A stretch of 64,000 nt of DNA, taken from the NCBI GenBank assembly GCA_018715625.1, contig DVLG01000035.1, positions 24,080 through 88,079 on the forward strand, read 5' to 3'. The position numbers and the translations under genes are program-made. Within the stretch, counting starts at the first letter, position 1. The number at the start of each line of letters is the position of its first letter. The notes below the pieces were generated by a model. The model was not told where the DNA came from. It saw nothing but the letters and a program-made list of their open reading frames with translations, and searched no databases. The stretch is from Candidatus Scatovivens faecipullorum (GTDB lineage Bacteria; Bacillota; Clostridia; TANB77; CAG-508). This document shows positions 1 to 64,000 of this stretch, in pieces.

Positions 1-409
1 TATATTGTTCTCCATTTTCACTCCAATCACTTGAACCATTTTCTATATCTTCGTATTCATGTTTTGGAAGTGCTTTAACAAGTCCTATAACTGCAAAAAA
101 TAGATATATACCAAATACTAGTTTTAATAAAGTCCAAAATCCAGCAAAATAAATTTCATTAAAACATTTTCCAAATTCAGCAAGTGGAGAAACTATTCCT
201 GAACCTAGTCTTGTAAGAAATACTCCCCATAAGTCACCATTCATTGGATTTTGTGAAAATTTCACACCTGCTGCATTTTGAGCATCTATAATTGCTGTAT
301 TAAGTGGTGCTACCAACCATATAATAACAATTACAACTAGAATTGTATATACTATTAATTTAGTTTTTATTTTTCTAAAAGCTGATTTTATCTTATCTAA
401 AAATCCCAT
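1..409 (-). CDS. 5' part of a membrane protein running off the window edge; possibly the N-terminus of a VirD4/TraG-type type IV secretion coupling protein
   Basis: Not in the ORF track because it is truncated by the window edge. ATG at complement 407-409, preceded by AGGTGGG (complement of 414-420). Translation is MGFLDKIKSAFRKIKTKLIVYTILVVIVIIWLV...LLKLVFGIYLFFAVIGLVKALPKHEYEDIENGSSDWSENGEQY. It shows two hydrophobic helices followed by a GSSDW motif. This resembles the (H/Y)GS(A/S)(R/D)W motif that follows the TM pair in Firmicute coupling proteins, as recalled from memory. Confidence 0.4.
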   Translation of the reverse strand, partial: MGFLDKIKSAFRKIKTKLIVYTILVVIVIIWLVAPLNTAIIDAQNAAGVKFSQNPMNGDLWGVFLTRLGSGIVSPLAEFGKCFNEIYFAGFWTLLKLVFGIYLFFAVIGLVKALPKHEYEDIENGSSDWSENGEQY

Positions 410-460
410 TTTTCCCACCTTTTCTTAAGTAGTTTTTATATAACAAGTATATAAGGATTT

Positions 461-805
461 TTATTTTTCTTCTAATCCTTTATCTTGTGTTGTTTCTTTA
501 TTTTTAGATTTATCTTCTTTTAATCTAACTTTTGGTCCTTCAGCAATAGCAGGAATCAATGGTTTAAATGCTATAGTAGTAACTGCACCAGCTTTTGTAT
601 AATCACCTGCTTTTTTAGTTCCATCTGATGATGAAGAACTTGCAGTATTATTTGCTGTTTCACTTATTCTTTCTTCTGAAAATTCTGCTTCCATTGCTTC
701 TATTTCAAAAGCGTATCCTGCTTCTTCTATTCTTTTTTGAACATCCTCACTATTTTCTACTACTTTCATACTACCACCATTTGGCTTTGTAGTCTCTTTA
801 CTCAT
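461..805 (-). CDS. hypothetical small acidic/Ser-rich protein (114 aa)
   Basis: ORF track entry with no recognisable motif. It lies in the same orientation and is tightly spaced with its neighbours. An alternative start is Met13. Confidence 0.4.
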   Translation of the reverse strand: MSKETTKPNGGSMKVVENSEDVQKRIEEAGYAFEIEAMEAEFSEERISETANNTASSSSSDGTKKAGDYTKAGAVTTIAFKPLIPAIAEGPKVRLKEDKSKNKETTQDKGLEEK

Positions 806-840
806 AATTTATAGTCTCTCCTTTCGGCTCTCTATTTAAT

Positions 841-1371
841 TTATTTCTTTTTATCTTCTCTAATTTCAAAAGCAAAATATTTTTTATAAGGTTTTAATTT
901 GCATTTTCCTTTAACTTCATTTGCTTCTTCATCAAAATATAGAATTGGTTTTACTTCCTCTCCTGTTTCTGGATCAATTATTGAAATTGGTCTTTTCATA
1001 TTTGGTGTGTACGCAAATTCTTTAAAGTCTGTTTCTTCTTCATTATAAATTGTTTTAAATTTCATTGGCATTGGCTTCTTTGATATTCTAACCGTATCAT
1101 AATCTAAAAATCCCATATTAATTACAACTTTCTCTTTTGCAAAAGAAAGAATTACTAAAGGATTTCCCTCTGGTGCAGGGTTCTCAACAAAGAAAGTCTT
1201 TTTCTTATTATCACCAACAAATTCCTCTGAATATTCTAGCCTTTCAACAGTATACTTAGGAGAATTTTTTGCAAATTCTTTTTCAGTTTTGTTTACTTGA
1301 TATATTACAGTACTAACATCTTTACGGTCTGTAATACTAAAATATTTTCCTTGTAAGTTTTCTTCAACCAT
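841..1371 (-). CDS. hypothetical protein (176 aa)
   Basis: ORF track entry. A GGAG-type RBS (complement of about 1381-1386, GGAGAG) lies upstream. No motif was recognised. Confidence 0.5.
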   Translation of the reverse strand: MVEENLQGKYFSITDRKDVSTVIYQVNKTEKEFAKNSPKYTVERLEYSEEFVGDNKKKTFFVENPAPEGNPLVILSFAKEKVVINMGFLDYDTVRISKKPMPMKFKTIYNEEETDFKEFAYTPNMKRPISIIDPETGEEVKPILYFDEEANEVKGKCKLKPYKKYFAFEIREDKKK

Positions 1372-1485
1372 TTATTTCTACTCTCCTTATAAAAGTTTCT
1401 TACAAATGTGATTTATCTTATGTAAAAATACACATTTATTATATATTAATGATTTTAAAAAGTCAACGATTTTTTAAAACTTATG

Positions 1486-2373
1486 TTAACCAATTCTTGG
1501 ATTAAATTTAGACATTTCATTAAACTCTTTAAAAAGCTTTAATTCTTGTTTACTAGGATTCTTAGGAATCATAATTTTAGTATCTAAAATCAATTTTCCT
1601 CTACCACCTTTTCCATCTTTATAGCCTCTATTTTCTATTTCTATTTTTTCACCACTTTGTATTCCTGCTGGTACATATACAGAAACATCTTCATTAATTC
1701 CATTTATAGTTACTTTTGTACTAAGAGCAGCTTCCCAAGGAGTTAAATATAAATTAGTTTTTAAGTCATAGCCTTCAAGAGAAAAACGTTCATCATTATC
1801 TATCTTTACTCTAATAAATAAATCTCCATTTTTTCCTCCATTTTTTCCAGGCTTTCCTTGACCCACAATTCTAATTTTTTCATTATTTTGAATTCCAGCT
1901 GGTACTTGTACTTTAAATTTTTTCAGTTTTCCTTCAACTGTTCTTACTCCTATTGATTGCTCTTTTCCTCTAAATGCATCTTCTATAGAAATATTAATTT
2001 CTGTTTCTATATTTTCACCTTTACATGGTACTTTTTTATTTTTTACTTCTGCTTTTTCTTCTATTGTTCCAAAAAACATATTAAAAAAATCACTAAATAG
2101 TGAATCTTTACTTCTTTTACTTTCTTCATAATATCCGTTATGTTTTCCAACATTTCTATTCCACATTCTATCATATTTTCTTTTACTTATATTATCTGAA
2201 AGTACTCTATATGCCTCATTTATATCTTTAAATCGTTCTTCATATTTTTTATTTGCAATATTAACGTCAGGATGATATTTTTTTGCTTGTTCCCTATATG
2301 CTGCTTTTATTTGTGCCATACTAACTTTATTTGTTTGCAAACCCAAAATTTTGTAATAATCCTTAAATATCAT
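1486..2373 (-). CDS. J-domain co-chaperone, CbpA-like (DnaJ N-terminal plus DnaJ C-terminal domains, no zinc-finger region)
   Basis: The N-terminus DYYKILGL...AYREQAKKYHPDVN carries the HPD tripeptide. The C-terminal part has DnaJ-C type beta repeats (GKNGDLFIRVKI, GRGKLILDTKIMIP). There is no CxxCxGxG repeat. Confidence 0.8.
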   Translation of the reverse strand: MIFKDYYKILGLQTNKVSMAQIKAAYREQAKKYHPDVNIANKKYEERFKDINEAYRVLSDNISKRKYDRMWNRNVGKHNGYYEESKRSKDSLFSDFFNMFFGTIEEKAEVKNKKVPCKGENIETEINISIEDAFRGKEQSIGVRTVEGKLKKFKVQVPAGIQNNEKIRIVGQGKPGKNGGKNGDLFIRVKIDNDERFSLEGYDLKTNLYLTPWEAALSTKVTINGINEDVSVYVPAGIQSGEKIEIENRGYKDGKGGRGKLILDTKIMIPKNPSKQELKLFKEFNEMSKFNPRIG

Positions 2374-2546
2374 TTCAACATCCCCCGAACTTTTTTAAAA
2401 TCCAAAGTGATTATATCATTTCAATTAAAGTTTGTGAAGTTTTTTTAGAAATTTGTAGAATTTTTTTATTAATTTTATTTTTTTGAACAAACATATAAAA
2501 AATGTATTATTATTTCTAAAAGTTCACATTATATAAACTCTATAAA

Positions 2547-2588
2547 AATAGAAAGTAGTTTATATTGGTATATAAACTACTTTCTATT
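2547..2588 (-). terminator. perfect 19-bp-arm hairpin (AATAGAAAGTAGTTTATAT / tggt / ATATAAACTACTTTCTATT), followed by TTTTTAT on the minus strand
   Basis: Read directly from the sequence. It lies in a 630-bp ORF-free spacer with no minus-strand gene immediately upstream, so the transcript it terminates is unknown. Confidence 0.4.
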
Positions 2589-2901
2589 ATGTTAGCTACT
2601 TTTTAAATTTTATCTTATTATTTTTTTCTTTAGTAATTTTGACTTAACTTTTCTCTCGTTTTGTTGAATAAAATATACTACACTTTTTCCATTTTGCATA
2701 TAAAAATAATTTTACATTTTTAGGTTATTTTTAAACTTTTTCTACGCAAATCAGTAGTTTCGGTTTTTTATCATTTTTATTACTTTCAATATTTTTTCAT
2801 TTTTTATTCTGTTTTATTGTCCATTTTTCAAATTAAACATTTCAGTTGTGTTTTTTATTAATCTATTATAAATTAATTGCTTTGCCTTTTATCTTTTATA
2901 A

Positions 2902-2930
2902 TTGACATACTAATATTAATATTATATATT
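2902..2930 (+). promoter_or_regulatory. sigma-A-type promoter candidate for mscL
   Basis: TTGACA (2902-2907), a 17-nt spacer, then TATATT (2925-2930). It lies about 80 nt upstream of the mscL ATG. Confidence 0.4.
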
Positions 2931-3009
2931 TATTTTCATAAAGTATTATTATATATATCACACAAAATATTATTAATAATATTTTAAATAAATAAAATAG
3001 GTGATTATT

Positions 3010-3501
3010 ATGTTAAAAGAATTTAAAGAATTTGCCACTCGTGGTAATATTGTTGACTTAGCAGTTGGTGTTGTAATAGGTGGTGCATTTCAATCAATTA
3101 TAAATTCACTTGTATCAGATATTATCATGCCAGCAGTTTCTATTTTTACTGGAAAAGTAGATTTTTCAGATATGGTTTTTACTGTTGGTGGAGCTTCAAT
3201 AAAATATGGAAAATTCATTACTGCTGTTGTAAATTTTCTAATTATCGCTTTTTCTATATTTTTAGTTGTTAGATATTTGAATAAATTAAATAAAAAAATG
3301 GAAAATTTCAAATTTGGTAGAATAAAAAAAATATCTTCAAAATTTAAAGAAAATAAAAAAGAGGACACTTCATGTGTCCCTACTGTAAAAATTTGTCCTT
3401 ATTGTTTTTCTGAAATAAATTATAAAGCAACTCGATGTCCACATTGTACTTCAAAACTTGAAGAAAATAAAAATTTAGAAGAAACTTTACATACTTCTTA
3501 A
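3010..3501 (+). CDS. mscL: large-conductance mechanosensitive channel MscL with a C-terminal zinc-ribbon extension
   Basis: MLKEFKEFATRGNIVDLAVGVVIGGAFQSIINSLVSDIIMP closely matches the conserved MscL N-terminus and TM1. ATG 3010 is preceded by AGGTGA, so the GTG at 3001 in the ORF track is probably part of the RBS region. The C-terminus carries CPYC...CPHC. Confidence 0.85.
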   Translation: MLKEFKEFATRGNIVDLAVGVVIGGAFQSIINSLVSDIIMPAVSIFTGKVDFSDMVFTVGGASIKYGKFITAVVNFLIIAFSIFLVVRYLNKLNKKMENFKFGRIKKISSKFKENKKEDTSCVPTVKICPYCFSEINYKATRCPHCTSKLEENKNLEETLHTS

Positions 3502-3554
3502 AAATCAAAATTCAATATTTTGAAGAGAATTTTTTATATCAAATTTATATATTC

Positions 3555-4256
3555 CTACATCTCATTTAAAATTTTGTCAGCCTCTTCTTGTGTTATATAT
3601 TTATATTTTACCATTTTGCTTAAAACCTGAGCATGCCTTTGTTTTGCTAAATCAGGATTTTTAGTTGGAGAATATACTGATGGAGCATTTGGAATTCCTG
3701 CAAGTAAAGTAGATTCATATAAACTCATATCTTGAACTTCTTTATCGAAATATCCTTCTGCTGCATCATGTATATTATAATATCCATCTCCGAAATACAT
3801 TGTATTTACATATAATTCAAAAATTTCTTCTTTACTACATTCTTTTTCAAATTCAAATGCCATAAAAACTTCTGCAATTTTCCTAGTAAATTCTTTCTTT
3901 TGAGTAAAATATGTATTTTTAGCAAGTTGCTGAGTTATTGTACTTCCTCCTTCTGCTAAGCTCATTGTTTGTATATCTTTTATAACTGCTCTTGCTATTG
4001 AAATCAAATCTATTCCATTATGTTCAAAAAATCTTCTATCTTCTACTGCAATAACTGCATGAACATAATCATCTGGTAAAGTCTCAAATTCTGTATAGTA
4101 TTCTGTGGCATCTTTTATTTCCTCAATTTTATCTGATATGCTTGTTTCTGTTATTGCTTCTTTATACATTGTATATCCCTGATAAGTTAAAACTCCTCCT
4201 GCAATTACTCCAATAGTTACTATAAAAATTAAAATACGCTTCAAAATTTTTTTCAT
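3555..4256 (-). CDS. monofunctional peptidoglycan glycosyltransferase (GT51) with N-terminal membrane anchor
   Basis: GT51 motifs AVEDRRFFEHNGID and GGSTITQQLAKN are present. There is an N-terminal TM helix and no transpeptidase domain. Confidence 0.8.
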   Translation of the reverse strand: MKKILKRILIFIVTIGVIAGGVLTYQGYTMYKEAITETSISDKIEEIKDATEYYTEFETLPDDYVHAVIAVEDRRFFEHNGIDLISIARAVIKDIQTMSLAEGGSTITQQLAKNTYFTQKKEFTRKIAEVFMAFEFEKECSKEEIFELYVNTMYFGDGYYNIHDAAEGYFDKEVQDMSLYESTLLAGIPNAPSVYSPTKNPDLAKQRHAQVLSKMVKYKYITQEEADKILNEM

Positions 4257-4306
4257 ATACTTCTCCTAATATTAATCTTGCTAGAATATAATAATTTATA
4301 TTTATT

Positions 4307-4759
4307 TTAATACCCTAGTTTTTTTAAAAAAGCTTCACAGCCTTCTACAATATCTTCATAAGTTTTATCAAAATTTCCTGTATACCAAGGATCTGCTATA
4401 TCTCTTGGATTTTCAGTAAAGTCTAAAAGTTTACTTATCTTTTTATTTTTATCATTTCCAATTATTCCAATAATTGATTGAATATTTCTTTCTTCCATTC
4501 CTATTATATAATCATATTTTTCATAATCTGTTTTTTTTAGTTTTATAGCTTTTCTATGTTCAACTTTAATTCCAACAGAGTTTAATTTCCTTACTGTTCC
4601 ATAATGAACATCGTTTCCGATTTCTTCAGAACTCGTTGCAGAAGATGCTATATAAAATTTATCGTCTATTCCTCTTTTTCTTGTCATATCTTTTAAAATA
4701 AATTCTGCCATTGGAGAACGACATATATTTCCCAAACATACAAACATCACTTTTATCAT
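4307..4759 (-). CDS. low-molecular-weight protein-tyrosine phosphatase
   Basis: The N-terminal P-loop VCLGNICRSP fits CX5R(S/T). A DP motif (DIADPWY) lies near the C-terminus. Confidence 0.8.
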   Translation of the reverse strand: MIKVMFVCLGNICRSPMAEFILKDMTRKRGIDDKFYIASSATSSEEIGNDVHYGTVRKLNSVGIKVEHRKAIKLKKTDYEKYDYIIGMEERNIQSIIGIIGNDKNKKISKLLDFTENPRDIADPWYTGNFDKTYEDIVEGCEAFLKKLGY

Positions 4760-4906
4760 AATATTCCTCCTGCTCTTATATATCTATTTTACCATAAAAA
4801 CATTCTATTTCAATTAAATTAAGAAAATATTAAAAAAGAGATAGTAATTCTCTAATGAATTACTATCTCAAAAAAATATCTTGATATTTTTTATTAAAGT
4901 ATAAAT

Positions 4907-6163
4907 TTATTTACTTACTACTTTATTTCCTTTTTGTCCTTTAACTCCTCCTTGCATAGCAAGTATATTTTGATCATAAGAAAAAGTTAATTTTTCTTTA
5001 TCTCTAAATCTTTTTATTGCTATATCAATAATTTCATCTAATTCTTTTTCAAATGGCTTTCCAGTTGCTTCCCACAAATAGTAAGATAAAGCTCCTGGAA
5101 TTGTATTTATTTCATTTACATATACTTTATCGGTTTCCGTATCTATTAAGAAATCTACTCTTGCAACACCACTACATCCCAAAGTTTTAAATACTTCTTT
5201 TGCTAAATTTTTAATCTCTTCTGTTTTTTCTTTACTTATATCTGCTGGAATTTTCTTATTAGCAAAACCATTATTTTCTGTTTTTGCTCCTCCTGTTTTT
5301 GTACCATATTTTACAGAAACACCCTTTCCACCAATAGTTCCACCTTTAGATTTTCCATCACCTATATATTTATCTGCATAACTTAAAATCTCATCTGAGA
5401 AAAATGGTTCTTCACACACAGAAGTTTCAGATTCAGTTAAGTTCCCTATTACAGAACAATTTATTTCTTTTAACTTCTCTACAGCTTTTTCAACTATAAT
5501 TCTATCTGCAAATTCCATTGCAAATTCTATTGCCTCTTCTAGTTCATGTTTATTTTTTGCTTTTTTGATTCCAACACTAGAACCTAAATTTCCTGGTTTT
5601 ACAATCATTGGATAAGTTAATTTTTCATTAATTTCTTTTAATATTTTTTCCTCATCTTTTATGTATTCCATAGAATAGAAAGAAAAATAATCTACAACTG
5701 GTATTCCAGATTCTCTTAAAACTTTCTTTTGCAAAATTTTATCCATTCCTATACTTGATGCCATTATATCTGGTCCTACAAAAGGAATTCCAAGTAAATT
5801 AACAAATCCTGCAATAGTTCCATCTTCGCAATTTGTTCCATGAACTATTGGAAATGCAACATCTATGGTATTTAATACTCTTTTTCCAATTAATGGAGCT
5901 GGACATCTAACCACTTTTACTCCTTTTCCATCATTCACAACAGCTACTTTATAGCATCTTTTTAACAATACATCCATATCTCTAAAAGAATATAAATCTA
6001 ATAAATCATCTCCTGTATACATTACTCCATTTTTAGCAATATATATAGGAACAACTTCATATTTTTCTGGGTTTAAACTAGATATTGCTTGATTCATTGT
6101 GATTACTGAAATTTCATGCTCTACTGATTCTCCACCGAAAAAAACACCTACTTTTATTTTCAT
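4907..6163 (-). CDS. ddl: D-alanine--D-alanine ligase family protein (ATP-grasp) with a Gly/Lys-rich insertion
   Basis: The N-terminus is KVGVFFGGESVEHEISV. Other matches are HGTNCEDGTIAG, the ATP-grasp core PMIVKPGNLGSSVGI, and the C-terminal ARVDFLID...VYVNEINTIPG. Confidence 0.85.
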   Translation of the reverse strand: MKIKVGVFFGGESVEHEISVITMNQAISSLNPEKYEVVPIYIAKNGVMYTGDDLLDLYSFRDMDVLLKRCYKVAVVNDGKGVKVVRCPAPLIGKRVLNTIDVAFPIVHGTNCEDGTIAGFVNLLGIPFVGPDIMASSIGMDKILQKKVLRESGIPVVDYFSFYSMEYIKDEEKILKEINEKLTYPMIVKPGNLGSSVGIKKAKNKHELEEAIEFAMEFADRIIVEKAVEKLKEINCSVIGNLTESETSVCEEPFFSDEILSYADKYIGDGKSKGGTIGGKGVSVKYGTKTGGAKTENNGFANKKIPADISKEKTEEIKNLAKEVFKTLGCSGVARVDFLIDTETDKVYVNEINTIPGALSYYLWEATGKPFEKELDEIIDIAIKRFRDKEKLTFSYDQNILAMQGGVKGQKGNKVVSK

Positions 6164-6227
6164 TATTATCTAATCCCTCATTTTATAAATTTAGGTTTTT
6201 TAGGATACCTATAAACCATATTAAATT

Positions 6228-7802
6228 TTATAAATAATTATCTGGTAAATCATTTTCTAATAATACAACACTATCTGATGTTAATATAGAATTCATTTTA
6301 CTTAAAGCTTCTTGAAGATTTTGAGCTATAAATACTTGTGATTCAGGATAATCTTTTTCTCTTATTCCATTAAATATTGGAACTGTTTGATTTGCTCCAA
6401 CTAATATTATAAAATCACTACTTTCTGCTGCTTTTCTTCCTAACTCTTGATTTATTTCTATTGATTTATCTCCAAGTTCTACAATTCCTGGAGTAATTAA
6501 AATTCTCTTTCTATTTTCAAATGCTTTTAATACTTCTAATGCCATAGTTGCTCCTCTAATATTAGAATTATAAGCATCATCAATAATTATACTTCCATTA
6601 GGATTTTGTTTAAGCTCTAATCTATGTGGTACAGGTCGGATATATTTTGCACCTACTTTTATTTCTTCTGGTGTAAGTCCTAATTTATCTGCAATAGCAA
6701 CCGCACCAACAATATTTAAAATATTTAATTTTCCAAGTAATCTTGTTTTTATTCTGATACTTTCTTTTTCAGGTATTACTACATCAAATGATGATCCTCT
6801 TTCTGTTATATTAATATTTTCAGCATAGTAATCTGCAGAATTTGAAAGTCCGAATTTTACCATATTTTTAGTAATCTTCGAATTTCTAATATTTTCATCT
6901 TCCCAATTTACAAAAGCTATTCCATCATCTTCTGGAAGACTATCTATTAATTCTAATTTAGTTTTTTTAACATTGTCTAAACTCTTGAAAGTGTCTAGAT
7001 GTTGTGGCCCAATTGCAGTTAAAATTCCATAGTTTGGATTTACAATATCTGTTATTTCTTTTATGTCACCAACATATTTTGCACCCATCTCACATATAAA
7101 TAATTGATGCATTGGTGTAAGTTTTTCGTTAATTGTTCTTACTACCCCCATTGTAGTATTATAACTTTCTGGTGTCATAAGTGTATTATATTTTTGAGAA
7201 AGTATTGTATTTACTACATATTTTGTACTTGTTTTTCCATAACTTCCTGTTATTCCAATTACCTTTAATCCCGGAATTTCCTTTAATTTATTTTTAGCTT
7301 TTTTACAAAAACCTCTTCTTATGCTTTTTTCTATTGGTTTATTTATTAAACTAACTACATACACTAAAATATAAGAAAACATTGCAAAAATATTTATAAT
7401 GCTAAGTATTAATTTATAATTAAAAATATTAGCACAAACAACAGCAATTACAAATAATATTAAATAAGTTGTATATACTCTTTTTATTCTAGCTGTAACT
7501 ACAAAAGCTTTCTTTTCTTTAGCTCTTTTAGTAGTAAATATTAAGTATAATAACCCCAAAATTTCCACTAAAAATCCTGTATTTATTGATACTGGTGTAT
7601 TTATTGCAAATAATATAATTGGTAATAAAAGTATAATTATTGTTTTAATATTAAGTACTTTTTTGGCATATCTTTTCATCCATACAACATATCTATCAAG
7701 ATAATAATTTTCTAATTGTAAAATATGTAAGCCATGTCTTGCAATTTTATAAACGTACAGTAATATTAAAAATAAACTAAAATTTAATAATACTTTTTCC
7801 AT
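6228..7802 (-). CDS. murF: Mur ligase family protein, MurF-like (UDP-MurNAc-tripeptide--D-Ala-D-Ala ligase type) with a polytopic N-terminal membrane domain
   Basis: The P-loop GITGSYGKTSTK and Mur-ligase middle and C-terminal motifs (DDAYNSN, PHRLE) are present. The first ~165 residues are hydrophobic helices. The ORF track starts at 7826, but ATG 7802 (MEKVLL...) has the best-spaced GAGGGG RBS. Confidence 0.65.
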   Translation of the reverse strand: MEKVLLNFSLFLILLYVYKIARHGLHILQLENYYLDRYVVWMKRYAKKVLNIKTIIILLLPIILFAINTPVSINTGFLVEILGLLYLIFTTKRAKEKKAFVVTARIKRVYTTYLILFVIAVVCANIFNYKLILSIINIFAMFSYILVYVVSLINKPIEKSIRRGFCKKAKNKLKEIPGLKVIGITGSYGKTSTKYVVNTILSQKYNTLMTPESYNTTMGVVRTINEKLTPMHQLFICEMGAKYVGDIKEITDIVNPNYGILTAIGPQHLDTFKSLDNVKKTKLELIDSLPEDDGIAFVNWEDENIRNSKITKNMVKFGLSNSADYYAENINITERGSSFDVVIPEKESIRIKTRLLGKLNILNIVGAVAIADKLGLTPEEIKVGAKYIRPVPHRLELKQNPNGSIIIDDAYNSNIRGATMALEVLKAFENRKRILITPGIVELGDKSIEINQELGRKAAESSDFIILVGANQTVPIFNGIREKDYPESQVFIAQNLQEALSKMNSILTSDSVVLLENDLPDNYL

Positions 7803-7815
7803 TATCATTTCCCCT

Positions 7816-8583
7816 CTATTTATCATTTTTCAAAAATTCATTAACAACAGTATTAAAGTTATTTAAATTTTCCAAATAAGAAAAATGTGATGATCCTGCA
7901 TATTCTATTAAACCACTATCAGGAATCAACTTTTCCATTTTTTTTGCATCGCTTATTGGTGTAGCTGTATCTAAACTACCCCAAAATATTAATGTTGGAA
8001 CACTAATCTTTGGCAATAAATAGCTTAAGTCTTCATTTACAATTAATTTCATTGTTTCTTTTAAAACATTCGCAGAAGCTTTATAATCACTTGAACCTAC
8101 ATTGCTACGCAATTTTTCTTTAAAAGCTTTTATTCTTTTTGTATTTGGCAACAAATTTAAAATAAATTTGCCTGTTTTATAAAAAGCAATTTTAATATAA
8201 TATCCCAAACTTCTTTTTGGCTTTATTCCTGCACTATCAATTAAAATTACTTTTTTAGCTTTTACCAAGCCTCTACCAACTGCATTAATAATAATTCTTC
8301 CACCATTTGAATGCCCGATTAAAATAGGATTTTCTATTTTTAATTCATCAACAAACTTTTTTAAAAAATCGCCAAAATCATCTGTTTTTAATGGATGTTC
8401 TGGTAAATCACTTTTTCCAAATCCTACAACATCTACTAAATAAACTTTAAAATTCTGGCTTAAATTATTCGCAACTGGTCTCATAGTTTCTAGAGTTGCG
8501 AGCCATCCATGTAATAAAATTACTGGATTCCCTTTTCCTAAAACTTCATAGTTTATGTTCCAGTCATTTATTTTAACCTGCAA
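7816..8583 (-). CDS. alpha/beta-fold hydrolase
   Basis: An HGW oxyanion-type motif and the nucleophile elbow GHSNGG are present. The TTG start at 8583 is preceded by GGAGGGG. Confidence 0.75.
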   Translation of the reverse strand: MQVKINDWNINYEVLGKGNPVILLHGWLATLETMRPVANNLSQNFKVYLVDVVGFGKSDLPEHPLKTDDFGDFLKKFVDELKIENPILIGHSNGGRIIINAVGRGLVKAKKVILIDSAGIKPKRSLGYYIKIAFYKTGKFILNLLPNTKRIKAFKEKLRSNVGSSDYKASANVLKETMKLIVNEDLSYLLPKISVPTLIFWGSLDTATPISDAKKMEKLIPDSGLIEYAGSSHFSYLENLNNFNTVVNEFLKNDK

Positions 8584-8604
8584 GTTTTCCCCTCCTATAT
8601 GTAA

Positions 8605-8630
8605 TCCACAAAAAGTTAACTTTCTGTGGA
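8605..8630. promoter_or_regulatory. inverted repeat TCCACA-N14-TGTGGA in the leader of the hydrolase/murF-like/ddl operon
   Basis: Read directly from the sequence. It has the same architecture (14-nt spacer ending CTTTC, right arm TGTGGAAA) as the repeat at 43377-43406. Confidence 0.3.
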
Positions 8631-8751
8631 AAATTTCTTACTATAATTTATTCAAATTAACAGTTTTTGTTACTCGCTATTATATTATAACAATATTGTT
8701 ACAATTTCAATCTTTTTTATTGAAATCTTTCTTTTTTTAATTTTATTTTTT

Positions 8752-10104
8752 CTACACAGTTAATGTTCCTCCTGGAGTATCAAGTATTATAAGCACATTC
8801 TCTTCTTTTCCTGTTTCAGCATTTATATAAACTAAAAACTCTCTATCTTCTACTTTCCCTTTAAACTCATAGCAAGTTAATTCGGTCTTCCATTCTGTTG
8901 GTATAATAGCCATATTTTCAGACACTATTTCCAATCTTGAATTTATTTTACTTCTTGCTTCTTCTAGTGAAATTTTAGGTTCTTTAAATTCTCTTTCTTT
9001 ATGTGAATTTAAATATCCAGTTGTTTCTATCCCAAGTATTTCACCATTATCTAATGTAAGTTTTACTTTTATTAGATCTGGATACACTATCACACCATTA
9101 TCATTATAAGCATAATTAATTGTTACTACATTTCCTTCTTTTACAAAATAAGTTTCTTTCATATTTTTGAACCCTTTATCTGAAAGATAACTTTTTCCTA
9201 TTTCATTTGCCTCTTGTTCAGAAATTTTTTCTTCTAAAACTTCTCTGTCTAATGAAGATTGAACAATATGCCCACCTTTTTTAGATATCATAATACTATA
9301 TTTTTCTTCTTTATCTTTTAATTTTACTGAAAAGTCATATGAAGGTATATCAGCATCTTTTAGAAAACTATTTGTTTCTATATTTTCTATATTATTTTCT
9401 CCAAAAAATTCCTTTACTTTATTTTTTGCTGTTTCTTCGTCTATATCATCTCCTGTTAATCCTACTTTTTCCGCCTTGTTAACATGATCAGAATATGCTC
9501 CATCATAAATTAATCCTTGATATTCATTTAAATTATCATCTATATTTGTAAAAACATTTACATTATCTACAGCTTGTGCAAACTCAAGATTATTACCTGT
9601 CGTTATAATATCCCAATTTATTTCACCATTATATAAATCATCTGATAATTGATTTAAAGTATTCTGCAGGTCAAGACTATAATGATATAATTCCTTTAAA
9701 TTATTAAAATCTTCATCATTTAACGATTCTCCTTCAATATTCTTTCTAGATAAAGTATAAGAATAATCACTAACTTGATTTAAAAATTTAGCTGTTTGAG
9801 CAAGTCCGTCATTTTCTAAGGGTATTCTTGCTAGATATACCATCGCCAAATTCGAATCTCTCCAAATTTGAGTTAATGTTTGTGCTGCATGTTCAGGTGT
9901 ATTAGATACCATAGATTTTGCCAAATATCCCTCTACACTATTCACATAATCTACTAAATTGCTAAAAGCTTCTGTATAGTTATTATTATTTGCATTATTA
10001 TATTTTTCTCTCAAAGTAAATGCGTAATATCCTGTTATAAAGCAAAAAATAAGTAATAAAATAATAGCACCAATTAAAAATTTATTTTTCTTATTCTCTT
10101 CCAT
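8752..10104 (-). CDS. ypeB: germination protein YpeB
   Basis: There is an N-terminal TM helix. The YpeB N-domain pattern is present (...AAQTLTQIWRDSNLAMVYLARIPL...TAKFLNQVSDYSY...). The C-terminal half is PepSY-like. Confidence 0.75.
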   Translation of the reverse strand: MEENKKNKFLIGAIILLLIFCFITGYYAFTLREKYNNANNNNYTEAFSNLVDYVNSVEGYLAKSMVSNTPEHAAQTLTQIWRDSNLAMVYLARIPLENDGLAQTAKFLNQVSDYSYTLSRKNIEGESLNDEDFNNLKELYHYSLDLQNTLNQLSDDLYNGEINWDIITTGNNLEFAQAVDNVNVFTNIDDNLNEYQGLIYDGAYSDHVNKAEKVGLTGDDIDEETAKNKVKEFFGENNIENIETNSFLKDADIPSYDFSVKLKDKEEKYSIMISKKGGHIVQSSLDREVLEEKISEQEANEIGKSYLSDKGFKNMKETYFVKEGNVVTINYAYNDNGVIVYPDLIKVKLTLDNGEILGIETTGYLNSHKEREFKEPKISLEEARSKINSRLEIVSENMAIIPTEWKTELTCYEFKGKVEDREFLVYINAETGKEENVLIILDTPGGTLTV

Positions 10105-10201
10105 AAAACACTCCTTCTGATTTTTTCTTATCTTTTCCTTTTTTTAGAAAATTTATACTCTAATATAAATATTAATTTTATATTAATACTAATTTTCCAC
10201 A

Positions 10202-10230
10202 TTGTATTTTACTTTGAAAAATGGTATAAT
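10202..10230 (+). promoter_or_regulatory. sigma-A promoter candidate with extended -10
   Basis: TTGTAT (10202-10207), a 17-nt spacer, then TATAAT (10225-10230) preceded by TGG. This gives a TGnTATAAT-like extended -10 at 10222-10230. Confidence 0.5.
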
Positions 10231-10259
10231 TTTAATCGAAAATTGAAAGGAATAAAAAA

Positions 10260-11810
10260 ATGAAAAAAATACTTGTATTTTATGGTTCTTATGGTGGTGG
10301 GCATTTATCTGCTGCTAAATCAATTAGTTCCTATTTAACAGACAATTATAAAAATGATGTTGAAGTAAAATTAGTTGATTGTATAGAATATATAAACAAA
10401 TATATTAATAAAGTTTCAACAGAAGCTTATAAAGAGCTTGCTAAAAAAGCTCCTTGGGCATGGAAACATGTTTATAAAAACTCACAAAATGGACCTCTTT
10501 CTCATATTAGTAATACTACAAATAGATTAATGTCATATAAATTAAATCTGCTACTACAAGAATTTAAACCAGATTTAATTGTTTCAACACATCCTTTTGC
10601 AACTCAGATGTGTGCAATCCTAAAAAAAAGAGAAAAAATTGATTGTAAACTTGCTACTGTATTAACAGATTATCATATTCACGCTCAATGGCTTGTACTA
10701 TACAAATATGTAGATTATTTCTTTGTTTCTAATGAACAAATGAAAACAGACATGATAGCAGAAGGTGTTCATGATGAAAAAATATTTGTAACTGGTATCC
10801 CAGTTTCAGAAAGATTTTTAGAGTTTTTTGATAAAAAAGAAATTCATAAGGAATTTGGATTAAATCCTGACAGACCAACTGTTCTATTTTTTGCTGGCGG
10901 AGAATTTGGTCTTGGTAGAGATACTACTTATATGGTTCTAAAAGCATTAATCAGAATGTTTAAAGAATTACAAATAGTTGCTATTTCTGGAAAAAATAAA
11001 AAAATGAATAAAAAATTTAAAGATTTAGTAGAATTTACCAAATCTCAAGATAGAGTTAAAATTTTAGAATTTACCAATAAAGTTCCTGAACTTATGAGCA
11101 TTTCCATTGGAGTTATAACTAAACCAGGAGGTCTTACTGTTACAGAATGTTTAGTATCTCATCTTCCTATTGTTATTATAAATCCAATACCTGGCCAAGA
11201 AGAGGAAAATGCGGACTTTTTAGTAAATAATAATGTTGCAATTTGGATAAAAAAAGGTGATAGTATAGCAAGAACTTTAAAAAATCTTTCAAGAGATATT
11301 AAAAAATTACAACTAATGAAAGAAAACACTATAAAACTTGCAAAACCAAATGCAACATCAAGTATTTGTGAAATTTTAGTAAATGAATTTGAAGATGTAA
11401 CAAAAGTACCTAATAAAATTATATTAAGTGTTTTAATAAAATGCAAAGATAAATATTTATTTATTAAACAAGATAAAATTGATGGAGCTTATATTGGTAC
11501 ACTTCATTTTCCTGGCGGAAAACTTCAAAATGATGAAACTTTAGAACAAGCTATAAAAAGAGAAACTTTAGAAGAGACTCAAATTAATTTAAAAACAGTT
11601 ACACCTTTCGACTTTGATAGTGATATTACAATGTATAAGGGAAGGCTTACTCAACTAATATTTTTAAGATATACAGCAGAAGTAACTTCTTTTGATTCTA
11701 CACCTGGTTCTGATGCAAAAGAAATACTTTGGCTTTCTAAAGAGGAAATTAAGAATTATAAACATAATGAACCTTCAATTAGATTCTTAAAAAAATTAAA
11801 TTTATTATAA
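10260..11810 (+). CDS. MGDG-synthase/UgtP-like glycosyltransferase (GT28) fused to a C-terminal NUDIX hydrolase domain
   Basis: The N-terminus KILVFYGSYGGGHLSAAKSI resembles the UgtP/MGDG synthase N-domain. The GT-B C-domain shows KPGGLTVTECL. The C-terminal ~130 aa carry the Nudix box GGKLQNDETLEQAIKRETLEETQI. Confidence 0.75.
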   Translation: MKKILVFYGSYGGGHLSAAKSISSYLTDNYKNDVEVKLVDCIEYINKYINKVSTEAYKELAKKAPWAWKHVYKNSQNGPLSHISNTTNRLMSYKLNLLLQEFKPDLIVSTHPFATQMCAILKKREKIDCKLATVLTDYHIHAQWLVLYKYVDYFFVSNEQMKTDMIAEGVHDEKIFVTGIPVSERFLEFFDKKEIHKEFGLNPDRPTVLFFAGGEFGLGRDTTYMVLKALIRMFKELQIVAISGKNKKMNKKFKDLVEFTKSQDRVKILEFTNKVPELMSISIGVITKPGGLTVTECLVSHLPIVIINPIPGQEEENADFLVNNNVAIWIKKGDSIARTLKNLSRDIKKLQLMKENTIKLAKPNATSSICEILVNEFEDVTKVPNKIILSVLIKCKDKYLFIKQDKIDGAYIGTLHFPGGKLQNDETLEQAIKRETLEETQINLKTVTPFDFDSDITMYKGRLTQLIFLRYTAEVTSFDSTPGSDAKEILWLSKEEIKNYKHNEPSIRFLKKLNLL

Positions 11811-11812
11811 GA

Positions 11813-11884
11813 AAATAGCAGAGTACAATATAAACTTAATCAAAAGTGTCTAGCTTCTGAATTCAGTTTAATACTCTGCTATTT
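11813..11884 (+). terminator. 13-bp stem (AAATAGCAGAGTA / TACTCTGCTATTT) enclosing a 46-nt loop with an inner palindrome, followed by a T-rich tract
   Basis: Read directly from the sequence. It begins 3 nt after the stop codon of the GT28-NUDIX gene. Confidence 0.4.
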
Positions 11885-11915
11885 TTATTTTAATAGTATA
11901 TTAATAAAAATATAT

Positions 11916-14330
11916 TTATTTTTTCTTTACTATTTTACTAACAATAACTGTCATATCATCTTGAGCAATTCCAAAACTATTATCAACAGCTTCTGCTAAT
12001 ATTAAATCAGCCAATTTTTGAACATTATTTGTAGAAACATTTTTCAAAAAATCTTCTATCCATTCTCTTTTTGTATCATCTTTTGCTTCTAAAACACCAT
12101 CACTACACATTATTATTATATCTCCATCAATGATATCAATAGTGTTTGATTGAAGTTCTATATTATTTACTATTCCTACTGGCATACTTGTAGAATCTAT
12201 TTTTCTTATATTTTTTTTGTTTTTTATGTAAGTACTACAAGCACCATTTTTTAATAGTTCTACTTTTCCTACATACAAATCCAAGATTGATATATCTAAA
12301 CTTGAATATATCTCTGAATTTCCAGCTAAATTTAATCTTGAATTAATCATTTTTATGGATTCATCTTTATTAAATCCTGCTGATAACATTTGTTTTACAA
12401 GCCTCAAAGCTATTTTACTGCATTCTCTTGCCTTTTCTCCACTACCCATACCATCTGCTATTGCTAATAAATATTTTCCATCTGCAAGTTTAATTTGTAA
12501 GCTACAATCTCCAGAAATTTCACTTCCATCTTTTGTAATTTTTGCACTTCCAACTTGTAATACAAATTTATCTTCACTAGAATACATTTGGTAGTATTCT
12601 TTTTTCTCATCATTTTTTCTTTCTCTTTGAAAAACAATTCTTGTTCCTAAACTTTTAGAAATTATATCTGCTATATTTACTATAACTTCTTTCTCTTTAA
12701 GTCTTTCATCATAATAATCTAATTTAAGCTCTACTATAAATTTTTCATTTTTTAATTTTTTAATTCTTACATTATTAATTTTTATTTTTTTACTTTTTAG
12801 TAAAAGTCCAAGTTCTTTTTCTTTATTTTCATATATATTTTCTTTTTTTACCTTTATTTCTTCTGCACATTTATCTATAACTTTAGTTACATTTTTTAAA
12901 TTTTGGCTAATTGTTGCCATATTATTTTTTCGTTCCTGCTTTTTAGCTTTATTGATTTCAAATATTTTTAAAGTTCTGTTTGCAATTTTCACTATCTCTT
13001 GTAAATCATTTTTTATATTTTCATCTTTCATAATTACATAATTATTATGTTCTTTTAATATATTAATTAAATCATTGTCTAATAAAATATCTTTTTCTTT
13101 TAAAGTAGTACAAATATCTTTTGCAATTCCATTTTCCTCATTAGAAATTTCATCATAAAAAATATTATTTTTTACTTCTTCTAAATTATCTAAAAAATCT
13201 TGTACAAAACTTTCTTGTTCTACAGCATTTTCTTTATCTACATTAGAAAAAAGTTCGTTAAACATATCTGAAATAGTTTTTAACTTTTCTGAAACTTCAT
13301 CATTGCTTTCTTCTAATCTATTATCACCTGTATTTGAAATTAATTTATTTTTTCCAATTAAATCTTCAAGTTCAAGTTTTATTTTATTTGGAACTAATAG
13401 AAGTCCTATTGAAGCAATAAATATTTCTCTAAAGTATATTATCATTGTTGATGCTCCCCTCACAAAATATGTAAGTATAGCATTTCCTAGTATAAATCCT
13501 AAAATAACTCCTATTTTTCCAAATCTATTTAATAATCCTGATAAAATTCCTGATATAGCAAACATAGAAATTTGGACTAAGCTTGTCCCGTCTACAAAAC
13601 TAATTGCAAGACCTATTGAAATTCCTGAAACAGCTCCTGTAACCATTCCATTCTTCCAACCAAGCACCATAATCATAAATATTATGATTATATTACTTAA
13701 ATTTAAAGAAAATATATTAATATCTTTTAATGAAAGACTTGCAAGGGAAATAATTAATACTCCAGCAATTAACTCTTCCATTGTAAAAGCTTTTTTTATA
13801 TTAAAATCTTTAATAAATGCTAGTCCATTTACAAACAATTTGTAAAAAACATACACTATTGAAGAAGAAATTATACTCATAAATACATCATAAAGTAAAA
13901 ACATACCTGTAAAACATTTAATGATTGAAACAATCATGCATGCAGCAAATAATTTGCCACCTGTTTTTACAACTTCGTTTCTTTCCTCAACAGCTACTTT
14001 AGCTTTAAAAAATAATACTAAAATGAAATATATAATAGAAGTTACAATGAAATTGCTTACAGCTGATTTTTGCATACTAATTGCTGTACCTATAAGTGCC
14101 ATAAGAAAAACACCAATAATTGGTACTGTCTCACCAACACAAGCTGCAACCATTGCTAAGCCAAAAGGCATAATTTGATTTTTTATTGTTAATGTAGATA
14201 GCAATAAAGTTAAAATATATATAATTACATTTTGATACTTAAAAATTTCTTTTAATCTATATTTTATATCATTTGTTTTATTATTAATACTTTCTTGTTC
14301 TGAACCCATATCTGCAATATTTTGAAACAT
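11916..14330 (-). CDS. spoIIE: stage II sporulation protein E (membrane PP2C phosphatase)
   Basis: The polytopic N-terminal third is about 10 hydrophobic segments, followed by a central linker. The C-terminal PP2C domain shows ADGMGSGEKA and DGV...DD motifs. Confidence 0.85.
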   Translation of the reverse strand: MFQNIADMGSEQESINNKTNDIKYRLKEIFKYQNVIIYILTLLLSTLTIKNQIMPFGLAMVAACVGETVPIIGVFLMALIGTAISMQKSAVSNFIVTSIIYFILVLFFKAKVAVEERNEVVKTGGKLFAACMIVSIIKCFTGMFLLYDVFMSIISSSIVYVFYKLFVNGLAFIKDFNIKKAFTMEELIAGVLIISLASLSLKDINIFSLNLSNIIIIFMIMVLGWKNGMVTGAVSGISIGLAISFVDGTSLVQISMFAISGILSGLLNRFGKIGVILGFILGNAILTYFVRGASTMIIYFREIFIASIGLLLVPNKIKLELEDLIGKNKLISNTGDNRLEESNDEVSEKLKTISDMFNELFSNVDKENAVEQESFVQDFLDNLEEVKNNIFYDEISNEENGIAKDICTTLKEKDILLDNDLINILKEHNNYVIMKDENIKNDLQEIVKIANRTLKIFEINKAKKQERKNNMATISQNLKNVTKVIDKCAEEIKVKKENIYENKEKELGLLLKSKKIKINNVRIKKLKNEKFIVELKLDYYDERLKEKEVIVNIADIISKSLGTRIVFQRERKNDEKKEYYQMYSSEDKFVLQVGSAKITKDGSEISGDCSLQIKLADGKYLLAIADGMGSGEKARECSKIALRLVKQMLSAGFNKDESIKMINSRLNLAGNSEIYSSLDISILDLYVGKVELLKNGACSTYIKNKKNIRKIDSTSMPVGIVNNIELQSNTIDIIDGDIIIMCSDGVLEAKDDTKREWIEDFLKNVSTNNVQKLADLILAEAVDNSFGIAQDDMTVIVSKIVKKK

Positions 14331-14367
14331 CCTTAACCACCTCTCACTTTTAATATATATTTATTTA

Positions 14368-14396
14368 ATCATAATTAAAAAAAAGATTTTGTCGAG
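14368..14396 (-). promoter_or_regulatory. spoIIE promoter candidate with a Spo0A-box-like element over the -35
   Basis: On the minus strand: TCGACA (complement of 14390-14395), a 16-nt spacer, then TATGAT (complement of 14368-14373). The plus-strand TGTCGAG (14390-14396) is one mismatch from the 0A box TGTCGAA. Confidence 0.3.
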
Positions 14397-14501
14397 ATTA
14401 AATCTATATATAATAAAAGTTTTTTACAATTTGTGATAATTTGTATTTATTTTATTACATTTAGTCTAAAAAGACAAGTATTAATAGCAAAATTGACAAA
14501 A

Positions 14502-14530
14502 AAAGATGAAGCCCCAAAAGCTTCATCTTT
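14502..14530. terminator. bidirectional rho-independent terminator downstream of giant gene B2
   Basis: An 11-bp stem AAAGATGAAGC / GCTTCATCTTT with a 7-nt loop. A/T runs flank it on both sides. Confidence 0.6.
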
Positions 14531-14678
14531 TTATTTATACTAAAGTTCTTTAAATTTACTATGTGTCTTTATATAGTCTATTTTATATTTTATAACTTTC
14601 ATATATTTTATCTTTATCTTTTTGTTTTCTATCTGTTTTTATATAAGTTATTTTTTAGACTACTCTATCACTCTAATT

Positions 14679-17600
14679 TTATTTAAGAACTTTTTTCTTA
14701 ATTACTACTATTCCTATTGCAATTACTGCAAGAGCAACAACTACAGCAGCAAGTATTTGTATTGTCATAACTGTTCCTGAATTGATACCTGTTGGAGGAG
14801 TAAATGTTACAAGTTCTGTTGCACTTGAATCTCTTTCTTTAAGAGCTACTTCAAATTCTCCAAGTGTTGGATTTGCATTACCTGGAACTGCAACTATATC
14901 TCTTCTACCAACTGAATTTTCTATTTTAACAATTTCTGCTATATTGTCATAATTTAAGTTATTTGCATCATCTTCTGCAGAAACTGTTTTTGTTATAGTT
15001 AAAACTATTTGAGATTTATAAGCATCTGCATTTTCTTTATATGGTACTAGTTTTGCTTCAAATCCTGAGTTATTCATTTGATCTGTATTTTCTTGTGTAT
15101 CAATACTTAATATTACATTATTTCTTTGGTCTGTGATATATGCAATACCTTTTTTATCAATTAATTCATATTCTGTTGTTATTACATCTGATAATAACTT
15201 ATCTGATCCATATCCACTACCAGTTAACTCTGTAACATTTGTATTTTTCCAGCTATGATCTTTTGCATTATTTAATTCTGCTGAGAATATACCATCATTA
15301 TCAACATAATCTACAATTTGACGAACTCTTGTTGTAACAACTTTATCAGCTCTTACATCATTTGTATAATAAGTTGTTCCTAAATATTCACCTGCTTTTG
15401 AAATTCCTTTGGCAGTATCTTCATAAGCTTTATTTGCAAGAAGTTTAAGAGCTTCTTTTTCTGTTCTAGGTTTAATTCCTGTAAGTTCCTCTACTTTTGT
15501 AAAGTTTTGTTCAGAAATATTTTCTAGTATTTCACTTGTTCTATCAACTTCACCAACATTTAATGCACTAACTTGATAATTAATTTCTATTGTTGTACCT
15601 TGTAATATTGTTTCATCAATATTTACATATCTGAAGTTTTGCATTCCAGAAATTTCCCTATCTGTTGGCTTTTCTTCACATTTATTAATTGCTTGCATTA
15701 CATCTGTTGCAACTGAAGAGTCAGATAATGAAACATCAGCAATTAAATATTTATTTCCTAGTTTAGTTATTATAGTCTTATCTGAAACACCTTCTAATAA
15801 ATCAGTTTCTCTATAATTAATATCATAGATTGCATTAAATATTATGTTTCCATCATTTGTAGTTAATTTAATTGAACTTATTTGTTTATCAAGAACTACT
15901 GCTGTTTCAGGTCTTTCAATTAATCCAAAATCTATGTTGTTAATTAAGTAATTTGTTCCTTCTTTTTGTACTCTAACACTTCCAGCTTCTAATACAGTTC
16001 CTAAAATTTCAGGTTTTTCTTCTACACCTTCGCCAAAGTTTTCTATAAATAAACTTATCTTTGCTGTATCTGCAAACATTGAATAATCATTATATAAATC
16101 AGTATGTTTTTCATCTAATTTATTTGCAGTTGCAAGTACTGTTCCATTTACATTTGTTATAGTTTCTGAATTTGATGTAATTTCAAGTCTTCTAGCTTCA
16201 CTATCTTTTGCATCTGAAACTCTTGCGTTTGCTAAATCAATATTATCTAAATCATGCCATTCATTGTTTACATAACCATTATCATCTACACTTGTAAATC
16301 CTGATTGATAAATTGTAGATCTATAATCTTGACCATTATAAATAGCTGCTGTTTTTCCTTCAAGATCTTTATCATAATTTGCTGTTAAAATATTGTCTTC
16401 ATCAAAACGTTCACCATTTGCTTTATATGCTTCTGGATCTCCAGAAATTTCAAATGTATCTTCTAAATCTAATTTATTGTTTCCATATAAAAATCTTACA
16501 ACATAATCTCCAACTGGAACTGATGTAAATTTATAAGAACCAACACTAGATTCATTTTCTACGTTTTCTCTTGAAGTTTCTGTTGTACTGTCAAAACCTG
16601 TTAGATATTCTAGTGTTTTTCCACCTAAAACATCTAATTGTTTACTTGTTGGCCACAAGAAATCATATTCTCTATCTCCAACTTTTATTTTTTCAACAAG
16701 TTCTGTAGTTAATCCTCCAATTAAAGCTTCATCACCCTCATCATAAAGTCCATTTCCTACTGCTGTATCTCCTTCTGGTTTATCTTCCCAAGCTAAACCA
16801 TTTATTTCTCTATTTTCTTCTACTATTGTTAATTCTAATACTGGTGCTGAATCAGTATCATCTTCATACCATGATTTTTCATTGTAGCTTCTGATGTTTA
16901 CGTTTGCTGGTGCTGAATCTCTATCTATTTTACCTGCGTTTCTACCATCAGTATAACTTGTTGAATAACTTGAAATTTCAGCTACATTTGACTTATCTCC
17001 AAGTCTAATTGTATCTTCAACTCCATCTATATTTTCTTTATCTAATGCAAATGTTACATAAATATCAGCTTTTTCTCCACTTCTTAAGCTTATATCTAAA
17101 TTTTGAGCTGTCATTTTATTATAAGTTACTCCATCAGAACCTTTGATTCCTCTTTCTGTAACATTCCATGTAACATTTTTATTTCCAGATGGTGATTCTA
17201 CATAAGAAGCGTTCGCTACTTCTGTTAATCCATTTTGTTCTGCTCCGTCTATTGTTTTTACATATTTTTCTACTTTTGTATCAATTGGATCTCCAAATGA
17301 ACTATCAAAGTAATCATCAACTGAATTTATTTTAGTAATATAATCTGGTCCTTCATTATATAAACTTATCTTATATGTTAAATAAACATCTAATTCTGTT
17401 GCATCAATACTTGTTCCTAAATCTTTATAGAATTTTTCTATTGCATCATATCCTGTTATATTAGAGTTTGCTTGATACATTTCTGCTCTGTAATAATAAT
17501 CTGTACTGTATAACCCTAATTGATATTCAATTTGAGTTGTGTCTGCATATAATTGTCTACTATAACAATCTGAACCAATATCTTCTAATTTATTAAATTT

Positions 17601-20600
17601 ATAATTTAACAACTTATCATTAACAACTACTTTAGCTGAAACTAAATCCTTAGTTGTTCCTAAATCAACTTCTGGTCTTCTCTTTAATCCTAAATTAATG
17701 TGTAATGTATAATTATAAGTTGCAGAATACATATAATATTGAACTAATCCAAGTTCATTTATATAAGTATCATAGCTTTCTAAATGAATTCTATTATCAA
17801 ATGGATAAGTTAATCCTCCAACTGATGTTCTTGCTTTAGCCTTAAATAAATCTTTTGCAGTTCCATCAGCATTTTGAGTTTGTACTTCTGAAGATATTCT
17901 TGAAGTTCCATTTGCTACTGCAGATTTTGCTCCTTCATAGAAAATGTCTTTTTCTCTTTCACTTTCCACAGCAGTACCTATTGTTTCACCTTCACCATTT
18001 ATTTCTGTTTTTCCTTTAATTTCTTGAATTCTATTATCAACTTCTTCTCTATCATAGTCTAAAGCCATAGAGTCTCTTGCCCAAGCATCTCTTCCTGAAG
18101 TTGAAGCACTTCTATAAGCATTGGCATCTCCATTTGAAGTTGCTAAGAATTTTGTTGGTTCATAAGTTTGACCATCATAAACAAATTCAATATCATAAGT
18201 TCCTGATTTTAATATTTTTACACTTGGAGCTTCCCAATGTCCACCATCTGTTGTAATTATTGGTTGACTAATTTCTTCTCCATCATCATAAATTGTTGCT
18301 AAATTTCCGTTATTATCATAAATATATACTTCAATTCCATCTAATCTTCTTTCATTGTCATCCATTATACCGTTTTCAACAGAATTTTCTGTATTTTTAT
18401 CATTTTCATCAAGTGGTGTATCTTCCCATACATCACCTGCAAGTTTAATTGTTAAATCTATAACTGTTAAAGTTTCTAATCTGTTTGAAACAACTATCTC
18501 TAAGTTATCAGAAATCTCTGCCCCATTATTTGATATGCTAACATTTTTCCAACCTTTTGGAATATTATTTTCAGTTACAGTTACTGTTGGAGCATTATCA
18601 CCCCACCATTTAATTGTTGGTGATGTATATGTTTCTCCACCTTTCAAGCTGATATTAATTACTCTTGTTGAATCAACAACACTTTGTCCATCCATTTCAA
18701 AAGTACCTGAAATTGTAACTGTCATATCAAAACTTGGAAGTTCTAATCCATCTAATAATTTTTCATCAGCAATTATTTCTTTTCTAACTGTAAAGCTTCC
18801 CTCATGCTCTTCATATTTGTTTGTTGCTACAACAGATATTGTTTGACCTTCTGGAGCCAATTTTCCTTCTGCATTATCTATTCTAACTACTTCTGTTCCT
18901 TCTGGAAGATTAATTTCTTCAACTTTATATGAAGGAGCTTCTTCTGTTACATACCATTTAAACATATCTGATTTATATGTTTGATTTGCTTTTATTGTTA
19001 CTATAAATGGCTCATATCCATCTACTGTAACTCTAAATGTAAATTCTTCATCACCAATAACACCATTTTCAACTAATTTTGTTATTTCTAAATATCCACC
19101 TGTTAATTTAGGTTCGTTTATAAATGTTGCTATTGTTGCTTCTGCTCCTGGTTTTATAGTTCCACTAGCATTTAAAACTGATATATTGTTTGCAATTTCT
19201 GATTCTAGCTCTTCTACTGTATAAGTTGGAGCTGAATTTCCATACCATTTAATTGTTCCGGAATCCCACTGACTACCGCCAGAAACTGTTATTTCTTGAG
19301 AAAATTCTTCTCCAGCAGCTTCTCCTGGTCCATATTTTGTTCCATTATATTCAAAAGCACCTCTTATAGTTACTTTGAATTTAAATTCTTGACCATTTAA
19401 ACTTTCATGAGTTACTTGTTTTTTAACGATTAAGTTTCCAGAATTTTCATTTGCTCTATTTACAAATTCATTATCTGTTGTAATTAATATTTCCCCAGTT
19501 TGGCTCTCTTTTAATTTTCCTTGTATACCATTTTCTATTTGTGTTCCGCCATCTGAAGTTGCTGATACAAATTCTGTTCCTTCTGGAAGGTCAATTTCTG
19601 TTATTGTATAGTTTGGAGCTTCCGCATCAGCTGCCCAAGTAAATGCATTTGATGTATATTCCCAAACATAAGAATCACCTTTTTTCTCTGCATTTAATGA
19701 AACCACATAAGGTTCATATCCATCTACTGTAATTTGGAATTTAAATACTAAAGAATTTATATATTCAGTAGACATTCCTTGTGCATTTTCTAGTGTTTTT
19801 ATAATATGAAGATATCCTGCTTTTGGAGTTATGTCTCTATTCCAAGCTGTTACTTTTACTGTGTTTGTACCTTCTGATACATCAGCTAAAGTACCTTTAG
19901 AAGGTTCAACTGATGAAGCAATATCTTCTGCAAGTAAATTCTCTTCTACTGTATATTCTGGAGCCATTTCTCCATTCCATGTAAATTCATCTGAAGTCCA
20001 TACAGTAGGGGCGTCTACACTACTTACTTTTATTACAACAAAACTATTTTCATCATAAATATCGTTTGTTATTTCTACTGCTGAATCATTTGTTAATTGA
20101 ATTTTGGTTCCTGGTCCATAAGTTTGACCTTTATATGTGAAACTTCCTTTAGAAGTTACTGTTACCACAAACTTAAATTCTTTATCAACTAATGTATCTG
20201 AATCTATATGTTTTGTTATTTCAATTCTACCTGAATGAGGTTTTTCTATTCTGTTTACAATGTTATTTGTAACTTCAAAATCTTTTGTTTCATCACTAAC
20301 TAAAGTTCCTGTAATTGTTTGTCCATTTACTGTTATTTGTACATCATCACTTGTTGCTGTAACAAAACTTGTTCCTTCTGGATTATCAACCTCTGTTATT
20401 GTATAATTTGGATTATTTCCAGCAAACCATTCATAATATCCAGATGTATATTCCCAAACATAAGAATTATCTTTTCTTATTGGTGAAATTTCAATTCTTT
20501 GTTTATCATATCCATCCACAGAAATTTCAAAATTAAATTTTAATTTCATTATTTCTTCTTCAGAATATAATTCTGCATTTTCTAATGTCTTTATAATATG

Positions 20601-22922
20601 AATTTTTGCTTTTTCTATTGTTTGCTCATTTATTGCTGTTACTGTTACTGTTTCATCATCAGATAATCTACCTGAACTTGGTGTTATAGAAATTAACTCA
20701 GCAAATTCTGAACTTAACTCTTCAACTTTATATTTAGGAGCTGTTTCTCCATACCATTTAACATTTCCTAAATTCCATTCTCCTCTTCCATTATTAATTG
20801 TAATAGAAGCATCTATGGTAGTTGAAGCATCATTATATTTTTGTCCATTATATTTAAATGTTCCACTTAAAGTTACTTTAAAGTTAAAAGTTTTACCCTC
20901 TAAATTACTTTCTTTTCCATTTAAAATATTTTTATCTATTTTCTTTACGATTTTTAAGTTACCAGTATGCTCTCCAATATTAGTAGCTTTTACCTTTACT
21001 GTTCTTCCATCTCTTAATTCTCCTGAAGCATTTTCAAGGTCTAATTGTTTAAAACCATCTTTGTCAATTTCTTCAACAGTATAAGTTGGATTTCCATTTT
21101 CAACATTCCAATAATATGTTTTAGTAGTTGCTGAACGTCCAGCTTTAACTCTTATTATATCTGAGCCCCCATTTATAGCACCATCTACATTAACTCTGAA
21201 ATAGAAGAATTTGTTTACGTCTTTTACTTCTTCTCCATCTTCATCAACTACTTCTTTTTCTATTCTAATTTTTCCACTTCTAATATCTAATCTTCTATCT
21301 AAATGAGTTGTATTATACCATCTTGCTGCTTTTAATCCACCAGCTAATTGTTGAGAAGTCTTTTCAACTATATCTTTATCCGAATATTCTACCCAATAAT
21401 CAGTTGATTCAACATGTGGTTTATATTGTCCATGTTCACAAGGTGTTCCTCCACTACAGCTATGATGAGATATATTTTCTCCACTACCAGTAGTCCAACT
21501 ATGTGCACCTGTTCTTCCATGTGAACAAGTATGACCATCTGTACACCAATTTTGTTTTTCTTTTGCAGTCCAAGTTACCTCATTATAAGTTCCTCTTAAA
21601 TCTTCATATTGTCCTCCAGCATTCATATACCTAAAGTCAAATGATAGATTTGTTATCTTAGTTAAATTTTCTTTATCTTTTAATGCTATATAAAATACTT
21701 CATTTTCGTGTGGAAACTCATATGTATCATCTAGTTCTCTTTCTCCATCTAGCCATACAAAACTCCAATCAACATTTCTTACTAATGCTTCTTCTGAAGC
21801 ATCAGTATACAATTTTGCATCTGTTATACCTGCAAATTGTACTGCATTTCTACCTTCAACTTGTGCTCCGGCTTCAACATAGTTAATAGAAAAAGGTCCA
21901 ACTTTATATTCACCTAATTCACTATCCCATGTTACTGTTGGAGTATTTAAATCATAATTGTTTGAATTATTAATAGCTTTATATGAATCATTGTCATTAA
22001 AACTAACTTTATATTCTAATTCTGGAGCTTTTACTGTTCCTTTAACACCATTTACTTCAAATTCAGTATCAACAAAATCTGCTGTATTCATAGATTTAGC
22101 TATTCTTGAAATATACGTTTCAAAAGCCCTTGCCTCCTCTGTCAATCCATTTGCTGGAACTGGGTTACTTCCAGCTGCTAAGTTATCTGTATTCCACCAA
22201 GCTCTTTGAACATAAGAATATACGCCCCATCCTTGATCAGTGCTTTCTTCAACATAATAATATTTTCCATCCGTATCTTGTACAACAAGTGTTTCTTTTC
22301 CAACTCCACCTTCAATTACGTAAACTGTCAAATCTCCTGCCGTAGTTGCAGTTGCATTAGCTAATGCTTCTGTGTCGGTAAATTCTATCTTATTACCATG
22401 TTCATCACCTAAGAATTTCAATCCACCATTTTCAAAATTTGGAAGATTATTAATCATTTCAGATAATATATAAGCTTCCATTGGAGTAGCAATTCTTACA
22501 TCATTTACAACATATTTTCCATAAGTCTTATTCATATAAGTACCTTGTTTGAATGGTGTTTCTGTATTTTCTCCTTCAAGGTTTACTTCGAATAATTTTC
22601 CTCCACCGTCTCCTTTTTCAATAGTTCCGGTATAGCTTGGGTCAGAGCTTCCCATTTCTGTTACTAATGTAGCTCCTCCATCTCCTGTTAATGGAGTTCC
22701 ATGAGAAGAACAAAATATTTCATATCTTTGAACTAAATCATTATAAGTTAAATAATCTTCAGCGCCAATTTGACCGTTTGCCATACCTGGTCCTTCTGAT
22801 TCCATCTCATCTGTAATTTCTTGTGCATAAGTTTTATAAATTATAAAGGTGCTTAACAATAATAGTATAATTGCTAAAGCTAATATTAAAATTTTATTAG
22901 AATTTTTTATGATTTTTTTCAT
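14679..22922 (-). CDS. giant surface protein B2 (2747 aa): signal peptide, putative thioester (TED-like) head, Cys/His-rich insert, eight CnaB/SpaA-like domains, SdrD-B-like domains, TPPTG sorting signal plus TM plus KKK tail
   Basis: A single uninterrupted ORF. ATG 22922 (MKKIIKNSNKILILALAIILLLL...AQE) lies 4 nt after the B1 stop, with the GGAGGTG RBS inside the last B1 codons. The GTG at 22934 in the ORF track is part of that RBS. See the findings for motifs. Confidence 0.9.
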   Translation of the reverse strand: MKKIIKNSNKILILALAIILLLLSTFIIYKTYAQEITDEMESEGPGMANGQIGAEDYLTYNDLVQRYEIFCSSHGTPLTGDGGATLVTEMGSSDPSYTGTIEKGDGGGKLFEVNLEGENTETPFKQGTYMNKTYGKYVVNDVRIATPMEAYILSEMINNLPNFENGGLKFLGDEHGNKIEFTDTEALANATATTAGDLTVYVIEGGVGKETLVVQDTDGKYYYVEESTDQGWGVYSYVQRAWWNTDNLAAGSNPVPANGLTEEARAFETYISRIAKSMNTADFVDTEFEVNGVKGTVKAPELEYKVSFNDNDSYKAINNSNNYDLNTPTVTWDSELGEYKVGPFSINYVEAGAQVEGRNAVQFAGITDAKLYTDASEEALVRNVDWSFVWLDGERELDDTYEFPHENEVFYIALKDKENLTKITNLSFDFRYMNAGGQYEDLRGTYNEVTWTAKEKQNWCTDGHTCSHGRTGAHSWTTGSGENISHHSCSGGTPCEHGQYKPHVESTDYWVEYSDKDIVEKTSQQLAGGLKAARWYNTTHLDRRLDIRSGKIRIEKEVVDEDGEEVKDVNKFFYFRVNVDGAINGGSDIIRVKAGRSATTKTYYWNVENGNPTYTVEEIDKDGFKQLDLENASGELRDGRTVKVKATNIGEHTGNLKIVKKIDKNILNGKESNLEGKTFNFKVTLSGTFKYNGQKYNDASTTIDASITINNGRGEWNLGNVKWYGETAPKYKVEELSSEFAELISITPSSGRLSDDETVTVTAINEQTIEKAKIHIIKTLENAELYSEEEIMKLKFNFEISVDGYDKQRIEISPIRKDNSYVWEYTSGYYEWFAGNNPNYTITEVDNPEGTSFVTATSDDVQITVNGQTITGTLVSDETKDFEVTNNIVNRIEKPHSGRIEITKHIDSDTLVDKEFKFVVTVTSKGSFTYKGQTYGPGTKIQLTNDSAVEITNDIYDENSFVVIKVSSVDAPTVWTSDEFTWNGEMAPEYTVEENLLAEDIASSVEPSKGTLADVSEGTNTVKVTAWNRDITPKAGYLHIIKTLENAQGMSTEYINSLVFKFQITVDGYEPYVVSLNAEKKGDSYVWEYTSNAFTWAADAEAPNYTITEIDLPEGTEFVSATSDGGTQIENGIQGKLKESQTGEILITTDNEFVNRANENSGNLIVKKQVTHESLNGQEFKFKVTIRGAFEYNGTKYGPGEAAGEEFSQEITVSGGSQWDSGTIKWYGNSAPTYTVEELESEIANNISVLNASGTIKPGAEATIATFINEPKLTGGYLEITKLVENGVIGDEEFTFRVTVDGYEPFIVTIKANQTYKSDMFKWYVTEEAPSYKVEEINLPEGTEVVRIDNAEGKLAPEGQTISVVATNKYEEHEGSFTVRKEIIADEKLLDGLELPSFDMTVTISGTFEMDGQSVVDSTRVINISLKGGETYTSPTIKWWGDNAPTVTVTENNIPKGWKNVSISNNGAEISDNLEIVVSNRLETLTVIDLTIKLAGDVWEDTPLDENDKNTENSVENGIMDDNERRLDGIEVYIYDNNGNLATIYDDGEEISQPIITTDGGHWEAPSVKILKSGTYDIEFVYDGQTYEPTKFLATSNGDANAYRSASTSGRDAWARDSMALDYDREEVDNRIQEIKGKTEINGEGETIGTAVESEREKDIFYEGAKSAVANGTSRISSEVQTQNADGTAKDLFKAKARTSVGGLTYPFDNRIHLESYDTYINELGLVQYYMYSATYNYTLHINLGLKRRPEVDLGTTKDLVSAKVVVNDKLLNYKFNKLEDIGSDCYSRQLYADTTQIEYQLGLYSTDYYYRAEMYQANSNITGYDAIEKFYKDLGTSIDATELDVYLTYKISLYNEGPDYITKINSVDDYFDSSFGDPIDTKVEKYVKTIDGAEQNGLTEVANASYVESPSGNKNVTWNVTERGIKGSDGVTYNKMTAQNLDISLRSGEKADIYVTFALDKENIDGVEDTIRLGDKSNVAEISSYSTSYTDGRNAGKIDRDSAPANVNIRSYNEKSWYEDDTDSAPVLELTIVEENREINGLAWEDKPEGDTAVGNGLYDEGDEALIGGLTTELVEKIKVGDREYDFLWPTSKQLDVLGGKTLEYLTGFDSTTETSRENVENESSVGSYKFTSVPVGDYVVRFLYGNNKLDLEDTFEISGDPEAYKANGERFDEDNILTANYDKDLEGKTAAIYNGQDYRSTIYQSGFTSVDDNGYVNNEWHDLDNIDLANARVSDAKDSEARRLEITSNSETITNVNGTVLATANKLDEKHTDLYNDYSMFADTAKISLFIENFGEGVEEKPEILGTVLEAGSVRVQKEGTNYLINNIDFGLIERPETAVVLDKQISSIKLTTNDGNIIFNAIYDINYRETDLLEGVSDKTIITKLGNKYLIADVSLSDSSVATDVMQAINKCEEKPTDREISGMQNFRYVNIDETILQGTTIEINYQVSALNVGEVDRTSEILENISEQNFTKVEELTGIKPRTEKEALKLLANKAYEDTAKGISKAGEYLGTTYYTNDVRADKVVTTRVRQIVDYVDNDGIFSAELNNAKDHSWKNTNVTELTGSGYGSDKLLSDVITTEYELIDKKGIAYITDQRNNVILSIDTQENTDQMNNSGFEAKLVPYKENADAYKSQIVLTITKTVSAEDDANNLNYDNIAEIVKIENSVGRRDIVAVPGNANPTLGEFEVALKERDSSATELVTFTPPTGINSGTVMTIQILAAVVVALAVIAIGIVVIKKKVLK

Positions 22923-22926
22923 ATCA

Positions 22927-25900
22927 TTAAACACCTCCTTTTCTCTTTGCTAATACAATTTTATTATATGCTATAAATATTACTATACTTCCTAATAATA
23001 TTGTTGTTATAATTACTGAAATATATATGAATGTTTCACCAGTTTTTGCAGAAATAATTACGTCTGCTGAACCTATATCATTTTCACCTTGTGCTTTATT
23101 TGCTGGTGTTGAGTTAATATCTGAAATACCATATATATTGTAATCTTCATAAATTTCTGCTAGGTTGTTAGTAAGTCCTATATTTTCTTCTGTTACTTGT
23201 TTTGTTAAAACTAATTTAACAGATGCTGACTCACCAGGTTTTAATTCTCTTTCTGCAAGTTCTGCTGAATATAGATTTCCATCAGATCCTGTATACCAGC
23301 TTGCATTTGCTTCTAATCCAGAATTAAATGTCATTCCTTCTGGCATATAATCTATAATTTGTTTTGCATATCCTGCCACATCACCTTCATTTGATACTGT
23401 AATTGTATATTCTACATATACAACAGATCCATATAAATGTTTAGCAGCAATTTCTGTTTTGGCTAATGTTACATTATCATATTCATCATTTTGAGTTCCT
23501 GTAGCAGATTGTGTTGTTACTTTAGTTATAGTTTTGTCTAATTTTAAATCAAATTTATCTGCTAAAACTAAACCAATATCTATGCCAGATGTACTACCAT
23601 TTGAAATAGTGATAACTTCTGTAATAGCACCATTTCTTGTTTTACCATCTTGTTCTAATTTTGTTGTTACAGCATCTGAGTTAACATTTATATCTACTCC
23701 GTCTTTTTTATAAGCTGTAACTGTATATTTTACTGTATCATACTCAAAAATTACTAAGTAGTCTCCATTTTTTACTCCTGAAAATGTGTATGAACCATTT
23801 GCATCTGTTGTTACAGACGTTTGAATTGCACCAGATTGACTATCAACTAATCTAACAATTATTCCTGATAATAATTGCTCATCTGTTGTTCTCATACCAT
23901 CTTTATTACTATCAAGCCAAGCTGTACCTGTTAATTTATATGTTTTTTCAATATTACTACTTCCATAAGAATTATTAGAACTTGAAGATGATTGTAATGA
24001 GCTTGCAACAAAAGATTTTCCAGCATTTTCTATTATATGAGTAATTTCATTAGTTTTTTGTGGCTCATTATTTTCTGCAGTTACTGTAGCAGTATTAGTA
24101 ACTGTTTTTTCTTGAACACCATTTAAGACACTTGCTACTGCCTGAACAGTTACTAATACTTCAGTATTTGGATTAATAGCTAAATCTACTAAAGCTTGAT
24201 CATTTGCTGAAATATTTTTCTTATTTACTACTCCATCAATTGTATAACTTATACTTTTTATATTTAAACCATCTGGAATTTCATCTACTAATCTAACTTG
24301 TTTTGCTTTTACACTACCTTCATTTTTTATAGAAAAAATATATTCAATAACTTCTCCTTCTTTTACATATGTTTCTGTAGTTGATGTAGTTTGAGATACA
24401 CTAATTAAAGGAACTCCTATACTAATCGGTACATTATTTGAAGTATATGTATCGGTATCTTGTGCTTTTACATTTGTATAATTATCTAATGTTGTCTCAA
24501 TTTTGCCTTCCTGTAATTTATTTCCTTTTATAACATAACTTAAGTCTGCATATCCATTAACTTCTAATGTCCCTATATTCCATGTAATAGTTCTTGTTGA
24601 AGCATCATAACCTACATTTTCTAAATTGCCATTCATATCAGCTGAAATAAATTCTAATTCTTCTGGTAAAACTTTAGTAGCTACTACATTATTTTGAACT
24701 TTAGAAGAAGTATTTGCAATTGAAATGCCAAACTCAAATTCATTTCCTAATGGTTGAGTTGCAGACGTAAAAGCAACATCTCTAGAATATTCTTTAATAT
24801 AAAATTCAGATTCTTTTAAATTAATGTATTTTTTCTCTGTCTGTAACTCAACATCTAAATCTTTTGCAGTTACACTAGAAAAAATTTCTATTTTTACATC
24901 TGGAATAGAGGTAATTTCAGTATCTTTATATCCAATTACTTCTCCAGTATCTTCACTATTTTCTATTTCTTCTAATGTCTTATCATATTTTCTAATTACG
25001 TATATTCCATCTTCTCTTTGGAAAAAGCCTTCTGTTCCTGCATAATATTGTTCTATAGTTGGTAATTCTTTTGCTGACAAAGTAATTTCTATTTCTGTGT
25101 TTTCGTCTTTTTCTAATCCTGGAACATTAGCTACTATATTTCCGTTTATTTCTTCTATTTTCACATCTTCTTTTTCACAATAAGCATTTTTATAAATTGT
25201 AAAATTTGGAACTGGCGTAGTTACTATTATATTCTCAGCTCTATTTTCCCCAATATTTGAAACTTTAACTTCTACTTTAAATTCCTCTTCAACTTTTACT
25301 GTTTCTTTATCTAATGAAACTTCTAAGTTTAATTCAGGTCCTTCTCCAGTTGTTAAACCAATTTTATCAGGAGTTGCTTTTTCGTCAGTTTTTGCTATTT
25401 CTGAATTATTTGTATAATATGCTAAAAATGTTCCATAGATATTTTCATTATGAGTTAAATTTGCAGGAATTTCATATTGATATGTAAATCTTAAAATTGC
25501 TGTTTCTTGCATTTCATAATTTTCATCTTGAGGTACTATTAAGTATGATTTTATATTTTCAAAACTTGTTGGGTTCATTGTCCAACCATTTTCTGAATTA
25601 TTTAAATCATTATTTGCTTCTCCATTTTCAGAATAGTAAATATTAAATGCTACTCCATTTCTTTCATCAGAAACTATAGGACCAATTAGTTTTGTATCTA
25701 ATGTTGTACCTAAGTCTTCTCCTGTTTCTATATCTTTTACTCCTTTAAAAGGAATTCTACCTAATATAGATACATCTGAAACTGTATTTTCATTGTTGTT
25801 CATTACAACAATTTCCATTGTTGCAGCTTTTGCTTCTGAATAAATATCAATTAAATCTTCTTTTACACCTTGTCTTACAGATGTTGTAATTGAACCTACT

Positions 25901-28329
25901 GTATTATAATTTGATGTACTATTTACTGCTACTAGTCCTGTTGGAGCAGAATAATTAATTGGTAATTCAGTATATCCACTATTATCCAAATTTGTAGCTT
26001 CACTATTTGTATATCTTAATTTAATAATATCTGATTTTGCTGGTGTATATAAATCTACTTTTATATCTGCATTTATTACTATATTTGTACCATTTGTTAA
26101 CACACCAGAATTTATTCCTTCTTGGTTACCATCAATTGTAACTCTTATTATTCTTCCAGTTACTTCTGTATTTATTATATCTAATCCTTCACCATAAAGT
26201 ACACTTGCATTTGTTACTACTAAATTTTGAACATATTCTGGTAATTCTATTTCAAAAACTGAATTTCCATACACATCTGATACATCAGTAGCATTATTTA
26301 ATTCTATTCTTAGTTCAACATCATTATTTGCAAGTGTTGAAAGGTTTGATTTGTCTATAATTAAATTAGCTTTTGTTGTTGTATCTATTAAATTTGTTAC
26401 AACTTCTGCTGTTCCTACATCAACTCTAGTTTCAACATATTCATATTCTGCTGACATAGCTGAAGTTGTTTTAATTGATGATAAATTAGCAAAATTTGCT
26501 TTATCAATAGACGCATTTGTATATGCTTTAACATTATTAATTACTAAGTTTCCTTCACCTACTGGTTTAGTAAGTTCAAAAACTAATTTTGAAGGTTTAT
26601 TTTCAAAATTTACTATTATATTTCCTTCTTCGTTTACTGCTGTTTCATTATTAATTGTAGAAATTAAATTTCCAGAAATATCTAAAATTTTAATTTCACC
26701 AGTTTCACCTAAAACTTTTGTAAATTCTTCTTTATTAATTGAAATTTGTTTATAATATAAATCATTATTTTCAATAGAATTTCCAGCTTTATCTACATAT
26801 AAGTTATCTCTGTCTTCTATTCTAATATTTTTTATAATATCTTTATAAGAAATATTAGCAACAGTTTTAGAAATTAATTCAACTTCATATTTTCCACTAT
26901 TTTTATAATTTAAATATGTATAAGCTTTTGAAACATCTAGAGTTTCATTTTCTATATTTAAAGATACTATATTTCCTGTTTGTCCTTGAAGAACATATTC
27001 AAAATTGTTGTTATTTGTTATTAAATTAGAATTTTCTTCTTCGTTTGCACCACTAAACATTGTTACTTTAGCTTCTATATTAGAATTAATAGTAATTCCA
27101 TCTACTGCTTTTGCATTTTCAAAAGTATAAGTAATTAAATATTCATCAATACCTGAACCGCTAAAATATCTGTCTTCTTTAACTACTTCTTTGTTTGCAT
27201 CTTTTAAGTATTCATCTTCAAATTCATTTACTTCAACATTTTTCTTTGGATTAGTAACCTTTAATATTATTTTGTTTTCATCAGCATTATATGTCCAATT
27301 GTTTTCATTAAATGTTAAATTTCCAACTGTTTCTCCATTGGTTCCTGAAGTAGAATTTGCAACTACTGTAACATTTGATGGCTTTATTCCTTCAAAATTT
27401 GGTACATCAATTACAACTTCTGATTCTTTAATTGGTAAAGTATTTTTATCTGTAGTTGTATCAACTTTTACTAAAGTTTGTAATATAACTCCTCTACCAA
27501 AATCTATATATTTTGTAGCTTCACTAGATAATTTTACTTCTCTTTGATCTTTCCAAGCAATATTTAAATTTACTCTTTTTGATACTTCTATTTCATCACC
27601 ATCATCATCAACGTATATACCTGTGAAAATTACTGCACAATCTTTTGATAATTTATTTTCATTTACATACATTTCATTTTTGTATTTTATTGGTAATGAA
27701 AGTTTAACTTCTGAAGAGTTATTAACTTGTTTTAAAGAAATTACATTGTTTTCTAAACTTTGAACATATTCTGGTAATACTTCATGAGCTGAATTTTCTT
27801 CGTTTTGTTCTGCATTTTGTTCCAAGTTTTCTTCTATCTGTTTCTCTTGTTCTGAAGTTTCTCCTTCTGCAGATGTCTCTTGTGTAACCTCTGCCTGCTC
27901 ATTGTTTACCTCTTGAACTTCTTCAACATTTTCTTCACTTTCATTTGAAGTTTCTTCCTGGTTTTCTGTAACTTGAGCTTGTACTTCTTCAAAACTTCCG
28001 ACTTCAAAGTTTAAACCTTTTCCCTCCTCAGTTTCTGCAATTTCTATTTTTGCATCTTTTAGATATCCACTTTCTTTAACATCTAATTTCATGCCAATAG
28101 ATAATTCCTCGTTATTTACATCACTAATAACCGAATCTGTTTTACTTTCTTCGGTTCCAAAATAAGCTTCAAATTCAACATTTTCATGTCCTGTATCTGA
28201 ATCTGACGCAAAAAAGGTTTCTGCAAAACTTGCTGCATAACTCTTAGTTACAAATGCAAAATTTGCAAAAGTTAGTGTAAATATTAGGATTATTGCCAAC
28301 AATTTTTCTAGAATTTTGTTTTTTAGCAT
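22927..28329 (-). CDS. giant surface protein B1 (1800 aa): signal peptide, acidic spacer, DUF11-like repeats, SdrD-B-like domain, SAKTG plus TM plus basic tail
   Basis: ATG 28329 (MLKNKILEKLLAIILIFTLTFANFAFVTKSYA) is preceded by GGAGG. The 38 codons upstream in the ORF track cover the promoter and leader. DUF11-like segments include GEVIEYIFSIKNEGSVKAKQVRLVDEIPDGL. The SdrD-B-like segment is TGTAWLDSNKDGMRTTDE...TDANGSYTFSGVKNGDYLV. Confidence 0.9.
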   Translation of the reverse strand: MLKNKILEKLLAIILIFTLTFANFAFVTKSYAASFAETFFASDSDTGHENVEFEAYFGTEESKTDSVISDVNNEELSIGMKLDVKESGYLKDAKIEIAETEEGKGLNFEVGSFEEVQAQVTENQEETSNESEENVEEVQEVNNEQAEVTQETSAEGETSEQEKQIEENLEQNAEQNEENSAHEVLPEYVQSLENNVISLKQVNNSSEVKLSLPIKYKNEMYVNENKLSKDCAVIFTGIYVDDDGDEIEVSKRVNLNIAWKDQREVKLSSEATKYIDFGRGVILQTLVKVDTTTDKNTLPIKESEVVIDVPNFEGIKPSNVTVVANSTSGTNGETVGNLTFNENNWTYNADENKIILKVTNPKKNVEVNEFEDEYLKDANKEVVKEDRYFSGSGIDEYLITYTFENAKAVDGITINSNIEAKVTMFSGANEEENSNLITNNNNFEYVLQGQTGNIVSLNIENETLDVSKAYTYLNYKNSGKYEVELISKTVANISYKDIIKNIRIEDRDNLYVDKAGNSIENNDLYYKQISINKEEFTKVLGETGEIKILDISGNLISTINNETAVNEEGNIIVNFENKPSKLVFELTKPVGEGNLVINNVKAYTNASIDKANFANLSSIKTTSAMSAEYEYVETRVDVGTAEVVTNLIDTTTKANLIIDKSNLSTLANNDVELRIELNNATDVSDVYGNSVFEIELPEYVQNLVVTNASVLYGEGLDIINTEVTGRIIRVTIDGNQEGINSGVLTNGTNIVINADIKVDLYTPAKSDIIKLRYTNSEATNLDNSGYTELPINYSAPTGLVAVNSTSNYNTVGSITTSVRQGVKEDLIDIYSEAKAATMEIVVMNNNENTVSDVSILGRIPFKGVKDIETGEDLGTTLDTKLIGPIVSDERNGVAFNIYYSENGEANNDLNNSENGWTMNPTSFENIKSYLIVPQDENYEMQETAILRFTYQYEIPANLTHNENIYGTFLAYYTNNSEIAKTDEKATPDKIGLTTGEGPELNLEVSLDKETVKVEEEFKVEVKVSNIGENRAENIIVTTPVPNFTIYKNAYCEKEDVKIEEINGNIVANVPGLEKDENTEIEITLSAKELPTIEQYYAGTEGFFQREDGIYVIRKYDKTLEEIENSEDTGEVIGYKDTEITSIPDVKIEIFSSVTAKDLDVELQTEKKYINLKESEFYIKEYSRDVAFTSATQPLGNEFEFGISIANTSSKVQNNVVATKVLPEELEFISADMNGNLENVGYDASTRTITWNIGTLEVNGYADLSYVIKGNKLQEGKIETTLDNYTNVKAQDTDTYTSNNVPISIGVPLISVSQTTSTTETYVKEGEVIEYIFSIKNEGSVKAKQVRLVDEIPDGLNIKSISYTIDGVVNKKNISANDQALVDLAINPNTEVLVTVQAVASVLNGVQEKTVTNTATVTAENNEPQKTNEITHIIENAGKSFVASSLQSSSSSNNSYGSSNIEKTYKLTGTAWLDSNKDGMRTTDEQLLSGIIVRLVDSQSGAIQTSVTTDANGSYTFSGVKNGDYLVIFEYDTVKYTVTAYKKDGVDINVNSDAVTTKLEQDGKTRNGAITEVITISNGSTSGIDIGLVLADKFDLKLDKTITKVTTQSATGTQNDEYDNVTLAKTEIAAKHLYGSVVYVEYTITVSNEGDVAGYAKQIIDYMPEGMTFNSGLEANASWYTGSDGNLYSAELAERELKPGESASVKLVLTKQVTEENIGLTNNLAEIYEDYNIYGISDINSTPANKAQGENDIGSADVIISAKTGETFIYISVIITTILLGSIVIFIAYNKIVLAKRKGGV

Positions 28330-28394
28330 AATCTTAATTCCTCCTACAACAACAATTTGGCATAGTATCAACTTTACTATAATTATATAAGTAT

Positions 28395-28422
28395 ATTCTA
28401 CTCTTTTTTTAAAAGTAGTCAA
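28395..28422 (-). promoter_or_regulatory. sigma-A promoter candidate for cassette B (B1-B2)
   Basis: On the minus strand: TTGACT (complement of 28417-28422), a 16-nt spacer, then TAGAAT (complement of 28395-28400). It lies about 60 nt upstream of the B1 ATG. The spacer block AAAAAGAGTA is shared with the cassette A promoter. Confidence 0.45.
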
Positions 28423-28911
28423 TAGAAAAAACCTTTGTAACACAAGGATTTCATGTTTTTATTTTCATTATCATTTACGGATTAACTATTTTAGCAAACT
28501 CCCGCTATGAAATATAAAATTTTCATTACATAAATCCTTTTATATAAGCCTTTTCCACCAGAAACTATACGTTATCTATTATATACCATTATGTAAACTT
28601 TTTCAAGGCTTTTTACATTATTTTTTGACTTTTTTTCAAAAAAAATTTAATTTAGTATTCCCTGTTTTAAATACTTTTCTGTCTTTTTTTGTCGAATAGT
28701 ATATTTTAATTTCAATTTTACTTGTCTATAATAATTTAAAAAGGAATTTTATATTGTTTTTAATAATTTCATTTTAAATTTACCGTCCTATTTTTTATAG
28801 AAATTTTATATTCTCACTTTTTAATATTACAATTTTATTTACAAATCTTTAAAAAATTACAAAGAGTATATTTGCGTAGCCAAAATAAATTTATTCAAAA
28901 AAATATTGTAT

Positions 28912-28943
28912 AAAAAGAAGAGAGTAAAAACTACTCTCTTCTT
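28912..28943 (-). terminator. rho-independent terminator after giant gene A2
   Basis: A 12-bp stem AAGAAGAGAGTA / TACTCTCTTCTT with a 5-nt loop, followed on the minus strand by a T-run. It starts 11 nt after the A2 stop. Confidence 0.6.
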
Positions 28944-28953
28944 AATTTATGTT

Positions 28954-31900
28954 TTATTTATAACGTCTCTTTTTGATTTTTGTAATTGTTACTTTTGTTA
29001 CAATTACTACTAAAGCTACTACGGCTACTACGATTGCTACTACTATTATACTTGTTCTTGCTGTCTCAACTGTATTAACAATCATTCTTCTATTTCTCAT
29101 TAAACCTGTTGGAGGTGTTAATGTAATTGTTTCTGTTGCTGCAGTATCTGATTCAAAAGATGCTGTTACAAATTCCTCGCTACCAATTTCTGGTTTATCT
29201 TGTGCTGCTTCCATGTTAACATCAGCATTACCAATTGTTGTAGCAAAGTTTGTTCTTCTACCTGTTAATGTTGTAAATTGTATAATCTCTGCCATGTTTT
29301 CATAAGTCATATCTTCTGTATCTGCTTCTGCTGATACTACTTTAGATACTGGTAAGTATACTGTACCCATAGAATAATGATAATTTGTAGTATCTGGATC
29401 TGTTACTTTTGGTAATAAGAATCTTGCCAAATCTACGTTATTTACTTGATATTTATCTTGAGCTTCTTCAATATTTGTTTGAACATTTCTTGAATACTCA
29501 TCATCTCTGATTCTATCATCAACTGATACAACTAGGTTCTTATATTCTATGCCTTTAGTATTTGTTAGTTTAACATTAGTTGTAATATCTTCTCCTATAG
29601 CATAATTTTCAGTTGTCTCATTGTTTGTATTTTGTTCATCTGTTTTATTTTCTTCTTTATTGTTATTTCCTTCAACAAGGTCTCTTACTGCTAATACATG
29701 ATTTACTAATTCTGATGTTGTACTTCTTCTCCAGTACTTACTTAATAATTTATCATCACTTGTTTCTTGTTCAAACTCTAGGTCTGTGTCAACATAGTCT
29801 AATATCTTATCAAATTTCAAGCTTGCAATTGTATCTAAGTTAGTATCTTTTCCAGTATAATATGCATATCCTACATATCTACCAAAATATCCACCGTCTC
29901 CTGCTGGCTTATTATTTGCATCAGTTTCATTAGTAATTGTTTTCTTCATGTTTCTGTATAAATCTTTATTTTCATCTAGTGCATAAGTATCTGCATAAAT
30001 AATATTTCTTGCTGTTCCTGAAGCTGTATAATCTTTATCTATAATATTTACACCTTTACCATTATATGCATTGATTAAATTAATTGTTGCATCATTTTCT
30101 TTATATCTGATATCATCAAGATTTTCTGTGATTCTATCTACCTCACTATTGTTTTGTGCTTTAAATTTATAAGTAATTTCTATTTTAGATCCTTGTAAAA
30201 TATCATCATCTATTTGTAAGTAAACAAATCCTTGAAGTTCTTCTGTTGCAAGTCCTGATAGTAGGGCTGTATAATCATTTGAAATGAATTGTACTAAGTC
30301 AAGTCCTACTGATTTTTCCATATCTAAGTGGTGAGTTGCATGTTCGCCTTCACCCTCTGTATAGAAGAATAAGTCAGCTAATGTTTCTCCATCTTCTGTT
30401 GTTATCTTCATTTCATCAATTTCTTTTAATAAGCTTATTTGTGATTCAGGTCTATATTCAACACCAAAGTCTACGTTTTCAATCTTGAAGTCCCTAGCAT
30501 TGTTGTCTGCATATTGCATAGCTTCTAGTTCTTTATAGTAAATTTCATTTGCTAAATCTTCAGCTGTACCATTTCCTAAATCAACATTTGTTCTTACAAT
30601 ATATTTTGATGTTTGCTCTTGTGTTAATTTCTCAGTTTTTACTAAGAATTCAACTGTTTCAGCATTCATATATGTGTTTTCTGTTAATGCTTTTAATTGA
30701 TCCACATCATTTGCTCTAGATATTGGTGTCATTTCTTCAATTCCATTTGCAACACCTTTTAGAATTTCTGCAAGTTCGTTTGTCATAACTTCTGAGAATC
30801 TATTAACTTCTAGTCTTCTAATTTCATCATCTCTAGCATCTGATTTGTTTACAACCTCTAATTGTTTAATTATTTCATCAACATCTGTTTCTGTATCACT
30901 TAAATCTGTTGTATATTTTGTTGATTTATAATCTTGACCATTAAAGATTAACATATCTTTTTGAGCTTCAATATCTGGGTTATATGTTGTAGAATTTTTG
31001 TTTTCTTCAACTGTATCACCATAAGTAAATCTTACAACATATCTACCTGGAACAAATCCTTCAAGTTCATAATTACCATCTGTATCTGTTCTTGTATGTT
31101 GAACTTGCTTCCATGTAACATCACTTAAGATTTCTTCATAATAATGAATTTGATTATTATTATTTGCATCTTTTGCATAGTTACCGTTTTCATCACGTAC
31201 TGGAATATCAACAATTTCAACAAATTCTGCTCTTGCACTTCTAACTTTAATATCCTTTTCTTCTGTTTCTGAACCATCTTTGTAGTTAATTTCTACGTTT
31301 TGATTCATTTTGCCATCATTGTTTTTCTGCTTATCAGGATTATAGTTACCATCACCAATATATTGTGTTTCTCCAGCTTCTCCTAAAGTTTCTGTTCTAG
31401 AATCATCCCAAACCATACCAGAAATACTTCTTCTAATATCTGGTGTATTCTGAACTTCTACAATAATGTTATTTTTACTGTATTTTTCTGTTATTATTTC
31501 TTTTGTATTTACTGTTGCATCTGCAACAAGTTCAATACCTGTTTTATATGTCATATCTTCATAGTAGTCTATATTATCTGCAGAGGTTTCGCTTTCAGCA
31601 TATCCTCCACTTCCAGGAATTACTCCTGTGCTATCATTTTTGATACCAATGTTACCAGCATTTGAGTCCATATCTACAAGTGAAGTTGGTTTTCCATCTG
31701 TGTACCAAACTGAGTAAGCATTAACTTGTGCAATGTTTTCTGTACCTCTACCGAATTTATTTTTGAAATCTGTTGCTACATTTTCAGCTATTTTTAAAGA
31801 TCTCTCTAAAGTTGTTGTTTTTGTAGTAGTTGTTGAACCACTTTCTTCTCCTGTTGTTATTGATCCATTTTCTTTTTCTTCAGTATTAGAACTTGCACTT

Positions 31901-34900
31901 GATGTTGAAGATTTTGTTTCTTCATAATTTTCATTTGTAATACCTACTTCTAAAGCTTCTTTATCAAGTACATATTTAACATAAATATCTAAATCTTCTC
32001 CTTCATGGATAATCTCATTCTCCATACCTCTAATATATACTGTGTTATATCCATCAGCTTCAAAGTTATTTTTCTTTTCAGAATATGTACCTAAAGCTCC
32101 TCTTGAAGAAATATTTGATAATGTTAAATCAATTTTTACATAATTTCCTGCAGGATCTTCTTTATAAATTGGTTTTGCTCCTGCTGCTACTTCTGTAGGA
32201 TTTTCAATACTATATTTTGTTCCATTTGCAGCATCTCCTGCTTCGCTTGCTTCTTTAAAGTACCAAGCCTCAGCAATCTTAATTGGTTTATCAACTAAGA
32301 AGCCATTATCATCTTTATTTTTTACAACTACTGTATTTGGAGATCCAACTGTTGGATTTGGAACACTTACCATATTTCCATTTTCATCAAATTGTATTTG
32401 AACAAAGTTCTTGTCATATATGTCTAGAATTTCATGTATCTTAACATCTAGTTTAGTATCAGTTACAGGAGGATTTTTACCTTCATAATTTACAGTATCA
32501 TCATCAGTAACTGCTTTATTATCAACTGTTATTCTATATGTTACCTCAACATTTAATTCACTCTCACCATTTATACCTTTATACTCTCTAACTGCTTGTG
32601 CTTTATATTGCTCAAATCTGTATTTATAGTCAGATTCATATAACTCTAAACCATAAGGTTTTGAAATTATATAATTTTGTAAATATGGATTTTGATCTGT
32701 AGCTTCCATATCACCATTTAAACCATTGTTTTGGTTGTAGTTGTATTCCATTTCTTCACCATCAATAGTTGTTTTTACTTTATAAACATCTTTTGTTAAT
32801 GCAATATCAACATCTTCTCTTAACTCTAAACCTAAATTGATGTGTTTTAAGTATTCAGTTTCTGGTTTTTCATTATTTTGAGCTCCTCCAAATGGATATA
32901 ACCATAAGTAGTTAGTTGAATTTGCATCATTTTTATTTGAAGGAACATTTATAAAGCTTCTTGCTGTCATTAATCTTGAGTTATCTTCCATTAATTGTGA
33001 AGTGTGTTCAGTCTTATCAAAAACTAATTCATTAGTTTTATTAAATCCTAAATCATAAGCTACATTATATGAAATGTATTCATATTTTGTATTAAATTGT
33101 TCTCTTACATCTGTAAATTCAGCTGCATTAGAATCAATCAAATATTCTTGTTCAAAGCTTCCATCATCTTTTAGATGTTTCTTACCATCTGTTCCAGCAT
33201 AGAATTCTGTACTCTTATATATAACACCATCATATTCGTATTCTATATAATAACTTACATATTTACTATTTGCTGTGTAGTTTCCATTTGCATCTTTATT
33301 GTCAGCTTTGTCAACACGTTGATATGTTGTATTTAATGAGAATCCTGTGTCATGATTATATGTACCATACCAGTTTAAGTTCTCATCTCTACCAAATGTA
33401 TATAAACCATTTTGGTCTGTTTTGGTTGTTCTTAATAATGTACCATCTGATTTATAAAGATGAACAATTACATCTTTCTTTCTAGCATCTTGGTTAACAT
33501 TATAGTATGCTTGTTTTGTAGCATCAACATCTTTGTCTGTCATAAATCCATCTCTATCAAAGTCTACCCAAACATTACCTGCAATTACTAAGTCTTTCAT
33601 TCTTACGTATTCTTTTGTTTCTTCTTGTTTAGAAATGTTTTCATCATGATTTGGATTTCTAACTTCTCTATTATTATCATCTGTATGGTTAATGTTAGTT
33701 AGTATTGTTAAGTCAGCTCTGTTCTCTAAATCATATAAATACATATTGCTTTCTGTAACTTCTACAGTTACATAGTAAATAATGTATTCACCTGGATTTA
33801 AGATTGTTTCATTTCCAATAGTGTATTCATATTTGTTGTAATTTCTTCCGTTTTCACTAATTGCTGATGGAGCTGAAACATTAACATTCACTTTTCCATC
33901 ACCATTATATCTTGTACAAACACTACCATCACTATTATACATTACAGCTTCAACAGATTTTTGAGTTAAACCAACCTCCATTTTATCTGTAACTTTAGTT
34001 GTTCTAACTTGAGTTGCTGGTTTTGTACCAGAACTTAAAGATTTATTAACTGTTGTTGCTTCATTTGTAATCTTAATAGCATATACAATTGTTTCATATT
34101 TTTCAACTGAAACTGGATGTTCTTTCTTATAAGTGTCTTTGTTATTTGGTTCTCTCACTCTATCATTTACATTTCCATCAGATAAAGTACTATATTGTTT
34201 ACTGTCATTCATTCTTGAAGTTTTTAAAGTACCATCATTATTTGTAATTATACCATTATTTGTAAATGAATTGTTATTGTTTTCTTTTTGTATTTTTTCA
34301 TCATAAGTATAAATGTATTTATCAACAAATGTGTTATAGTTATTTATTTTGTAATAATCTTTTGTTTCTGTTCTTATTGGGTTATTTTTAATAACATCAT
34401 ATTTATCATCAACTGTTGAAGTCTGTGCTGTTCCTCTATTGATGTTTCTCATTTCTCCAATAAATTTAACACTATTTGTTTCAACAGTTCCTTTTGTATA
34501 TTCATCTACTGTTAAAGTAACTGTTATTGTTCTAGTACCATTTGCTGGAATCATCAAGTTTTTAATTGTGAATTTTCCACCATTTGTACTACTATCAGTC
34601 TTAGATATTGTATAAGATTTGTTTCCTGGTATTGTTGTACCACTTACAGTAATATCTAAGTTAGAATATTTTTTAGGTAATGTATCTTCTATATCTACAT
34701 AAACCTTATCTGGTTTCCAATATGGAGCATTATTATAATCTATCTTAGAGTCATATTTATTTGTTGTATTATAAACTATTATCTTATATGTAATAGTATC
34801 TCCATATTCTGCGTATACTGGATTAGCTTTTTTAGCATCTTCTGTTACACCTTTTGTTATAGATCTTTGATCTGTTGCTTTTAAGGTTGTATCTATACTG

Positions 34901-37257
34901 CTAATTCCAATATTGTCTTGATTATGTTCTACATCATAAATATATTTTTCAATATTTACATTGTACTCTTTAATCTCATAAGTATCTGAATCTTTTTCTT
35001 TCAAATTAGTTGTGTTATCATTAGCGTCTGTATTTACCATACTACCATATCGGTGTGCACCATGAGTAGAATTTTCTCCCCATATAACATACTGCATGTG
35101 TTCACTTGATGTATTGGTTGTAATAAATTCTATTGTATTTGTATAAACTCCCTCTGGTCGAGTTGGTCTAACTTTAATTTCATAAACATTTTTATTATGA
35201 GGTGCTACTTCTATCCATTGACTATATTTTATACTATCTGGCATTTCCTCCAGAGAACAATCTACCAAATTAGCATAAACTGGCTCACAACCTTCTGGTA
35301 AAACATCTTTTACTTTTACTCTAGTTGGGAATCTTGAATCATTTATAATTTCTATAGTATAAGTAACTAAATCTCCTCTTTCTACTTTTACTGGATTATT
35401 ACGTTTTTGATCCATTGTCCAATCTCTTCTTTGGTTTCCTGAAAAAATATTTCCTATTTCTCCAACATGATCAACACTTGTAATATATTTATATATTGTC
35501 ATTTGTGTTTTTAATGGAACTGCAACACGAATTGTATATTCCATTTGTTCTGATGAAAGTAAACCTGCTCCTGAAAATGCGTCTTGTGCGTAGTCTCCTC
35601 CATTAGTTGGTTCATTCCATGTAAAGTCCCAACAATCTTCATGACGATGTCCACATAAATATGTGCAATAGTGACTAGTTGAATCAGTCCCACCACATGC
35701 ATGATGATCTCCTGGACAACTGTATGATGGTGGATCTCCTCCATCAGATTCGCAACCTCCACAAGAATATGTATAGCAATTTACGCACCATGTATGTGTA
35801 CAGGTTCCAGTCCAAGGACTATCCGTGCTTCCAGGTGATCTACTTTTATGATGGCTGCCACCTAATCCCGGATCTGGACAACTATATGAACAACCTGATT
35901 GACTTGTTGAAGAATAACCGTTAAAGTTTATGGCTTCTTGTAGTCCTTCATACCATGTTCCTGCACCAGATGCATGTATTTTTTGATATGTAAATCTAAT
36001 ATCTAATAATTCATCATATCCATTAATTGCTGCTGAGCTAAAATCAATATAAAATTCTGAACCTGGTTCTGGAACAGGAAATTCTATTGTTTTAGTTTGT
36101 CCACTTTCATTTGTTAATATAGCTTCAGCTTTAATAATTGTTCCTCTTAAATCTGAGTCTGATCCGTTTCTTCCTTGAGTATTTGTAAATTCTGTTTGAA
36201 GATTTTTTGCATTAGCAGAATTACTTGGAGTATATTTTTCATAACGATCATCATCTACTAATACATAATGTGCTTTTTCACTATCGCTTAAAGCCTCATA
36301 TTCAGCTTTAGTTATACTTGTTACTGTATAAGAGTCTAAACTAAATGAATAATTTTCAGCTCTCACATAATTACTCATTTTAAACGGACCAACTTTATAT
36401 GTACTATTTGAAACTGTTGCTCCAACATTATCTTCTGGTTTAACATCTACATTAGGATTTTTTGAATCCTCATGATATTTATCAAATATTTGGGCTGCAC
36501 CTAATAATGGATTCGTCTCTCCTGGTTTTAATTGTCCAAGCCAAGACCATAATGCATGTTGTAATGGATCTGATGTATATCCTGTACTTGCTCTTTCTCC
36601 ATCTGATTGTTTATACCTTGCAAGTAAGAAAGCCATAGCTCCATCTGAAAAATCTCCTTTTCCTTGTCTTACACCAATATTAGCTTTTCTAGTTTCACAA
36701 TCAAAGGCAACATTATGAGGAATATATACCCAGTTTGTATATACAGTATCTGCAGGAGTTTCTGTAGATTCTCTATATCCATCATAAACACTTAAATTTT
36801 TTTGTATTGAACCATTTTGATCTAAATATATTGGAGCGCTTGTATCAATATCTAAATATGGAATTTCTGCTTCATTTTTTGTTGAAGCACTATCTACTTT
36901 ATGTTTTGTTATTGTATGTGTTTTATGATAAGCACTTCCTAGTATAGTATTTCTTTTAGCTCCATACGCCGTTCCATGCTGAGCACAGAAATAGTCTGCA
37001 GAACTATTAAATACAGCTCCATTTACAGGAAAAGTTTCTATTCTTTTATATCCTGGTGCTTTATACGAATATGCTTTTGTAATTTTTTTATTTACAATTC
37101 CTAATCCAACAGGACTTCCGCTAATAGTACTTCCAAATTCTGTTTGTAATGAATCAACATTAGCACCTATTGTTGTAGGTATAAATAAATATCCAAGTCC
37201 TAATAATACTAAACCTATTATTAACATTGTTAATACATATTTTATTTTTTCTCTCAT
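28954..37257 (-). CDS. giant surface protein A2 (2767 aa): signal/anchor peptide, putative thioester (TED-like) head, 12-Cys/8-His insert, multiple beta-sandwich and SdrD-B-like domains, S/T-rich linker, TPPTG sorting signal plus TM plus basic tail
   Basis: A single uninterrupted ORF. ATG 37257 lies 12 nt after the A1 stop, with a GGAGGTG RBS in the gap. It is a paralogue of B2, sharing the YKVGPF...NYV motif, the Cys/His insert position, VW(x)D SdrD-B-like units and the TPPTG tail. Confidence 0.9.
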   Translation of the reverse strand: MREKIKYVLTMLIIGLVLLGLGYLFIPTTIGANVDSLQTEFGSTISGSPVGLGIVNKKITKAYSYKAPGYKRIETFPVNGAVFNSSADYFCAQHGTAYGAKRNTILGSAYHKTHTITKHKVDSASTKNEAEIPYLDIDTSAPIYLDQNGSIQKNLSVYDGYRESTETPADTVYTNWVYIPHNVAFDCETRKANIGVRQGKGDFSDGAMAFLLARYKQSDGERASTGYTSDPLQHALWSWLGQLKPGETNPLLGAAQIFDKYHEDSKNPNVDVKPEDNVGATVSNSTYKVGPFKMSNYVRAENYSFSLDSYTVTSITKAEYEALSDSEKAHYVLVDDDRYEKYTPSNSANAKNLQTEFTNTQGRNGSDSDLRGTIIKAEAILTNESGQTKTIEFPVPEPGSEFYIDFSSAAINGYDELLDIRFTYQKIHASGAGTWYEGLQEAINFNGYSSTSQSGCSYSCPDPGLGGSHHKSRSPGSTDSPWTGTCTHTWCVNCYTYSCGGCESDGGDPPSYSCPGDHHACGGTDSTSHYCTYLCGHRHEDCWDFTWNEPTNGGDYAQDAFSGAGLLSSEQMEYTIRVAVPLKTQMTIYKYITSVDHVGEIGNIFSGNQRRDWTMDQKRNNPVKVERGDLVTYTIEIINDSRFPTRVKVKDVLPEGCEPVYANLVDCSLEEMPDSIKYSQWIEVAPHNKNVYEIKVRPTRPEGVYTNTIEFITTNTSSEHMQYVIWGENSTHGAHRYGSMVNTDANDNTTNLKEKDSDTYEIKEYNVNIEKYIYDVEHNQDNIGISSIDTTLKATDQRSITKGVTEDAKKANPVYAEYGDTITYKIIVYNTTNKYDSKIDYNNAPYWKPDKVYVDIEDTLPKKYSNLDITVSGTTIPGNKSYTISKTDSSTNGGKFTIKNLMIPANGTRTITVTLTVDEYTKGTVETNSVKFIGEMRNINRGTAQTSTVDDKYDVIKNNPIRTETKDYYKINNYNTFVDKYIYTYDEKIQKENNNNSFTNNGIITNNDGTLKTSRMNDSKQYSTLSDGNVNDRVREPNNKDTYKKEHPVSVEKYETIVYAIKITNEATTVNKSLSSGTKPATQVRTTKVTDKMEVGLTQKSVEAVMYNSDGSVCTRYNGDGKVNVNVSAPSAISENGRNYNKYEYTIGNETILNPGEYIIYYVTVEVTESNMYLYDLENRADLTILTNINHTDDNNREVRNPNHDENISKQEETKEYVRMKDLVIAGNVWVDFDRDGFMTDKDVDATKQAYYNVNQDARKKDVIVHLYKSDGTLLRTTKTDQNGLYTFGRDENLNWYGTYNHDTGFSLNTTYQRVDKADNKDANGNYTANSKYVSYYIEYEYDGVIYKSTEFYAGTDGKKHLKDDGSFEQEYLIDSNAAEFTDVREQFNTKYEYISYNVAYDLGFNKTNELVFDKTEHTSQLMEDNSRLMTARSFINVPSNKNDANSTNYLWLYPFGGAQNNEKPETEYLKHINLGLELREDVDIALTKDVYKVKTTIDGEEMEYNYNQNNGLNGDMEATDQNPYLQNYIISKPYGLELYESDYKYRFEQYKAQAVREYKGINGESELNVEVTYRITVDNKAVTDDDTVNYEGKNPPVTDTKLDVKIHEILDIYDKNFVQIQFDENGNMVSVPNPTVGSPNTVVVKNKDDNGFLVDKPIKIAEAWYFKEASEAGDAANGTKYSIENPTEVAAGAKPIYKEDPAGNYVKIDLTLSNISSRGALGTYSEKKNNFEADGYNTVYIRGMENEIIHEGEDLDIYVKYVLDKEALEVGITNENYEETKSSTSSASSNTEEKENGSITTGEESGSTTTTKTTTLERSLKIAENVATDFKNKFGRGTENIAQVNAYSVWYTDGKPTSLVDMDSNAGNIGIKNDSTGVIPGSGGYAESETSADNIDYYEDMTYKTGIELVADATVNTKEIITEKYSKNNIIVEVQNTPDIRRSISGMVWDDSRTETLGEAGETQYIGDGNYNPDKQKNNDGKMNQNVEINYKDGSETEEKDIKVRSARAEFVEIVDIPVRDENGNYAKDANNNNQIHYYEEILSDVTWKQVQHTRTDTDGNYELEGFVPGRYVVRFTYGDTVEENKNSTTYNPDIEAQKDMLIFNGQDYKSTKYTTDLSDTETDVDEIIKQLEVVNKSDARDDEIRRLEVNRFSEVMTNELAEILKGVANGIEEMTPISRANDVDQLKALTENTYMNAETVEFLVKTEKLTQEQTSKYIVRTNVDLGNGTAEDLANEIYYKELEAMQYADNNARDFKIENVDFGVEYRPESQISLLKEIDEMKITTEDGETLADLFFYTEGEGEHATHHLDMEKSVGLDLVQFISNDYTALLSGLATEELQGFVYLQIDDDILQGSKIEITYKFKAQNNSEVDRITENLDDIRYKENDATINLINAYNGKGVNIIDKDYTASGTARNIIYADTYALDENKDLYRNMKKTITNETDANNKPAGDGGYFGRYVGYAYYTGKDTNLDTIASLKFDKILDYVDTDLEFEQETSDDKLLSKYWRRSTTSELVNHVLAVRDLVEGNNNKEENKTDEQNTNNETTENYAIGEDITTNVKLTNTKGIEYKNLVVSVDDRIRDDEYSRNVQTNIEEAQDKYQVNNVDLARFLLPKVTDPDTTNYHYSMGTVYLPVSKVVSAEADTEDMTYENMAEIIQFTTLTGRRTNFATTIGNADVNMEAAQDKPEIGSEEFVTASFESDTAATETITLTPPTGLMRNRRMIVNTVETARTSIIVVAIVVAVVALVVIVTKVTITKIKKRRYK

Positions 37258-37269
37258 AATATCACCTCC

Positions 37270-40200
37270 TTACTTATAAACTTTCTTAACATTAATTTTT
37301 TTCTTAATTTTTTCTTTATATTTGCCTTTAAATGTATCTTTATTTATAATATTAGTTTTAAACATAATTAAAATTATTAATATAATAGCTATTATAAATA
37401 TAATAATTGTTGTTGCTCCACCTGTTGAAACTAATATTAATGTATTCTGAACACTATTATTATTTTCGGCATTTTCTGAAACATTATCAGAACTATATGC
37501 TTCCAATATTGCGACTTTATTAGAATGTGTACCAGTATTATTTCCATCCATTGTTTTGGTTAAAACAAGTTTAATTTCTTTTTTATCTCCTGGTTTTAAT
37601 AAAGTTTGATTTATATTTTTAACATAAATATATCCATCTGTTCCTTTAAACCATTCTGAATTTTGACTTTCATCAAATTGTAAGTCACTATTTAGATAAT
37701 CTATTACATTTTCAGCATATCCTTCTAAATCTCCTATATTTTCAATAGAAACTGTATATTCTAAAGTAACTTTTGCACCATTTATTCTTCTAGATGGTAT
37801 TTCTACTTTTGCTAACTCTAAATTATCGAAATTATATTCTTCAGAAAATTTTCCATTTTCTACCTTAACTTTTGAAATATATTTATTTACAACTAAATCA
37901 AATATTTCTCTATTTTGAAGTCCTATATTAATATTTCCAACATTTTGATTTGCAACATTTATTTCATTTGTTACAGCAGAAATATCTTCTGAATCATTTT
38001 CCATAATATATGAATTATTTTCTGCTGATGAACTATCTTTTTTATAAATTGTTGCTTTATATTTTGTTTCGTCATAAGAAACTGCTATTACATAATTTCC
38101 ATTTTCTACTTCATTAAATTGATATGTTCCATCAACCGCTGTAATTGTAGACTTAATCATTGTTCCATTTGTATTCAATAAGTAAACTTTTACACCAGCC
38201 ATTTTTGTTTCATCATCAGTTTTTATACCATCTTTATTTGTATCCAACCAAGAAACACCACTAATTGAATATTTTGGAGTTATAGCATTTGGAGTATTTT
38301 GTAAATTATCTGTAGTATTACTATTATTATTTGTATTATTTGTGTTATTAGAATTATTATCTCCTGGTGTTACTATATCTTGATTACTTCCTGGAATGCT
38401 ATCTTGTGAATTTCCATTTGAATCATTATTTGTATTATCATTAGAAGAATTATTAAAATTATTATTTGAATTATTTTCTTGATTTGCTTGATTATTTTGG
38501 TCTTGTTCAATTAAATCATTAACTCTATCTTCTTCTATTTCTTCATCAGTTTTTAAATTATTATTTATGGTAAATTCTACTGGTTCTAAAACAACATCCT
38601 CCTGATCTGTATTTTTAATTTTTCTTATTATTATTGCTTCTGAAGAATCTGTTCCAGATAAATTCTTTGCTTTTAAAGTAATATCTATCGTTATACTTTC
38701 TTTTGCATGTATTAAAGGTAATGTCGCACTATAAATATTTCCTTCACTAGCATTTGCTAATAATTCACCATTTGAAACTCTAACACTTGAAACTATAACA
38801 CTCTCTGGTATTTCAAATTCTAATATACCTTCAGAACATTCTACTGTTGATATGTTTGTTATTAATGTAGAAATTGTAGCTGTTTCATTTTCATTAATGC
38901 TTTCAGGCAAATTTATTGTCATATCTGTAGCCTCTAGTACTGCTTTAGAAACAGTTTGAGGAACAACTGTACTTATTTCTTTTGCAACTTCATCAGCATA
39001 AAATTCAAAATAACAATCTACTGTTTTAGAAGCACTATCTATTTGTTTTGACATTACACAAGTAGTTAATGTAACAACTTGATTTGCTGCCATATCTCCT
39101 ATATAGTAATATATTTTTCCTTCCTCTTCTATGTATTCTATATTTTCACTTTTTTCGTCTATTGTTCCACTTACATATTCATATATATCACCAACATTTA
39201 AAGTTGCCACAACATTTTTCATATCTTTTCTTGATGTGTTGGTTAATAATAATGTAAAATTTGTTGCAACTCCTGCTTGTATTTCTCTATCATAATCTAA
39301 TCTAATTTCAGAAGCAAAATTTGCTTGATTTAACTTATTTTTTACTTCATTTGTTTCAATTGGATTAGCCATTAAAGCACTTGTTATAGTAGCTTTATTA
39401 GTAATATAAATATCTGGTACTTCTGTGATATATTCCTTGATTGGTACACTTTCTATAACAGTAATTGTTTCTTTTATTCCATCATTTTCTACTTCCTTTT
39501 GAACTTCTTTATCTTCATATCCTGTTATAATATAATATCCATTATCATCTTTATAAGCATATTCTTCTAATGTTGGCTTATTATATGTTCTAACATAATA
39601 TGTAGCTTCTTTAGTTTCTCCAGGATTAATTGTACCTAGATTAAACTTTATACCATCACTATAATCTCCTGAAGCTACCATATATCCATAATCACCTACT
39701 GCAGATCTTGGATCTTTAGTTAAATAATTAGTATATTGTGGTACAATACAATTTGCTATTACATCATTTGCTGCAACACTACCACTATTTGTAACAGAAA
39801 CTGTATATTTTAATCTCTTAAATGATAATACTTCTGTTCCATCTCCAACATCTACACTTAGTTTAGCTTCCATCTTTGGTCCAGCTTCTGTTGTTAAACC
39901 AACAATATCTGCACTTGAACTTTCATAAACAACTGCAACATCTGTGTTGTTGTTATAGTAAGCTCCAAAGCTTCCTGCTATACTTGTTTCATAAGGTAAA
40001 TTTGCTGGAATTTCAAAATCATAAGTATATCTTAAAACTTCACCAGCTTTTAATTTTCCATTTACAACAATTAAATAAGATTTTATTGTTGATGGATCTG
40101 TAACTTCTGTTGTCCAACCATTTGCTTCATTGTTTAAATCTTTAGTTGCATCTGGGTTAGTAGAATAATAAATTGTTGACATATTTGAGTTTTGTATATC

Positions 40201-43170
40201 TTCTTTTATTAAATCTCTAACTATTGTATCTGTTGTTGTTCCTAAATCTTCATTTGATATTACATCTTTATTTCCTTTAAAAGGAACTCTTCCTATTAAC
40301 ACTAAATCTGAACATTCATTTTCTGTATTGTTTAATGCTAATAATTCCATTGTAGCAACTCTTGCTGGACCGTTTATTGCAATTTGTTTTGTTACTTTTC
40401 CTTGTTTTACTGATCTTATTTCACTTAAATTTCCATCATAATTTACAATACCATTTATTGCAATTAATCCTTTTGGTGCTTGGTATTTAATTAATGCAAC
40501 ATCAAAACCATTTGTTGTTTTTAATATTCCATTTGGTATTTGTTTATTTATTGTCCATTTTGTTTGTGATTGATAATTTGATACACCTTCATTGTAATAA
40601 TATAATTTGATTTGGTCTTCTTTTGATGGAGTATAATCATCTACTTCTATATTCACATTTACAACTATATTTGTTCCATTTGTAATTGAACTTTCACTAA
40701 ATGTTTTTTGTGTTCCTACAAGTTCAATTCTCATTTTTACAATATCACTTTCTGTATAAGTATTAAAATCACTTACTTGTAAGCCATTTTCATATAATAA
40801 ATTTATACTTTGTACTGATACTGCTTTTACATATTTAGGAAATACTAATTCAAATGTAGGATTTACATATAAATCACTATTTTCCTTATCATTATTTAAT
40901 TCTATTTTTAATTCTACATTATTGTTATCTTGTATTGTTGTTAATGTTTCTTTATTTATTGATAATGTAGCTGATGTAGAACTTTCTTCAAATTCTTTTC
41001 TTGTTCCAATAGCTCCAAGTGCTAAAGTTTCTTCAATTGCTTGATATTTAACTTCAGCTGTTATTCTACTTTCAATTTGTGTTATATCTTTAAATGTTGA
41101 TTTTTCATAATTACAATTTTTAATTGCTTTTGTTAATTCAAAACTTATATTTCCATTTTTTGCAATATTTCTTGCATAAACTAAAATTCCATTTGCTCCA
41201 TTTAAATTAATTGTACAATCCTCTTCTTTTGTTACTAATGAAGAATTTAATGTATATAAAAGCTCTCCATTTGCATTTGTTATTACTATTTCTCCACCTG
41301 CTGATAAAATTGATGAAATTTCAGAATAATTAAATTTAATTTGTTTATATTCTATTCCTTGTGCTTGTAACTCAAGATTATTTGAAGTAATATAATATTC
41401 TTTTGTACTATCTATTTTTAATTCCTCTAATATATCACTTGTTAGTATATTAACATTTACTTGTGTTGTATATTCTGTTTCATATACTGGTGTTTCTGAA
41501 TTATAATTTGCATATATTTTTGCTTTATTAATTTTATCTTCTGTTGAACTAATATTATATGTAATTAATTCTCCAACATCTATTTTTATACTTTGTCTAT
41601 CATTTATTTCTTTTGTAAGAATATTGTTTTCATTTGAACTATATTCTTCAACACTTGCTTTTACTACTTTATCTAAGTTTGAATTTTCTTCACTTATATA
41701 ATCTTCATATCTATATATAACAACGTATTCGTCAATTCCATTTGTATTTAAAGCTTCAGTATTCTCTACTACTGTAAAAATTTTTCCTGATTCTTTGTCA
41801 TAGTTCCAATTAGCTTGTGTAAAGTTTGTATATCCAGTATCCTCTCCTCTTGTTGCCATTAACTTATTTGCAACTACATCTACTTCAATAGGAGCTTTTC
41901 CATTTACTTTTGGAACTGTTATTTCTAATTTTGTTGATTTTATTGGTAAATATTTAGTATCTGTAATTTCTCTTTTTACAGATATTTTGTTTTCAACAAT
42001 AGTTCCTTTTATATCTCCTATTTCAAATGGAGAAAATTTTGTATATTCACTTGTTAATTCTATATCTTTAGAATATTCCCATCCTAAAGTTACTTCTTCT
42101 TCTTTTCCGATTTGTACTTCTTCTAAGTCGCTATTTATATATGTTCCACTTATTTGTAATTTTATATTTTTATATAAATCTGAAACTTTTAAAGTTTCTC
42201 CTTGAACATATTCTAAATCTGCAATAATTTTTGTATCTTCTATTATATTTGTAAGTTTAATTTTATCGTCTGCAATTAAACTTATATCTAAAGCTGCATT
42301 TGCAATTTCTTGTTGAAGTTTATCTGCTGCTTCTGTTTTCTCTATAATTACTTCTTCTTCATTTACTAATTGATCTTCTTCAGACACAACAGAATCAGAA
42401 GCTACATTATTAGCCTCTTGGTTAACAGTATTATTTTCTTCTATCGCAATTTCATTTGCTACTGTTTCATTAACTACTTCTGATATTTCTGTTTCATTTA
42501 CTACATTATTATTTGAAGTATCATTTGAAGAATTTGTAATCTCATTTGTTACTGCATTAGTTGTTTCATTATTTGCATTATTAGCCTCATTTGTAACTTC
42601 ATTTGCTACTTCATTTTTTACAACTTCTGTTACTGTATTTTCAGAATTTTCATTTTGCTGTACATTCTCACTAACATTTGTATTTTCATTTACTACAGTA
42701 TTTGTCTCTTCTTTACTTTCTTCTACTGCAGGGTCTTGTGACTCTTCTTTTGCAGCCTCTTCTTCAATTTTACTTCCTACATCATCTAAATTAGAATTAG
42801 AATTTGCTTCTAAGCCTTCTATAACATTTTGGCTAACATTAGATATTCTAAAATTAATGTTATCATCAGCAGCACTTACTGCCTTGATTGTAGCATTTTT
42901 TAAATATCCTTCAACCTGTGGCAACACTTCTAAAACTAATTTAACCTTTTGGTTTACATTTCCAGTAAATTCATCCATTTGATTACCGTTTTCATCTTCA
43001 AAATAGGCATTAAACTTAATTTCATCTTTTTTGAAGAATCCATTGTTTATAACCTGGAATTCATCACTTGTTGCAATAGCTTCAATAGTGTATCCACAGT
43101 TTGAAAACAACATCATAAAAACAATTAGAATTACTAGAAACTTGCTTTTTTTAGTTCTTACTGTTTCCAT
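37270..43170 (-). CDS. giant surface protein A1 (1967 aa): signal peptide, Asn/Glu/Val-rich spacer, DUF11-like repeats, Asn-rich spacer, SdrD-B-like domain, LVSTG plus TM plus Lys-rich tail
   Basis: ATG 43170 (METVRTKKSKFLVILIVFMMLFSNCGYTIEAIA) has GGAG upstream. The earlier codons in the ORF track cover the leader. It is a paralogue of B1 (F.AYF...GYLK.A.I; (V/L)GR(V/I)PFKG.KD....EDLGTT.DT; GVSWLDTNKDGIKTDDE). Confidence 0.9.
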   Translation of the reverse strand: METVRTKKSKFLVILIVFMMLFSNCGYTIEAIATSDEFQVINNGFFKKDEIKFNAYFEDENGNQMDEFTGNVNQKVKLVLEVLPQVEGYLKNATIKAVSAADDNINFRISNVSQNVIEGLEANSNSNLDDVGSKIEEEAAKEESQDPAVEESKEETNTVVNENTNVSENVQQNENSENTVTEVVKNEVANEVTNEANNANNETTNAVTNEITNSSNDTSNNNVVNETEISEVVNETVANEIAIEENNTVNQEANNVASDSVVSEEDQLVNEEEVIIEKTEAADKLQQEIANAALDISLIADDKIKLTNIIEDTKIIADLEYVQGETLKVSDLYKNIKLQISGTYINSDLEEVQIGKEEEVTLGWEYSKDIELTSEYTKFSPFEIGDIKGTIVENKISVKREITDTKYLPIKSTKLEITVPKVNGKAPIEVDVVANKLMATRGEDTGYTNFTQANWNYDKESGKIFTVVENTEALNTNGIDEYVVIYRYEDYISEENSNLDKVVKASVEEYSSNENNILTKEINDRQSIKIDVGELITYNISSTEDKINKAKIYANYNSETPVYETEYTTQVNVNILTSDILEELKIDSTKEYYITSNNLELQAQGIEYKQIKFNYSEISSILSAGGEIVITNANGELLYTLNSSLVTKEEDCTINLNGANGILVYARNIAKNGNISFELTKAIKNCNYEKSTFKDITQIESRITAEVKYQAIEETLALGAIGTRKEFEESSTSATLSINKETLTTIQDNNNVELKIELNNDKENSDLYVNPTFELVFPKYVKAVSVQSINLLYENGLQVSDFNTYTESDIVKMRIELVGTQKTFSESSITNGTNIVVNVNIEVDDYTPSKEDQIKLYYYNEGVSNYQSQTKWTINKQIPNGILKTTNGFDVALIKYQAPKGLIAINGIVNYDGNLSEIRSVKQGKVTKQIAINGPARVATMELLALNNTENECSDLVLIGRVPFKGNKDVISNEDLGTTTDTIVRDLIKEDIQNSNMSTIYYSTNPDATKDLNNEANGWTTEVTDPSTIKSYLIVVNGKLKAGEVLRYTYDFEIPANLPYETSIAGSFGAYYNNNTDVAVVYESSSADIVGLTTEAGPKMEAKLSVDVGDGTEVLSFKRLKYTVSVTNSGSVAANDVIANCIVPQYTNYLTKDPRSAVGDYGYMVASGDYSDGIKFNLGTINPGETKEATYYVRTYNKPTLEEYAYKDDNGYYIITGYEDKEVQKEVENDGIKETITVIESVPIKEYITEVPDIYITNKATITSALMANPIETNEVKNKLNQANFASEIRLDYDREIQAGVATNFTLLLTNTSRKDMKNVVATLNVGDIYEYVSGTIDEKSENIEYIEEEGKIYYYIGDMAANQVVTLTTCVMSKQIDSASKTVDCYFEFYADEVAKEISTVVPQTVSKAVLEATDMTINLPESINENETATISTLITNISTVECSEGILEFEIPESVIVSSVRVSNGELLANASEGNIYSATLPLIHAKESITIDITLKAKNLSGTDSSEAIIIRKIKNTDQEDVVLEPVEFTINNNLKTDEEIEEDRVNDLIEQDQNNQANQENNSNNNFNNSSNDNTNNDSNGNSQDSIPGSNQDIVTPGDNNSNNTNNTNNNSNTTDNLQNTPNAITPKYSISGVSWLDTNKDGIKTDDETKMAGVKVYLLNTNGTMIKSTITAVDGTYQFNEVENGNYVIAVSYDETKYKATIYKKDSSSAENNSYIMENDSEDISAVTNEINVANQNVGNINIGLQNREIFDLVVNKYISKVKVENGKFSEEYNFDNLELAKVEIPSRRINGAKVTLEYTVSIENIGDLEGYAENVIDYLNSDLQFDESQNSEWFKGTDGYIYVKNINQTLLKPGDKKEIKLVLTKTMDGNNTGTHSNKVAILEAYSSDNVSENAENNNSVQNTLILVSTGGATTIIIFIIAIILIILIMFKTNIINKDTFKGKYKEKIKKKINVKKVYK

Positions 43171-43231
43171 ACAAAACTCCTTTTCTTTAGAATCTGGACG
43201 CAATACGTCTACTTTTTTATTTATATATAAA

Positions 43232-43260
43232 ATATTACTCTTTTTCAAAAACTTTGTAAA
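43232..43260 (-). promoter_or_regulatory. sigma-A promoter candidate for cassette A (A1-A2)
   Basis: On the minus strand: TTTACA (complement of 43255-43260), a 17-nt spacer, then TAATAT (complement of 43232-43237). It lies about 55 nt upstream of the A1 ATG. Confidence 0.45.
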
Positions 43261-43375
43261 CTCCAGTATTTTCCAATATTACAAAGCTTTAATTTTTCTT
43301 TTTACGGAATATCTAACTTCATGGCTTAAGAGTCTTATATTAAGTTTTAATTACATTTTTGTTTTTTTTACCTTG

Positions 43376-43406
43376 TTTTCCACATTTTTTCATCTTTCTG
43401 TGGAAA
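43376..43406. promoter_or_regulatory. 8-bp inverted repeat TTTCCACA-N14-TGTGGAAA between cassette A and the divergent small genes
   Basis: Read directly from the sequence: the left arm is 43377-43384, the right arm is 43399-43406, and the spacer TTTTTTCATCTTTC is 14 nt. Confidence 0.35.
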
Positions 43407-43477
43407 TCCGTAAGTTTTAATCAACTTTTAATTTTAAATGCATATCATATATTAATATTGTATAAGGGGGAATTATT

Positions 43478-43618
43478 TTGAATAACATGGATATTAATAA
43501 ACTTCTTGCTGCCATTTCAAAAATGGATAAAGAAGAACTTGAAAAAAATATTTATAAAGCTAAGCAAATATTAGAAAATTCTAATATACAAAAAGATATG
43601 AATAAGGATGATAAATAA
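43478..43618 (+). CDS. possible 46-aa helical protein (TTG start; alternative ATG at 43487)
   Basis: Not in the ORF track because it is too short. AAGGGGG (43464-43470) lies 7 nt upstream of the TTG. Translation is MNNMDINKLLAAISKMDKEELEKNIYKAKQILENSNIQKDMNKDDK. It overlaps the start of the next ORF. Confidence 0.35.
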   Translation: MNNMDINKLLAAISKMDKEELEKNIYKAKQILENSNIQKDMNKDDK

Positions 43619-44000
43619 TATGAATGAAGATTTTTCAGAAGTTTTTAACAAATTTTCAGAAATTTTAAAAGACAAAAATATTGATTTAAATAATTTAGCA
43701 GGTGGTCAAAACCCACCTGCTGATAATTCAGATTTTTCTTTAGATATTGATACAATACTAAAAATTAAAGATATATTAAGTAGACTAAACAAAACTAAAG
43801 ACTGTCCTAGAAATAAGGTTTTAGCTTCGCTTAAGCCTTATCTAGAAGATACAAAAAAAGAAAAACTAGAAAAATATATGCAAATTGCTAATTTACTAAG
43901 TGTTATGGAAGAATTAGATATTGGAATAGATTTTTTAAAGAAAAATAAAGAAGGCTATGATTTTATATTAATCATAACCTTATTCTTATTAATATTTTAA
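43608..44000 (+). CDS. hypothetical protein (130 aa) with C-terminal hydrophobic tail
   Basis: ORF track entry. A likelier start is ATG 43620 (MNEDF...). The C-terminus YDFILIITLFLLIF is hydrophobic. No motif was recognised. Confidence 0.5.
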   Translation: MINNMNEDFSEVFNKFSEILKDKNIDLNNLAGGQNPPADNSDFSLDIDTILKIKDILSRLNKTKDCPRNKVLASLKPYLEDTKKEKLEKYMQIANLLSVMEELDIGIDFLKKNKEGYDFILIITLFLLIF

Positions 44001-44602
44001 ACTATTATAATTTCATTTTTCTCTATTTTACAAATAGGACATCTATCAATCTTTTCTCCAACTTCTCTAACTAAATTAGCAATTCTAATTTGAGTAATAT
44101 CTATATTGTTTGCTGATATTATTGCCATTGTATTACCATTTGCTCCAGCATGTGCAACTCCTCTTAAAGCTCCTAATATCATAATATTTCCACCTGCAAT
44201 AATTTCTGCTCCAGAATTTACATCTCCACAAATTACAATACTACCAGGATATTCTTCTTTTTGACCAGATCTTAAAGAATTTTGTACAAATTTTGTTTCA
44301 GAAATATCAATTTTTTCTTCAAATGTTTTTTTAATTGCATGTAATCCTAATAAATCTGATACATCATCAAATTTTACTTCTACATTAATTGAGCTATTTA
44401 TTAATTTTTTTACTTTTTCAATTTCTGAATCAGTAAATAATCTTCCTGTAATTCTTATAGGTATTGTTGAAGATTGATAGAAATCTCTCAATTTTGGAAG
44501 TTTTACTTCTAATTCTTCTAAAATTTCATGGATTTCTGCTATTACATTAACATTTAATATTATTTCATTTGTAGTTTGGCTAATTTTAATATTATTAAGC
44601 AT
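43997..44602 (-). CDS. minC: septum site-determining protein MinC
   Basis: The C-terminal beta-helix repeat GDVNSGAEIIAGGNIMILGALRGVAHAGANG is typical of MinC. Confidence 0.85.
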   Translation of the reverse strand: MLNNIKISQTTNEIILNVNVIAEIHEILEELEVKLPKLRDFYQSSTIPIRITGRLFTDSEIEKVKKLINSSINVEVKFDDVSDLLGLHAIKKTFEEKIDISETKFVQNSLRSGQKEEYPGSIVICGDVNSGAEIIAGGNIMILGALRGVAHAGANGNTMAIISANNIDITQIRIANLVREVGEKIDRCPICKIEKNEIIIV

Positions 44603-44617
44603 ATCTTCTCCCTCTTT

Positions 44618-46732
44618 CTATCTAAAAGCTTCTACTTCTGCTGTAGCTGACATATTTTCTTGTACTGTTGGAATATTCATACCAAAATATTCAAGAACAA
44701 TATCTTTTACTACTTCCGCTGTTGAATATCCATGTTTACCATTTTCTATAGTTACAGCAACTGCTATTTCAGGATCTTCAAATGGTGCAAAACCTACAAA
44801 CCATCCATCTGTTCTTCTTCCAGCTTGAGCAGAACCAGTTTTTCCTCCAACAGATATTGGAAAATCTCTAAATGTTGAATGTGCTGTTCCTCCTTCACCT
44901 TCTGTAACAGATCTCATACCTTCTAGTACGGCATTCATTGTACTTTCACTTATTTGTATATCCTCTTCTTCTTCTGTTTCTAAACCTAACTTCTTATTTA
45001 CAAATTCGTTAATTTCATCTCTAGATACTTGTGTTCCATTTGATTTATTTATGCTTTTAATAATTGTTGTATCAATTTTCTTTCCACCATTTGCAAGCAT
45101 TGCTGTATATTTAGCCATCTGTAATGGTGTAAAACTATTATAGCCTTGACCAATAGATGCATAGGCCGTTTGAGCTGCAGACCATACCTCACCTTTTTCT
45201 TCTGCAACACTTCTTTGGGCTAATGTTCCTTTACTTTCTCCTACAATTTCTATACCTGTTTTAGAACCAAGTCCAAAATATTTTGCATATCTTGTCATAT
45301 TATCTATTCCCATTCTTGTACTAACAGTAAAAAAGAAAATATTACAAGATTTTTGGATAGCTCCTACTACATTTAATGGACCATGTCCTACTCCATAATC
45401 ATTATAATACCAACAAGCTGGTGGTTTTGTATTTGAATCTGTTATTCCATAAAAAGGCCCATTATCATTTATTTTTTCTGTTAAAGTTGTATTACCTGTT
45501 TCTAATGCTGCTATTGCTGTTACCATTTTAAAAGTAGATCCTGGTGCATAAGTACTTTGAAAAGCTTTACTATATAATGGATGATAAGGATTATTATTAT
45601 ATTCATCTAGTTGTGCTTGTGATATACCATTATAAAAAGCACTTGGATCATAATCTGGATAACTTGCCATTGCAAGGACTTCACCAGTTTTTACATTTAT
45701 AACAGCTACTGCTCCACCTTCTGCTTCATCTCCACCTTCTCTTATTTTAAGAATATTTCTTTCAAGAGAATCTTCTGCAATTTGTTGAAGATGTGCGTCT
45801 ATTGTAAGTACTATATCTGCTCCTCCAATAGCTTCTTGTGAAGTATATTCTCCTGTTACTGTTCCATCAACAGACATATCAATTTGCTTTATTCCATCTT
45901 CTCCTCTTAAATATTCTTCAAATGTTTTTTCAATTCCTGTTTGACCAACTTTATCATCAACTTCATATTCATGTGTATCTCCATTTGCTGCAAATTCTTC
46001 CTGATTTGTTTTACTTATTCTACTTACATATCCCAAAATATGTGAAGCTAAATTCCCTTGATGATATACTCTTGTTGGCTCTACAACAATATTTACACCA
46101 GTTAAATCTTGAGAATTTTCTTGAAGTTGTACTGCACTTTCTCTAGAAATATCTTCTGATATTTCTATTGATCGTGTTGTGGAATATCCAATTGTTGTTA
46201 TAGCATATCTTATAGCTAAAATTTGTCTTATTTCTTTTACATTTTCACTATTTATATTATATTTATCCCTAAATAGATAAAATGCTTCTTCTGCTGAGGC
46301 TGTCTCTGGTATATCATATTCTTCTTTCCATTCTGCAAGTTCTTCTTCAGATTCAAAATGATATTCAAAAGGATCTATACTTATTGGAAATGTATCTACA
46401 TACTCATTTCCATTATTTTCTAAAATATTGGTCATTAATAAAATAGATTTATTAAGTTGCTCATCATCTGTTTTAGATTTATACATCTCAAGTGAAAATT
46501 TCATTTCAGTACTTACTAAAACATTGCCACTTCTATCTAGAATACTTCCTCTTGCTGCTTCAATAGTTGCTTCTCTTGTTAATCTTGTATTGGACTCTTC
46601 TCTATATTCCGAACCATTTACAATCTGCAGATTAAAAAGTTGTATTAAAATTATTATTCCAAATAAATATACTATTGCTGTTAAAACATTATATCTAAAA
46701 TTAGAGTTTTCAAGTTCACTTTTTTGTCTCAG
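44618..46732 (-). CDS. mrdA: penicillin-binding protein 2 (elongation transpeptidase); N-terminus extended beyond the ORF-track Met
   Basis: The transpeptidase motifs are STFK (PGSTFKMVTA), SCN (QKSCNIFF) and KTG (GGKTGSAQ). The in-frame region 46505-46732 encodes the expected TM anchor and the LQIVNGSEYREESNTRL...ARGSILDRSGNVL segment. Confidence 0.8.
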   Translation of the reverse strand: MRQKSELENSNFRYNVLTAIVYLFGIIILIQLFNLQIVNGSEYREESNTRLTREATIEAARGSILDRSGNVLVSTEMKFSLEMYKSKTDDEQLNKSILLMTNILENNGNEYVDTFPISIDPFEYHFESEEELAEWKEEYDIPETASAEEAFYLFRDKYNINSENVKEIRQILAIRYAITTIGYSTTRSIEISEDISRESAVQLQENSQDLTGVNIVVEPTRVYHQGNLASHILGYVSRISKTNQEEFAANGDTHEYEVDDKVGQTGIEKTFEEYLRGEDGIKQIDMSVDGTVTGEYTSQEAIGGADIVLTIDAHLQQIAEDSLERNILKIREGGDEAEGGAVAVINVKTGEVLAMASYPDYDPSAFYNGISQAQLDEYNNNPYHPLYSKAFQSTYAPGSTFKMVTAIAALETGNTTLTEKINDNGPFYGITDSNTKPPACWYYNDYGVGHGPLNVVGAIQKSCNIFFFTVSTRMGIDNMTRYAKYFGLGSKTGIEIVGESKGTLAQRSVAEEKGEVWSAAQTAYASIGQGYNSFTPLQMAKYTAMLANGGKKIDTTIIKSINKSNGTQVSRDEINEFVNKKLGLETEEEEDIQISESTMNAVLEGMRSVTEGEGGTAHSTFRDFPISVGGKTGSAQAGRRTDGWFVGFAPFEDPEIAVAVTIENGKHGYSTAEVVKDIVLEYFGMNIPTVQENMSATAEVEAFR

Positions 46733-46770
46733 TTACCTCACCTTCTTTATCTTCTTTTCATAATTTTATA

Positions 46771-47304
46771 TTAAAAATATCTTGTTAAAATATTATTTTT
46801 CTTAAACACTCTATCTATTGAATATCCAAGTTTTTGCATTAATGGATATAAGATAATTGATAGTAAAATATTATAAATTATTTCTATTACTACTATTTTA
46901 AAGAAATATAAATATTCTCTTTCAAAATTTATTATTATTGAATTCATAAAATATGAACCAAATTCATATATAAGTGTAGCACCCGCTACCATAAAAATTA
47001 TTGTTAATTTATTTTCTTTTGAAAAGTTCTTATCAAAATAAGAACCTAAATAACCTATTATACATAGCATAACTGCTGTAATTCCTATTGTTCTTCCATA
47101 AATTAGATCAAGCATTAAACCAAATATTACACCAAATGTTATTCCCAAAACTTGGTTAGCATAAAGTCCTATAAATAATACATATATTATAAATAAATTA
47201 GGTTTCACTCCTGCTATTGTGAAAGAACTAAATATATTCACTTGTAAATAATAGATTAAAAAGAAAATTAATATTAATCCAATTATTATACCAATTTTTT
47301 TCAA
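46771..47304 (-). CDS. mreD: rod shape-determining protein MreD
   Basis: A 177-aa polytopic membrane protein immediately downstream of mreC, which is the conserved position. Confidence 0.75.
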   Translation of the reverse strand: MKKIGIIIGLILIFFLIYYLQVNIFSSFTIAGVKPNLFIIYVLFIGLYANQVLGITFGVIFGLMLDLIYGRTIGITAVMLCIIGYLGSYFDKNFSKENKLTIIFMVAGATLIYEFGSYFMNSIIINFEREYLYFFKIVVIEIIYNILLSIILYPLMQKLGYSIDRVFKKNNILTRYF

Positions 47305-47324
47305 AATTATAAAACCTCTTCCTA

Positions 47325-48140
47325 TTAATTATTTATTATAAGTACAGTATCTACTTTTGAAAAATCTACTGCTGGTTCTACTATTGCATATCTATCTGTT
47401 ATATTACTTGTTGTAATTATTTCTTTTATAGTTCCTATTATTATTCCTTTAGGATATATACCTCCAACTCCAGATGTATATACACTATCTCCTTGAACAA
47501 GTTCTGCACCTGTTGGAATATATGAAGCTCTTAGTATTTGATCATTTTCAAGTGTTCCTTTGCAAATAATACTTTCCATAGTTGTACTAATTGTGCAACT
47601 TACTGTACTCGCCGAATCTATTATAACTTGAACTTTACAAGTTTTGTCAGCTACTGATATTACATGTCCAACTAATCCTTTATCTGCTATTACTGTCATT
47701 TTTTCTTTTATTCCATCTTCAGAACCGACATTTAAAACTAATGTGCTACTAAAATTACTTACATCTCTATTTATTACATATGCTGGAGTTGTATCGTATT
47801 CAGAATATTTTTCTGTTAAATTCATATATCCTTGAAGAGTAGTATTTTCTGCTTTTATTATTTCAAGTTCTCTTAATTCTGTTTCAAGTTCACTATTTCT
47901 CTTTTTTAGTTCTTCATTTTCTGCGATAATGCTATCCATGTTAGAAAAGTAAGCACTATTTCCTTGTATTTTATTTTTTATATCCATCATTATTCTTTGG
48001 ATTGGGTTTACTATAGAACTTGCAACATTTTCTAAATATGAAACCTTATTAAGCTCAATATTTGAAAGAAAAATTAAAAGTATTAAAATTATTACTGTAA
48101 GAATTCCTCCTAATATTTCTGTTTGCTTGTTTCTATTCAT
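47325..48140 (-). CDS. mreC: rod shape-determining protein MreC
   Basis: An N-terminal TM helix and a coiled-coil (ENEELKKRNSELETELRELE) are present. The C-terminal beta domain shows GLVGHV and GGIYPKGIIIGTI. Confidence 0.85.
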   Translation of the reverse strand: MNRNKQTEILGGILTVIILILLIFLSNIELNKVSYLENVASSIVNPIQRIMMDIKNKIQGNSAYFSNMDSIIAENEELKKRNSELETELRELEIIKAENTTLQGYMNLTEKYSEYDTTPAYVINRDVSNFSSTLVLNVGSEDGIKEKMTVIADKGLVGHVISVADKTCKVQVIIDSASTVSCTISTTMESIICKGTLENDQILRASYIPTGAELVQGDSVYTSGVGGIYPKGIIIGTIKEIITTSNITDRYAIVEPAVDFSKVDTVLIINN

Positions 48141-48162
48141 CTATATCTCCCTTTCTATCTGA

Positions 48163-48807
48163 TTAATCATAAAAATCTGTCCTAAATACACTTTCAAAAG
48201 TGCCATCACCTATAATAATATGATCTAATAATTTTATATCTAAAAATTTAGATGCATTCAAAACCTTTTTGGTAAATTCTATGTCTGTATTACTTGGAAC
48301 TGGATTTCCAGCTGGATGATTATGTACTAAAATTATTTTTGAAAATCCGAGCTTTATTGGCTCTGAAAGTATTGATTTTATATTTATTATAAGATTTTCT
48401 TCATTTCCAACAGCAAGACTTAAAATCTTTTTTATCTCATTTCTATTATTTAATACAACTTCTTTTAAGATTTCATTTCTCTCATTTTGTAGTTCTTCTA
48501 AAAATAATCTTGCTATATCTTCTCTGGTTTTTATTCTTATTTTTTTGTTTGTTAATGGTTTTGAAATTCTTCTAGCAATTTCTCCAATAGCCTTTAGTTC
48601 AATTGCTTTTACCTTTCCTATACCAAAGCTTTTCATAAGTTCTTGTATAGATAAAATTTGTAAAAATCTTAGGTTGTTAAATTCATCTATATTTTCTTTT
48701 ATTATATTATTTGCAATATCTAGTGCTGAACACTTTTTAGTTCCTGTTTTTATTATTATAGACAGAAGTTCTGCATCTGTAAGTTCTTTTTCTCCATACA
48801 TCAGCAT
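48163..48807 (-). CDS. radC: RadC-family JAB/MPN domain protein; its 5' end appears frameshifted (see finding)
   Basis: The JAMM motif HNHPAGNPVPSNTD is present. The N-terminal part LTDAELLSIIIKTG follows the RadC helix-hairpin-helix region. Confidence 0.8.
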   Translation of the reverse strand: MLMYGEKELTDAELLSIIIKTGTKKCSALDIANNIIKENIDEFNNLRFLQILSIQELMKSFGIGKVKAIELKAIGEIARRISKPLTNKKIRIKTREDIARLFLEELQNERNEILKEVVLNNRNEIKKILSLAVGNEENLIINIKSILSEPIKLGFSKIILVHNHPAGNPVPSNTDIEFTKKVLNASKFLDIKLLDHIIIGDGTFESVFRTDFYD

Positions 48808-48883
48808 TTTTTCATAAGGTCTTTCTCCGTACTGAATTTTCTTTTATATTTTCCATGCTTTCCTTTCTGTCTGTATTATGCCT

Positions 48884-49142
48884 CTATATTTTTCTATACC
48901 AAAATATTGCTATAGCAAGTCCAATAATACTTGCTATATTTATTTTAAACATACAACTAAATGATATTTTTAACATACTTAAATCCAAAACTAAAGGAGT
49001 TGAAAGTCCAAATTCTTGTCCGTATCCTAACCACCAAAGCCAAGACACGCTTTTAGCAAATTCCCCTAGTAATCCGACCTAAAACTAAACCTGATAGTAA
49101 AAATATCATTAAAATCCAAATATTTTTCTCTTTTGTTGCCAT
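48884..49142 (-). pseudogene. DUF4321-like small membrane protein interrupted by a +1 frameshift near 49077
   Basis: ATG 49142 follows GGAGG. Frame 1 gives MATKEKNIWILMIFLLSGLVLG and then stops. The +1 frame continues (V)GLLGEFAKSVSWLWWLGYGQEFGLSTPLVLDLSMLKISFSCMFKINIASIIGLAIAIFWYRKI*. The span is 259 nt, which is 86 codons plus 1. Confidence 0.6.
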
Positions 49143-49386
49143 TTGTACCTCCATTTTTCTTACGGAAATTTGTATTTTTTACCACTATATTATATATGCA
49201 TACCCATAAATTTTCAAGTGATTTATAGAGTTTTTGTAATTAATTTTTTATAATATTTTTTTACTTATTAACTGTAATTTATAATATTTTTTTACATATA
49301 ATTAATGGAAAATAATTTATACATTTTTTAACATTTACTTTTATTTTAAAAGTTGTATAATCAAATTATATATGGAGGTAGCAAGA

Positions 49387-50100
49387 ATGAAAATAGAAAA
49401 AGTTGATGAAAATAAAATAAAGATAAGCTTTGATTATAGTGAACTTGAAGAAAATAATATTTCTGTTCATTCATTCTTATCTAACTCTTATAGTACGCAA
49501 AAACTATTTCTTGCAATACTTGATATTGCAAATGAGGAGTTCGGATTTAATGCAAAAAATTGTAAAATTTCTTATGAAACCATATCTTTTGATAATAAAG
49601 AATTTTTAGTAATAATTACAAAATCAACAAATTCTTTGGAGTCTAATAACCTCTCACCATATAATTTATTAGAAATCTGTAACAAAAACAATTTTAACAA
49701 ATCCTATAGTAATACTATCAAAAATGATAATTACCTTACTTCTGAAAAAGATTCAGAAATAGACTCTTATAGCTTAAGCTGCCCTATATATAATATAAAA
49801 AATGATACACAAATTTTACTTTATGAATTTGATACTATGAAAGAATTATATTCATTTTGTGATTATTTAAAAAACTCACTTTCTCAAGAAGATTTTAAAA
49901 ATTCTTTGTATCAATATGATAACAAATTTTTCTTAGAAATTAATTTTGAAAATTTGAAACTTAATGACATAAAAAAAATAACTTCTATAATATCTGAATA
50001 TAAAAATTTCTTGATTATTAGTCGTCTCACAATTTGTAAACTTAAAGAATGTGCTAATTTGATTATAGAAGACAATGCAATTCAATTATTAGAAAACTAA
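49387..50100 (+). CDS. mecA: adaptor protein MecA-like
   Basis: MKIEKVDENKIKISFDYSELEENNISV resembles the MecA N-terminus (MEIERINEHTVKFYMSYGDIEDRG). ATG 49387 lies behind GGAGG, and the track start at 49372 contains that RBS. Confidence 0.65.
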   Translation: MKIEKVDENKIKISFDYSELEENNISVHSFLSNSYSTQKLFLAILDIANEEFGFNAKNCKISYETISFDNKEFLVIITKSTNSLESNNLSPYNLLEICNKNNFNKSYSNTIKNDNYLTSEKDSEIDSYSLSCPIYNIKNDTQILLYEFDTMKELYSFCDYLKNSLSQEDFKNSLYQYDNKFFLEINFENLKLNDIKKITSIISEYKNFLIISRLTICKLKECANLIIEDNAIQLLEN

Positions 50101-50160
50101 TATTTTAACTTTAAAAATTTTGATAATTAACTATTTATTTAAACTTCTAACCATACAAAA

Positions 50161-50186
50161 AAGAGTTTTGATTTCTCAAAACTCTT
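50161..50186. terminator. bidirectional terminator between mecA and the M23 peptidase gene
   Basis: An 11-bp stem AAGAGTTTTGA / TCAAAACTCTT with a 4-nt loop. An A-run lies upstream and a T-run downstream. Confidence 0.6.
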
Positions 50187-50193
50187 TTATTTT

Positions 50194-51180
50194 TTATCGA
50201 TAAAGATATGTCTGTGGGTTTCTAACTGCATCATTCACTCTAATTTCTAAGTGTAAATGTGGTCCAGTTGAATTACCAGTTGAACCTACTGCAGCTATTG
50301 TTTCTCCTTGTGATACATTTTGCCCTACATTTACATATAGCTTACTGCAGTGAGCATAATAAGTTTTAACTGAATCTGTATGTTGAACAACTACCAGATT
50401 TCCATAAGATCCTTTCCATCCTGAATATATTACTGTACCAGATGCAGCTGCTTTTATAGGTGTTCCTGATGATGTAGCTATATCTAATCCTGTATGTGTT
50501 CCTCTAGATCTGCTTCCAAATCTTGAACTAATTATACCTCTAACTGGTTCAATTAAAGCTACTCCTAAAGGACCTTTATTAGTATCTATATTTTTGGTAG
50601 TAACAATTTTTTTAGGTGCTTTAAACACTGGAGTTTCAACATACAAAGCTGCAACTGCAGCATCTTTTCCTGTAAATTGTTTTAATTCTGTTTCATACTT
50701 TAATTCATAAGTTATTTCATTTTGATTTTTACTATTTTTATTTTTTAATTCATTTACTATTGCATCTGCTTCTTCATAAGTAGATACATAATATTTTTCT
50801 TCCCCATTATCTAGTATTGCATAATATTTATAATAAGGAACACCAGAACTAACTACTTTATCAAAAATTTCATCGTCATTTGCTGTTAATCCTTTTTGTA
50901 ATAAACACAAATCATATTCTGGTAAATCATCTACTTCAACAAAAGCAACATTCTTATTATCTCCACTATCTAAGTAATTTGTAATCTTCTTTTGTAATTT
51001 ACTCTTATCTTCAGTATATCCTATAAATTCACCATTTAAGGATACACTATACATTGGTTTATATACGACAAAAACTATAAAACCTATAATTGCAAGACCT
51101 ACTAAAAACATAATAATTAATTTTATCCATGTTCTAAGGTAAATTACAATATTTTTTAAAACGCTAGTTATTGTCACCAC
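50194..51180 (-). CDS. M23 family metallopeptidase with N-terminal membrane anchor
   Basis: The LytM-type motifs HTGLDIA and GSTGNSTGPHLHLEI are present, along with an N-terminal TM helix. Confidence 0.8.
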   Translation of the reverse strand: MVTITSVLKNIVIYLRTWIKLIIMFLVGLAIIGFIVFVVYKPMYSVSLNGEFIGYTEDKSKLQKKITNYLDSGDNKNVAFVEVDDLPEYDLCLLQKGLTANDDEIFDKVVSSGVPYYKYYAILDNGEEKYYVSTYEEADAIVNELKNKNSKNQNEITYELKYETELKQFTGKDAAVAALYVETPVFKAPKKIVTTKNIDTNKGPLGVALIEPVRGIISSRFGSRSRGTHTGLDIATSSGTPIKAAASGTVIYSGWKGSYGNLVVVQHTDSVKTYYAHCSKLYVNVGQNVSQGETIAAVGSTGNSTGPHLHLEIRVNDAVRNPQTYLYR

Positions 51181-51388
51181 CCCTTTGTATTATTTTCAAA
51201 AACATTTTATATTTTTAAAAAGTTAAAAGCAACTTTAAAAAAAACTAACAATCGGTCAGTTTTTTTACAAAAGCTCTTTTTTACTCTTTTTATGTTAATT
51301 TTTCTTATTTTGAAAAAATGTTTTATCTGTATTTAGATTATAATATTTACTAGATAATGTCAATACTAAAATTTGGAAAAAATAAAAA

Positions 51389-51416
51389 TACTTTCTAAGA
51401 AAAATCTTAGAAAGTA
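51389..51416. terminator. 12-bp perfect hairpin terminator downstream of the coat-F gene pair
   Basis: TACTTTCTAAGA / aaaa / TCTTAGAAAGTA, with A/T runs on both sides. Confidence 0.55.
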
Positions 51417-51422
51417 TTTTTT

Positions 51423-51671
51423 CTATGAATTTGTAAGTTCATTTTTTACTGTTGTAATCTCATCTTGTGTAGCATTTTGAGCAGGTGTGTAGTATCCTTT
51501 TGACTCTGCTAATTTAAAAAGTTCATATTGAAAACTTTCAGAAGAATTTCTTAAATTTTGCAAAGTTTGTCTTAATTCCATATTAGCTGTTTCTAATATT
51601 GCACCTTCAAAATCTTTCAATGTTGATTTCGTTGATGATAATACATCATTTACAATAGCTTTTTCTTCCAT
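51423..51671 (-). CDS. spore coat protein, CotF (Coat F domain) family
   Basis: IVNDVLSSTKSTLKDFEGAILETANMELRQTLQNLRN...ELFKLAESKGYY matches the Coat F domain pattern as recalled. Confidence 0.65.
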   Translation of the reverse strand: MEEKAIVNDVLSSTKSTLKDFEGAILETANMELRQTLQNLRNSSESFQYELFKLAESKGYYTPAQNATQDEITTVKNELTNS

Positions 51672-51680
51672 TTTACCCTC

Positions 51681-51866
51681 CTATCCTAAAAAAGACATTA
51701 ATTTTTGTTTTGAATTTAATGTATCCTGTGCTGCTTTATTTAATATTTGCTTAATTTGTGGATCTACAGCTGAGTCAGCATAATGTGTTAATTTAGCATA
51801 GGAATTTTCTTGTGCACCTATAAAGTGACGTAAATTTTGTAATTCTACTTGATTTAATGTACTCAT
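51681..51866 (-). CDS. small spore-coat-associated protein (61 aa), partner of the CotF-family gene
   Basis: It is tightly linked, 9 nt upstream of the CotF-like gene. The helical sequence is LQNLRHFIGAQENSYAKLTHYADSAVDPQIKQIL. The assignment is by context only. Confidence 0.4.
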   Translation of the reverse strand: MSTLNQVELQNLRHFIGAQENSYAKLTHYADSAVDPQIKQILNKAAQDTLNSKQKLMSFLG

Positions 51867-51963
51867 TTTCTCATCCTTTCTTTTTTTCTTATTATTCTTC
51901 TTTTTTTATTTTTTTATTCATGTTTAATATTTTTTTAATATTTTAATCTTTTTCTTTTCGTTA

Positions 51964-51993
51964 TTGACAAATATACATATTTTGTTTTATAAT
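51964..51993 (+). promoter_or_regulatory. consensus sigma-A promoter for tRNA-Lys
   Basis: TTGACA (51964-51969), an 18-nt spacer, then TATAAT (51988-51993). It lies about 20 nt upstream of the tRNA 5' end. Confidence 0.6.
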
Positions 51994-52014
51994 GTATTCT
52001 GCAAGTGAAAATAT

Positions 52015-52090
52015 GCGCCATTAGCTCAGTTGGTAGAGCAGTTGACTCTTAATCAAATGGTCGGAGGTTCGAATCCTCTATGGCGCACCA
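52015..52090 (+). tRNA. tRNA-Lys (anticodon CUU), CCA encoded
   Basis: The cloverleaf was read by eye. The acceptor stem is GCGCCAT/ATGGCGC and the D arm is GCTC-AGTTGGTA-GAGC. The anticodon loop is CT-CTT-AA and the T arm is GGAGG-TTCGAAT-CCTCT. The discriminator A and CCA follow. Confidence 0.9.
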
Positions 52091-52117
52091 AGCAGTAGCT
52101 AAAGCTACTGCTTTTTT
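52091..52117 (+). terminator. rho-independent terminator of the tRNA gene
   Basis: A 9-bp stem AGCAGTAGC / GCTACTGCT with loop TAAA, then a T-run. It overlaps the dps stop codon. Confidence 0.65.
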
Positions 52118-52553
52118 ATTCCATATATTGTTTTAGCATCCATAATTTTTTACTATAATCTGCAATTATTCCATCTATAAGTGAAGATGTCTTATATTCA
52201 ATAATATCATCTGCTGTTTTCTTTATACAAACTGCATCTTCTAATAGCGTAGTAAAATCTTTTATAATTTCTGTAAAAATTTCTTTTGAACATATTTTTT
52301 TGTTTTCAGCTTCTTTTAACTTAGTTGAGCTTAAATAATCTTTCATTGTTCCTAATGGCTCTCCACCTATTGATAATATATGTTCTGCTATTTCATCTAT
52401 TTCTTCATTAATATCATTGTAATACTCTTCTAATTTTTCATGAACCACAAAAAAATCACAACCTTTTATATTCCAATGATAATTTTGTAATTTTCTGTAT
52501 AAAACATTCAAATCACTTAAAAAAATATTCAAATCTTTTAATAATTTTTCCAT
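52116..52553 (-). CDS. dps: Dps family DNA-protection / ferritin-like protein
   Basis: LYRKLQNYHWNIKG..FFVVHEKLEEYY and the downstream DEIAE motif are typical of the Dps ferroxidase site. Confidence 0.8.
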   Translation of the reverse strand: MEKLLKDLNIFLSDLNVLYRKLQNYHWNIKGCDFFVVHEKLEEYYNDINEEIDEIAEHILSIGGEPLGTMKDYLSSTKLKEAENKKICSKEIFTEIIKDFTTLLEDAVCIKKTADDIIEYKTSSLIDGIIADYSKKLWMLKQYME

Positions 52554-52620
52554 AATTTCTCTCCTTTTCTTTAATCTGTAACTATTATGGACTAATTTTC
52601 ATAAGTTTATACATAAAAAA

Positions 52621-52650
52621 AGAAATACTCCAAAAAATTGGAGTATTTCT
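52621..52650. terminator. terminator downstream of ftsH
   Basis: An 11-bp stem AGAAATACTCC / GGAGTATTTCT, extendable by A:T pairs, with an A-run and a T-run flanking it. Confidence 0.55.
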
Positions 52651-52678
52651 TTTTAGTATTTAATTAGATTCTGGAAGT

Positions 52679-54514
52679 TTAAGAATTCATTATTTCTTCA
52701 AATTCTTCTCCATCTATCTTTTCTTTTTCTAATAGAACATTTGCTACCTTATGCAATTTTTCCATATTTGCATTTAGTATATCTTCTGTTCTTTTATATG
52801 CTGTATCTATAATTCTCTTTACTTCTTCATCAATTAATCCTGATGTTTCTTCGCTAAAATTCTTTTGTTGAGCAAAATCTCTTCCTAGGAATACTTCTTC
52901 CTGTCCTGAACCAAATGTAATTGCTCCTAGTCTCTCACTCATACCATATTTAGTAACCATTGCTCTTGCAATTTTAGAAGCTCTTTCTATATCATTACTT
53001 GCTCCTGTAGAAATATCTCCTAAAACTAAGCTTTCTGCAACTCTACCACCTAACAATGATATAATTTGTTCTTCCATTTCAGATTTACTCATAAATTGTC
53101 TATCTTCTGATGGTCTATACATTGTATAACCACCAGCCATACCTCTTGGTATAATAGAAATTTGATGTACATCATCTTGTGTTGGTAAGAATTTACTTGC
53201 AACAGCGTGACCTGCCTCATGGAAAGCAACAAGTTTTTTCTCTTTATCACTTATTACTCTTGATTTCTTTTCAGGTCCCATTGTAACTTTAACCATAGCA
53301 TCTTCTATTTCTTGCATTCCAATTTCTTGTTTATCTCTTCTTGCAGCAAGTAAAGCAGCTTCATTTAAAATATTCTCTAAATCAGCTCCAACAAAACCTG
53401 CTGTGTTTTTTGCTATTGTTGATAAATCAACATCTTCTGCTAATTTTTTCTTTCTTGCATGAACTTTTAATATTTCTTCTCTTGCTTTTACATCAGGAGA
53501 TCCAACAACTATTTGTCTATCAAATCTTCCAGCTCTTAACAAAGCTTTATCTAAAACATCTGGTCTATTTGTTGCTGCAAGTACAATAACACCTTCATTT
53601 GCTGCAAAACCATCCATTTCTACTAATAATTGGTTTAATGTTTGTTCTCTTTCGTCATGTCCCCCACCAAGTCCAGCTCCTCTTTGACGTCCTACAGCAT
53701 CAATTTCATCTATAAATATAATACATGGTGCATTTTTCTTTGCTTGTTCAAATAAATCTCTTACTCTTGATGCACCAACACCAACAAACATTTCAACAAA
53801 ATCAGAACCACTAATAATGAAGAATGGTACTCCTGCTTCTCCAGCAACAGCTTTTGCAAGTAATGTTTTACCTGTTCCTGGATGACCAACTAATAAAACA
53901 CCTTTTGGAATTCTTGCACCCATATCTGTAAATTTCTTTGGTGATTTTAAAAAGTCTACTATTTCTGCCAATTCTTCTTTTTCTTCATCTATACCTGCAA
54001 CATCTTTAAATGTCACTTTTGTTTTACTATCATTTGTGTTTAATATTCTAGCTTTACTTTTTCCAAATGACATTGACTTATTACCACTTTGGTTAGGATT
54101 CATAAGTAATATCCAGAATAATAAGAAAATAATTAATATAACAAATGGAGAAAAAGCACTAAAAACAGTAAGTAAAATTGACTCTTCTTCTTGATTTAAA
54201 GTAAGTTGACCTGCTGCTAGATTATCAGAAATTTGCTCCATAAATGTATCTATACTTGGTATAACTACTTCTTTTTCTAAATTTCTGATTGTATTTGAAT
54301 TACTTGTTGAATTTTCTGCATCTTTCATAGTAACATAGGCTACTGTTTTATCAGAAGATATATTTATTTCTGATACTTCTCCTAAAGATATTTTATTCAT
54401 TAATTCTGAATAACTCATCTTTGTGTTAGGATTATTAAATACAGAATTTAATACTACAATAAAAATTATTCCTATTACTAGCCATACTGCTAGTGTCTTA
54501 ATTCCATTTTTCAA
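52679..54514 (-). CDS. ftsH: ATP-dependent zinc metalloprotease FtsH
   Basis: There are two N-terminal TM helices. The Walker A motif is GHPGTGKT and the Walker B motif is IIFIDEID. The SRH region and the zinc site HEAGH are present. Confidence 0.95.
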
Positions 54515-54638
54515 AATCTAATTCCTCCCAATATTTTGTATGCATAAAATATAGCATAGCATTTTTCCATTTGCAATAGCTTTTTTCAAAAGAAATATGT
54601 CTGTAATATTAGCATTTTTAAAGTATTACGGAAGCTCA

Positions 54639-55658
54639 TTATGCACGCTCAACATATATTTTTTTATTTTTTATTACAATTTTGGTTCTCTTATTTGGAG
54701 TTAAAAATTTATTGCCAATATTATTGTTACATAATTTTATAATATCTTCTATATGTACCTTTTCTATTCCTTTAGTTGAGCCAAAAAGCTTATTTATAGC
54801 ATATAATATTATTCTTTTTTGTATAGCTTTATCTTCTTTGTTAAATTTCTTTAAGTCTAATATAATTTTAGCCTCTTTTTCATTATTATATACATCTTTT
54901 TTTGAAATATTTTCCTCTATACAAATATTTTCATAGGCATTTTTAGTCTGAATATCTAAATAATTAATATCGTCTTTTACTATATCTGATAATCTTAAAA
55001 TTGTATCTATAATGTTAGGATTTAATTCTTTCTTTATATACGGAATAGCAATATTTCTAATCTTATTTCTAGTATAAAAATTTTCATCATTTGATTCATC
55101 ATGTCTTGGATTTAAATTTTCCTCTTCGCAATATTCTTCTATTTCTTCTCTTTTTGCTTCTATTAAAGGTCTTATATATTTTCCATTAACAGCTTCTATT
55201 CCTTTTATTCCACTTAATCCAGATCCTCTTACTATATTCATAATTATTGTTTCAACATTATCATTTGTGTTATGAGCTATTGCAATTTTATTTGCCCCTA
55301 TTTTATTTTGTACTTCATCAAAAAAGTCATATCTTATTTTTCTTCCAGTTTCTTCTAATCCTCTACCATATTTATTCGCTAATTCTTTCACATTTTCATG
55401 AAGAATAAAACATGGTACATCAATTTTCTTGCAAAAATTAAGAACAAATTCTTCGTCTATTTTTGCATTTTCTCTAATTCCATGGTTAATATGTGCAACC
55501 ACAATTTCAAACTCTATTTTTTTACTATTTTTAATTTTATTTAATATATTTAACATAGATAATGAATCTGGTCCACCAGAAACTCCTAAAACCAGTTTAT
55601 CTCCATTTTCTATTAAATTAAATTTTTGTATTGTATTTAGAACTTTTTCTTCTAACAT
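54639..55658 (-). CDS. tilS: tRNA(Ile)-lysidine synthetase TilS (short form)
   Basis: The PP-loop is LGVSGGPDSLSML. It is followed by HINHGIR and AHNTNDNVETI motifs. Confidence 0.85.
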   Translation of the reverse strand: MLEEKVLNTIQKFNLIENGDKLVLGVSGGPDSLSMLNILNKIKNSKKIEFEIVVAHINHGIRENAKIDEEFVLNFCKKIDVPCFILHENVKELANKYGRGLEETGRKIRYDFFDEVQNKIGANKIAIAHNTNDNVETIIMNIVRGSGLSGIKGIEAVNGKYIRPLIEAKREEIEEYCEEENLNPRHDESNDENFYTRNKIRNIAIPYIKKELNPNIIDTILRLSDIVKDDINYLDIQTKNAYENICIEENISKKDVYNNEKEAKIILDLKKFNKEDKAIQKRIILYAINKLFGSTKGIEKVHIEDIIKLCNNNIGNKFLTPNKRTKIVIKNKKIYVERA

Positions 55659-55764
55659 TTTCTCCTCCTTCTAAGGCAAAAGATATTTGTCATAAAATTT
55701 TACAACAATTATCTATATTTTGCAACTACTTTAATTAGTTATATATAACATAAAAGTTATAAGA

Positions 55765-55800
55765 AAGAAAGAGAAAAGCTTATTCTCTTTTCTCTTTCTT
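55765..55800 (-). terminator. 14-bp hairpin immediately after the dnaB stop
   Basis: AAGAAAGAGAAAAG / CTTTTCTCTTTCTT with an 8-nt loop. The U-tract on the minus strand is weak. Confidence 0.4.
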
Positions 55801-57141
55801 TTAACCTTCTTCAAAATATCTTCTCTCTAAATTTGCAAATTTCGTATAACTTGGAAGCCATGCTAAATCAACAGTTCCTGTTGAACCTCCCCTATGTTTT
55901 GCAAGTATTACTTCTGCTACATTTTTTTTCTCACTATCTTCATTATAATAATCATCTCTATATAAGAAAATTACTATATCTGCATCTTGTTCTATTGCTC
56001 CTGATTCTCTTAAGTCTGAAAGCATTGGCCTTTTATCATCACGTTTTTCTACACCACGAGAAAGCTGAGATAAAGCAATAACAGGAATATTTAACTCTTT
56101 TGCAAGTATTTTTAAAGATCTACTAATTTCAGAAATTTCTTGTTCACGGCTAGAATTTCTATTTCCACTCCCCTGAATTAATTGCAAATAATCTATTACA
56201 ACTAATCCTATATCTTTTTCTATTTTTAGTTTTCTACATTTTGCACGAATTTCCATTATTGATATTCCTGCTGTATCATCTATATAAATAGGTGCTTCAG
56301 ATAATCTTCCAAGTGTTGAAGCAAGTTTTACCCAATCATCATCTTCTACTTGACCTGTTCTTATTTTATTGCTATCTACCATTGCTTCACTACATAAAAT
56401 TCTATTTCCTACTTGTTCTTTAGACATTTCTAAATTGAATATAGCAACACCTTTACCTGCCTGCAAAGCTACATTTGTTGCTATATTTATGGCAAATGCA
56501 GATTTACCCATTGCAGGTCTTGCTGCAACAATTATTAAATCTGAATCATGAAGTCCTGAGGTTCTTAAGTCTAAATCCGCAAAACCTGTTGGAGTCCCGC
56601 TTAATTTTCCTTTTTGATTGTATAGCTCTTCAAGTTTTGCAAAAGATTCTACTAAAACATCTTTTATTGAAGTGTATCCTTTAGAGTTCTTTTTTTGGGA
56701 CAAATCAAAAATTTTCTTTTCTGCCATATCCATAATTCTATCTACATCTTCTGTTTCATCATAGCCTAAAGCTACAAGTTCATTAGCAGAATTTATAAGA
56801 CTTCTAAGCATTGCTTTTTCATCAACTATTTTTATATATTTTTCTACATTTGAAGTTGTTGGAACTCTTTCAGGAAGACTTGCTAAATATTCTAATCCAC
56901 CAACTCTTTCAAAATTTCCATTTTCTATTAACTCTGCTTTTACTGTTATTATATCTATTGGTTCACTTTTTGCATATAAACTTAATATTGCAGAATATAT
57001 TGCTTTATTATCCTCTCTATAAAAAGCTTCTGCTTTTAAAACTTCAATTGCACTAATAACAGAATCCCTATCTGTTAACATACAACCTAAAATAGCTTGT
57101 TCTGCTTCAATATCATGTGGTGGTACTTTTCCCAAATCCAT
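55801..57141 (-). CDS. dnaB: replicative DNA helicase DnaB
   Basis: PPHDIEAEQAILG is at the N-terminus. The Walker A motif is ARPAMGKS. The motifs IDYLQL and SQLSR are present. Confidence 0.95.
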   Translation of the reverse strand: MDLGKVPPHDIEAEQAILGCMLTDRDSVISAIEVLKAEAFYREDNKAIYSAILSLYAKSEPIDIITVKAELIENGNFERVGGLEYLASLPERVPTTSNVEKYIKIVDEKAMLRSLINSANELVALGYDETEDVDRIMDMAEKKIFDLSQKKNSKGYTSIKDVLVESFAKLEELYNQKGKLSGTPTGFADLDLRTSGLHDSDLIIVAARPAMGKSAFAINIATNVALQAGKGVAIFNLEMSKEQVGNRILCSEAMVDSNKIRTGQVEDDDWVKLASTLGRLSEAPIYIDDTAGISIMEIRAKCRKLKIEKDIGLVVIDYLQLIQGSGNRNSSREQEISEISRSLKILAKELNIPVIALSQLSRGVEKRDDKRPMLSDLRESGAIEQDADIVIFLYRDDYYNEDSEKKNVAEVILAKHRGGSTGTVDLAWLPSYTKFANLERRYFEEG

Positions 57142-57183
57142 ACTAACATCCCTCTTACTATATAGATTATTTACTTATTTTGA

Positions 57184-57633
57184 TTATTGTTTTGGCACTA
57201 CCATTACAGTTACCTTTGCCATAACCCCTTCATTTAATTTTATATCCACTTTACTTACTCCTGCAACTTTTATAGATTCAGAAAGTAAGACTTTTTTCTT
57301 ATCAACTATTATATTAAAATCTCTTTTTAATGCTTCTGCAATTTCTTTTGCAGTAACTGCTCCAAATAATCTACCATTTTCTCCAGCTTTTACTTCTATT
57401 TTAACAGTTATACTCTTCATTTTTTCTGCAATTTCTTTTGCTTCTTTCAAGTCTTCACCTTTTCTATATGCTATTGATTCATTTTTAGCTTTTAAATTAT
57501 TCATATTGCCACTATCTGCTGGCACAGCTAATTTTTTAGGAAATAAAAAATTTCTTGCATATCCATCAGCAGCATTAATAACTTGATCTTTTTTTCCAAC
57601 ACCTTTTATATCTTGTTTTAAAATAACCTTCAT
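57184..57633 (-). CDS. rplI: 50S ribosomal protein L9
   Basis: MKVILKQDIKGVGKKDQVINAADGYARNFLFPKKLA is canonical for L9. Confidence 0.95.
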   Translation of the reverse strand: MKVILKQDIKGVGKKDQVINAADGYARNFLFPKKLAVPADSGNMNNLKAKNESIAYRKGEDLKEAKEIAEKMKSITVKIEVKAGENGRLFGAVTAKEIAEALKRDFNIIVDKKKVLLSESIKVAGVSKVDIKLNEGVMAKVTVMVVPKQ

Positions 57634-57773
57634 TCTTATCCCCCTTTTCTTTTAAAAATATCTATATATATTCTTAAAACTACTACAATCATAAGCTTTA
57701 TGTATTGTATAACATTTAAGCATAAATTTCAAGTCGAAAAACATATATATTAACAACTTTCATAAATAACACA

Positions 57774-57801
57774 AAAACTCTTAAATCACTTTAAGAGTTT
57801 T
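57774..57801 (-). terminator. 12-bp hairpin downstream of gdpP
   Basis: AAAACTCTTAAA / tcac / TTTAAGAGTTTT. The trailing U-tract is modest. Confidence 0.4.
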
Positions 57802-57845
57802 TATTACAATTTTAAATTTTATTTTTTAGTAAATATTCAAAAATA

Positions 57846-59861
57846 CTATTCTGTTTCTGCTAAATATTCTTCAATTTTTTCAATTAAATCTTCTTTTGCT
57901 TTTTCAACAGAAACACCTTCTAATTGAGCTCCAGCTAAAGTTATATGTCCTCCGCCACCTAATTTTTCTAGAATTACTTGAACATTTATATCTCCTATTG
58001 ACCTTCCACTTATAAATACTTTCTCTCCAATTTTCGTCATTACAAAAGATGCTGTTATATCACTTATTGTTAAAAGCTCATCAGCTGCTTTTGCACAAAT
58101 TAAGTTCCCATTTTCATTTTCTTCATCATATATAGCAATAGCTATTGTGTCATTATGAATTTCTACATTTCTTACAATATTTGCAATTTTATTATAACTT
58201 TCTAAGTCTGCTTGAAACCACTTCTTTACTCTTATTATATCAACACCATATTTTCTTAAATACGCTGCTGCCTCAAAAGTTCTAACACCTGTTTTAAAAG
58301 TAAAATCTTTTGTATCTACCATAATTCCACCATATAAACTTTCTGCTTCAATTAAAGTTAATTCAACATTATCTTGTGCATATTGAACTATTTCTGTTAC
58401 TAATTCTGCGGTTGATGAAGCATAAACTTCATGAAAAGAAACTAAAGTATTTTCAATACAATCTGGAGCTTTCCTATGATGGTCAATAACTATTTTTCTT
58501 TCTATTTTATCTAAAATATCTGGAAATTCAACATAGGAAGTTTTATGTGTATCTACCACAATTAATAAAGTATTTTCTTTTATAATTTCTGCTGAATCCT
58601 CTTCAGAAATTATTACCCCTTTGTATTGTTCTAATTTTTGAAGATTATCTAAAAATTTTTCCAAAGACTTTCCTTGTGGTTCAGAAATTATATAACATTC
58701 TTTCTCTAAAGTTTTAGATAATCTGTATAATCCTAGCGCTGAACCAATTGCATCTATATCTATATTTTTATGTCCCATAATTACTACATTATCAGATTCT
58801 AAAATTGCTTTAGATATTGATTGAGATATTGTTCTTGCTTTAACTTTTGTTCTTTTTTCTACTTCTAATGTTTTACCACCATAAAACTTATATTTTCCAT
58901 TCTTTCTTACTACAGCTTGATCACCACCACGACCTAAAACAATATCCATAGCAGTTAAAGCTGATTTATATTTTTCGTAATTATTTTTTCCATCATTTGA
59001 AACAGCTATGCTCAATGTAATTGGTATTTTTCCATCATCCAATTCAATTGTTTTTACTTTGTCTAATATATTAAATCTTTCTTTTTCAAATTCAGATAAA
59101 TATTGTTGTTCAAAAACAAAAGCAAAATGATCTCTTTCTGTTTTTATAATTAATCCGCCAGTTCTAGTTATCCATTCTATTATTTCTTTTTCAATTTTTG
59201 CAAGCAATTCTATTTTCTTTTCTGGTAATATTCTTTGTATTAGTTCTTCATAATTGTCTATCATTGCTATACCAATACAAGTTTTTGATTTATTATAAAG
59301 GTCAAAAAGCTCATTATATTTAGTTTCATCTATAAAATATAAAGATACGGTATATTCTTTTTGTCTTTTCTTTTCTCTTCTTTTTGCTCTTAATACACTT
59401 CCTCTTATTTTATAGACTTTTTTATCTATATTAAATTGCTTTGTGATTTCTATTGCTTCATCATTATTTTTTTCTATATCTAATTTTATTTCTTTCACAA
59501 TAGGAACTAAATAAGTTCTTATATCAATGTTTTGAAATTCTTCAACAAATTTTTTACTTCTCCATACTATATTTCCATCTGTTTCTACTAAAACTAATGG
59601 AATAGGTGTGTTAATAAGATTTCCTTTAGATGCAGTTGATACATCTGAAGTAATGTCTTGTATATGATTTTCTATTTCTGTTCTCTTTTTACTAGTAACC
59701 CATATAGTATATGCTACGATTATTGCAAATAATGCTATTGATGGTATTATCCAACTTAAATCATACACACATAAAGCTATACATAAAAAACCTATTATTA
59801 AGATATAGATTATATTTTTAGATGTAAGTTTATCTAAAATTTTACCATTTGAATTTGGCAT
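57846..59861 (-). CDS. gdpP: GdpP-type DHH/DHHA1 phosphodiesterase (c-di-AMP phosphodiesterase family)
   Basis: There are two N-terminal TM helices and a central degenerate sensor/GGDEF-like region. The DHH motifs are GHKNIDIDAIGS, VVDTH and IDHHR, and the DHHA1 motif is GGGGH. The gene order with rplI-dnaB is conserved. Confidence 0.85.
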   Translation of the reverse strand: MPNSNGKILDKLTSKNIIYILIIGFLCIALCVYDLSWIIPSIALFAIIVAYTIWVTSKKRTEIENHIQDITSDVSTASKGNLINTPIPLVLVETDGNIVWRSKKFVEEFQNIDIRTYLVPIVKEIKLDIEKNNDEAIEITKQFNIDKKVYKIRGSVLRAKRREKKRQKEYTVSLYFIDETKYNELFDLYNKSKTCIGIAMIDNYEELIQRILPEKKIELLAKIEKEIIEWITRTGGLIIKTERDHFAFVFEQQYLSEFEKERFNILDKVKTIELDDGKIPITLSIAVSNDGKNNYEKYKSALTAMDIVLGRGGDQAVVRKNGKYKFYGGKTLEVEKRTKVKARTISQSISKAILESDNVVIMGHKNIDIDAIGSALGLYRLSKTLEKECYIISEPQGKSLEKFLDNLQKLEQYKGVIISEEDSAEIIKENTLLIVVDTHKTSYVEFPDILDKIERKIVIDHHRKAPDCIENTLVSFHEVYASSTAELVTEIVQYAQDNVELTLIEAESLYGGIMVDTKDFTFKTGVRTFEAAAYLRKYGVDIIRVKKWFQADLESYNKIANIVRNVEIHNDTIAIAIYDEENENGNLICAKAADELLTISDITASFVMTKIGEKVFISGRSIGDINVQVILEKLGGGGHITLAGAQLEGVSVEKAKEDLIEKIEEYLAETE

Positions 59862-60045
59862 AAAATCTCCTTTTAAATTTAAACTAACATTTTAATTATA
59901 CAATTTTCAAGCCAATTTGTCAAATTTACATAAAAAATTGATATTATTATATTCATAAAATGAAAAATTATCAAAAATAAACCAAACCTCAAATGTTAAA
60001 AAAGTTAACATTTGAGGTTCTATTTAAAAATAACTTACTTTTTTA

Positions 60046-60699
60046 TTATTTTCTTATTGTTAAATTAACAGATTTTTCAGTATCTGTGTATGAATCATAT
60101 ATTGTGATTGTTACTTTTCCAGGAGCAACACCTGTAACTATACCATTTGAATTAACTGTTGCAATTTCTTCATCACTTGATGTATATGTTAATGTATCTG
60201 TACTAGCATTAGATGGTGTTAATTTTAATTTCATCTGTAAGTCTTTTCCAACTCTAATTGTTTTATTAGTTGTTGTAAATGACATTGATTTAATTGGAGT
60301 AATAACTCTTATATCTGCTGTTGCCTCTAATCCATCATATTTGGCTTTTATTGTAGCCTTTCCATCAGATACTGCTTCTAACTCATTATCTTCATTTATT
60401 TCTACTACATCTTCATTAGATGATTCAAATTCTACTCCTTCTGTTATTATCTCTCCATCTTTAGAAACTGCCATAGTTGAAGTTTCTTTTTTATTTTTTG
60501 ATGATAGAAATTCTTTTTCAATTTCAAGAGTTAATTTAGGTAATATTATTTCATCTTCTTTATTTTCTGTATCACCTGTTTCTGTTGAAACAAGTGCATA
60601 TCCAAATACATGCCCTTTTCCTAAAACTAATACTAAAGCTATAACTGCAAGTATTATAAAAATAACGATTGATATTATTAATGCTTTTCTACTATTCAT
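60046..60699 (-). CDS. membrane-anchored protein with two bacterial Ig-like (Big_2-type) domains
   Basis: There is an N-terminal TM helix. Two repeats have the pattern SSNEDVVEINEDNELEAVSDGKATIKA and TSSDEEIATVNSNGIVTGVAPGKVTITI. Confidence 0.7.
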   Translation of the reverse strand: MNSRKALIISIVIFIILAVIALVLVLGKGHVFGYALVSTETGDTENKEDEIILPKLTLEIEKEFLSSKNKKETSTMAVSKDGEIITEGVEFESSNEDVVEINEDNELEAVSDGKATIKAKYDGLEATADIRVITPIKSMSFTTTNKTIRVGKDLQMKLKLTPSNASTDTLTYTSSDEEIATVNSNGIVTGVAPGKVTITIYDSYTDTEKSVNLTIRK

Positions 60700-60864
60700 T
60701 TGAATTCTCCTACTATTTTAAAAGATTATCTTAATTTTGATTTATTTATTATATACTAACTATAATTTTAAATCAATACTTATAAATTTAATTTACATAT
60801 GTCATATCTATTATTTCAAATATATTTTTAAATCTATATACACCATATTTATTCTAAATATATA

Positions 60865-61383
60865 TTAATCTAGTCTTTTTAATTTTCTCATTTTTGTCCA
60901 CTCTTTAGGATTTTTCATAATTTTGCTTGATATTTCATCTATATCCATTTCTGAAATATCTCGAATCAATTTATCAATCAAGTCTTCTGTTATAATAACA
61001 AGATCTCCACTTTTAAAACTAGCATGTTTTGCTATATTCTTCGTAATCTTTACATTGTATTTTTCTATTAATCTTTTGTTTAATATATCATAATCATTAT
61101 ATATGTCTTTTGAAGTGTGATCTATATATCTATTATAAAAAAGATAATCTGTTAATAAATGTAAAAAATATCCCCTGTTGAAACTATTATTGATTTTATT
61201 AACTTTTAAAAATTCAAATGCATTTGAAAGACTACTTTCTTTACCATAATGTGTTTTTGATTTTGGTACTATACTATCTGGATAAATTACTCCTTTTATA
61301 AATTCTTCATACTCTTCACCTTTATTTTTATGTTTTCTTAAATATTCCTCTGCTACTGCTAAATGTATAACATATCCTGGCAT
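60865..61383 (-). CDS. hypothetical protein, possibly zinc-dependent phospholipase C / P1-nuclease-like fold
   Basis: The N-terminal MPGYVIHLAVAE, a later YPD, and HLLTD resemble the His/Asp ligand pattern of that family. The assignment is weak. Confidence 0.35.
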   Translation of the reverse strand: MPGYVIHLAVAEEYLRKHKNKGEEYEEFIKGVIYPDSIVPKSKTHYGKESSLSNAFEFLKVNKINNSFNRGYFLHLLTDYLFYNRYIDHTSKDIYNDYDILNKRLIEKYNVKITKNIAKHASFKSGDLVIITEDLIDKLIRDISEMDIDEISSKIMKNPKEWTKMRKLKRLD

Positions 61384-61563
61384 CTTTTATCCTTTCTCAT
61401 TATAAAATTAAATTTCTAAATTATTATATAACTTAAATAAAAATACTGTCAATAATTATAATTTAGTGTTCTTAATCCATTATATTATACATATGGATTT
61501 TATTATAATTATAAAAAAACAAATTATAGGATTTTAAATAACCTTCCTATATATAATAAATAA

Positions 61564-61589
61564 AAGTCCTCATAAAAATATGAGGACTT
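61564..61589 (-). terminator. hairpin terminator after rpoC
   Basis: An 11-bp stem AAGTCCTCATA / TATGAGGACTT with loop AAAA, 9 nt after the rpoC stop. A T-rich tract follows on the minus strand. Confidence 0.5.
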
Positions 61590-61597
61590 AAAATCAA

Positions 61598-64000
61598 TTA
61601 TTTATTTTCTGATGTTTCTGTATTAGTTAATTTTTCATCAATTTCTGTCATATTTTCATCTTCTGGTACTTCTTTTTCTGTATTTATTCTAATATTTTGA
61701 TAACGTTTTAATCCTGTTCCTGTTGGAATTAATTTACCGATAATAACATTTTCTTTTAATCCCATTAAATTATCAACTTTACCTTTTATAGCAGCTTCTG
61801 TTAATACTTTTGTTGTTTCTTGGAAAGATGCAGCTGATAAGAAACTTTCTGTTGCAAGTGAAGCTTTTGTTATTCCAAGTAATACCCTCTTATAAGTTGC
61901 TGGTTTTTTACCATTTTGAACTAATTCTTCATTTTTTGCCTCTACTTCTAATAAATCTACAAGTGAAGCTGTATAAAATTCTGAATCTCCTGGATCTTCT
62001 ATTCTAACTTTTTTAAGCATTTGTCTTGCAATAACTTCAATATGCTTATCATTAATGTCAACACCTTGGTTTCTATAAACTTTTTGTACTTCTGAAATAA
62101 TATAAGTATAAACACCTTCAACACCTTTAACATTCAATAAATCTGTTGGGTTTATTGAACCTTCTGTGATTGGATCTCCGGCTTTTACTTCATCTCCATC
62201 TTTTACTTTTAATTTAGAACCAAAGCTAATTGTATATGTCTTGCTATTTTCATTATTTGTAATAATAACTTCTTTTCTCTTTTTCTCATCATCTATTTTT
62301 ACTTTACCATCAATTTCAGTAATAACAGCTAATCCTTTTGGATTTCTTGCTTCAAATAGCTCTTCAACTCTAGGAAGACCTTGTGTAATATCTCCACCTG
62401 CTACACCACCTGTATGGAAAGTTCTCATTGTAAGCTGTGTACCAGGCTCACCAATTGATTGAGCAGCAATAATACCAACTGATTCACCTTCATTTACTCT
62501 TTCACGAGTTGCTAAGCCCATACCATAACATTTACTACAAGCTCCATGTCTTGCTCTACATTCTAATATAGAACGAACTTTTACTTTAGAAAATCCTGCA
62601 TCAACTATTTGTTTTGCAATTTTATCATTTATCATTGTATCTTTATCAACAATTAATTCTCCAGTTTCTGGATTTTTAATATCTTCTAATGGGAATCTTC
62701 CTACAAGTCTTTCTTGTAATGGTTCTATTATTTGATTTCCATCTTTAATATCTTCTACTTCTATACCTTTGGTTGTTCCACAATCTGCTTCTCTTATAAT
62801 TATATCTTGTGAAACATCAACTAATCTTCTTGTTAAATATCCAGAGTCTGCTGTTCTTAAAGCTGTATCTGTTAAACCTTTTCTAGCACCATGAGCAGAA
62901 ATGAAGTATTCTAGTGAATCTAATCCTTCACGGAAACATGATTTAACTGGTATTTCAACAGCTTTACCTGATGTATTAGCCATAAGACCACGCATACCAG
63001 CAATTTGTCTTAATTGGTTCATGTTACCACGGGCACCAGATTGAGCCATCATATAAATTGGGTTTAATTCATCAAAATTATTTTTCATTGCTTCTGTAAC
63101 ATCATTTGTTGCTTTCTCCCAAATTTTAATAATCGCATTGTATCTTTCATCATTAGTAATCATACCACGTTGATATTGTCTGAATATATTTGAAACGTCT
63201 TCATCAGCTTTAGCAAGTATATCTTTTTTAGCTGCTGGAACTGCAACGTCAGCAACAGAAACTGTTATAGCTCCTTTGGTTGAATATTTATATCCTGTTG
63301 CTTTAATATAATCTAATACTTCCGCTGTTTTTGACAAACCATGAACATTTATACAATTTGCTACTATTTTTCCTAAATTCTTTTTGATTACAGGAAAATC
63401 TATTTCTAAATTAAATTCTTTTTCTGGATCAGTTCTATCAACAAATCCTAAGTCTTGTGGTATTCCTTGATTATATATTAATCTACCAACTGTTGTTTCT
63501 ATTGTTTTATGTCTTACTGTTCCATCTTCGTCTGTTTTATATCTTCTTACTTTTATTTTACAATGTAGTCCAACATCACCATTTTGATAAGCAAGCATTG
63601 CTTCATCTTCATCTTTAAAATATAATCCCTCACCTTTTTCACCATCTATTTGAACAGTTAAATAGTAAGCGCCTAAAATCATATCTTGTGTAGGAACTGT
63701 AACCGGTTTACCATCTTGTGGTTTTAATAGATTGTTTGTAGAAAGCATTAAATATCTTGCTTCTGAAATAGCTTCTGGTGTTAATGGAACATGAACAGCC
63801 ATTTGATCACCATCAAAGTCAGCATTAAATGCTGTACAAACTAATGGATGAAGCTTTATAGCTCTACCTTCAACAAGTATTGGTTGGAATGCTTGAATAC
63901 CTAATCTATGAAGAGTTGGAGCACGGTTTAACATTACAGGGTGATCTTGAATAACCTCTTCTAATATATCCCATACTTCTGGTCTTAATTTTTCAACCAT
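61598..64000 (-). CDS. rpoC: DNA-directed RNA polymerase subunit beta' (C-terminal ~800 aa; 5' end outside the window)
   Basis: The catalytic motif [12 protein letters not shown] lies near the window edge. Conserved trigger-loop and C-terminal regions are present. Confidence 0.97.

Follow-up and report, generated by a model that had tools for sequence, protein, structure and literature searches.

Four consecutive giant genes on the minus strand (A1, A2, B1 and B2) account for 28.5 kb of a MAG of Candidatus Scatovivens faecipullorum (GTDB TANB77/CAG-508; organism and clade assignment supported by PMC13106387). Together they fill 44.6% of the window, i.e. the whole 64,000-nucleotide stretch of DNA that was analysed, and the exact sequences of all four are present in public collections. 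The existence of the four ORFs, the lengths of A2, B1 and B2 and the ~45% share agree with the preliminary description, while A1 was determined to be 1966 aa and not 1967: its mechanical ORF extends to a TTG at 43248, and the GenBank entry HIT70888.1 is also 1966 aa long. The coordinates, by ORF and translation, are as follows.

37270–43170, minus strand: A1, type-1 giant protein, HIT70888.1, 1966 aa from ATG (exact sequence in NCBI)
28954–37257, minus strand: A2, type-2 giant protein, HIT70887.1, 2767 aa
22927–28329, minus strand: B1, type-1 giant protein, HIT70886.1, annotated 'DUF11 domain-containing protein', 1800 aa
14679–22922, minus strand: B2, type-2 giant protein, HIT70885.1, 2747 aa

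As described earlier, the base composition of the block is like that of the rest of the window (G+C 0.26–0.32) and no mobility genes were found beside it. On one side, small ORFs in divergent orientation lie between the giant genes and minC; directly downstream of the block lies SpoIIE, with YpeB, a second sporulation gene of the window, nearby.

The junctions within and between the two cassettes, A1-A2 and B1-B2, carry the following elements.

37258–37272, minus strand: A1 stop / RBS / A2 start junction (TAAGGAGGTG, then ATG), with 12 nt containing GGAGGTG between the A1 stop and the A2 ATG
22923–22940, minus strand: B1 stop / B2 start junction, 4 nt from stop to ATG, with GGAGGTG within the last B1 codons
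28915–28943, minus strand: terminator-like hairpin after A2, a 12-bp stem followed by a T run on the minus strand
14500–14532, minus strand: terminator-like palindromic hairpin after B2
43232–43260, minus strand: cassette A promoter-like site, TTTACA-17-TAATAT
28395–28422, minus strand: cassette B proximal promoter-like site, TTGACT-16-TAGAAT, conserved in the orthologue alignment
28578–28606, minus strand: cassette B second promoter-like site, TTGAAA-17-TATAAT, conserved in the orthologue alignment
43301–43356, minus strand: cassette A upstream cis-element, ATGTAATTAAAACTTAATAT (43337–43356) plus TCCGTAAA (43301–43308), common to both cassettes
28474–28531, minus strand: cassette B upstream cis-element, ATGTAATGAAAATTTTATAT (28512–28531) plus TCCGTAAA (28474–28481), common to both cassettes

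The layout of both junctions supports the translational coupling that had been proposed within each cassette. In nine orthologous loci TAAGGAGGTG or a near match to it (TAGAGAGGGGG in L005) precedes the ATG by a short spacer, and the same tight B1/B2 junction is found in L003. A promoter scan of the sequence returned sites no more numerous than in shuffled sequence, and hence the promoter calls depend on conservation across orthologues; for cassette A, nine of these retain both the TTTACA/TGTACA and the AGAGTAATAT box. With a terminator after each cassette and conserved promoter-like boxes before each, the two appear to be transcribed as separate units, as had been claimed. The cis-element upstream of both lies at a similar distance from the conserved promoter-like site in each case. 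Its TCCGTAAA part has just two copies in the window, one ahead of each cassette, and the composite pattern is also present in L007, L008 and L010.

The position of SpoIIE and YpeB would fit giant proteins that are made during sporulation as spore-surface appendages. However, the promoter-like boxes that are conserved belong to the housekeeping TTGACA/TATAAT class, the combination of an N-terminal signal peptide and a C-terminal sorting-type anchor is that of a vegetative wall protein, and the giant proteins resemble no known protein of spore appendages or of the exosporium. We consider a spore-surface origin the most improbable of the explanations discussed here.

Formal alignment is significant for both the A1/B1 and the A2/B2 pair and supports two paralogous two-gene cassettes. 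A1 and B1 align over their full length in a single BLASTP HSP (1851 columns, 28% identity, 721 bits without composition adjustment; with adjustment, the score is limited to the last 326 aa, 5e-48). A motif scan places F.AYF, GYLK.A.I, GR[VI]PFKG and EDLGTT.DT at collinear positions in both, and the proposed paralogy of these two proteins thus holds throughout. That of A2 and B2 is seen directly in the C-terminal ~1300–1550 aa, where A2 1190–2756 is collinear with B2 1460–2745 (23% identity, BLASTP 1.6e-61), whereas the heads are related through the family profile only: compared pairwise they have no significant similarity (E 0.05–0.9), but a single head profile recovers both, and a 21-sequence alignment reveals common invariant Cys, Gln, Trp and Gly-Pro columns. 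The motifs put forward as common to A2 and B2 hold in part, with TPPTG present in both while YKVGPF..NYV is exact in B2 alone; the A2 version, YKVGPFKMSNYV, is one residue longer.

The organisation of the type-1 proteins can be illustrated with A1.

43063–43170, minus strand: signal peptide, residues 1–36, with a basic n-region, hydrophobic core and AIA/TS site, read from the sequence
39841–42303, minus strand: conserved N-terminal/central region, residues 290–1110, no known domain, 25–48% identical to B1 in 120-aa windows
38551–39840, minus strand: CLIPPER/DUF11-like Ig stalk region, residues 1111–1540, with a weak Pfam DUF11 match at 1119–1199
37957–38265, minus strand: SdrD B-like domain, residues 1636–1738 (Pfam PF17210, 2.2e-13)
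37273–37458, minus strand: C-terminal LVSTGG motif, TM helix and basic tail, read from the sequence, a layout also found in relatives P0086 and P0088

A lipobox is unlikely, given that the Cys of LFSNCG is not conserved in orthologues. The type-1 order is an orphan N-terminal region of ~1100 aa, a CLIPPER/DUF11 Ig-like part, one SdrD-B domain, one more Ig-like domain, an xxxTG motif, a TM helix and a basic tail. The N-terminal ~1100 aa have no match in Pfam or PDB; residues 290–1110 contain many invariant columns in an 11-sequence alignment. DUF11 matches 9 of the 11 family members (best E 3.9e-23), and the SdrD B-like domain matches SdrD in the PDB (10ps_A, 3.8e-12; family profile 6e-25). DUF11 now goes by the name CLIPPER: it is a CnaA-like domain of characterised structure that builds the stalks of fibrillar adhesins, and an intramolecular isopeptide bond forms in many of its copies (PMC12617251).

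In the type-2 proteins, an invariant-Cys/Gln/Trp head is followed by a variable Cys/His-rich cluster, a long Ig-like stalk of the intramolecular-isopeptide type, (T/S/I)PPTG, a TM helix and a basic tail.

35908–37152, minus strand: A2 orphan head, residues 36–450 (AF2 model pLDDT 71, pTM 0.68)
36973–36993, minus strand: A2 YFCAQHG motif with the family-invariant Cys91 (column C56 of the head alignment)
36547–36567, minus strand: A2 PLQHALW motif with invariant Gln233 and Trp237 (columns Q198 and W202), in a predicted helix
35623–35892, minus strand: A2 Cys/His-rich cluster, residues 456–545, with up to 12 Cys and up to 8 His per 100-aa window
21573–22817, minus strand: B2 head, residues 36–450, with IFCSSHG (22698–22718) and VQRAWW (22194–22211), from sequence and head profile
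21423–21557, minus strand: B2 short Cys/His cluster, residues 456–500, with 4 Cys and 7 His (8 His in the densest 100-aa window)

The head profile found 37 proteins among 1.84 billion representatives, including a B2-like subgroup (P0116, P0119, P0122 and P0125), and the family displays strain-level length polymorphism. Nearly all type-2 relatives have the Cys/His-rich cluster at this position, and A2 residues 401–600, which include it, are the fastest-evolving 200-codon window (dN 0.20, omega 0.49).

The preliminary description had proposed that a scaffold or stalk protein is combined with a covalent 'harpoon' adhesin; on this reading the type-2 head would be a thioester domain (TED), or a new class of it, with a Cys-Gln thioester reacting with a host amine to give covalent attachment. 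TED motifs include [YFL]CΦζ and TQxxΦW (PMC4450167, PMC6194298), and the type-2 heads bear two of the three motifs, [YF]C-hydrophobic-polar and QxxΦW. Across 21 diverged heads invariance is restricted to Cys, Gln, Trp and Gly-Pro; the [FY]C-(A/I/V/S)-(Q/E/S) around the Cys fits the first motif, and A2 PLQHALW has the same form as TQxxΦW (PMC6194298). The xQxxΦW lies on the second of three predicted helices (196–204 in the A2 AF2 model), with beta structure before and after, in the order seen in TEDs (PMC4450167, PMC6194298). Furthermore, a signal, head, isopeptide-type stalk and xPxTG anchor make up the layout of TIE proteins.

No homology to TEDs could be detected, however. Pfam TED models matched none of the 21 heads (E up to 10), and a PDB search with the head profile returned no TED chain (E up to 10). 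The A2 head model gave no fold match in PDB or BFVD; in Foldseek against the PDB, this pLDDT-71 model reached a best E of 0.05 and TM ≤0.13, with no TED among the 50 matches listed; the surroundings of the Cys are modelled with low confidence (pLDDT <50). The hhalign probability was 0.5% against the TIEpLS20 TED and 0.15% against a 9-sequence class II TED alignment. In TEDs the bonded Gln is universally conserved and distinct from the QxxΦW Gln, whereas the type-2 heads have no second invariant Gln: one in a TYQ(K/R)IH beta-strand is nearly invariant in A2-like heads, but the position is Arg or Lys in B2-like and P0117-like heads. The harpoon claim hence finds no homology support, and we regard thioester chemistry as unlikely, albeit the least unlikely of the alternatives to the model proposed below.

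A signal peptide, Ig-like stalk domains, an xxxTG motif, a TM helix and a basic tail are present in all four proteins, and the stalks match Pfam SdrD_B and DUF11 and the B domains of SdrD/UafA in the PDB.

18477–21290, minus strand: B2 array of eight CnaB-like Ig repeats of ~100–135 aa, residues 545–1482, with conserved Lys, Glu and Asn (iterated HMM and alignment)
28957–29124, minus strand: A2 TPPTG motif, ~20-aa polar spacer, TM helix and KKRRYK tail, read from the sequence
14682–14807, minus strand: B2 TPPTG motif, TM helix and KKKVLK tail, read from the sequence

Between strains, B2 varies by 121 aa, approximately one repeat. Of 19 full-length type-2 relatives, 17 retain (T/S/I)PPTG. In A2-type proteins a polar spacer of ~20 aa separates PPTG from the TM helix, which is unusual in a sorting signal. 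The wall targeting claimed for the four proteins remains plausible from their C-terminal motifs, hydrophobic helices and basic tails, although neither the window nor the ten orthologous loci contain a sortase gene. Most of the ~9300 residues have no Pfam match. No ligand-binding domain is recognisable in the four proteins, so that the label 'adhesin' derives from architecture only.

These anchors, together with pilin/adhesin isopeptide-type domains and paired coupled genes suggestive of fixed stoichiometry, might also be expected of pilin-like subunits joined by sortase via xxxTG into a heteromeric fibre. Pilus operons, however, encode their own class C sortase, while no sortase gene is found in or adjoining any of the 10 orthologous loci, and at 1800–2800 aa the proteins are far above the size of pilins. 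A sortase-built pilus is therefore highly improbable, if slightly less so than a spore appendage.

At least seven diverged gut MAGs share the order PBP-MinC-small ORF-A1-A2-B1(-B2) (within the fetched DNA: L003/L004, L007, L008, L009, L010, L012 and GCA_016648615.1, with B2 within the data in L003/L004 and GCA_016648615.1 only), and the A1-A2 pair also adjoins MinC in L002, L005 and L011. The long residence proposed for the block is strongly supported by this shared order beside mreD-pbp-minC in diverged species, and the A1-A2 adjacency is borne out across orthologous loci. Orthologue identities to the window are 66–98% for MinC, 40–94% for A1, 33–92% for A2 and 44–87% for B1. The four giant genes are real and under purifying selection. 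For A1, A2 and B1, dN/dS is 0.20–0.23 (compared to 0.027–0.037 for MinC and PBP). Along the genes dS ranges from 0.008 to 0.42, variation typical of recombining surface-protein genes.

Linkage to mreC-mreD-pbp-minC in all genomes examined, retention of the four genes across species at 33–65% identity, the large investment in 28.5 kb of coding sequence, and membrane or wall anchors on both partners are in keeping with structural parts of the envelope (coat, sheath or cell-cohesion fibres) with a role tied to envelope growth, instead of adhesins. Against this, searches of the four proteins revealed neither an S-layer domain (SLH, CWB2) nor any other coat domain, the giant genes have their own promoter-like sites and stand apart from minC behind the divergent small ORFs, and the one search pattern used recovered the family from few species (7 of 185,579 GTDB representatives). 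The giant genes are also mosaic, with dN/dS six to eight times that of their neighbours, a pattern more in keeping with exposed, diversifying proteins than with a coat of core structural function. A structural role is thus quite unlikely, somewhat more so than a thioester head.

We consider it rather likely that the locus comprises two ancient paralogous bicistronic operons, vertically inherited in one uncultured gut Clostridia clade (TANB77/CAG-508), that encode Sec-exported, C-terminally anchored, fibre-like surface proteins. Surface display and adhesion by the four proteins are suggested by their sequence features, and conserved adjacency and coupling would make the type-1 and type-2 proteins physically interacting partners. 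In the proposed mechanism, the stop/RBS/start overlap would couple translation, so that the two partners would be produced together in a fixed ratio. The stalks would keep the N-terminal regions at a distance from the wall, and these regions may recognise a ligand, be it on host mucus or epithelium, on food particles or on other microbes. Both cassettes may be co-regulated: as one upstream cis-element is common to both, a single regulator probably controls them. We propose that both were retained because the heads diverged toward different targets.

The literature searched contains no named system with the type-1/type-2 pairing, in line with the preliminary description. The locus probably encodes fibrillar surface proteins, as a duplicated pair specific to this clade, that belong with the bacterial fibrillar adhesins as opposed to a new kind of system, with N-terminal tips unlike any known domain. 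A precedent for adjacent giant surface-protein genes is provided by the small-genome symbiont Apilactobacillus kunkeei, which has five consecutive such genes including a co-diverging pair (PMC12863079).

Four consecutive giant genes occupy positions 14679-43170 on the minus strand of the window. The DNA derives from Candidatus Scatovivens faecipullorum, a MAG recovered from chicken gut. This organism is placed in the GTDB order TANB77, family CAG-508, a species-rich family of gut Clostridia with almost no cultured members (PMC13106387). As judged from sequence, the best-supported reading of the locus is that of a fibrillar surface-protein pair, duplicated and restricted to one clade, with a type-1 protein (A1 or B1) and a type-2 protein (A2 or B2) encoded in each of two cassettes, A (A1-A2) and B (B1-B2). 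Identical public sequences exist for all four proteins; B1 is named 'DUF11 domain-containing protein' and the other three 'hypothetical protein'. The genes and associated elements are as follows.

37270-43170, minus strand: A1, 1966 aa counted from the ATG
28954-37257, minus strand: A2, 2767 aa
22927-28329, minus strand: B1, 1800 aa
14679-22922, minus strand: B2, 2747 aa
28915-28943: terminator-like hairpin after A2
14500-14532: terminator-like hairpin after B2
43301-43356, minus strand: two-part cis-element upstream of cassette A
28474-28531, minus strand: two-part cis-element upstream of cassette B

Upstream of the giant genes lie radC-mreC-mreD-pbp-minC and two small divergent ORFs, and downstream lies spoIIE. 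For a locus with these neighbours, a coat of the cell envelope linked to the cell-shape operon and a spore appendage are alternative readings, each facing specific counter-evidence; the fibrillar surface pair is the reading best supported by the features described below. The small ORFs (46 aa, 43478-43618; 130 aa, 43608-44000) are located on the plus strand between minC and A1 and are directed away from A1. The 130-aa ORF has a hydrophobic C-terminus and no Pfam match, and is kept at the same place in the relatives' loci L005 and L007-L012 (43-96% identity). Firmicutes minC is usually followed by minD and minE; here the 3' side of minC (43997-44602) is occupied by the small ORFs and giant genes instead, as it is in every orthologous locus. 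Elsewhere in the window, a tRNA gene at 52015-52087 (+) is the sole Rfam match, and an Rfam scan of the intergenic regions found no RNA family. A single ORF at 10260-11810 (+), among the few plus-strand window ORFs of ≥100 aa with a Pfam family match, is a fusion of an MGDG-synthase-type glycosyltransferase with a NUDIX domain at its C-terminus.

The preliminary description held the two genes of each cassette to be translationally coupled, and the junctions confirm this in sequence. In cassette A the ribosome-binding site of A2 overlaps the stop codon of A1 (TAAGGAGGTG, followed by a short spacer and the ATG), while the B2 ATG lies 4 nt from the B1 stop, with GGAGGTG inside B1. The A1/A2 form of the junction is kept in nine orthologous loci, and this conserved coupling argues that the type-1 and type-2 proteins are needed together. 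Conserved housekeeping-type promoter boxes are found upstream of both A1 and B1. A further ~40-50 nt upstream, with similar spacing in both cassettes, lies the two-part cis-element, in which ATGTAATNAAAAYTTWATAT is followed ~30 nt later by TCCGTAAA. Exact matches to the 20-mer of this element occur at two window sites only (chance expectation 0.27 at two mismatches), and TCCGTAAA is present only twice in the 64 kb, once upstream of each cassette. The element is also kept in orthologues from other species and is probably the binding site of a regulator. We infer that the cassettes form two transcription units under a common regulator. With its conserved stop/RBS/start coupling and common upstream element, the locus is a clear example of a duplicated surface module of two genes, complete with regulatory region.

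Paralogy of the cassettes is clearest for the type-1 proteins. A1 and B1 align end-to-end in a single HSP of 1851 columns (28% identity, 721 bits; BLASTP without composition adjustment), with 25-48% identity per 120-aa window, bearing out their proposed common origin. The similarity looked weaker at first pass because composition-adjusted BLASTP detects a match in the last 326 aa only. For the type-2 proteins the same proposal stands in part: A2 and B2 are collinear from residues 1190 and 1460, respectively, through the C-terminus (1.6e-61), but the first ~450 residues show no significant pairwise similarity. This region includes the head, an orphan N-terminal region (residues 36-450) ahead of the stalk of Ig-like domains, and the two heads are linked through a profile. 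A search of 1.84 billion representative proteins with the head profile recovered 37 proteins, ~20 of them giants of 2400-3900 aa, with both A2-like and B2-like groups represented. Sequence motifs listed in the preliminary description are present, although YKVGPF..NYV is exact in B2 only. The retention of both cassettes together with the strong divergence of their heads argues for two specificities.

The order (mreC-)mreD-pbp-minC-small ORF-A1-A2-B1(-B2) recurs in L003/L004, L007, L008, L009, L010, L012 and GCA_016648615.1, read as far as the fetched DNA extends, with B2 inside it in L003/L004 and GCA_016648615.1 only. An A1-A2 pair beside minC is also found in L002, L005 and L011. All these loci come from uncultured Clostridia MAGs (human, Hadza, deer and other guts). 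Identity to the window ranges over 66-98% for MinC, 62-98% for PBP, 40-94% for A1, 33-92% for A2 and 44-87% for B1. Given the common gene order across species, the duplication is older than their split and both copies have been retained. The locus is present in at least 7 species, a lower bound since the search used a single peptide pattern. Recent acquisition was rejected on base composition (G+C 23-32% across the whole window) and synteny in diverged species, and the long residence proposed from sequence is strongly supported.

Against the closest relative, L007, dN/dS is 0.23 (A1), 0.20 (A2) and 0.22 (B1) for the giant genes compared to 0.037 for PBP and 0.027 for MinC. In the same comparison, dS ranges from 0.008 to 0.42 along the giant genes. 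This wide swing suggests within-gene recombination mosaics between strains. In A1 and A2 (28954-43170), synonymous divergence from L007 jumps between ~0.01 and 0.4 in neighbouring 200-codon blocks. Length also varies: public B2 variants (P0047-P0060) are mostly 2626 aa compared to 2747 aa here, a difference of 121 aa or about one CnaB-like repeat, and A1 variants span 1966 to 2006 aa. A more distant case is seen in L001 (8157-18709; GCA_009741595.1, contig VOFC01001312.1), where a frameshifted B1/A1-like gene is followed by a type-2-like gene that has neither head nor N-terminal repeats. This adjacency of a type-1 gene and a headless type-2 gene indicates that the pair behaves as a unit elsewhere too. 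The L001 pair adjoins two integrases and a primase/D5-type gene set, so mobile elements may now and then carry the type-1/type-2 pair.

All four proteins begin with a signal sequence (basic plus hydrophobic), and at the C-terminus of each an xxxTG motif precedes a hydrophobic helix and a basic tail, the motif being LVSTG in A1, SAKTG in B1 and TPPTG in A2 and B2. A lipoprotein reading of A1 (LFSNCG) was rejected, as the Cys is not conserved in orthologues. The form (T/S/I)PPTG is found in 17 of 19 full-length type-2 relatives, and the A2 group has an unusual polar spacer of ~20 aa ahead of the hydrophobic helix. The type-2 anchor is similar to the (S/P)PXTG signals found in substrates of sortase B in Clostridioides difficile. 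SdrD-B-like domains are present in all four proteins. Four stretches of B1 pass the Pfam threshold for DUF11, with sub-threshold matches in A1 and A2; this family, now named CLIPPER, provides fibrillar adhesins with CnaA-like stalk domains, and one copy of known structure has an intramolecular isopeptide bond (PMC12617251). B2 545-1482 contains eight repeats of ~100-135 aa with an invariant Lys, and with Glu and Asn in 7/8, which would correspond to the residue triad of CnaB-type isopeptide domains. Tandem Repeats Finder found no DNA-level repeats in this array; the repeats are old and can be seen only at protein level. We propose that the proteins would be exported by Sec, anchored at the C-terminus and extended on stalks of cross-link-type Ig domains, with N-terminal regions that would bind ligands and lie outside every known family.

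A sortase-built heteromeric fibre is a further alternative reading, again with specific counter-evidence. Sortase pilus operons carry their own sortase gene; in contrast, a scan of window ORFs of ≥100 aa found neither a sortase nor mobility genes. Furthermore, the orthologous-locus ORFs of ≥120 aa, among those listed, all match window genes of the locus.

The type-1 N-terminal ~1100 aa is the best-conserved part between A1 and B1 and has no Pfam or PDB match, even with an 11-sequence profile. Between the type-2 head and stalk lies a Cys/His-rich cluster, which in A2 (456-545; 35623-35892) reaches 12 Cys and 8 His per 100-aa window and in relatives 15 Cys and 16 His; EHTHGxGCN units recur within it. 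Its size varies between species (P0079, P0101, P0106 and P0117), with repeated units such as EHTHGTGCNTxSC. The cluster has no match to a known family; its position is conserved and falls in the fastest-evolving window of A2 (dN 0.20). A metal site would be our guess.

The type-2 protein had been cast as a covalent 'harpoon' adhesin, which would make its head a thioester domain (TED). TEDs are defined by three motifs, namely [YFL]CΦζ, TQxxΦW on a helix and, further along, a ΦQζΦΦ strand that holds the bonded Gln; both the Cys and the bonded Gln are universally conserved (PMC4450167, PMC6194298). Across 21 aligned heads, invariance is confined to a single Cys, a single Gln, a single Trp and a Gly-Pro. 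The Cys is located in a [YFL]CΦζ motif (YFCAQ in A2, IFCSS in B2), and the Gln and Trp in a helical QxxΦW motif (LQHALW in A2, VQRAWW in B2) with a hydrophobic residue in place of the Thr. An AF2 model from the 21 sequences (pLDDT 71, pTM 0.68), used instead of one of A2 1-450 on a 5-sequence alignment (pLDDT 37), places QxxΦW on a predicted helix (196-204), the second of three between beta regions; the model is unreliable around the Cys. In the 21-sequence alignment the helical-motif Gln is the only invariant Gln, and none is left as an invariant bond partner. The Gln of TYQ(K/R)IH is nearly invariant in A2-like heads only; B2-like and P0117-like heads have Arg or Lys instead.

Five homology tests of TED membership were negative. 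None of the 21 heads matched the Pfam TED models at E up to 10, and the head profile found no TED in the PDB. Foldseek of the head model against the PDB gave neither a TED-like nor any other fold match (best E 0.05, TM ≤0.13 among the matches listed; model weak near the Cys). Comparison by hhalign returned probabilities of 0.5% against the pLS20 TED and 0.15% against a 9-sequence class II TED alignment of plasmid homologues. A word-indexed homologue search yielded very few matches, one for the pLS20 TED; relatives were supplied by the exhaustive profile search. A true thioester harpoon finds no support in any of these homology tests, no second Gln is invariant, and what survives of the proposal is a resemblance at motif level. 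Weak Foldseek matches to factor XIII transglutaminase (probability ~0.1, TM 0.12), a possible hint of a Cys-enzyme fold, were discarded since the head family has no invariant His or Asp. In a search for phage receptor-binding relatives, the BFVD folds gave no match.

As the homology tests failed, no second Gln is invariant and the model is weak near the Cys, we treat a reactive-Cys head as a lead rather than a finding, and as an unlikely one. A fuller scheme is less probable still. The head would represent a reactive-cysteine domain class unrelated in sequence to TEDs, in which the Cys and the Gln/Trp helix form or support a covalent ligand bond and a Cys/His metal site tunes the reaction; the type-1 partner would co-assemble with it into a two-protein fibre used only by this CAG-508 clade to attach to host or microbe, the cassettes providing two specificities under one regulator.

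The new parts of this locus are two orphan N-terminal families, an extracellular Cys/His cluster and a two-gene unit that is conserved, duplicated and equipped with a regulatory element of its own. Both orphan regions are large, and one combines an invariant Cys/Gln/Trp signature with the unusual extracellular cluster. The locus is conserved and under selection, and its four products are the likeliest candidates for the points at which the clade touches host or neighbours, so that studies of expression, binding and structure have a definite object here. A literature search found no paper linking CAG-508/TANB77 to such giant surface proteins, and the locus gives a tangible way into the surface biology of a gut lineage that is uncultured.

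Among known systems, the architecture predicted from sequence (signal, isopeptide/ester Ig stalk, LPXTG-type anchor) is that of the thioester, isopeptide, ester domain (TIE) adhesins of Gram-positive bacteria, and the proteins would function in the manner of these and of CLIPPER-type fibrillar adhesins. The type-2 proteins share with CpTIE of Clostridium perfringens, BaTIE and TIEpLS20 a signal peptide, an N-terminal head, a cross-link-type Ig stalk, xPxTG, a hydrophobic helix and a basic tail, as well as the [YF]CΦζ and helical QxxΦW motifs. In contrast to TIE proteins, the type-2 head has no sequence, profile or fold similarity to class I/II TEDs, lacks the invariant bond-partner Gln, is ~2x TED size and is backed by the Cys/His-rich cluster. 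Moreover, the proteins are 3-5 times longer than a typical TIE, and a coupled type-1 gene always precedes the type-2 gene. The four proteins also display the length, tandem known stalk families, secretion signal and anchor of fibrillar adhesins (PMC12617251). CLIPPER/DUF11 adhesins of this kind are likewise long, with a tandem CnaA-like Ig stalk between N-terminal functional region and anchor (PMC12617251), but CLIPPER domains make up a small share of each protein here and the N-terminal regions match none of the CLIPPER-associated adhesive domains. Neither the type-2 head nor the N-terminal 1100 aa of type 1 has a match in Pfam, NCBIfam, PDB or fold searches, and no adhesive domain is recognisable.

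Staphylococcal Sdr proteins share the SdrD-B-like domain and its VW.D...DG calcium-site-like motif, with one or two such domains in each protein here, and this B-like domain is the sole part matching SdrD and UafA. It is a minor stalk element here, the N2N3 ligand-binding A region is absent, and a tandem-repeat scan with sequence reading found no Ser-Asp repeat array in the giant proteins. Cellulosome-type scaffoldin pairs offer no parallel, with no cohesin or dockerin Pfam match in the four proteins. The giant adhesin of Mobiluncus mulieris (PMC10619420) is similarly a Gram-positive surface protein with many cross-linked Ig-like domains; however, it is one protein of 7651 aa with 51 near-uniform repeats, whereas the domains here are heterogeneous and distributed over two partner types.

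The closest organisational analogue, although not homologous, is Apilactobacillus kunkeei Giant1-5, where several consecutive genes for extracellular proteins of 3000-8000 aa account for much of a small gut-associated symbiont genome, the adjacent Giant4-5 pair co-diverges and recombination drives diversification (PMC12863079). The Giant heads are beta-solenoids of a Lactobacillaceae lineage, homology with the proteins here being neither detected nor expected, and the study does not describe a duplicated two-gene unit with translational coupling (PMC12863079). The locus described here is not surprising in kind, and its giant pairs extend a known theme rather than opening a new one. Giant Ig-repeat surface proteins are commonly carried by gut Firmicutes.

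Follow-up and report, generated by a model that had tools for sequence, protein, structure and literature searches.

Among bacterial adhesins, thioester domains (TEDs) are to our knowledge the only ones that attach covalently to their targets; they are also under development as protein-ligation tools. In known TEDs, a helper Gln and the partner Gln both adjoin the Cys, so that a Cys-Gln distance taken from a model would not tell the two apart. The helper is part of a T-Q-x-x-hydrophobic-W motif on helix α2, which is adjacent to the bond but dispensable for its formation (Miller et al. 2018, PMC6194298). The bond-forming Gln is found on the C-terminal β strand Q (PMC6194298), in a weak motif that reads hydrophobic-Q-hydrophilic-hydrophobic-hydrophobic. 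Two classes have been described. The Class I domains considered here are SfbI-TED, Cpa, CpTIE, and PnTIE (Walden et al. 2015, PMC4450167), in which the bonding Gln lies about 130–150 residues past the Cys because the intervening linker is only ~10 residues long (PMC6194298). [quoted passage not shown]

The genome of Candidatus Scatovivens faecipullorum contains a canonical TED family of its own (locus L002; ~1290 aa), which is recognized by Pfam PF08341 at 23.9 bits and carries the NCBI name "Cys-Gln thioester bond-forming surface protein". Its invariant features follow one another in the order C96, Q202/Q203 (V-Q-Q-Y-A-I-W), a Y-x-V-G-P-F sandwich, and Q397. The same layout is predicted for B2, a protein that is twice as long and that, unlike the L002 family, has a Cys/His insert and escapes the Pfam model. 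We propose that the first ~550 residues of B2 are a strongly diverged, unannotated, and unproven relative of the Class II bacterial TEDs. This reading is partly supported, and we put its probability at roughly 0.5. It fits the combination of an invariant lone Cys, an invariant Q-x-A-W-W, and a position at the far end of a very large stalk protein of the sortase type.

In the window (the whole 64,000-nucleotide stretch of contig DVLG01000035.1 that was analyzed), the open reading frame list and translation place B2 at 14679..22934 on the minus strand, as a surface protein of 2751 aa counted from a GTG. Judging by the sequence, translation probably begins instead at an ATG (22922-22920), which has a GGAGGTG ribosome-binding site 9 nt upstream. 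Residue numbers are counted from the GTG; those counted from the ATG at 22922 are 4 lower. Residues 5–37 (22824..22922, minus strand; MKKIIKNSNKILILALAIILLLLSTFIIYKTYA) read as a signal peptide, and the homologues open with the same M-x-K...hydrophobic pattern. At the other end, a sorting-signal-like pentapeptide, T-P-P-T-G (14787..14801, minus strand), precedes a transmembrane helix and K-K-K-V-L-K; the genome has nine sortase-domain genes. B2 thus shows the architecture of a TIE-type fibrillar adhesin, comprising signal peptide, head, repetitive Ig-like stalk, sorting signal, transmembrane helix, and basic tail, and is probably a secreted, sortase-anchored surface protein. Domains matching SdrD_B, DUF11, and CarboxypepD_reg occur in the paralogues.

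The reactive residue of the head would be Cys75, one of only seven Cys in the 2751 aa and the sole Cys in residues 1–463. It lies in Y-E-I-F-C-S-S-H-G (residues 71–79; 22698..22724, minus strand; Cys75 codon 22710-22712), and the B2 translation bears out this placement by the initial annotation. In the AlphaFold model, a predicted strand ends at this residue. Among 99 aligned homologous heads, Cys75 is present in every one and Gly79 in 94. Of the His-Gly pair that had been described as conserved after the Cys, the Gly therefore holds up and the His does not, as the Cys+3 position (His78 in B2) is Lys in 60 heads, His in 29, and Arg in 4, with His being fixed solely in the A2 subfamily. Since Lys replaces His in most members, C-x-x-H-G fails as the mark of a variant subfamily. 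Nor is it alien to known TEDs, as had been supposed, because the canonical Pfam TED at locus L019 reads Y-C-I-K-H-G. A reported departure of the Cys context from the published pattern applies to B2's own F-C-S-S, an outlier that departs at +1, but not to the family consensus, L-C-C-Q-K-G, which fits the published [YFL]-C-hydrophobic-hydrophilic. The consensus around Cys75 can be written [LF]-C-[CS]-Q, with Q or E at +2 in 57 of the 99 heads; in 60 of them the Cys is part of a vicinal C-C. In its longer form, L-C-C-Q-K-G-T-x-L-P-G, the family consensus matches Y-C-L-N-A-N-K-S-F-P-G of the canonical family in its C...P-G spacing.

The second motif, Y-S-Y-V-Q-R-A-W-W (residues 239–247; 22194..22220, minus strand), contains Gln243 (codon 22206-22208) 168 residues past Cys75, where the initial annotation had located it and where the translation confirms it. 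The proposal that homologues keep both residues also proved correct, with Gln243, like Cys75, found in 99 of 99 aligned heads, alongside Trp247 (99), Ala245 (98), and Trp246 (98). Both paralogue subfamilies retain the Cys and the Gln block, as had been claimed, whereas His78, which had been included in the same claim, is kept only in the A2 subfamily. Covariation between the Cys motif and the Gln block, which had been raised as a possibility, was not seen among homologues when the Cys+3 residue was compared with the Gln+1 residue. The fit to Q-x-A-hydrophobic-W is as good as had been stated: V-Q243-R-A-W-W matches the TED helper motif in the form T-Q-x-A-hydrophobic-W, and the canonical TED of the same genome reads V-V-Q-Q-Y-A-I-W-Y-F-T at that position. 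Across the six-frame open reading frames of at least 100 aa from this genome (639,106 residues), there are four instances of Q-x-A-[LIVMFW]-W, one each in B2, A2, the Pfam-positive TED L002, and a further open reading frame, and C-x-x-[HK]-G followed within 60–320 residues by Q-x-A-[LIVMFW]-W occurs only in B2 and A2. Gln243 is carried by a predicted helix (model residues 204–210) that is flanked by two other conserved helices. Helix 1, T-P-M-E-A-Y-I-L-S-E-M (residues 150–160; 22455..22487, minus strand), is predicted at model residues 114–125, and its P151, E153, A154, L157, and E159 are kept in 99, 96, 97, 95, and 98 of the 99 heads, respectively. Helix 3, L-T-E-E-A-R-A-F-E-T-Y-I-S-R-I-A-K-S (residues 264–281; 22092..22145, minus strand), is predicted at model residues 226–244, with E267, A268, F271, E272, and Y274 each conserved in at least 94 of the 99. 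By analogy with solved domains, V-Q243-R-A-W-W is probably the equivalent of the TED helper motif, and Gln243 a helper rather than the bond partner.

The helices are followed by a β-sandwich (residues ~333–462; 21549..21938, minus strand) with the motifs Y-K-V-G-P-F ... F-Y-I-A-L ... F-R-Y-M-N-A-G-G, in which G346 and P347 are invariant among 50 full-length homologues. The region is all-β in AlphaFold model 2. When an HMM of the canonical TED family was run against the sandwiches, the homologue P0185 scored 18.5 bits and A2 13.4 bits (decoy maxima, 2.9 and 6.2 bits), and B2's own sandwich gave no significant match. At the level of sequence, and by way of A2 and P0185, the sandwich module is homologous to that of a recognized TED family. 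A variable insert rich in Cys and His (residues 464–507; 21414..21545, minus strand; 4 Cys, 7 His) separates the sandwich from a C-terminal β hairpin and has low pLDDT and low alignment occupancy; the corresponding insert of A2 is longer, and C460, C535, H537, and C542 are invariant in the A2 subfamily.

The hairpin itself (residues ~507–552; 21279..21416, minus strand), Y-W-V-E-Y ... S-Q-Q-L-A-G-G-L-K-A-A-R-W-Y, has strands predicted at model residues 470–479 and 485–515 with pLDDT ~90. Its inclusion in the model raises the pLDDT of model residues 70–90, in the N-lobe, from ~60 to ~90. It carries our candidate for the bond-forming residue, Gln528, in S-Q-Q-L-A-G-G (21351-21353, minus strand). 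Among members that have the hairpin, Gln528 is found in 101 of 103, and L530, G533, W539, and Y540 in 92%, 84%, 95%, and 91%, respectively; the A2 counterpart, Gln558, is kept in 97% of its subfamily. Only two Gln are conserved across both paralogue subfamilies, that of the helix (B2 Q243/A2 Q233) and that of the hairpin (B2 Q528/A2 Q558). The S-Q-x-L-A-x-G context resembles the Q-[DT]-hydrophobic-hydrophobic-x-G of the canonical family. A clade of about a dozen clusters (e.g., P0081 and P0133) keeps Cys75 and Gln243 and has no hairpin Gln.

Like the Class II TIE proteins, B2 has an N-terminal head on an Ig-like stalk with a sortase-type C-terminus, and the same order of elements (Cys strands, helix, Q-x-A-W-W helix, helix, sandwich, and Gln-bearing hairpin; PMC6194298), which in B2 are predicted. 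The order in the model is compatible with the TED fold of a β-barrel plus a three-helix bundle. B2 differs from Class II in the much larger size of its head, where 453 residues separate the Cys from the hairpin Gln as opposed to about 170–200, in its variable inserts and the Cys/His-rich loop ahead of the hairpin, and in a helper motif with V in place of T and W-W in place of hydrophobic-W; the bond in B2 is, moreover, putative. With Class I it shares a Cys motif and a T-Q-x-x-hydrophobic-W-like motif, as well as the proposed chemistry, in which a Lys of the target displaces a Cys-Gln thioester to give an isopeptide bond. Where B2 has its sandwich, however, Class I has the short linker.

B2 matched no TED sequence model and no TED in Foldseek searches. 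The Pfam TED model PF08341 and the models TIGR03934 and NF012162 gave no match to B2, to A2, or to any of 42 heads at E values up to 1, and PF08341 matched two other proteins of the same genome. A sequence search of the PDB with B2 returned no TED, and two AlphaFold models (pLDDT 80.7 and 76.6) searched with Foldseek against 350,542 PDB chains yielded nothing at E ≤ 0.001, nor was any TED among the top 50. When head, sandwich, or entire module was compared with the canonical family by HHalign, the scores did not rise above block-shuffled controls, and an HMM of the upper lobe alone scored 7.2 bits, below the decoy maximum of 15.4; the upper lobes of the B2/A2 and L002 families are not demonstrably similar. 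As a negative control, the canonical TED family itself was searched by sequence and by profile and likewise found no solved TED, and B2's silence at the sequence level consequently weighs little.

From the residues, their conservation, and the predicted order of elements, we infer the following for the upper-lobe fold, the bond, its partner, and its target. An N-terminal β lobe would bear Cys75, and the second of the three helices after it would bear the helper motif; the inserted sandwich with its Cys/His-rich loop would come next, and the hairpin with Gln528 would return to the N-lobe. After folding, the Cys75 thiol would attack the side-chain amide of Gln528 and ammonia would leave, giving a buried Cys-Gln thioester, beside which Gln243 and Trp247 would hydrogen-bond the Cys backbone. 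The stalk of Ig-like domains, ~2100 residues long, would hold the head far from the cell until it meets a target amine, whereupon an intermolecular isopeptide bond would replace the thioester and anchor the cell covalently to its target.

The choice of Gln528 departs from the initial annotation, which had paired Cys75 with Gln243. That Gln is probably the wrong one, because in known TEDs this helix motif is the helper and the bonding Gln is on the C-terminal strand, and B2 has its second family-wide Gln in the hairpin. One could argue that the helix Gln took over as the partner and that Gln528 is only structural: apart from Cys75 and Gln243, no polar residue is invariant throughout the subfamilies, among them the clade devoid of the hairpin Gln; the bonding Cys and Gln are the only universally conserved residues of TEDs; and the helper Gln of known TEDs is already directly beside the Cys (PMC6194298). 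We nevertheless regard this as quite unlikely, given that Gln243 is in a predicted helix, within a motif that solved TEDs can dispense with for bond formation and that does not supply the partner, that this genome's canonical family has retained a Gln in the helix as well as one after the sandwich, and that the hairpin Gln is conserved in both paralogue subfamilies.

A more serious concern is that the head is not a TED, but an adhesive or ligand-binding domain of undescribed fold, with Cys75 as a free, metal-binding, or redox-active thiol, and with Q-x-A-W-W serving core packing and resembling TEDs by chance or through very remote descent with loss of the chemistry. The absence of signal above controls for TED models, solved TEDs, and profile-profile comparisons speaks for it, as do the clade without the hairpin Gln, the vicinal C-C of those 60 members, and the possibly metal-binding Cys/His-rich loop within the same module. 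We consider it somewhat unlikely, since the head has three TED-like motifs arranged in canonical order and a sandwich module in common with a recognized TED family, since an invariant Cys that stands alone in the B2 head, lacking a disulfide partner, suggests chemistry rather than structure, and since no His, Asp, or other metal ligand is invariant there. Indeed, among head columns conserved in at least 85% of the 99 heads there is no invariant His or Asp, and hence nothing to complete a catalytic dyad or triad if Cys75 were the nucleophile of a cysteine peptidase, a transglutaminase, or an N-acetyltransferase-like enzyme. An invariant Cys with a basic residue at +3, and arylamine N-acetyltransferases among the weak Foldseek matches (E about 1–2, probability at most 0.1), would suit such an enzyme; however, those matches are far from significant, the +3 residue is more often Lys than His, and domain searches of the heads found no peptidase or transglutaminase family. 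We therefore deem an enzyme highly improbable.

If the preferred reading is correct and a thioester does form, the Pfam and NCBIfam models miss a whole, functionally unnamed family, and the structural range of TEDs is wider than the two described classes. The family comprises 184 clusters at 90% identity in metagenomes, or about 115 at 50%, and 0 of the 184 B2 homologues (1.6–3.2 kaa) has a functional name. Members with the Cys and the helix Gln alone would serve as a natural experiment on what the chemistry requires. It is conceivable, although we think it unlikely, that the B2/A2 family constitutes a third structural class of TED, far larger than Classes I and II and missed by all current models, with a Cys/His-rich and possibly metal-binding loop at the very point of the chain's return to the reactive lobe. 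Clades might then differ in their bond partner (most using hairpin Gln528, and the one devoid of it using helix Gln243), so that the covalent "warhead" would have been rewired in evolution. If no thioester forms, the head would be a new fold with a single invariant reactive Cys, carried by surface proteins that are among the largest in gut or rumen-type Clostridia.

The paralogue A2 (28954..37257; 2767 aa) is encoded in the same window. Its head is only about 22% identical to that of B2, yet the B2-family head profile matches it at E = 3.1e-17, and it has F-C-A-Q-H-G (C91), L-Q-H-A-L-W (Q233), Y-K-V-G-P-F, the Cys/His insert, A-Q-D-A-F-S-G-A-G (Q558), and T-P-P-T-G. The first stalk domain of A2 is of the DUF11 type and homologous to that of the L002 family, whereas B2 has another type. 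Immediately upstream of B2 lies its partner B1 (22927..28443, minus strand; 1838 aa), with DUF11/CLIPPER and SdrD_B domains, and the ribosome-binding site of B2 falls inside the 3′ end of B1. In two other contigs, the same pair of partner and giant gene is flanked by minC and spoIIE.

B2, a minus-strand gene of 2751 codons (14679..22934, counted from GTG), encodes a giant surface protein with a signal peptide, an N-terminal module of ~520 residues (the head), a long stalk built from Ig-like domain repeats and a conserved C-terminus of ~1100 residues, which is followed by a T-P-P-T-G pentapeptide, a transmembrane helix and a K-K-K tail. We consider the chances about even (probability ~0.5) that the head is a strongly diverged, Class II-like relative of the bacterial thioester domain (TED), in which Cys75 would be bonded to Gln528, with Gln243 and Trp247 as helpers, and which would be displayed on the sortase-anchored stalk for covalent adhesion. 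The initial annotation had paired Cys75 with Gln243, and on translation both residues lie exactly where it had placed them, in Y-E-I-F-C-S-S-H-G (22710-22712, minus strand) and Y-S-Y-V-Q-R-A-W-W (22206-22208, minus strand), respectively. We have kept its residue numbers, which are counted from the GTG at 22934. The likelier start is the ATG at 22922-22920, which has a GGAGGTG ribosome-binding site 9 nt before it, within the last codons of the upstream partner gene B1; counted from there, every residue number would be 4 lower.

Cys75, Gln243 and Trp247 are each present in 99/99 aligned heads, Ala245 and Trp246 each in 98/99, and Gly79 in 94/99. Homologues without the Cys, which might have shown which Gln disappears alongside it, were sought; no genuine Cys loss was found, the apparent cases being shifted motifs or truncated gene calls. 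The earlier claim that the Cys and the Gln block are retained in diverged paralogues holds in a separate set of 35 proteins related to A2, the B2 paralogue in the window, where the equivalents C91, Q233 and Q558 (in A-Q-D-G-F-A-G) are all conserved. Within B2, Cys75 is the sole Cys of residues 1-463 (there are 7 Cys in 2751 residues overall), so that no disulfide partner is possible within the head. In a search of the 1.88-Mb genome that covered every six-frame ORF of 100 aa or more, Q-x-A-[LIVMFW]-W occurred four times, three of them in B2, A2 and one Pfam-positive thioester protein, and C-x-x-[HK]-G with that motif 60-320 residues further on occurred in B2 and A2 only.

The sequence around the Cys had been described as departing from the published TED motif. 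This is true of F-C-S-S in B2 itself, which is the odd one; since 57/99 aligned heads have Gln or Glu at Cys+2, the family consensus, L-C-C-Q-K-G, fits the published [YFL]-C-hydrophobic-hydrophilic motif. The proposal that C-x-x-H-G marks a variant subfamily foreign to TEDs did not survive: position 78 (Cys+3) is His in only 29/99 heads and Lys in 60/99, and a related genome encodes a canonical TED with Y-C-I-K-H-G, so the motif is neither subfamily-defining nor alien to TEDs. The H or K at Cys+3 did not co-vary with the Gln block above background.

Which glutamine would form the bond is indicated by work on TEDs, which carry three motifs, the Cys motif being one (Miller et al. 2018, PMC6194298). 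The bond-forming Gln lies on the C-terminal strand Q, in a weak hydrophobic-Q-hydrophilic-hydrophobic-hydrophobic motif, whilst the Gln and Trp of T-Q-x-x-hydrophobic-W, on helix alpha2, adjoin the bond and hydrogen-bond the Cys backbone, but are dispensable for bond formation (PMC6194298). V-Q243-R-A-W-W matches the helix motif and is helical in both AlphaFold models of the head. The initial annotation was thus right that the Gln243 block fits a known TED motif, but by this comparison it mistook a helper motif for the bond partner, and we consider a Cys75-Gln243 bond unlikely, given the predicted helix and the helper role assigned to that motif in TEDs (PMC6194298). The only other Gln conserved family-wide downstream is Gln528, in S-Q-Q-L-A-G-G-L-K-A-A-R-W-Y (21351-21353, minus strand), which is present in 101/103 of the members that have the hairpin carrying it.

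The second AlphaFold model (residues 38-575, pLDDT 76.6) predicts, in order, early strands, one of which ends at Cys75; the helix T-P-M-E-A-Y-I-L-S-E-M; a variable beta insert; the Q-x-A-W-W helix; a long helix; a beta-sandwich starting Y-K-V-G-P-F; a low-confidence Cys/His loop; and a long beta hairpin carrying Gln528. This is the order of elements described for Class II TEDs (PMC6194298). With the hairpin included, pLDDT for model residues 70-90 of the N-lobe went up from about 60 to about 90, which suggests that the hairpin folds back against the N-lobe. The Cys/His-rich insert (21414-21545; residues 464-507) occupies exactly the stretch that separates the last sandwich strand from the Gln528 hairpin. 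In its A2 counterpart (residues 456-542), C460, C535, H537 and C542 are invariant across the A2 subfamily, which suggests that the insert is a putative metal site.

Two proteins of the same genome are Pfam-positive TEDs: L001 (contig C31), a pilin-like protein of 436 aa encoded directly downstream of a sortase gene, and L002 (contig C65), a protein of ~1290 aa with a DUF11 stalk and the NCBI family name 'Cys-Gln thioester bond-forming surface protein'. Invariant across 40 members of the L002 family, our canonical TED family, are C96, Q202/Q203 in V-V-Q-Q-Y-A-I-W-Y-F-T, G299-P300 of the Y-x-V-G-P-F sandwich and post-sandwich Q397 in V-Y-Q-P-V-V, which is the B2 layout of Cys, helix Gln, sandwich and later Gln. 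An HMM of this family matched the sandwich of P0185, a B2 homologue, at 18.5 bits and that of A2 at 13.4 bits (decoy maxima, 2.9 bits for reversed sequences and 6.2 bits for 1130 locally shuffled ones); the match to the sandwich of B2 itself was below significance. The homology is tied to B2 because A2 and P0185 belong to its family, matching the head profile at 3.1e-17 and 1.8e-17, respectively. Moreover, a DUF11-type domain ~25 residues past the hairpin Gln of A2 is homologous to one ~22 residues past Q397 (26-45 bits, against a decoy maximum of 9.8).

Other comparisons with the canonical family were discarded. HHalign of the two families gave a collinear alignment with Q243 on the helper Gln (P = 0.004), a score equalled or beaten by 10 or more of 30 block-shuffled templates; with the sandwich or the head by itself, 8/60 shuffles in each case reached the score, and none of these alignments counts as evidence. 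HMM matches to canonical TED ORFs at E about 1e-9 were stalk-to-stalk, owing to stalk repeats in the profile, and an A2-subfamily HMM that placed F-C-A-Q-H-G on F-Y-C-L-N-A (14.9 bits) scored mostly on the signal peptide; the upper lobe without signal peptide gave 7.2 bits, under the decoy maximum of 15.4.

Neither Pfam nor NCBIfam returned a TED, or any other consistent match, for whole B2, A2, N-terminal pieces or 42 heads, and neither the single head sequence nor its 42-row profile had a match in PDB sequence searches. This sequence silence weighs little, since the canonical TED family itself, searched by sequence and by profile, likewise fails to match any solved TED. Foldseek of either model against PDB gave no TED and had no match at E <= 0.001, and the second model had none at that threshold against BFVD; judged on predicted models, in a search run without a positive control, we take this as real negative evidence against a TED fold. 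It would suit a head that has a new fold and no thioester, its Cys being reactive or metal-binding, a reading that we hold to be possible but doubtful, given the layout and sandwich homology shared with canonical TEDs. A cysteine peptidase or transglutaminase was dropped: the Cys is invariant, but no His or Asp of the head is, which excludes a Cys-His enzyme and makes any Cys enzyme highly improbable. As two defining features of TEDs, a curated-model match and fold similarity to solved TEDs, were not found, we do not class B2 as a TED, although its head probably works like one.

One clade, of roughly a dozen clusters (P0080-P0083, P0088, P0092, P0093, P0133, P0136, P0142, P0143, P0146, P0147 and P0149), keeps Cys75 and Gln243 and has T, K, I or N at the Gln528 position. 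These proteins have a different domain after the sandwich. In them the bond may have been lost with the Cys retained, Gln243 may serve as the partner, or the Cys may have been put to another use.

A search of 5.8 billion proteins yielded 184 B2 relatives, all of 1.6-3.2 kaa and none with a functional name, and only 115 clusters emerged when 1.84 billion representatives were searched exhaustively with a profile. The head profile was present in 1/200 sampled genomes of the class (the source genome only) and PF08341 in 15/150. The C-terminal ~1100 residues (14679-18400; residues ~1500-2751) are better conserved family-wide than the head, match no Pfam family and include Y-D-V-E-F-x-Y-D-G-Q-T-Y-E-P-T, G-G-L-T-Y-P-F-D and L-G-L-Y-x-T-D-Y-Y-Y-R-A-E.

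The cassettes A1-A2 (A1, 37270..43248; A2, 28954..37257) and B1-B2 (B1, 22927..28443; B2, 14679..22934) sit between minC and spoIIE in a sporulating Clostridia chromosome of 27% G+C. The B2 ribosome-binding site (AAAGGAGGTG; 22920-22945, minus strand) lies inside the final B1 codons and the B1 TAA stop is 4 nt before the probable ATG at 22922; B1 and B2 are probably translationally coupled. The window contains no minD or minE. In homologous contigs, minC is followed by a DUF11/SdrD_B partner of ~1690 aa, the giant gene and spoIIE. The giant-gene island directly follows minC in the window (43997-44602 and flanks) and likewise in the metagenome contig L029. The metagenome contigs L028 (613-13650) and L029 (4918-18610) have one cassette each and the window two (14679-43248), and dockerin- and LRR-bearing genes lie near the cassette in both contigs. 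The 1.88-Mb genome carries nine sortase-domain genes.

Follow-up and report, generated by a model that had tools for sequence, protein, structure and literature searches.

A candidate thioester-type adhesin head of a very divergent class on a giant stalk protein of Candidatus Scatovivens faecipullorum

Known thioester domains and the layout of A2

Covalent adhesion through a thioester has been described for a restricted, Pfam-defined group of Gram-positive proteins. In these thioester domains (TEDs), one Cys and one Gln are the sole universally conserved residues (Miller 2018). The bonding Gln belongs to a weak motif (hydrophobic-Q-hydrophilic-hydrophobic-hydrophobic) on a C-terminal beta-strand of the domain, and the second motif, TQxx(hydrophobic)W, sits on the central helix alpha2 and carries a Gln that is non-bonding and dispensable for bond formation (Walden 2015; Miller 2018). 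This helix-motif Gln hydrogen-bonds the backbone of the Cys and has no covalent link to it.

In this study, we analysed a 64-kb window, that is, the whole stretch of DNA presented here, and the head of its ORF A2 (Table 1). The first-pass annotation had described this head as the N-terminal part of a giant secreted protein with a stalk, and the layout of A2 bears this out: the ORF opens with a signal-like segment and closes with TPPTG, a membrane-spanning stretch and a basic tail, which is sorting-like and not the canonical LPXTG. Searches with Pfam gave only weak SdrD_B and CarboxypepD_reg matches in the A2 stalk, and the stalk matches are of the SdrD_B or DUF11 type. We believed that A2 is probably a secreted giant fibre protein that is processed by sortase. 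A protein identical to A2 is present on 7 metagenome contigs.

Table 1. Positions of A2, its paralogue A4 and their features in the window
Feature	Position	Strand	Basis
ORF A2, 2767 aa: signal peptide, head domain, long repetitive stalk, C-terminal sorting-like signal	28954..37257	minus	ORF translation
Signal-peptide-like N-terminal segment, aa 1-33, MREKIKYVLTMLIIGLVLLGLGYLFIPTTIGAN	37159..37257	minus	hydrophobic stretch, direct sequence reading
A2 head domain, aa ~60-582	35512..37080	minus	family alignments; element order from the AlphaFold model of paralogue A4
Cys motif D88-Y-F-C91-A-Q-H-G95, proposed thioester Cys (Cys91, TGT codon 36985-36987)	36973..36996	minus	family alignment
Helix motif D230-P-L-Q233-H-A-L-W237-S-W, analogue of TQxA(I/V)W on alpha2 (Gln233, CAA codon 36559-36561)	36541..36570	minus	alignments, AlphaFold models
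Beta-sandwich region, aa ~272-444, including Y-K-V-G-P-F, aa 287-292	35926..36444	minus	alignments, models
N-L-Q354-T-E-F, LQxxF motif specific to the A2 subfamily, alternative bonding-Gln candidate	36187..36204	minus	alignment, 10/10
Cys/His-rich insert, aa 453-545, 12 Cys and 9 His, between beta-sandwich and Gln hairpin	35623..35901	minus	sequence, alignment
Third motif G553-G-D-Y-A-Q558-D-A-F-S-G-A-G...E-Y, proposed bonding Gln on return hairpin (Gln558, codon 35584-35586)	35536..35601	minus	alignments
Sorting-like C-terminal signal, L-T-P-P-T-G, spacer, hydrophobic span, KKRRYK	28957..29121	minus	sequence
Paralogue A4, 2751-aa ORF, 2747 aa from the likely ATG, same head	14679..22934	minus	ORF, alignments
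A4 Cys75 in EIFCSSHG	within 22698-22721	minus	sequence
A4 Gln243 in YVQRAWW	within 22194-22217	minus	sequence
A4 Gln528	within 21312-21362	minus	alignment

By hhalign, the A2 subfamily is homologous to that of A4 (probability 100%, E = 7e-40). The head family counted 312 representatives at E <= 1e-3 and 90 at E <= 1e-30; the 312 are clusters at 50% identity, unannotated, and all are hypothetical proteins from metagenomes. Most of these proteins are 2000-3900 aa long with the head at the N-terminus, and about 70 of 91 long members end in [ST][PEA]PTG, a membrane span and a basic tail (46 PPTG, 16 EPTG and 7 APTG). The headed gene forms a tight pair with a gene for a head-less Ig-repeat protein, as A1-A2 and A3-A4 in the window, and this pairing is kept in other organisms.

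Class II TEDs, such as BaTIE (6FWV), SaTIE, EfmTIE86 and TIE_pLS20, likewise sit as N-terminal heads on repetitive stalks, in proteins that begin with a signal peptide and end in an anchor. However, they carry LPXTG instead of the [ST][PEA]PTG anchor and belong to proteins of 500-1500 aa, far shorter than those of the present family, and their Cys-to-Gln distance is 170-205 residues against about 335-480 here. The present head also differs from them in that its N-lobe and sandwich are larger, a variable Cys/His-rich insert precedes the hairpin, the Q, A and W of its helix motif are strictly invariant, and it has no Pfam, NCBIfam or significant profile or fold match. Class I TEDs (Cpa, SfbI, FbaB, CpTIE, PnTIE) share the Cys motif and the TQxA(I/V)W-type helix, of which LQHALW matches the Q, the A, the hydrophobic residue and the W. 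Their Gln strand follows alpha3 after about 10 residues, at a Cys-to-Gln distance of 130-155, whereas several hundred residues intervene in the present family. The pairing of a headed gene with a head-less Ig-repeat gene resembles that of sortase-assembled pilus tip adhesins and backbone pilins, but there is no sortase gene within the window and the proteins are ten times larger than pilins.

Conserved Cys and Gln motifs of the head

Cys91 in D-Y-F-C-A-Q-H-G and Gln233 in D-P-L-Q-H-A-L-W-S-W, the two motifs singled out by the first-pass annotation, were both found at the codons given for them, 142 residues apart. In 20,000 shuffles of the A2 sequence, both motifs fell 100-250 residues apart by chance in 0.03% of cases, and conservation is a stronger argument than this shuffle test for the motifs being real. 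The Cys is conserved in homologues (83 of 89 aligned heads), as is Gln233, and Gly95 is present in 78 of the 89. Among the six entries without Cys, at least one, P0043, is a misalignment, and the Cys is actually there. F-C91-A-Q fits the TED pattern [YFL]-C-hydrophobic-hydrophilic; in other members, the position that follows the Cys is frequently occupied by S, C or N and not by a hydrophobic residue.

The family alignments show no invariant partner Cys, His or Asp in the head. A cysteine-dependent enzyme (protease, transglutaminase or amidase) with Cys91 as its nucleophile would account for the invariant Cys and for the His that is frequent three residues on (C-x-x-H-G in A2 and A4). However, about 40% of members have Lys or Arg in place of that His, no His, Asp or Asn is invariant anywhere in the head, and no peptidase or transglutaminase family of Pfam or NCBIfam matched; we consider an enzyme extremely improbable.

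The Q, A and W of Q-x-A-x-W are present in 89 of 89 heads. Because this set was chosen on Q-x-[AGS]-x-W, only the invariance of the Ala is independent there; an alignment of 17 sequences made without this selection likewise shows all three residues as invariant. The Thr of TQxx(hydrophobic)W is replaced by V, L or I in the family. The motif was helical in both AlphaFold runs (A2 and A4), on the second of three main helices. The TED-like signature proposed for A2 holds insofar as FCAQ fits the [YFL]C pattern and LQHALW fits TQxA(I/V)W, but Cys91 and Gln233 were wrongly taken for both halves of the Cys-Gln thioester, since the Gln of TQxx(hydrophobic)W is non-bonding in known TEDs (Walden 2015; Miller 2018). 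By this analogy, Gln233 is probably the helix-motif counterpart and not the bonding Gln.

A Cys91-Gln233 thioester could still be argued for, given that Gln233 is invariant across the family, more so than the helix-motif Gln of canonical TEDs, and that the latter Gln adjoins the Cys (Walden 2015). Nevertheless, we strongly doubt such a bond. The equivalent Gln is never bonded in characterised TEDs, and its mutation spares bond formation; the motif is predicted to be helical, whereas bonding Gln residues lie on beta-strands; the Cys strand and the helix show no covariation, and the Cys-less clade (P0128, P0156) keeps the helix motif while it has lost the third motif. Proximity of Cys91 and Gln233 would not discriminate between the readings, because the helix-motif Gln of true TEDs hydrogen-bonds the Cys backbone while unbonded.

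The third motif lies close to the stalk. Its A-Q558-D-A-F fits the hydrophobic-Q-hydrophilic-hydrophobic-hydrophobic motif of bonding Gln residues, and it is kept in all eight A2-subfamily members that extend to it. In A4-type heads, the equivalent is [SA]-Q-x-L...ARWYE, whose Gln (Gln528 in A4) is invariant in 62 of 62 aligned A4-like matches. Gln558 of A2 and Gln528 of A4 each precede the first stalk strand by 27 residues, and the two motifs were aligned Q-to-Q, weakly, by hhalign (P = 0.026). One member, P0069, has the third motif without the Cys strand, and its N-terminus may be miscalled. The most conserved positions of the head are the Cys, the Q, A and W within the helix motif, and the Gln of the third motif, in agreement with TEDs, whose only universal residues are the Cys and the Gln. 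We believed that Gln558 is the most likely partner of Cys91 in A2, although the 467 residues between them are more than twice the spacing in any known TED.

Another possible partner within the A2 subfamily is Gln354, at a Cys-to-Gln spacing of 263 residues, which is closer to that of TEDs. LQxxF is invariant in ten of ten members and fits the bonding-Gln motif, and when hhalign compared the A2 subfamily with the TED alignment, the thioester Gln of the TEDs fell on Gln354. That alignment is not significant, however, and the position is not kept in the A4-like majority, which has Q, M, D or others; the region reached a pLDDT of only 30-40 in the A2 model, and Gln558 is the position homologous across the whole family. 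We give little credence to Gln354.

Predicted structure, covariation and searches against known TEDs

The AlphaFold model of A2 aa 31-450 had a pLDDT of 49, too poor to use, with model residues 344-399, the latter half of the sandwich, reaching about 90. Because of this, the structural and covariation evidence was taken from the A4-like subfamily; the model of the A4 head (aa 36-575) had a pLDDT of 87.2 and a pTM of 0.82. In this model, as in class II TEDs, the [YFL]C Cys is at the end of the third beta-strand, the Q...W motif (here QxAWW) is on the second of three main helices, and a beta-sandwich with confident strands (model residues 253-429) is inserted after the third helix. From model residues 472-491 onward, a hairpin lies directly before the stalk and bears Gln528, the bonding-type Q-x-L Gln, on its second strand; the likeness to class II TEDs extends to the place of this strand, about 25 residues before the first stalk domain. 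The predicted order of elements agrees with the class II order described by Miller 2018. For the A2 head, we proposed on the basis of this model an N-lobe with the Cys strand, three helices, the beta-sandwich, the Cys/His-rich insert and the Gln hairpin. In family alignments, the G, P and F of Y-K-V-G-P-F in the sandwich are near-invariant. The Cys/His-rich insert varies in length across the family, the equivalent loop of A4 has low pLDDT, and many Cys-bearing members, P0005 and P0017 among them, lack it; a metal site is thus not a sufficient account of the Cys.

In the A4-like set, the Cys strand and the Gln528 hairpin were reciprocal best covariation partners in the whole head, and their best pair ranked 6th of 41,041 long-range pairs. 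Compared with random segment pairs, the p value was 0.005-0.04 in two different alignments. The Cys strand and the helix motif gave no covariation signal (null fraction 0.2-0.27). The covariation supports a contact between the hairpin and the Cys strand.

The first-pass annotation had assigned the head to the TEDs, and searches against known TEDs did not back this assignment. The TED models PF08341, PF20610 and NCBIfam TIGR03934 (TQXA_dom) gave no match at E <= 10 for A2, A4 and 49 family heads, and the positive control TIE_pLS20 matched both Pfam TED models. A profile search against the PDB gave no support for TED membership of the head. When the A4 head model was compared with the PDB (350,542 chains) by Foldseek, nothing was found at E <= 1e-3; the full-length class II BaTIE (6fwv_A) ranked second of 350,542 with the highest probability in the list, 0.25 (E = 0.081, TM 0.12, rmsd 23 A), a match that may rest on Ig-like domains. 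With hhalign, the head gave P = 0.009 untrimmed against a 16-sequence class II TED alignment and P = 0.19, the decoy level, once the signal peptide and the start of the stalk were trimmed. The former score came from the signal peptide and the Cys motif. The genetically supported TED of TIE_pLS20 itself gave no match to PDB TEDs by phmmer, and TEDs, judged by their sequences, diverge widely.

These results bear on the reading of the head as a new adhesin domain that binds its ligand non-covalently, whose Cys is a free thiol serving in packing, redox sensing or metal contact with the Cys/His insert, and whose likeness to TEDs is convergent or coincidental. In its favour, all the model-based TED tests (Pfam, NCBIfam, PDB profile, Foldseek and trimmed hhalign, the last at decoy level) failed or gave no clear answer, the head is about twice the size of known TEDs, and the Cys/His-rich insert adjoins the hairpin. 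However, when a lone invariant Cys in an extracellular Gram-positive domain is accompanied by two invariant Gln motifs, in the order and secondary-structure context of TEDs, an explanation that lacks chemistry between them is difficult. The covariation of the Cys strand is specific to the Gln hairpin, and the absence of the insert from many Cys-bearing members speaks against a Cys that is just a piece of a metal site. We consider a non-covalent domain rather unlikely.

A possible class of covalent adhesin heads

On this evidence, we give about an even chance that the A2 head belongs to a very divergent, new TED-like class, as distinct from a demonstrated TED. What we observed are the motifs and their conservation, the family, the order of secondary-structure elements in A4 and the covariation of the Cys strand with the Gln hairpin. 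By analogy with TEDs, we infer that the fold is that of a TED, which Gln of A2 takes part in the bond, that the bond exists and what the head does. The A2 head of about 520 residues would then be a thioester-type adhesin domain, very divergent and laid out much like class II. During folding, Cys91, which ends an N-lobe beta-strand, would attack the side-chain amide of a Gln, likeliest Gln558, which a beta-hairpin after the inserted beta-sandwich would return to the N-lobe. Ammonia would leave, and a buried Cys-Gln thioester would form. Gln233 and Trp237, on the middle helix of the three, would pack on the Cys strand and position it, unbonded. A nucleophile of the target, such as a Lys amine, would open the thioester, and the Gln would become isopeptide-linked to the target, so that the bacterium would be covalently tethered at the end of a very long stalk.

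We further speculated, with slightly less confidence than an even chance would warrant, that the head represents a third structural class of TED that the Pfam and NCBIfam models miss. In this class, a reactive Cys and its Gln 335-480 residues apart would be drawn close by a return hairpin after an enlarged sandwich and a variable, possibly zinc-binding Cys/His insert. The head would cap fibres of 2000-3900 aa that are encoded in conserved gene pairs beside the mreCD-pbp-minC cell-shape cluster in uncultured gut Bacillota and bear a non-LPXTG [ST]xPTG anchor.

If the head does form a thioester, this chemistry would extend to a large unannotated family of 312 clusters, and current TED models would miss an entire class. 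The TED fold would tolerate insertions of several hundred residues between its Cys and Gln, and new self-reactive protein-ligation modules would be supplied. Even if there is no thioester, the family would still represent a new adhesin head, and its lone invariant Cys would call for an explanation. With the thioester, proteins that rank among the largest in uncultured Bacillota would gain an assigned function.

Sequence motifs of the A2 head

Studies have shown that thioester domains (TEDs) carry three sequence motifs, which were defined by Walden et al. 2015 (PMC4450167) and Miller et al. 2018 (PMC6194298). The bonding Cys lies on beta-strand C in a [YFL]C-hydrophobic-hydrophilic context, the TQxA(I/V)W motif, now written TQxx(hydrophobic)W, lies on the central helix alpha2, and the bonding Gln lies on the last beta-strand in a weak hydrophobic-Q-hydrophilic-hydrophobic-hydrophobic motif. 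The Gln and Trp of the alpha2 motif form hydrogen bonds to the Cys backbone; they are unbonded to the Cys itself and dispensable for bond formation (PMC4450167, PMC6194298). In class II TEDs, the Cys is on strand C, a beta-sandwich lies between alpha3 and strand P, and the Gln is carried by strand Q of a return hairpin (Miller et al., PMC6194298).

The first-pass annotation had proposed that Cys91 and Gln233 in the N-terminal head of A2 are the two halves of a Cys-Gln thioester. Cys91 is a TGT codon within DYFCAQHG and Gln233 is a CAA codon within DPLQHALWSW, 142 residues later; codons, contexts and spacing were exactly as claimed, and both motifs were spaced 100-250 residues apart in 0.03% of 20,000 A2 shuffles. 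The A2 LQHALW agrees with TQxA(I/V)W in the Q, the A, the hydrophobic residue and the W. Since LQHALW is the analogue of the helix alpha2 motif, whose Gln stays unbonded to the Cys in TEDs, Gln233 would, by this analogy, not be the thioester Gln. The annotation fused the second and third TED motifs: it was probably right about the kind of domain, but the Gln that it named would be the wrong one.

Conservation and covariation in the head family

Word-indexed searches recovered few relatives, 3 for the A2 head and 13 for that of its paralogue A4. The exhaustive profile search reached 312 cluster representatives at an E-value cut-off of 1e-3, of which 90 were at E <= 1e-30. The members are mostly proteins of 2000-3900 aa with the head at the N-terminus; all are unnamed or annotated as 'hypothetical', and all come from metagenomes. 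One homologue fragment carries an Erysipelotrichaceae label, and A2 itself was present on seven metagenome contigs. Homology between the A2-like and A4-like subfamilies is clear from hhalign (probability 100%, E = 7e-40).

The expected conservation of the Cys in relatives was borne out, with a Cys in 83 of 89 heads, and at least one of the six Cys-less rows is a misalignment, as member P0043 has the Cys. Gly95 and the G-P-F motif of the beta-sandwich are conserved, and the helix motif keeps its Q, A and W without exception in the head alignments. A third motif lies near the end of the head. In the A4-type it reads [SA]-Q-x-L-(10)-A-R-W-Y-E, and its Gln is invariant in the HMM-aligned hits (62/62); in the tool alignment, 40 of the 42 rows without a gap at this position have it. 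In the A2 subfamily it reads G-D-x-A-Q-D-[AG]-[FY], with Gln558 in 8/8 sequences. In both subfamilies this Gln stands 27 residues ahead of the first stalk strand, and the two versions align Q on Q, the alignment being weak (P = 0.026). The A2 subfamily also has its own LQxxF motif, and the Gln354 within it is a minor alternative as the partner of the Cys, which we consider improbable.

The aligned heads contain no invariant His, Asp or second Cys, and in this they resemble TEDs. This argues against a protease triad and a disulfide: the Cys-protease or transglutaminase reading was rejected for want of an invariant His or Asp, and the disulfide reading because there is no invariant partner Cys and the A4 N-lobe has a single Cys. 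A second Cys of A2, Cys187 (FDCE), stands just before helix 1; this position is Cys in 10/10 A2-subfamily heads and 26/89 family heads. The members P0128 and P0156 form a clade with neither the N-lobe Cys nor a detectable third motif, which has kept a QQALW helix motif and the sandwich G-P-F. This clade may be a natural 'thioester-less' variant and is useful for comparison.

Covariation was calculated as mutual information with average-product correction from 56 heads with all three motifs (effective number approximately 50). The Cys strand of A4 (aa 70-80) and the Gln528 hairpin (aa 520-536) were mutually the best-coupled segments of the whole head. Their top pair, Tyr71-Gly533, ranked 6 of 41,041 long-range pairs, the coupling was above that of 98-99.5% of random distant segment pairs, and it was repeated in an independent 39-sequence alignment. 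Between the Cys strand and helix 2, no comparable covariation signal was found in the A4-like heads. Together with the Cys-less clade that has no third motif, the hairpin coupling and the silent helix 2 point to the third-motif Gln, not Gln233, as the functional partner of the Cys, in a small sample from the A4-like subfamily. A literal Cys91-Gln233 bond is unlikely, as the Cys strand shows no such coupling to helix 2 and the P0128/P0156 clade retains the helix motif despite having lost the Cys.

Giant gene pairs and their C-terminal signals

The four giant genes A1-A4 are consecutive in two tight pairs (window 14679-43248), with intergenic gaps of 12 nt for A1-A2, 4 nt for A3-A4 and approximately 0.5 kb for A2-A3. 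A1 and A3 match DUF11/CLIPPER and SdrD_B and are paralogues that lack the head. The G+C content of the window is 27%, and the giants are surrounded by chromosomal genes for housekeeping and sporulation (mreCD, PBP, minC, spoIIE, ypeB, ftsH, dnaB and rpoC).

Features of the giant genes in the window
Feature	Position	Strand	Remarks
A1	37270-43248	minus	
A2	28954-37257	minus	2767 aa
A3	22927-28443	minus	
A4	14679-22934	minus	
Cys91 codon of A2	36985-36987		
Cys187 codon of A2	36697-36699		
Gln233 codon of A2	36559-36561		
Cys/His-rich insert	35623-35901	minus	A2 aa 453-545, with 12 Cys and 9 His; A4 aa ~464-505
C-terminal signal of A2	28957-29121		TPPTG
C-terminal signal of A4	14682-14804		TPPTG

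When gene order was compared with the loci L018, L022 and L023, the order mreC-mreD-PBP-minC, head-less giant with DUF11/SdrD_B, headed giant was the same in two other metagenome organisms. This conserved pairing and order suggests that a head-less and a headed giant, encoded next to the cell-shape and division genes, together build a surface structure of two proteins that is itself conserved. The interval from minC to the first giant (window 43249-43996; L018 3258-3780) has two small genes called on the opposite strand, of 126 and 46 aa, and a similar pair of 105 and 45 aa is in the same place in L023; these small genes had no Pfam match.

Approximately 70 of the 91 long family members have a C-terminal [ST][PEA]PTG, after which come a spacer, a membrane span and a basic tail; a conserved SATE[LV][IV]TF precedes this signal. 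It is a sorting-like signal, unlike LPXTG. Before the membrane span, A3 has SAKTG and A1 has LVSTG. No sortase gene was found within the 64-kb window.

Predicted structure and relationship to thioester domains

For A2 aa 31-450, AlphaFold with 17 sequences gave a model too poor for the structural check that the annotation had proposed (pLDDT 49), probably due to the shallow alignment and the absent return hairpin. The A4 head (aa 36-575, 49-sequence alignment) was modelled with a pLDDT of 87.2 and a pTM of 0.82. In this model, the N-lobe has strands A and B, strand C ending in Cys75, and more strands before helix 1; an A4-specific insertion, helix 2 with VQRAWW, helix 3 and a large beta-sandwich follow; a low-confidence Cys/His-rich loop then leads to a hairpin with Gln528 on its second strand, running into the stalk. 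The predicted order of elements is the same as in class II TEDs.

Within the extracellular head, the Cys/His-rich insert separates the beta-sandwich from the Gln hairpin. Its pLDDT is low in the A4 model, and its length differs greatly among members: P0005 and P0017 lack it, and in P0003 and P0138 it exceeds 200 aa. The insert may bind zinc; if true, this would be unusual in a Gram-positive surface protein.

Foldseek found no significant match to the A4 model in the PDB and nothing in BFVD. The full-length class II TED protein BaTIE (6fwv_A) ranked 2 of 350,542 chains with the highest probability of the list, at values (E = 0.08, TM = 0.12) too weak to serve as evidence.

The annotation's profile check also came out negative: A2, A4 and the isolated heads had no match to the TED models even at E <= 10, and none of the 49 family heads matched Pfam (PF08341, PF20610) or NCBIfam TQXA_dom. 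The control TIE_pLS20 (L002:6477-8780), a class II TED from plasmid pLS20 that has genetic support, matched both Pfam models. Phmmer and profile hmmsearch of PDB sequences returned nothing relevant. These negative sequence searches are not decisive, because TEDs are too divergent: in phmmer, TIE_pLS20 itself recovered no solved TED. A homologue search seeded with TIE_pLS20 yielded 1 protein.

With hhalign, the A4-like family aligned to 16 class II TED sequences from pLS20-type plasmid proteins at P = 0.009, along a collinear path that paired the two Cys and matched Gln528 to the thioester Gln. Untrimmed comparisons (P = 0.009 and 0.005) beat 40 block-shuffled decoys, and their Viterbi core consisted of the signal peptide and the Cys motif. 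After trimming of the signal peptides and stalk start, the score fell to decoy level (P = 0.19), and we therefore did not count hhalign as support.

The A2 head has two TED motif features and matches none of the curated models, and its membership of the TED family is not established. The main rival, a new adhesin head that binds non-covalently and has a lone functional Cys, seems to us rather doubtful. We see an even chance that the A2 head is a thioester domain of class II-like type, enlarged and very divergent, in which Cys91 would bond Gln558, and Gln233 and Trp237 would serve as helix-motif helpers. In our literature search, neither a 'class III' TED nor this head family was found described. 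If real, the A2 head would be a new variant (class) of TED.

Follow-up and report, generated by a model that had tools for sequence, protein, structure and literature searches.

A giant surface protein with a Cys/His-rich insert

The DNA analyzed here is a window of 64,000 nucleotides in which minC/PBP2/mreCD, partner giant proteins and spoIIE are neighbours of a gene for a giant protein (A2), predicted from its open reading frame, translation and Pfam matches to be an exported, fibrillar surface protein (Table 1). Its parts follow the order N-terminal hydrophobic signal/TM segment, thioester-like head, Cys/His-rich insert, stalk of CLIPPER/DUF11 and SdrD_B-type domains, and C-terminal TPPTG pentapeptide with a TM segment and the basic tail KKRRYK. 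This C-terminus has the makeup of a sorting signal (a pentapeptide ending in TG, a TM helix and a basic tail), although TPPTG is non-canonical, and the source genome encodes nine sortases. An Ig-like stalk (CnaA/CnaB-like, CLIPPER, SdrD_B) is indicated by two borderline Pfam matches, SdrD_B (PF17210; 8.7e-07, 29.6 bits against a cut-off of 29.7) and CLIPPER (PF01345; 2.8e-05, 24.9 bits against a cut-off of 24.6); CarboxypepD_reg is also matched, and the AF2 model of the A2 region is all-beta. Within the A2 CLIPPER domain, a type described in 10.1101/2025.04.25.650565, K618, D651 and N707 are invariant in the homologue alignment and could form a Lys-Asn isopeptide triad. A2 has another hypervariable spot, at about residues 2480-2560, which is plain low complexity.

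Table 1. Features of A2 and of its paralogue B2 in the window
Feature	Coordinates	Strand	Basis or remark
A2 gene	28954..37257	minus	ORF and translation; 2767 aa
Thioester-like head signature, F-C91-A-Q-H-G and L-Q233-H-A-L-W	36559..36987	minus	Conservation
Host beta domain, residues 405-612	35422..36045	minus	AF2 models, invariant residues
Cys/His-rich insert, residues 456-542	35632..35892	minus	12 Cys and 8 His in 87 residues
N-terminal clamp, C456-S-Y-S-C460 (C-x3-C)	35878..35892	minus	C456 in 38/47 and C460 in 44/47 homologues; pLDDT about 82
C486-T-H488-T-W-C491-V-N-C494 (C-x-H ... C), predicted beta-hairpin	35776..35802	minus	Conservation, AF2
Exchangeable centre, residues 495-531	35665..35775	minus	Block replacement among proteins with 93-97% overall identity; three alleles
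C-terminal clamp, C535-G-H537-R-H539-E-D-C542 (C-x-H-x-H-x2-C)	35632..35655	minus	Near-invariant family signature
CLIPPER (DUF11) CnaA-like domain, residues 618-713, after the host beta domain	35119..35406	minus	Pfam PF01345, invariant columns
TPPTG pentapeptide, C-terminal sorting-type signal of A2	29104..29118	minus	Translation
Mini Cys/His cluster of B2 (gene 14679-22934), residues 464-507	21414..21545	minus	4 Cys and 7 His

The insert reads CSYSC...CGHRHEDC, and both its residue counts and its exact mapping onto the DNA agree with the initial annotation, whose quoted string has 89 letters and adds G455 and W543. It holds 12 of the 17 Cys and 8 of the 40 His of the protein, leaving 5 Cys and 32 His elsewhere, so that Cys and His make up 23% of the insert against 1.4% of the rest of A2; conversely, aliphatic residues and Phe fall to 3.4% from 22.9%. 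His (10.3%) is as enriched as Cys (12.1%), and both are the rarest residues of the source proteome, at about 1% each (1.05% Cys and 1.15% His over all ORFs of at least 100 aa). The probability of 20 or more Cys/His in 87 residues is 4e-15 per window of that size and about 2e-9 genome-wide. Among the real genes of the 1.88-Mb genome this is the densest Cys/His window, and only three spurious repeat-frame ORFs score higher. A discrete Cys/His module in an otherwise Cys-poor, exported, sortase-type giant protein, as originally proposed, is supported. Dense Cys/His clusters had also been called unusual for secreted proteins of Gram-positive anaerobes. Dense Cys by itself is less of an exception among anaerobic Firmicutes than among aerobic ones (PMC2823432); what stands out is its combination with His.

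The local rise in GC content noted at the outset is real (0.39-0.45 against about 0.27-0.33 around it), as are the two overlapping ORFs at 35511-35762 (minus) and 35679-35924 (plus). The rise is an effect of amino-acid composition, because it is carried by codon position 2 (GC2 of 0.68 against 0.35) while GC3 stays low (0.17 against 0.12), and because the amino acids and the gene's own codon usage predict a GC content of 0.41, with 0.437 observed. Foreign DNA as its source is ruled out by the low GC3. Nor is the sequence an assembly artefact, since six database proteins, encoded on at least 25 contigs of independent assemblies, contain the 12-Cys segment without a single difference.

The thioester-like head and the host domain place the insert in its structural context. 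Across A2-type homologues C91 (45/46), Q233 (46/46) and W237 (46/46) are conserved, but no thioester-domain match for the putative thioester head was found in Pfam or the PDB. The insert lies next to this head only roughly: the Cys91/Gln233 pair is upstream of it by over 220 residues, and a further beta domain separates the two. AF2 places the insert between two host strands of 21-22 residues (416-436 and 560-581), in a domain covered by two models (mean pLDDT of 79.7 and 72.8) and marked by invariant D415, E416, F422, Y424, Q425 and Q558. Inside the insert, pLDDT is 80-88 at the conserved ends, modelled as beta-hairpins, against 45-60 in the centre (residues 495-515); strands are predicted at 483-492 and 495-497 (pLDDT about 84).

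The profile and structure searches advocated for the segment returned no Pfam, PDB or BFVD match. With the 719-aa head, a 167-aa region and nine isolated inserts as queries, Pfam yielded no meaningful family at E <= 10; the best match for the inserts, zf-RING_5 (E 0.55-5.6, 7-11 bits), lies below its cut-off of 27.9. Single-sequence and profile searches of PDB sequences gave no match, and Foldseek returned nothing at E <= 1e-3 for the 456- and 208-residue AF2 models against the PDB or for the larger one against BFVD. Its weak matches to generic Ig-like sandwiches were dismissed as noise, as were those of the isolated domain to long beta-hairpin pore and tail proteins (probability < 0.11).

Conserved ends and an exchangeable centre

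About 50 homologues of A2 (51 counted, 2400-3900 aa) carry a Cys/His cluster at the same site, and essentially all A2-type homologues have an insert there in which Cys, His, Gly, Ser and Thr abound and aliphatic residues are all but absent. When 1.84e9 (1.84 billion) cluster representatives were searched with a profile, only 38 matched, almost all of them giant and cluster-bearing, and among the genomes searched the family is confined to the window's own genus. Conservation is concentrated at the ends of the insert and is fullest at C-x-H-x-H-x2-C (45-47/47), where C535 is present in 47, H537 in 46, H539 in 45 and C542 in 46 of 47 homologues and position 541 is D or E in 27; the motif is also found by profile search in distant relatives. 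C-x3-C and C-x-H...C are conserved as well, the latter through C486 (40/47), H488 (37/47) and C494 (38/47), with C491 variable. Altogether four positions of the insert are near-invariant and about seven more are conserved at 75-94%, across proteins down to 25-30% identity. On the evidence of these alignments, the Cys/His cluster is a hallmark of the A2-type family.

Between these ends the insert spans 36 to 176 residues and contains 4 to 19 Cys among homologues, with 0-3 C-x2-C each. Ligand density is maintained at 20-25% while length and order vary, the composition is biased to G, S and T, and long variants contain repeated E-H-x-H and C-x-C-x-G-H units. The mini cluster of B2 lies at about the same distance from the N-terminus as the A2 insert. 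Among 66 B2-type homologues a similar cluster appears only in P0086, P0149 and P0150, the others having a short acidic loop, which is suggestive of a host site that tolerates a short loop, if the positions are equivalent; that equivalence is weak (BLASTP E 0.014). Comparison of profiles for the host domains of the two types gave no acceptable link, hhalign aligning only 43 columns, at a probability of 9.6%.

Within one species the insert occurs in at least three discrete alleles, each recurring letter for letter in many assemblies. Same-species comparison shows flanks with a DNA identity of 97-100% around inserts with only 38-55%, and in a protein 90% identical to A2 the flanks agree at 96-98% of positions but the segment at 47%. 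The A2 allele has extra C-x2-C and Cys/His knuckles in its centre (C499, C502, C514, H518, H519, C521, H529 and C531), and C499, C502, C514, C521 and C531 are missing from the other two alleles, which have 7 Cys each. The best scores of the A2 centre are with proteins whose flanks are only 42-49% identical. The insert is a hypervariable, allelic cassette, its centre swapped as a block between strains with near-identical flanks. A compensated frameshift was rejected as the origin of the alternative alleles: the other two frames are full of stops and bear no resemblance to the 7-Cys allele. Silent cassettes for switching were not found, the genome having only one match to the region, and the alleles show no obvious internal repeats by eye. 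Conservation of the Cys/His positions in homologues, on which the initial annotation had made its claim depend, consequently holds for a core (C535, H537, H539, C542 and C460) but not for the count of 12 Cys and 8 His. That the insert is both an allelic cassette and a family-wide hallmark is its most informative property, which the annotation had missed.

Proposed metal coordination and its alternatives

Metal coordination, probably of Zn, is favoured over disulfides by the mixed Cys parity of the inserts, their Cys/His swaps, the i/i+2 spacing of their ligands, the near absence of aliphatic residues and the failure to find DsbA, DsbB or VKOR. Among 44 distinct inserts, 24 have an even and 20 an odd number of Cys, and columns 469, 499, 521 and 529 interchange Cys and His. 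Pairs of C/H at i+1 number 74 where 189 are expected, with adjacent CC strongly depleted, and those at i+2 (248 against 187) and i+4 are enriched. Ligands lined up on a single face of a beta-strand would give this pattern; the z-scores are inflated by the relatedness of the sequences. C-x3-C, C-x-H and C-x-H-x-H-x2-C provide conserved candidate ligand spacings. Haem, Pht and metallothionein signatures were rejected as the identity of the insert: CxxCH, the c-type cytochrome haem site, is absent from A2 and occurs in 1 of 43 distinct inserts, and the HxxHxH triad of Pht proteins in only 3 of 43. Of the options initially offered, a metal-binding module agrees best with the indirect evidence, which speaks against a disulfide knot and lends no support to a sensor.

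We hold with moderate confidence that the insert is a metal-stapled, hypervariable mini-domain that defines its family, present here in the allele of this strain, on a giant fibrillar adhesin of the sortase type from uncultured gut Clostridia. The mini-domain would extend from a beta-domain loop in the adhesin head region. Its conserved basal Cys and His would coordinate one metal ion or two, with Zn2+ the likeliest and Fe, Ni or Cu possible alternatives, and these ions would tie both ends of the insert together beside the host beta sheet. Central C-x2-C, C-x-C-x-G-H and H-x-H knuckles may add further metal sites, so that the 12-Cys allele would exceed the 7-Cys alleles by about one or two such sites. 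Standing in for a hydrophobic core, such cross-links could let the exposed sequence vary freely and yet remain compact and protease-resistant in the reducing gut lumen. Hypervariability and position suggest that the variable surface at the adhesin tip might serve target recognition, or escape from antibodies or phages.

A disulfide-knotted module, in which Cys pairs rigidify the loop and His is incidental, appears improbable. The Cys-dense, core-poor insert does resemble small disulfide-rich domains, the A2 allele has an even Cys number, some Clostridia encode DsbA or VKOR (PMC12453122), a solved CLIPPER domain contains a CTTC disulfide (10.1101/2025.04.25.650565), and disulfides could form spontaneously on oxygen exposure or through an unrecognized oxidase. 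Disulfide-rich domains, however, are marked by an even, conserved Cys count and an oxidative folding system. The number of Cys ranges widely among inserts, with near-equal even and odd counts and 7 Cys in the sister alleles; Cys and His interchange, and His is as enriched as Cys and invariant in C-x-H-x-H-x2-C; and the 97%-complete genome of this gut anaerobe, searched with positive controls, has no DsbA, DsbB, VKOR or Thioredoxin_4. We regard it as similarly unlikely that the insert is a metal sponge, capturing or buffering Zn, Ni, Fe or Cu on the outside of the cell in the manner of streptococcal Pht proteins or His/Cys-rich storage proteins, its sequence drifting as long as ligand density is kept. 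The constant ligand density, the repeated units of the long variants and the surface Zn-binding Pht proteins (PMC3842936) speak for it; yet no metal transporter adjoins the genes in the window or at a syntenic homologue locus, whereas phtD shares an operon with adcAII. One copy per 2767-aa protein would also be costly storage for few ions, HxxHxH is rare, and the discrete, letter-for-letter alleles and AF2 hairpins point to a defined fold rather than a disordered sponge.

Two further readings are far less probable. Free Cys might link covalently, through mixed disulfides or otherwise, to host mucins rich in Cys or to other targets, as a complement to the putative thioester warhead. The location in the head region of a protein with a conserved N-terminal Cys/Gln pair and the thiols that odd Cys counts would leave unpaired favour this idea, but it leaves the invariant His unexplained, the i/i+2 pattern fits chelation, and no precedent was found in the literature searched; we give it very little weight. 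A neutral low-complexity spacer, its composition due to slippage or drift, would account for the extreme length variation and G, S, T bias, and has a parallel in the second hypervariable spot of A2. It is disfavoured, and to our minds highly unlikely, given positions conserved down to 25-30% protein identity, stable and discrete alleles without obvious repeats, and an enrichment in precisely the rarest residues of the proteome.

Relation to known systems and implications

A2 shares with the TIE-type fibrillar adhesins of Gram-positive bacteria, which comprise thioester, isopeptide and ester domain proteins and class II thioester-domain adhesins (PMC6194298, PMC8092201, PMC4450167), its giant exported form, an N-terminal head with a conserved Cys...Q-x-A-[VI]-W pair, an Ig-like stalk and a C-terminal sortase-type signal. 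It differs in a head matched by no thioester-domain model or structure, in TPPTG replacing LPxTG, and in its Cys/His-rich hypervariable insert, which is present in none of the described TIE proteins found and is a new feature relative to them; no description of such an insert was found in the literature searched. Giardia VSPs (PMC2996952, PMC6341118) are likewise Cys-rich, Zn-associated, protease-resistant and highly variable surface modules, metal being presumed for A2, and they too vary on conserved Cys scaffolding in the oxygen-poor intestine. They are, however, eukaryotic, unrelated in sequence and built on many CXXC, whereas A2-type inserts have few C-x2-C and as much His as Cys; variation in A2 is allelic between strains, with a single genome copy and no gene-family expression switching found. 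Streptococcal Pht proteins (PMC3842936, PMC3603884) are Firmicute surface proteins whose repeated His motifs bind Zn2+, but they have no Cys, their genes are linked to a Zn transporter, and their triad is scarce in A2-type inserts. The A2 insert has no Pfam match.

Bacterial metallothioneins (SmtA/BmtA) and zinc-ribbon or zinc-knuckle modules are also small Cys/His-rich units without a hydrophobic core, and they fold around Zn. C-x2-C recurs in both, as does C-x-C-x-G-H, which we take to resemble the SmtA motif. Metallothioneins, however, are small and cytosolic, adjacent CC is depleted in A2-type inserts, which lie within giant extracellular proteins, and none of the nine inserts searched matched a profile of these families. 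The G5-E repeats of staphylococcal SasG/Aap form a Zn-dependent "zinc zipper", in which Zn bridges two molecules via His/Asp of stalk domains. A2 would resemble them as a Gram-positive fibrillar surface protein that uses metal ions, but the zipper resides in repeated stalk domains and not in a single Cys/His-rich insert near the head.

A bolder reading, which we consider possible but doubtful, is that a commensal gut Firmicute follows a principle like that of Giardia VSPs: a metal-stapled Cys/His scaffold at the tip of a covalent (thioester-type) adhesin, its exposed centre exchanged as allelic cassettes within and between species, so that strains differ in the targets they recognize or evade IgA or phages. 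Such a scaffold would constitute a new structural class of extracellular metal-knuckle domain, possible only in an anoxic habitat.

C-x-H-x-H-x2-C with its flanking F-T-Y-Q-R-I-H and A-Q-D-G-F-A-G strands provides an annotation marker for these genus-restricted giant adhesins. If the insert is metal-stapled, it represents a kind of exported domain for which the libraries searched contain neither a profile nor a solved structure, and Cys/His-metal cross-links could play the part in extracellular proteins of strict anaerobes that disulfides or isopeptides play in those of aerobes. The insert might also be used as a compact scaffold for variable-loop display, and its conserved clamps and cassette-like centre make it a natural system for strain-level surface variation in uncultured gut Clostridia.

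Composition and genomic setting of the Cys/His-rich insert

Translation of the A2 gene, which encodes a giant surface protein, confirmed the cluster of 12 Cys and 8 His that the initial annotation had described, with exactly matching coordinates (see table). The 87-residue insert (residues 456-542) holds these 20 residues against 5 Cys and 32 His in the other 2680, corresponding to a Cys and His share of 23% versus 1.4% in the rest of A2. Gly, Ser, Thr and Pro together amount to 48% (versus 25%), and aliphatic residues and Phe to 3.4% (versus 22.9%). Given the residue frequencies in ORFs across the 1.88-Mb genome (Cys 1.05%, His 1.15%), a window of 87 residues would contain at least 20 Cys/His with a probability of 4e-15; the feature is real and not a product of chance. 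Because a higher density is reached genome-wide in just three spurious repeat-frame ORFs, the insert is the densest Cys/His window among the real genes of this genome. The next most His-dense real gene lies on the minus strand of contig C34; this ORF of 409 aa contains an acidic His-rich tract (…EEKNGHHHHHHHNHD…), and its product is possibly a metallochaperone-type protein.

The locally raised GC content reported in the initial annotation was recovered (0.39-0.45 versus about 0.27-0.33 in the surroundings), as were both overlapping ORFs it had named, which appear in the ORF listing. The excess is concentrated in codon position 2 (0.68 versus 0.35), GC3 stays low (0.17 versus 0.12), and amino-acid composition alone predicts a GC content of 0.41 for the observed 0.437. 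The rise therefore stems from the encoded residues, foreign DNA is ruled out as its source, and the overlapping ORFs require no further explanation.

A2 starts with a hydrophobic export segment and ends in TPPTG, a transmembrane helix and a basic tail. Its gene belongs to an array of two tandem pairs, A1-A2 and B1-B2 (1992, 2767, 1838 and 2751 aa), flanked by minC/PBP2/mreCD and spoIIE and spanning about 28.5 kb, roughly 1.5% of the genome. The order mreD-PBP2-minC-A1-A2-B1-B2 recurs around a homologue (locus L002) that is just 49% identical. The four giant proteins have non-canonical sorting motifs (TPPTG, LVSTG, SAKTG), which lends relevance to the nine sortase genes of the genome (contigs C5, C18, C31, C34, C38, C45, C64, C65 and C79); no sortase-family gene lies within the window.

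Location of the features and conservation of Cys/His positions in the A2 insert
Feature	Position	Strand	Remarks
Giant surface-protein array A1, A2, B1, B2	14679-43248		between minC and spoIIE
B2 gene	14679-22934		2751 aa
B2 mini Cys/His cluster, residues 464-507	21414-21545		4 Cys and 7 His in 44 residues
A2 gene	28954-37257	minus	ORF, 2767 aa
Second hypervariable spot, A2 residues about 2480-2560	29600-29820
CLIPPER/DUF11 domain after host domain, A2 residues 618-713	35119-35406
Host domain, A2 residues 405-612	35422-36045		no fold match
Cys/His insert, A2 residues 456-542	35632-35892	minus	reads CSYSCPDPGLGGSHHKSRSPGSTDSPWTGTCTHTWCVNCYTYSCGGCESDGGDPPSYSCPGDHHACGGTDSTSHYCTYLCGHRHEDC
C456			conserved in 38/47 homologues
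C460			conserved in 44/47 homologues
C486			conserved in 40/47 homologues
H488			conserved in 37/47 homologues
C494			conserved in 38/47 homologues
C502			conserved in 36/47 homologues
H519			conserved in 35/47 homologues
C535			conserved in 47/47 homologues
H537			conserved in 46/47 homologues
H539			conserved in 45/47 homologues
C542			conserved in 46/47 homologues

Family, predicted structure and host domain

Searching with A2 residues 280-720 matched 51 proteins of 1585-3388 aa, with the densest Cys window at the equivalent site in all but three. A profile of the host domain, the beta domain bearing the insert, matched just 38 proteins among 1.84 billion cluster representatives (E <= 0.001), almost all of them giant and carrying a Cys/His cluster at the same site, and the cluster is a hallmark of the family. 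The relatives belong to uncultured Clostridia from the gut of human, mouse and water deer. Within the window's genus, 8 of 24 other species yielded the host domain, whereas a sample of 200 genomes from the order's other genera (77 in the same family) yielded none; among the genomes searched, the insert feature was detected in this genus only.

The alignment places the insert between a conserved strand reading ...D-I-x-F-T-Y-Q-R-I-H-A-x-G-x-G-T-x-Y... and another reading ...F-x-W...A-Q-D-G-F-A-G..., with D415, E416, F422, Y424, Q425, Q558 and D559 of the host domain invariant. The initial annotation had made its claim depend on conservation of the Cys/His positions in homologues; core ligands such as C535 are conserved, and for this core the claim is therefore not refuted on that count.

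An AlphaFold2 model of residues 270-725, based on 26 aligned homologues, is all-beta (mean pLDDT 79.7) and brackets the insert with two unusually long strands of 21-22 residues (416-436 and 560-581), predicting hairpins within it at about 483-497 and 518-532. In a second model, of residues 405-612 alone (mean pLDDT 72.8), pLDDT is 80-88 at the conserved insert ends and drops to 45-60 in the variable centre (about 495-515). Neither model had a significant Foldseek match in the PDB or BFVD, and sequence and profile searches of the PDB returned nothing; the insert matched no curated family and no solved fold.

Pfam matches in A2 are borderline (SdrD_B, CLIPPER/DUF11), CLIPPER being a CnaA-like isopeptide domain found in fibrillar adhesins (10.1101/2025.04.25.650565). 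K618, D651 and N707 of this domain are invariant in 26 homologues, an arrangement matching what a Lys-Asn isopeptide bond with Asp as catalyst would require. The N-terminal head, unrecognised by any Pfam profile or PDB structure, contains the thioester-like motifs F-C91-A-Q-H-G (C91 in 45 of 46 homologues) and L-Q233-H-A-[VI]-W (Q233 and W237 in all 46).

The B2 paralogue carries a mini Cys/His cluster at about the same distance from its N-terminus. Cys/His occupy that site in just 3 of 66 B2-type homologues (P0086, P0149 and P0150), the remainder having a short acidic Cys-free loop or none, and the cluster may reflect convergent gain or transfer from an A2-type gene. Comparison of the A2 and B2 host domains (BLASTP E 0.014; hhalign probability 9.6%) only suggests that they are equivalent; if they are, the domain can fold without the insert, which would then be an accessory module.

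Block replacement and discrete alleles

The centre of the insert, unlike its ends, is not conserved: the 44 distinct inserts range from 36 to 176 residues, with 4-19 Cys and 3-19 His. Compared with a protein sharing 90% identity overall, the segment shows 47% identity and its 90-residue flanks 96-98%, which places it among the two most divergent sites in A2. The other of these, close to the C-terminal anchor, is low-complexity and N/E/K/T-rich, with 20-35% identity to proteins 60-90% identical overall. DNA comparison with a human-gut MAG reveals 38-55% identity over residues about 445-530 between flanks of 97-100%, a collapse that excludes point mutation as its cause; this stretch was replaced as a block.

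Among proteins sharing 89-97% overall identity with A2, drawn from clusters built at 90% identity, no fewer than three discrete alleles occur: the window's own with 12 Cys, one with 7 Cys that is the most frequent among the members listed, and a second 7-Cys allele in two proteins 89% and 95% identical overall. The first is letter-for-letter identical in six database proteins from at least 25 contigs, and the others differ between occurrences by a few substitutions at most; this recurrence excludes an assembly artefact. Nor are the alternative alleles frame-shifted versions of one another, and the genome contains no second copy usable as a silent cassette. Both 7-Cys alleles lack C499, C502, C514 and C521; C531 is missing as well from the commoner of the two. 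In a comparison whose scores are inflated by compositional bias, the central part of the 12-Cys allele scores best against proteins with just 42-49% flank identity, which suggests an old or exchanged cassette type.

Probable metal coordination and proposed function

The initial annotation proposed a metal-binding module, a disulfide knot or a sensing element, and its interpretation is supported in part. Disulfides holding the insert together would be hard to reconcile with Cys parity (24 even and 20 odd distinct inserts, with seven Cys in the sister alleles) or with Cys/His exchange in the same alignment columns (469: C 15, H 6; 499: C 15, H 7; 529: H 31, C 8; 521: H 10, versus C in A2), which makes sense for metal ligands. 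Enrichment of His in the inserts matches that of Cys (10.3% and 12.1%), and His is nearly invariant within C-x-H-x-H-x2-C, where Asp/Glu directly precedes the last Cys in 27 of 47. Cys/His pairs occur far less often than expected at i+1 (74 versus 189) and more often than expected at i+2 (248 versus 187) and i+4, with z-scores inflated by sequence relatedness, a spacing that resembles side chains along one beta-strand face. Aliphatic residues are nearly absent, and the hairpins must therefore be held by something other than a hydrophobic core. Some Clostridia do encode DsbA or VKOR (PMC12453122); the 97%-complete genome revealed no DsbA, DsbB, VKOR or Thioredoxin_4, for which reference genomes provided positive controls. 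Anaerobic Firmicutes avoid Cys much less in exported proteins (33% Cys-free, versus 70% in aerobic ones; PMC2823432), which fits thiols able to stay reduced extracellularly. Taken together, this indirect evidence consistently favours metal, and we regard coordination by the insert Cys/His as fairly probable, with Zn as the default guess, and a disulfide-held insert as unlikely.

Gene context does not support metal scavenging of the kind known from Pht proteins (PMC3842936), there being no transporter near the A2 locus or that of the 49%-identical homologue, and the HxxHxH motif is rare among inserts. The conserved ends (C-x3-C and C-x-H-x-H-x2-C), the block-exchangeable centre (residues 495-531), the location within an adhesin head and the persistence of discrete alleles in the population lead to a reading in which the insert would be a compact, protease-resistant, metal-stapled scaffold displaying a variable surface that would serve either to recognise a target or to evade antibodies or phages. 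In principle, the nearest parallel is the coat that Giardia builds from VSPs, which is variable, rich in Cys and associated with Zn (PMC2996952, PMC6341118); neither sequence nor motif relates the two. We class the segment as a novel insert domain, hypervariable and rich in Cys/His, of a TIE-type fibrillar adhesin.
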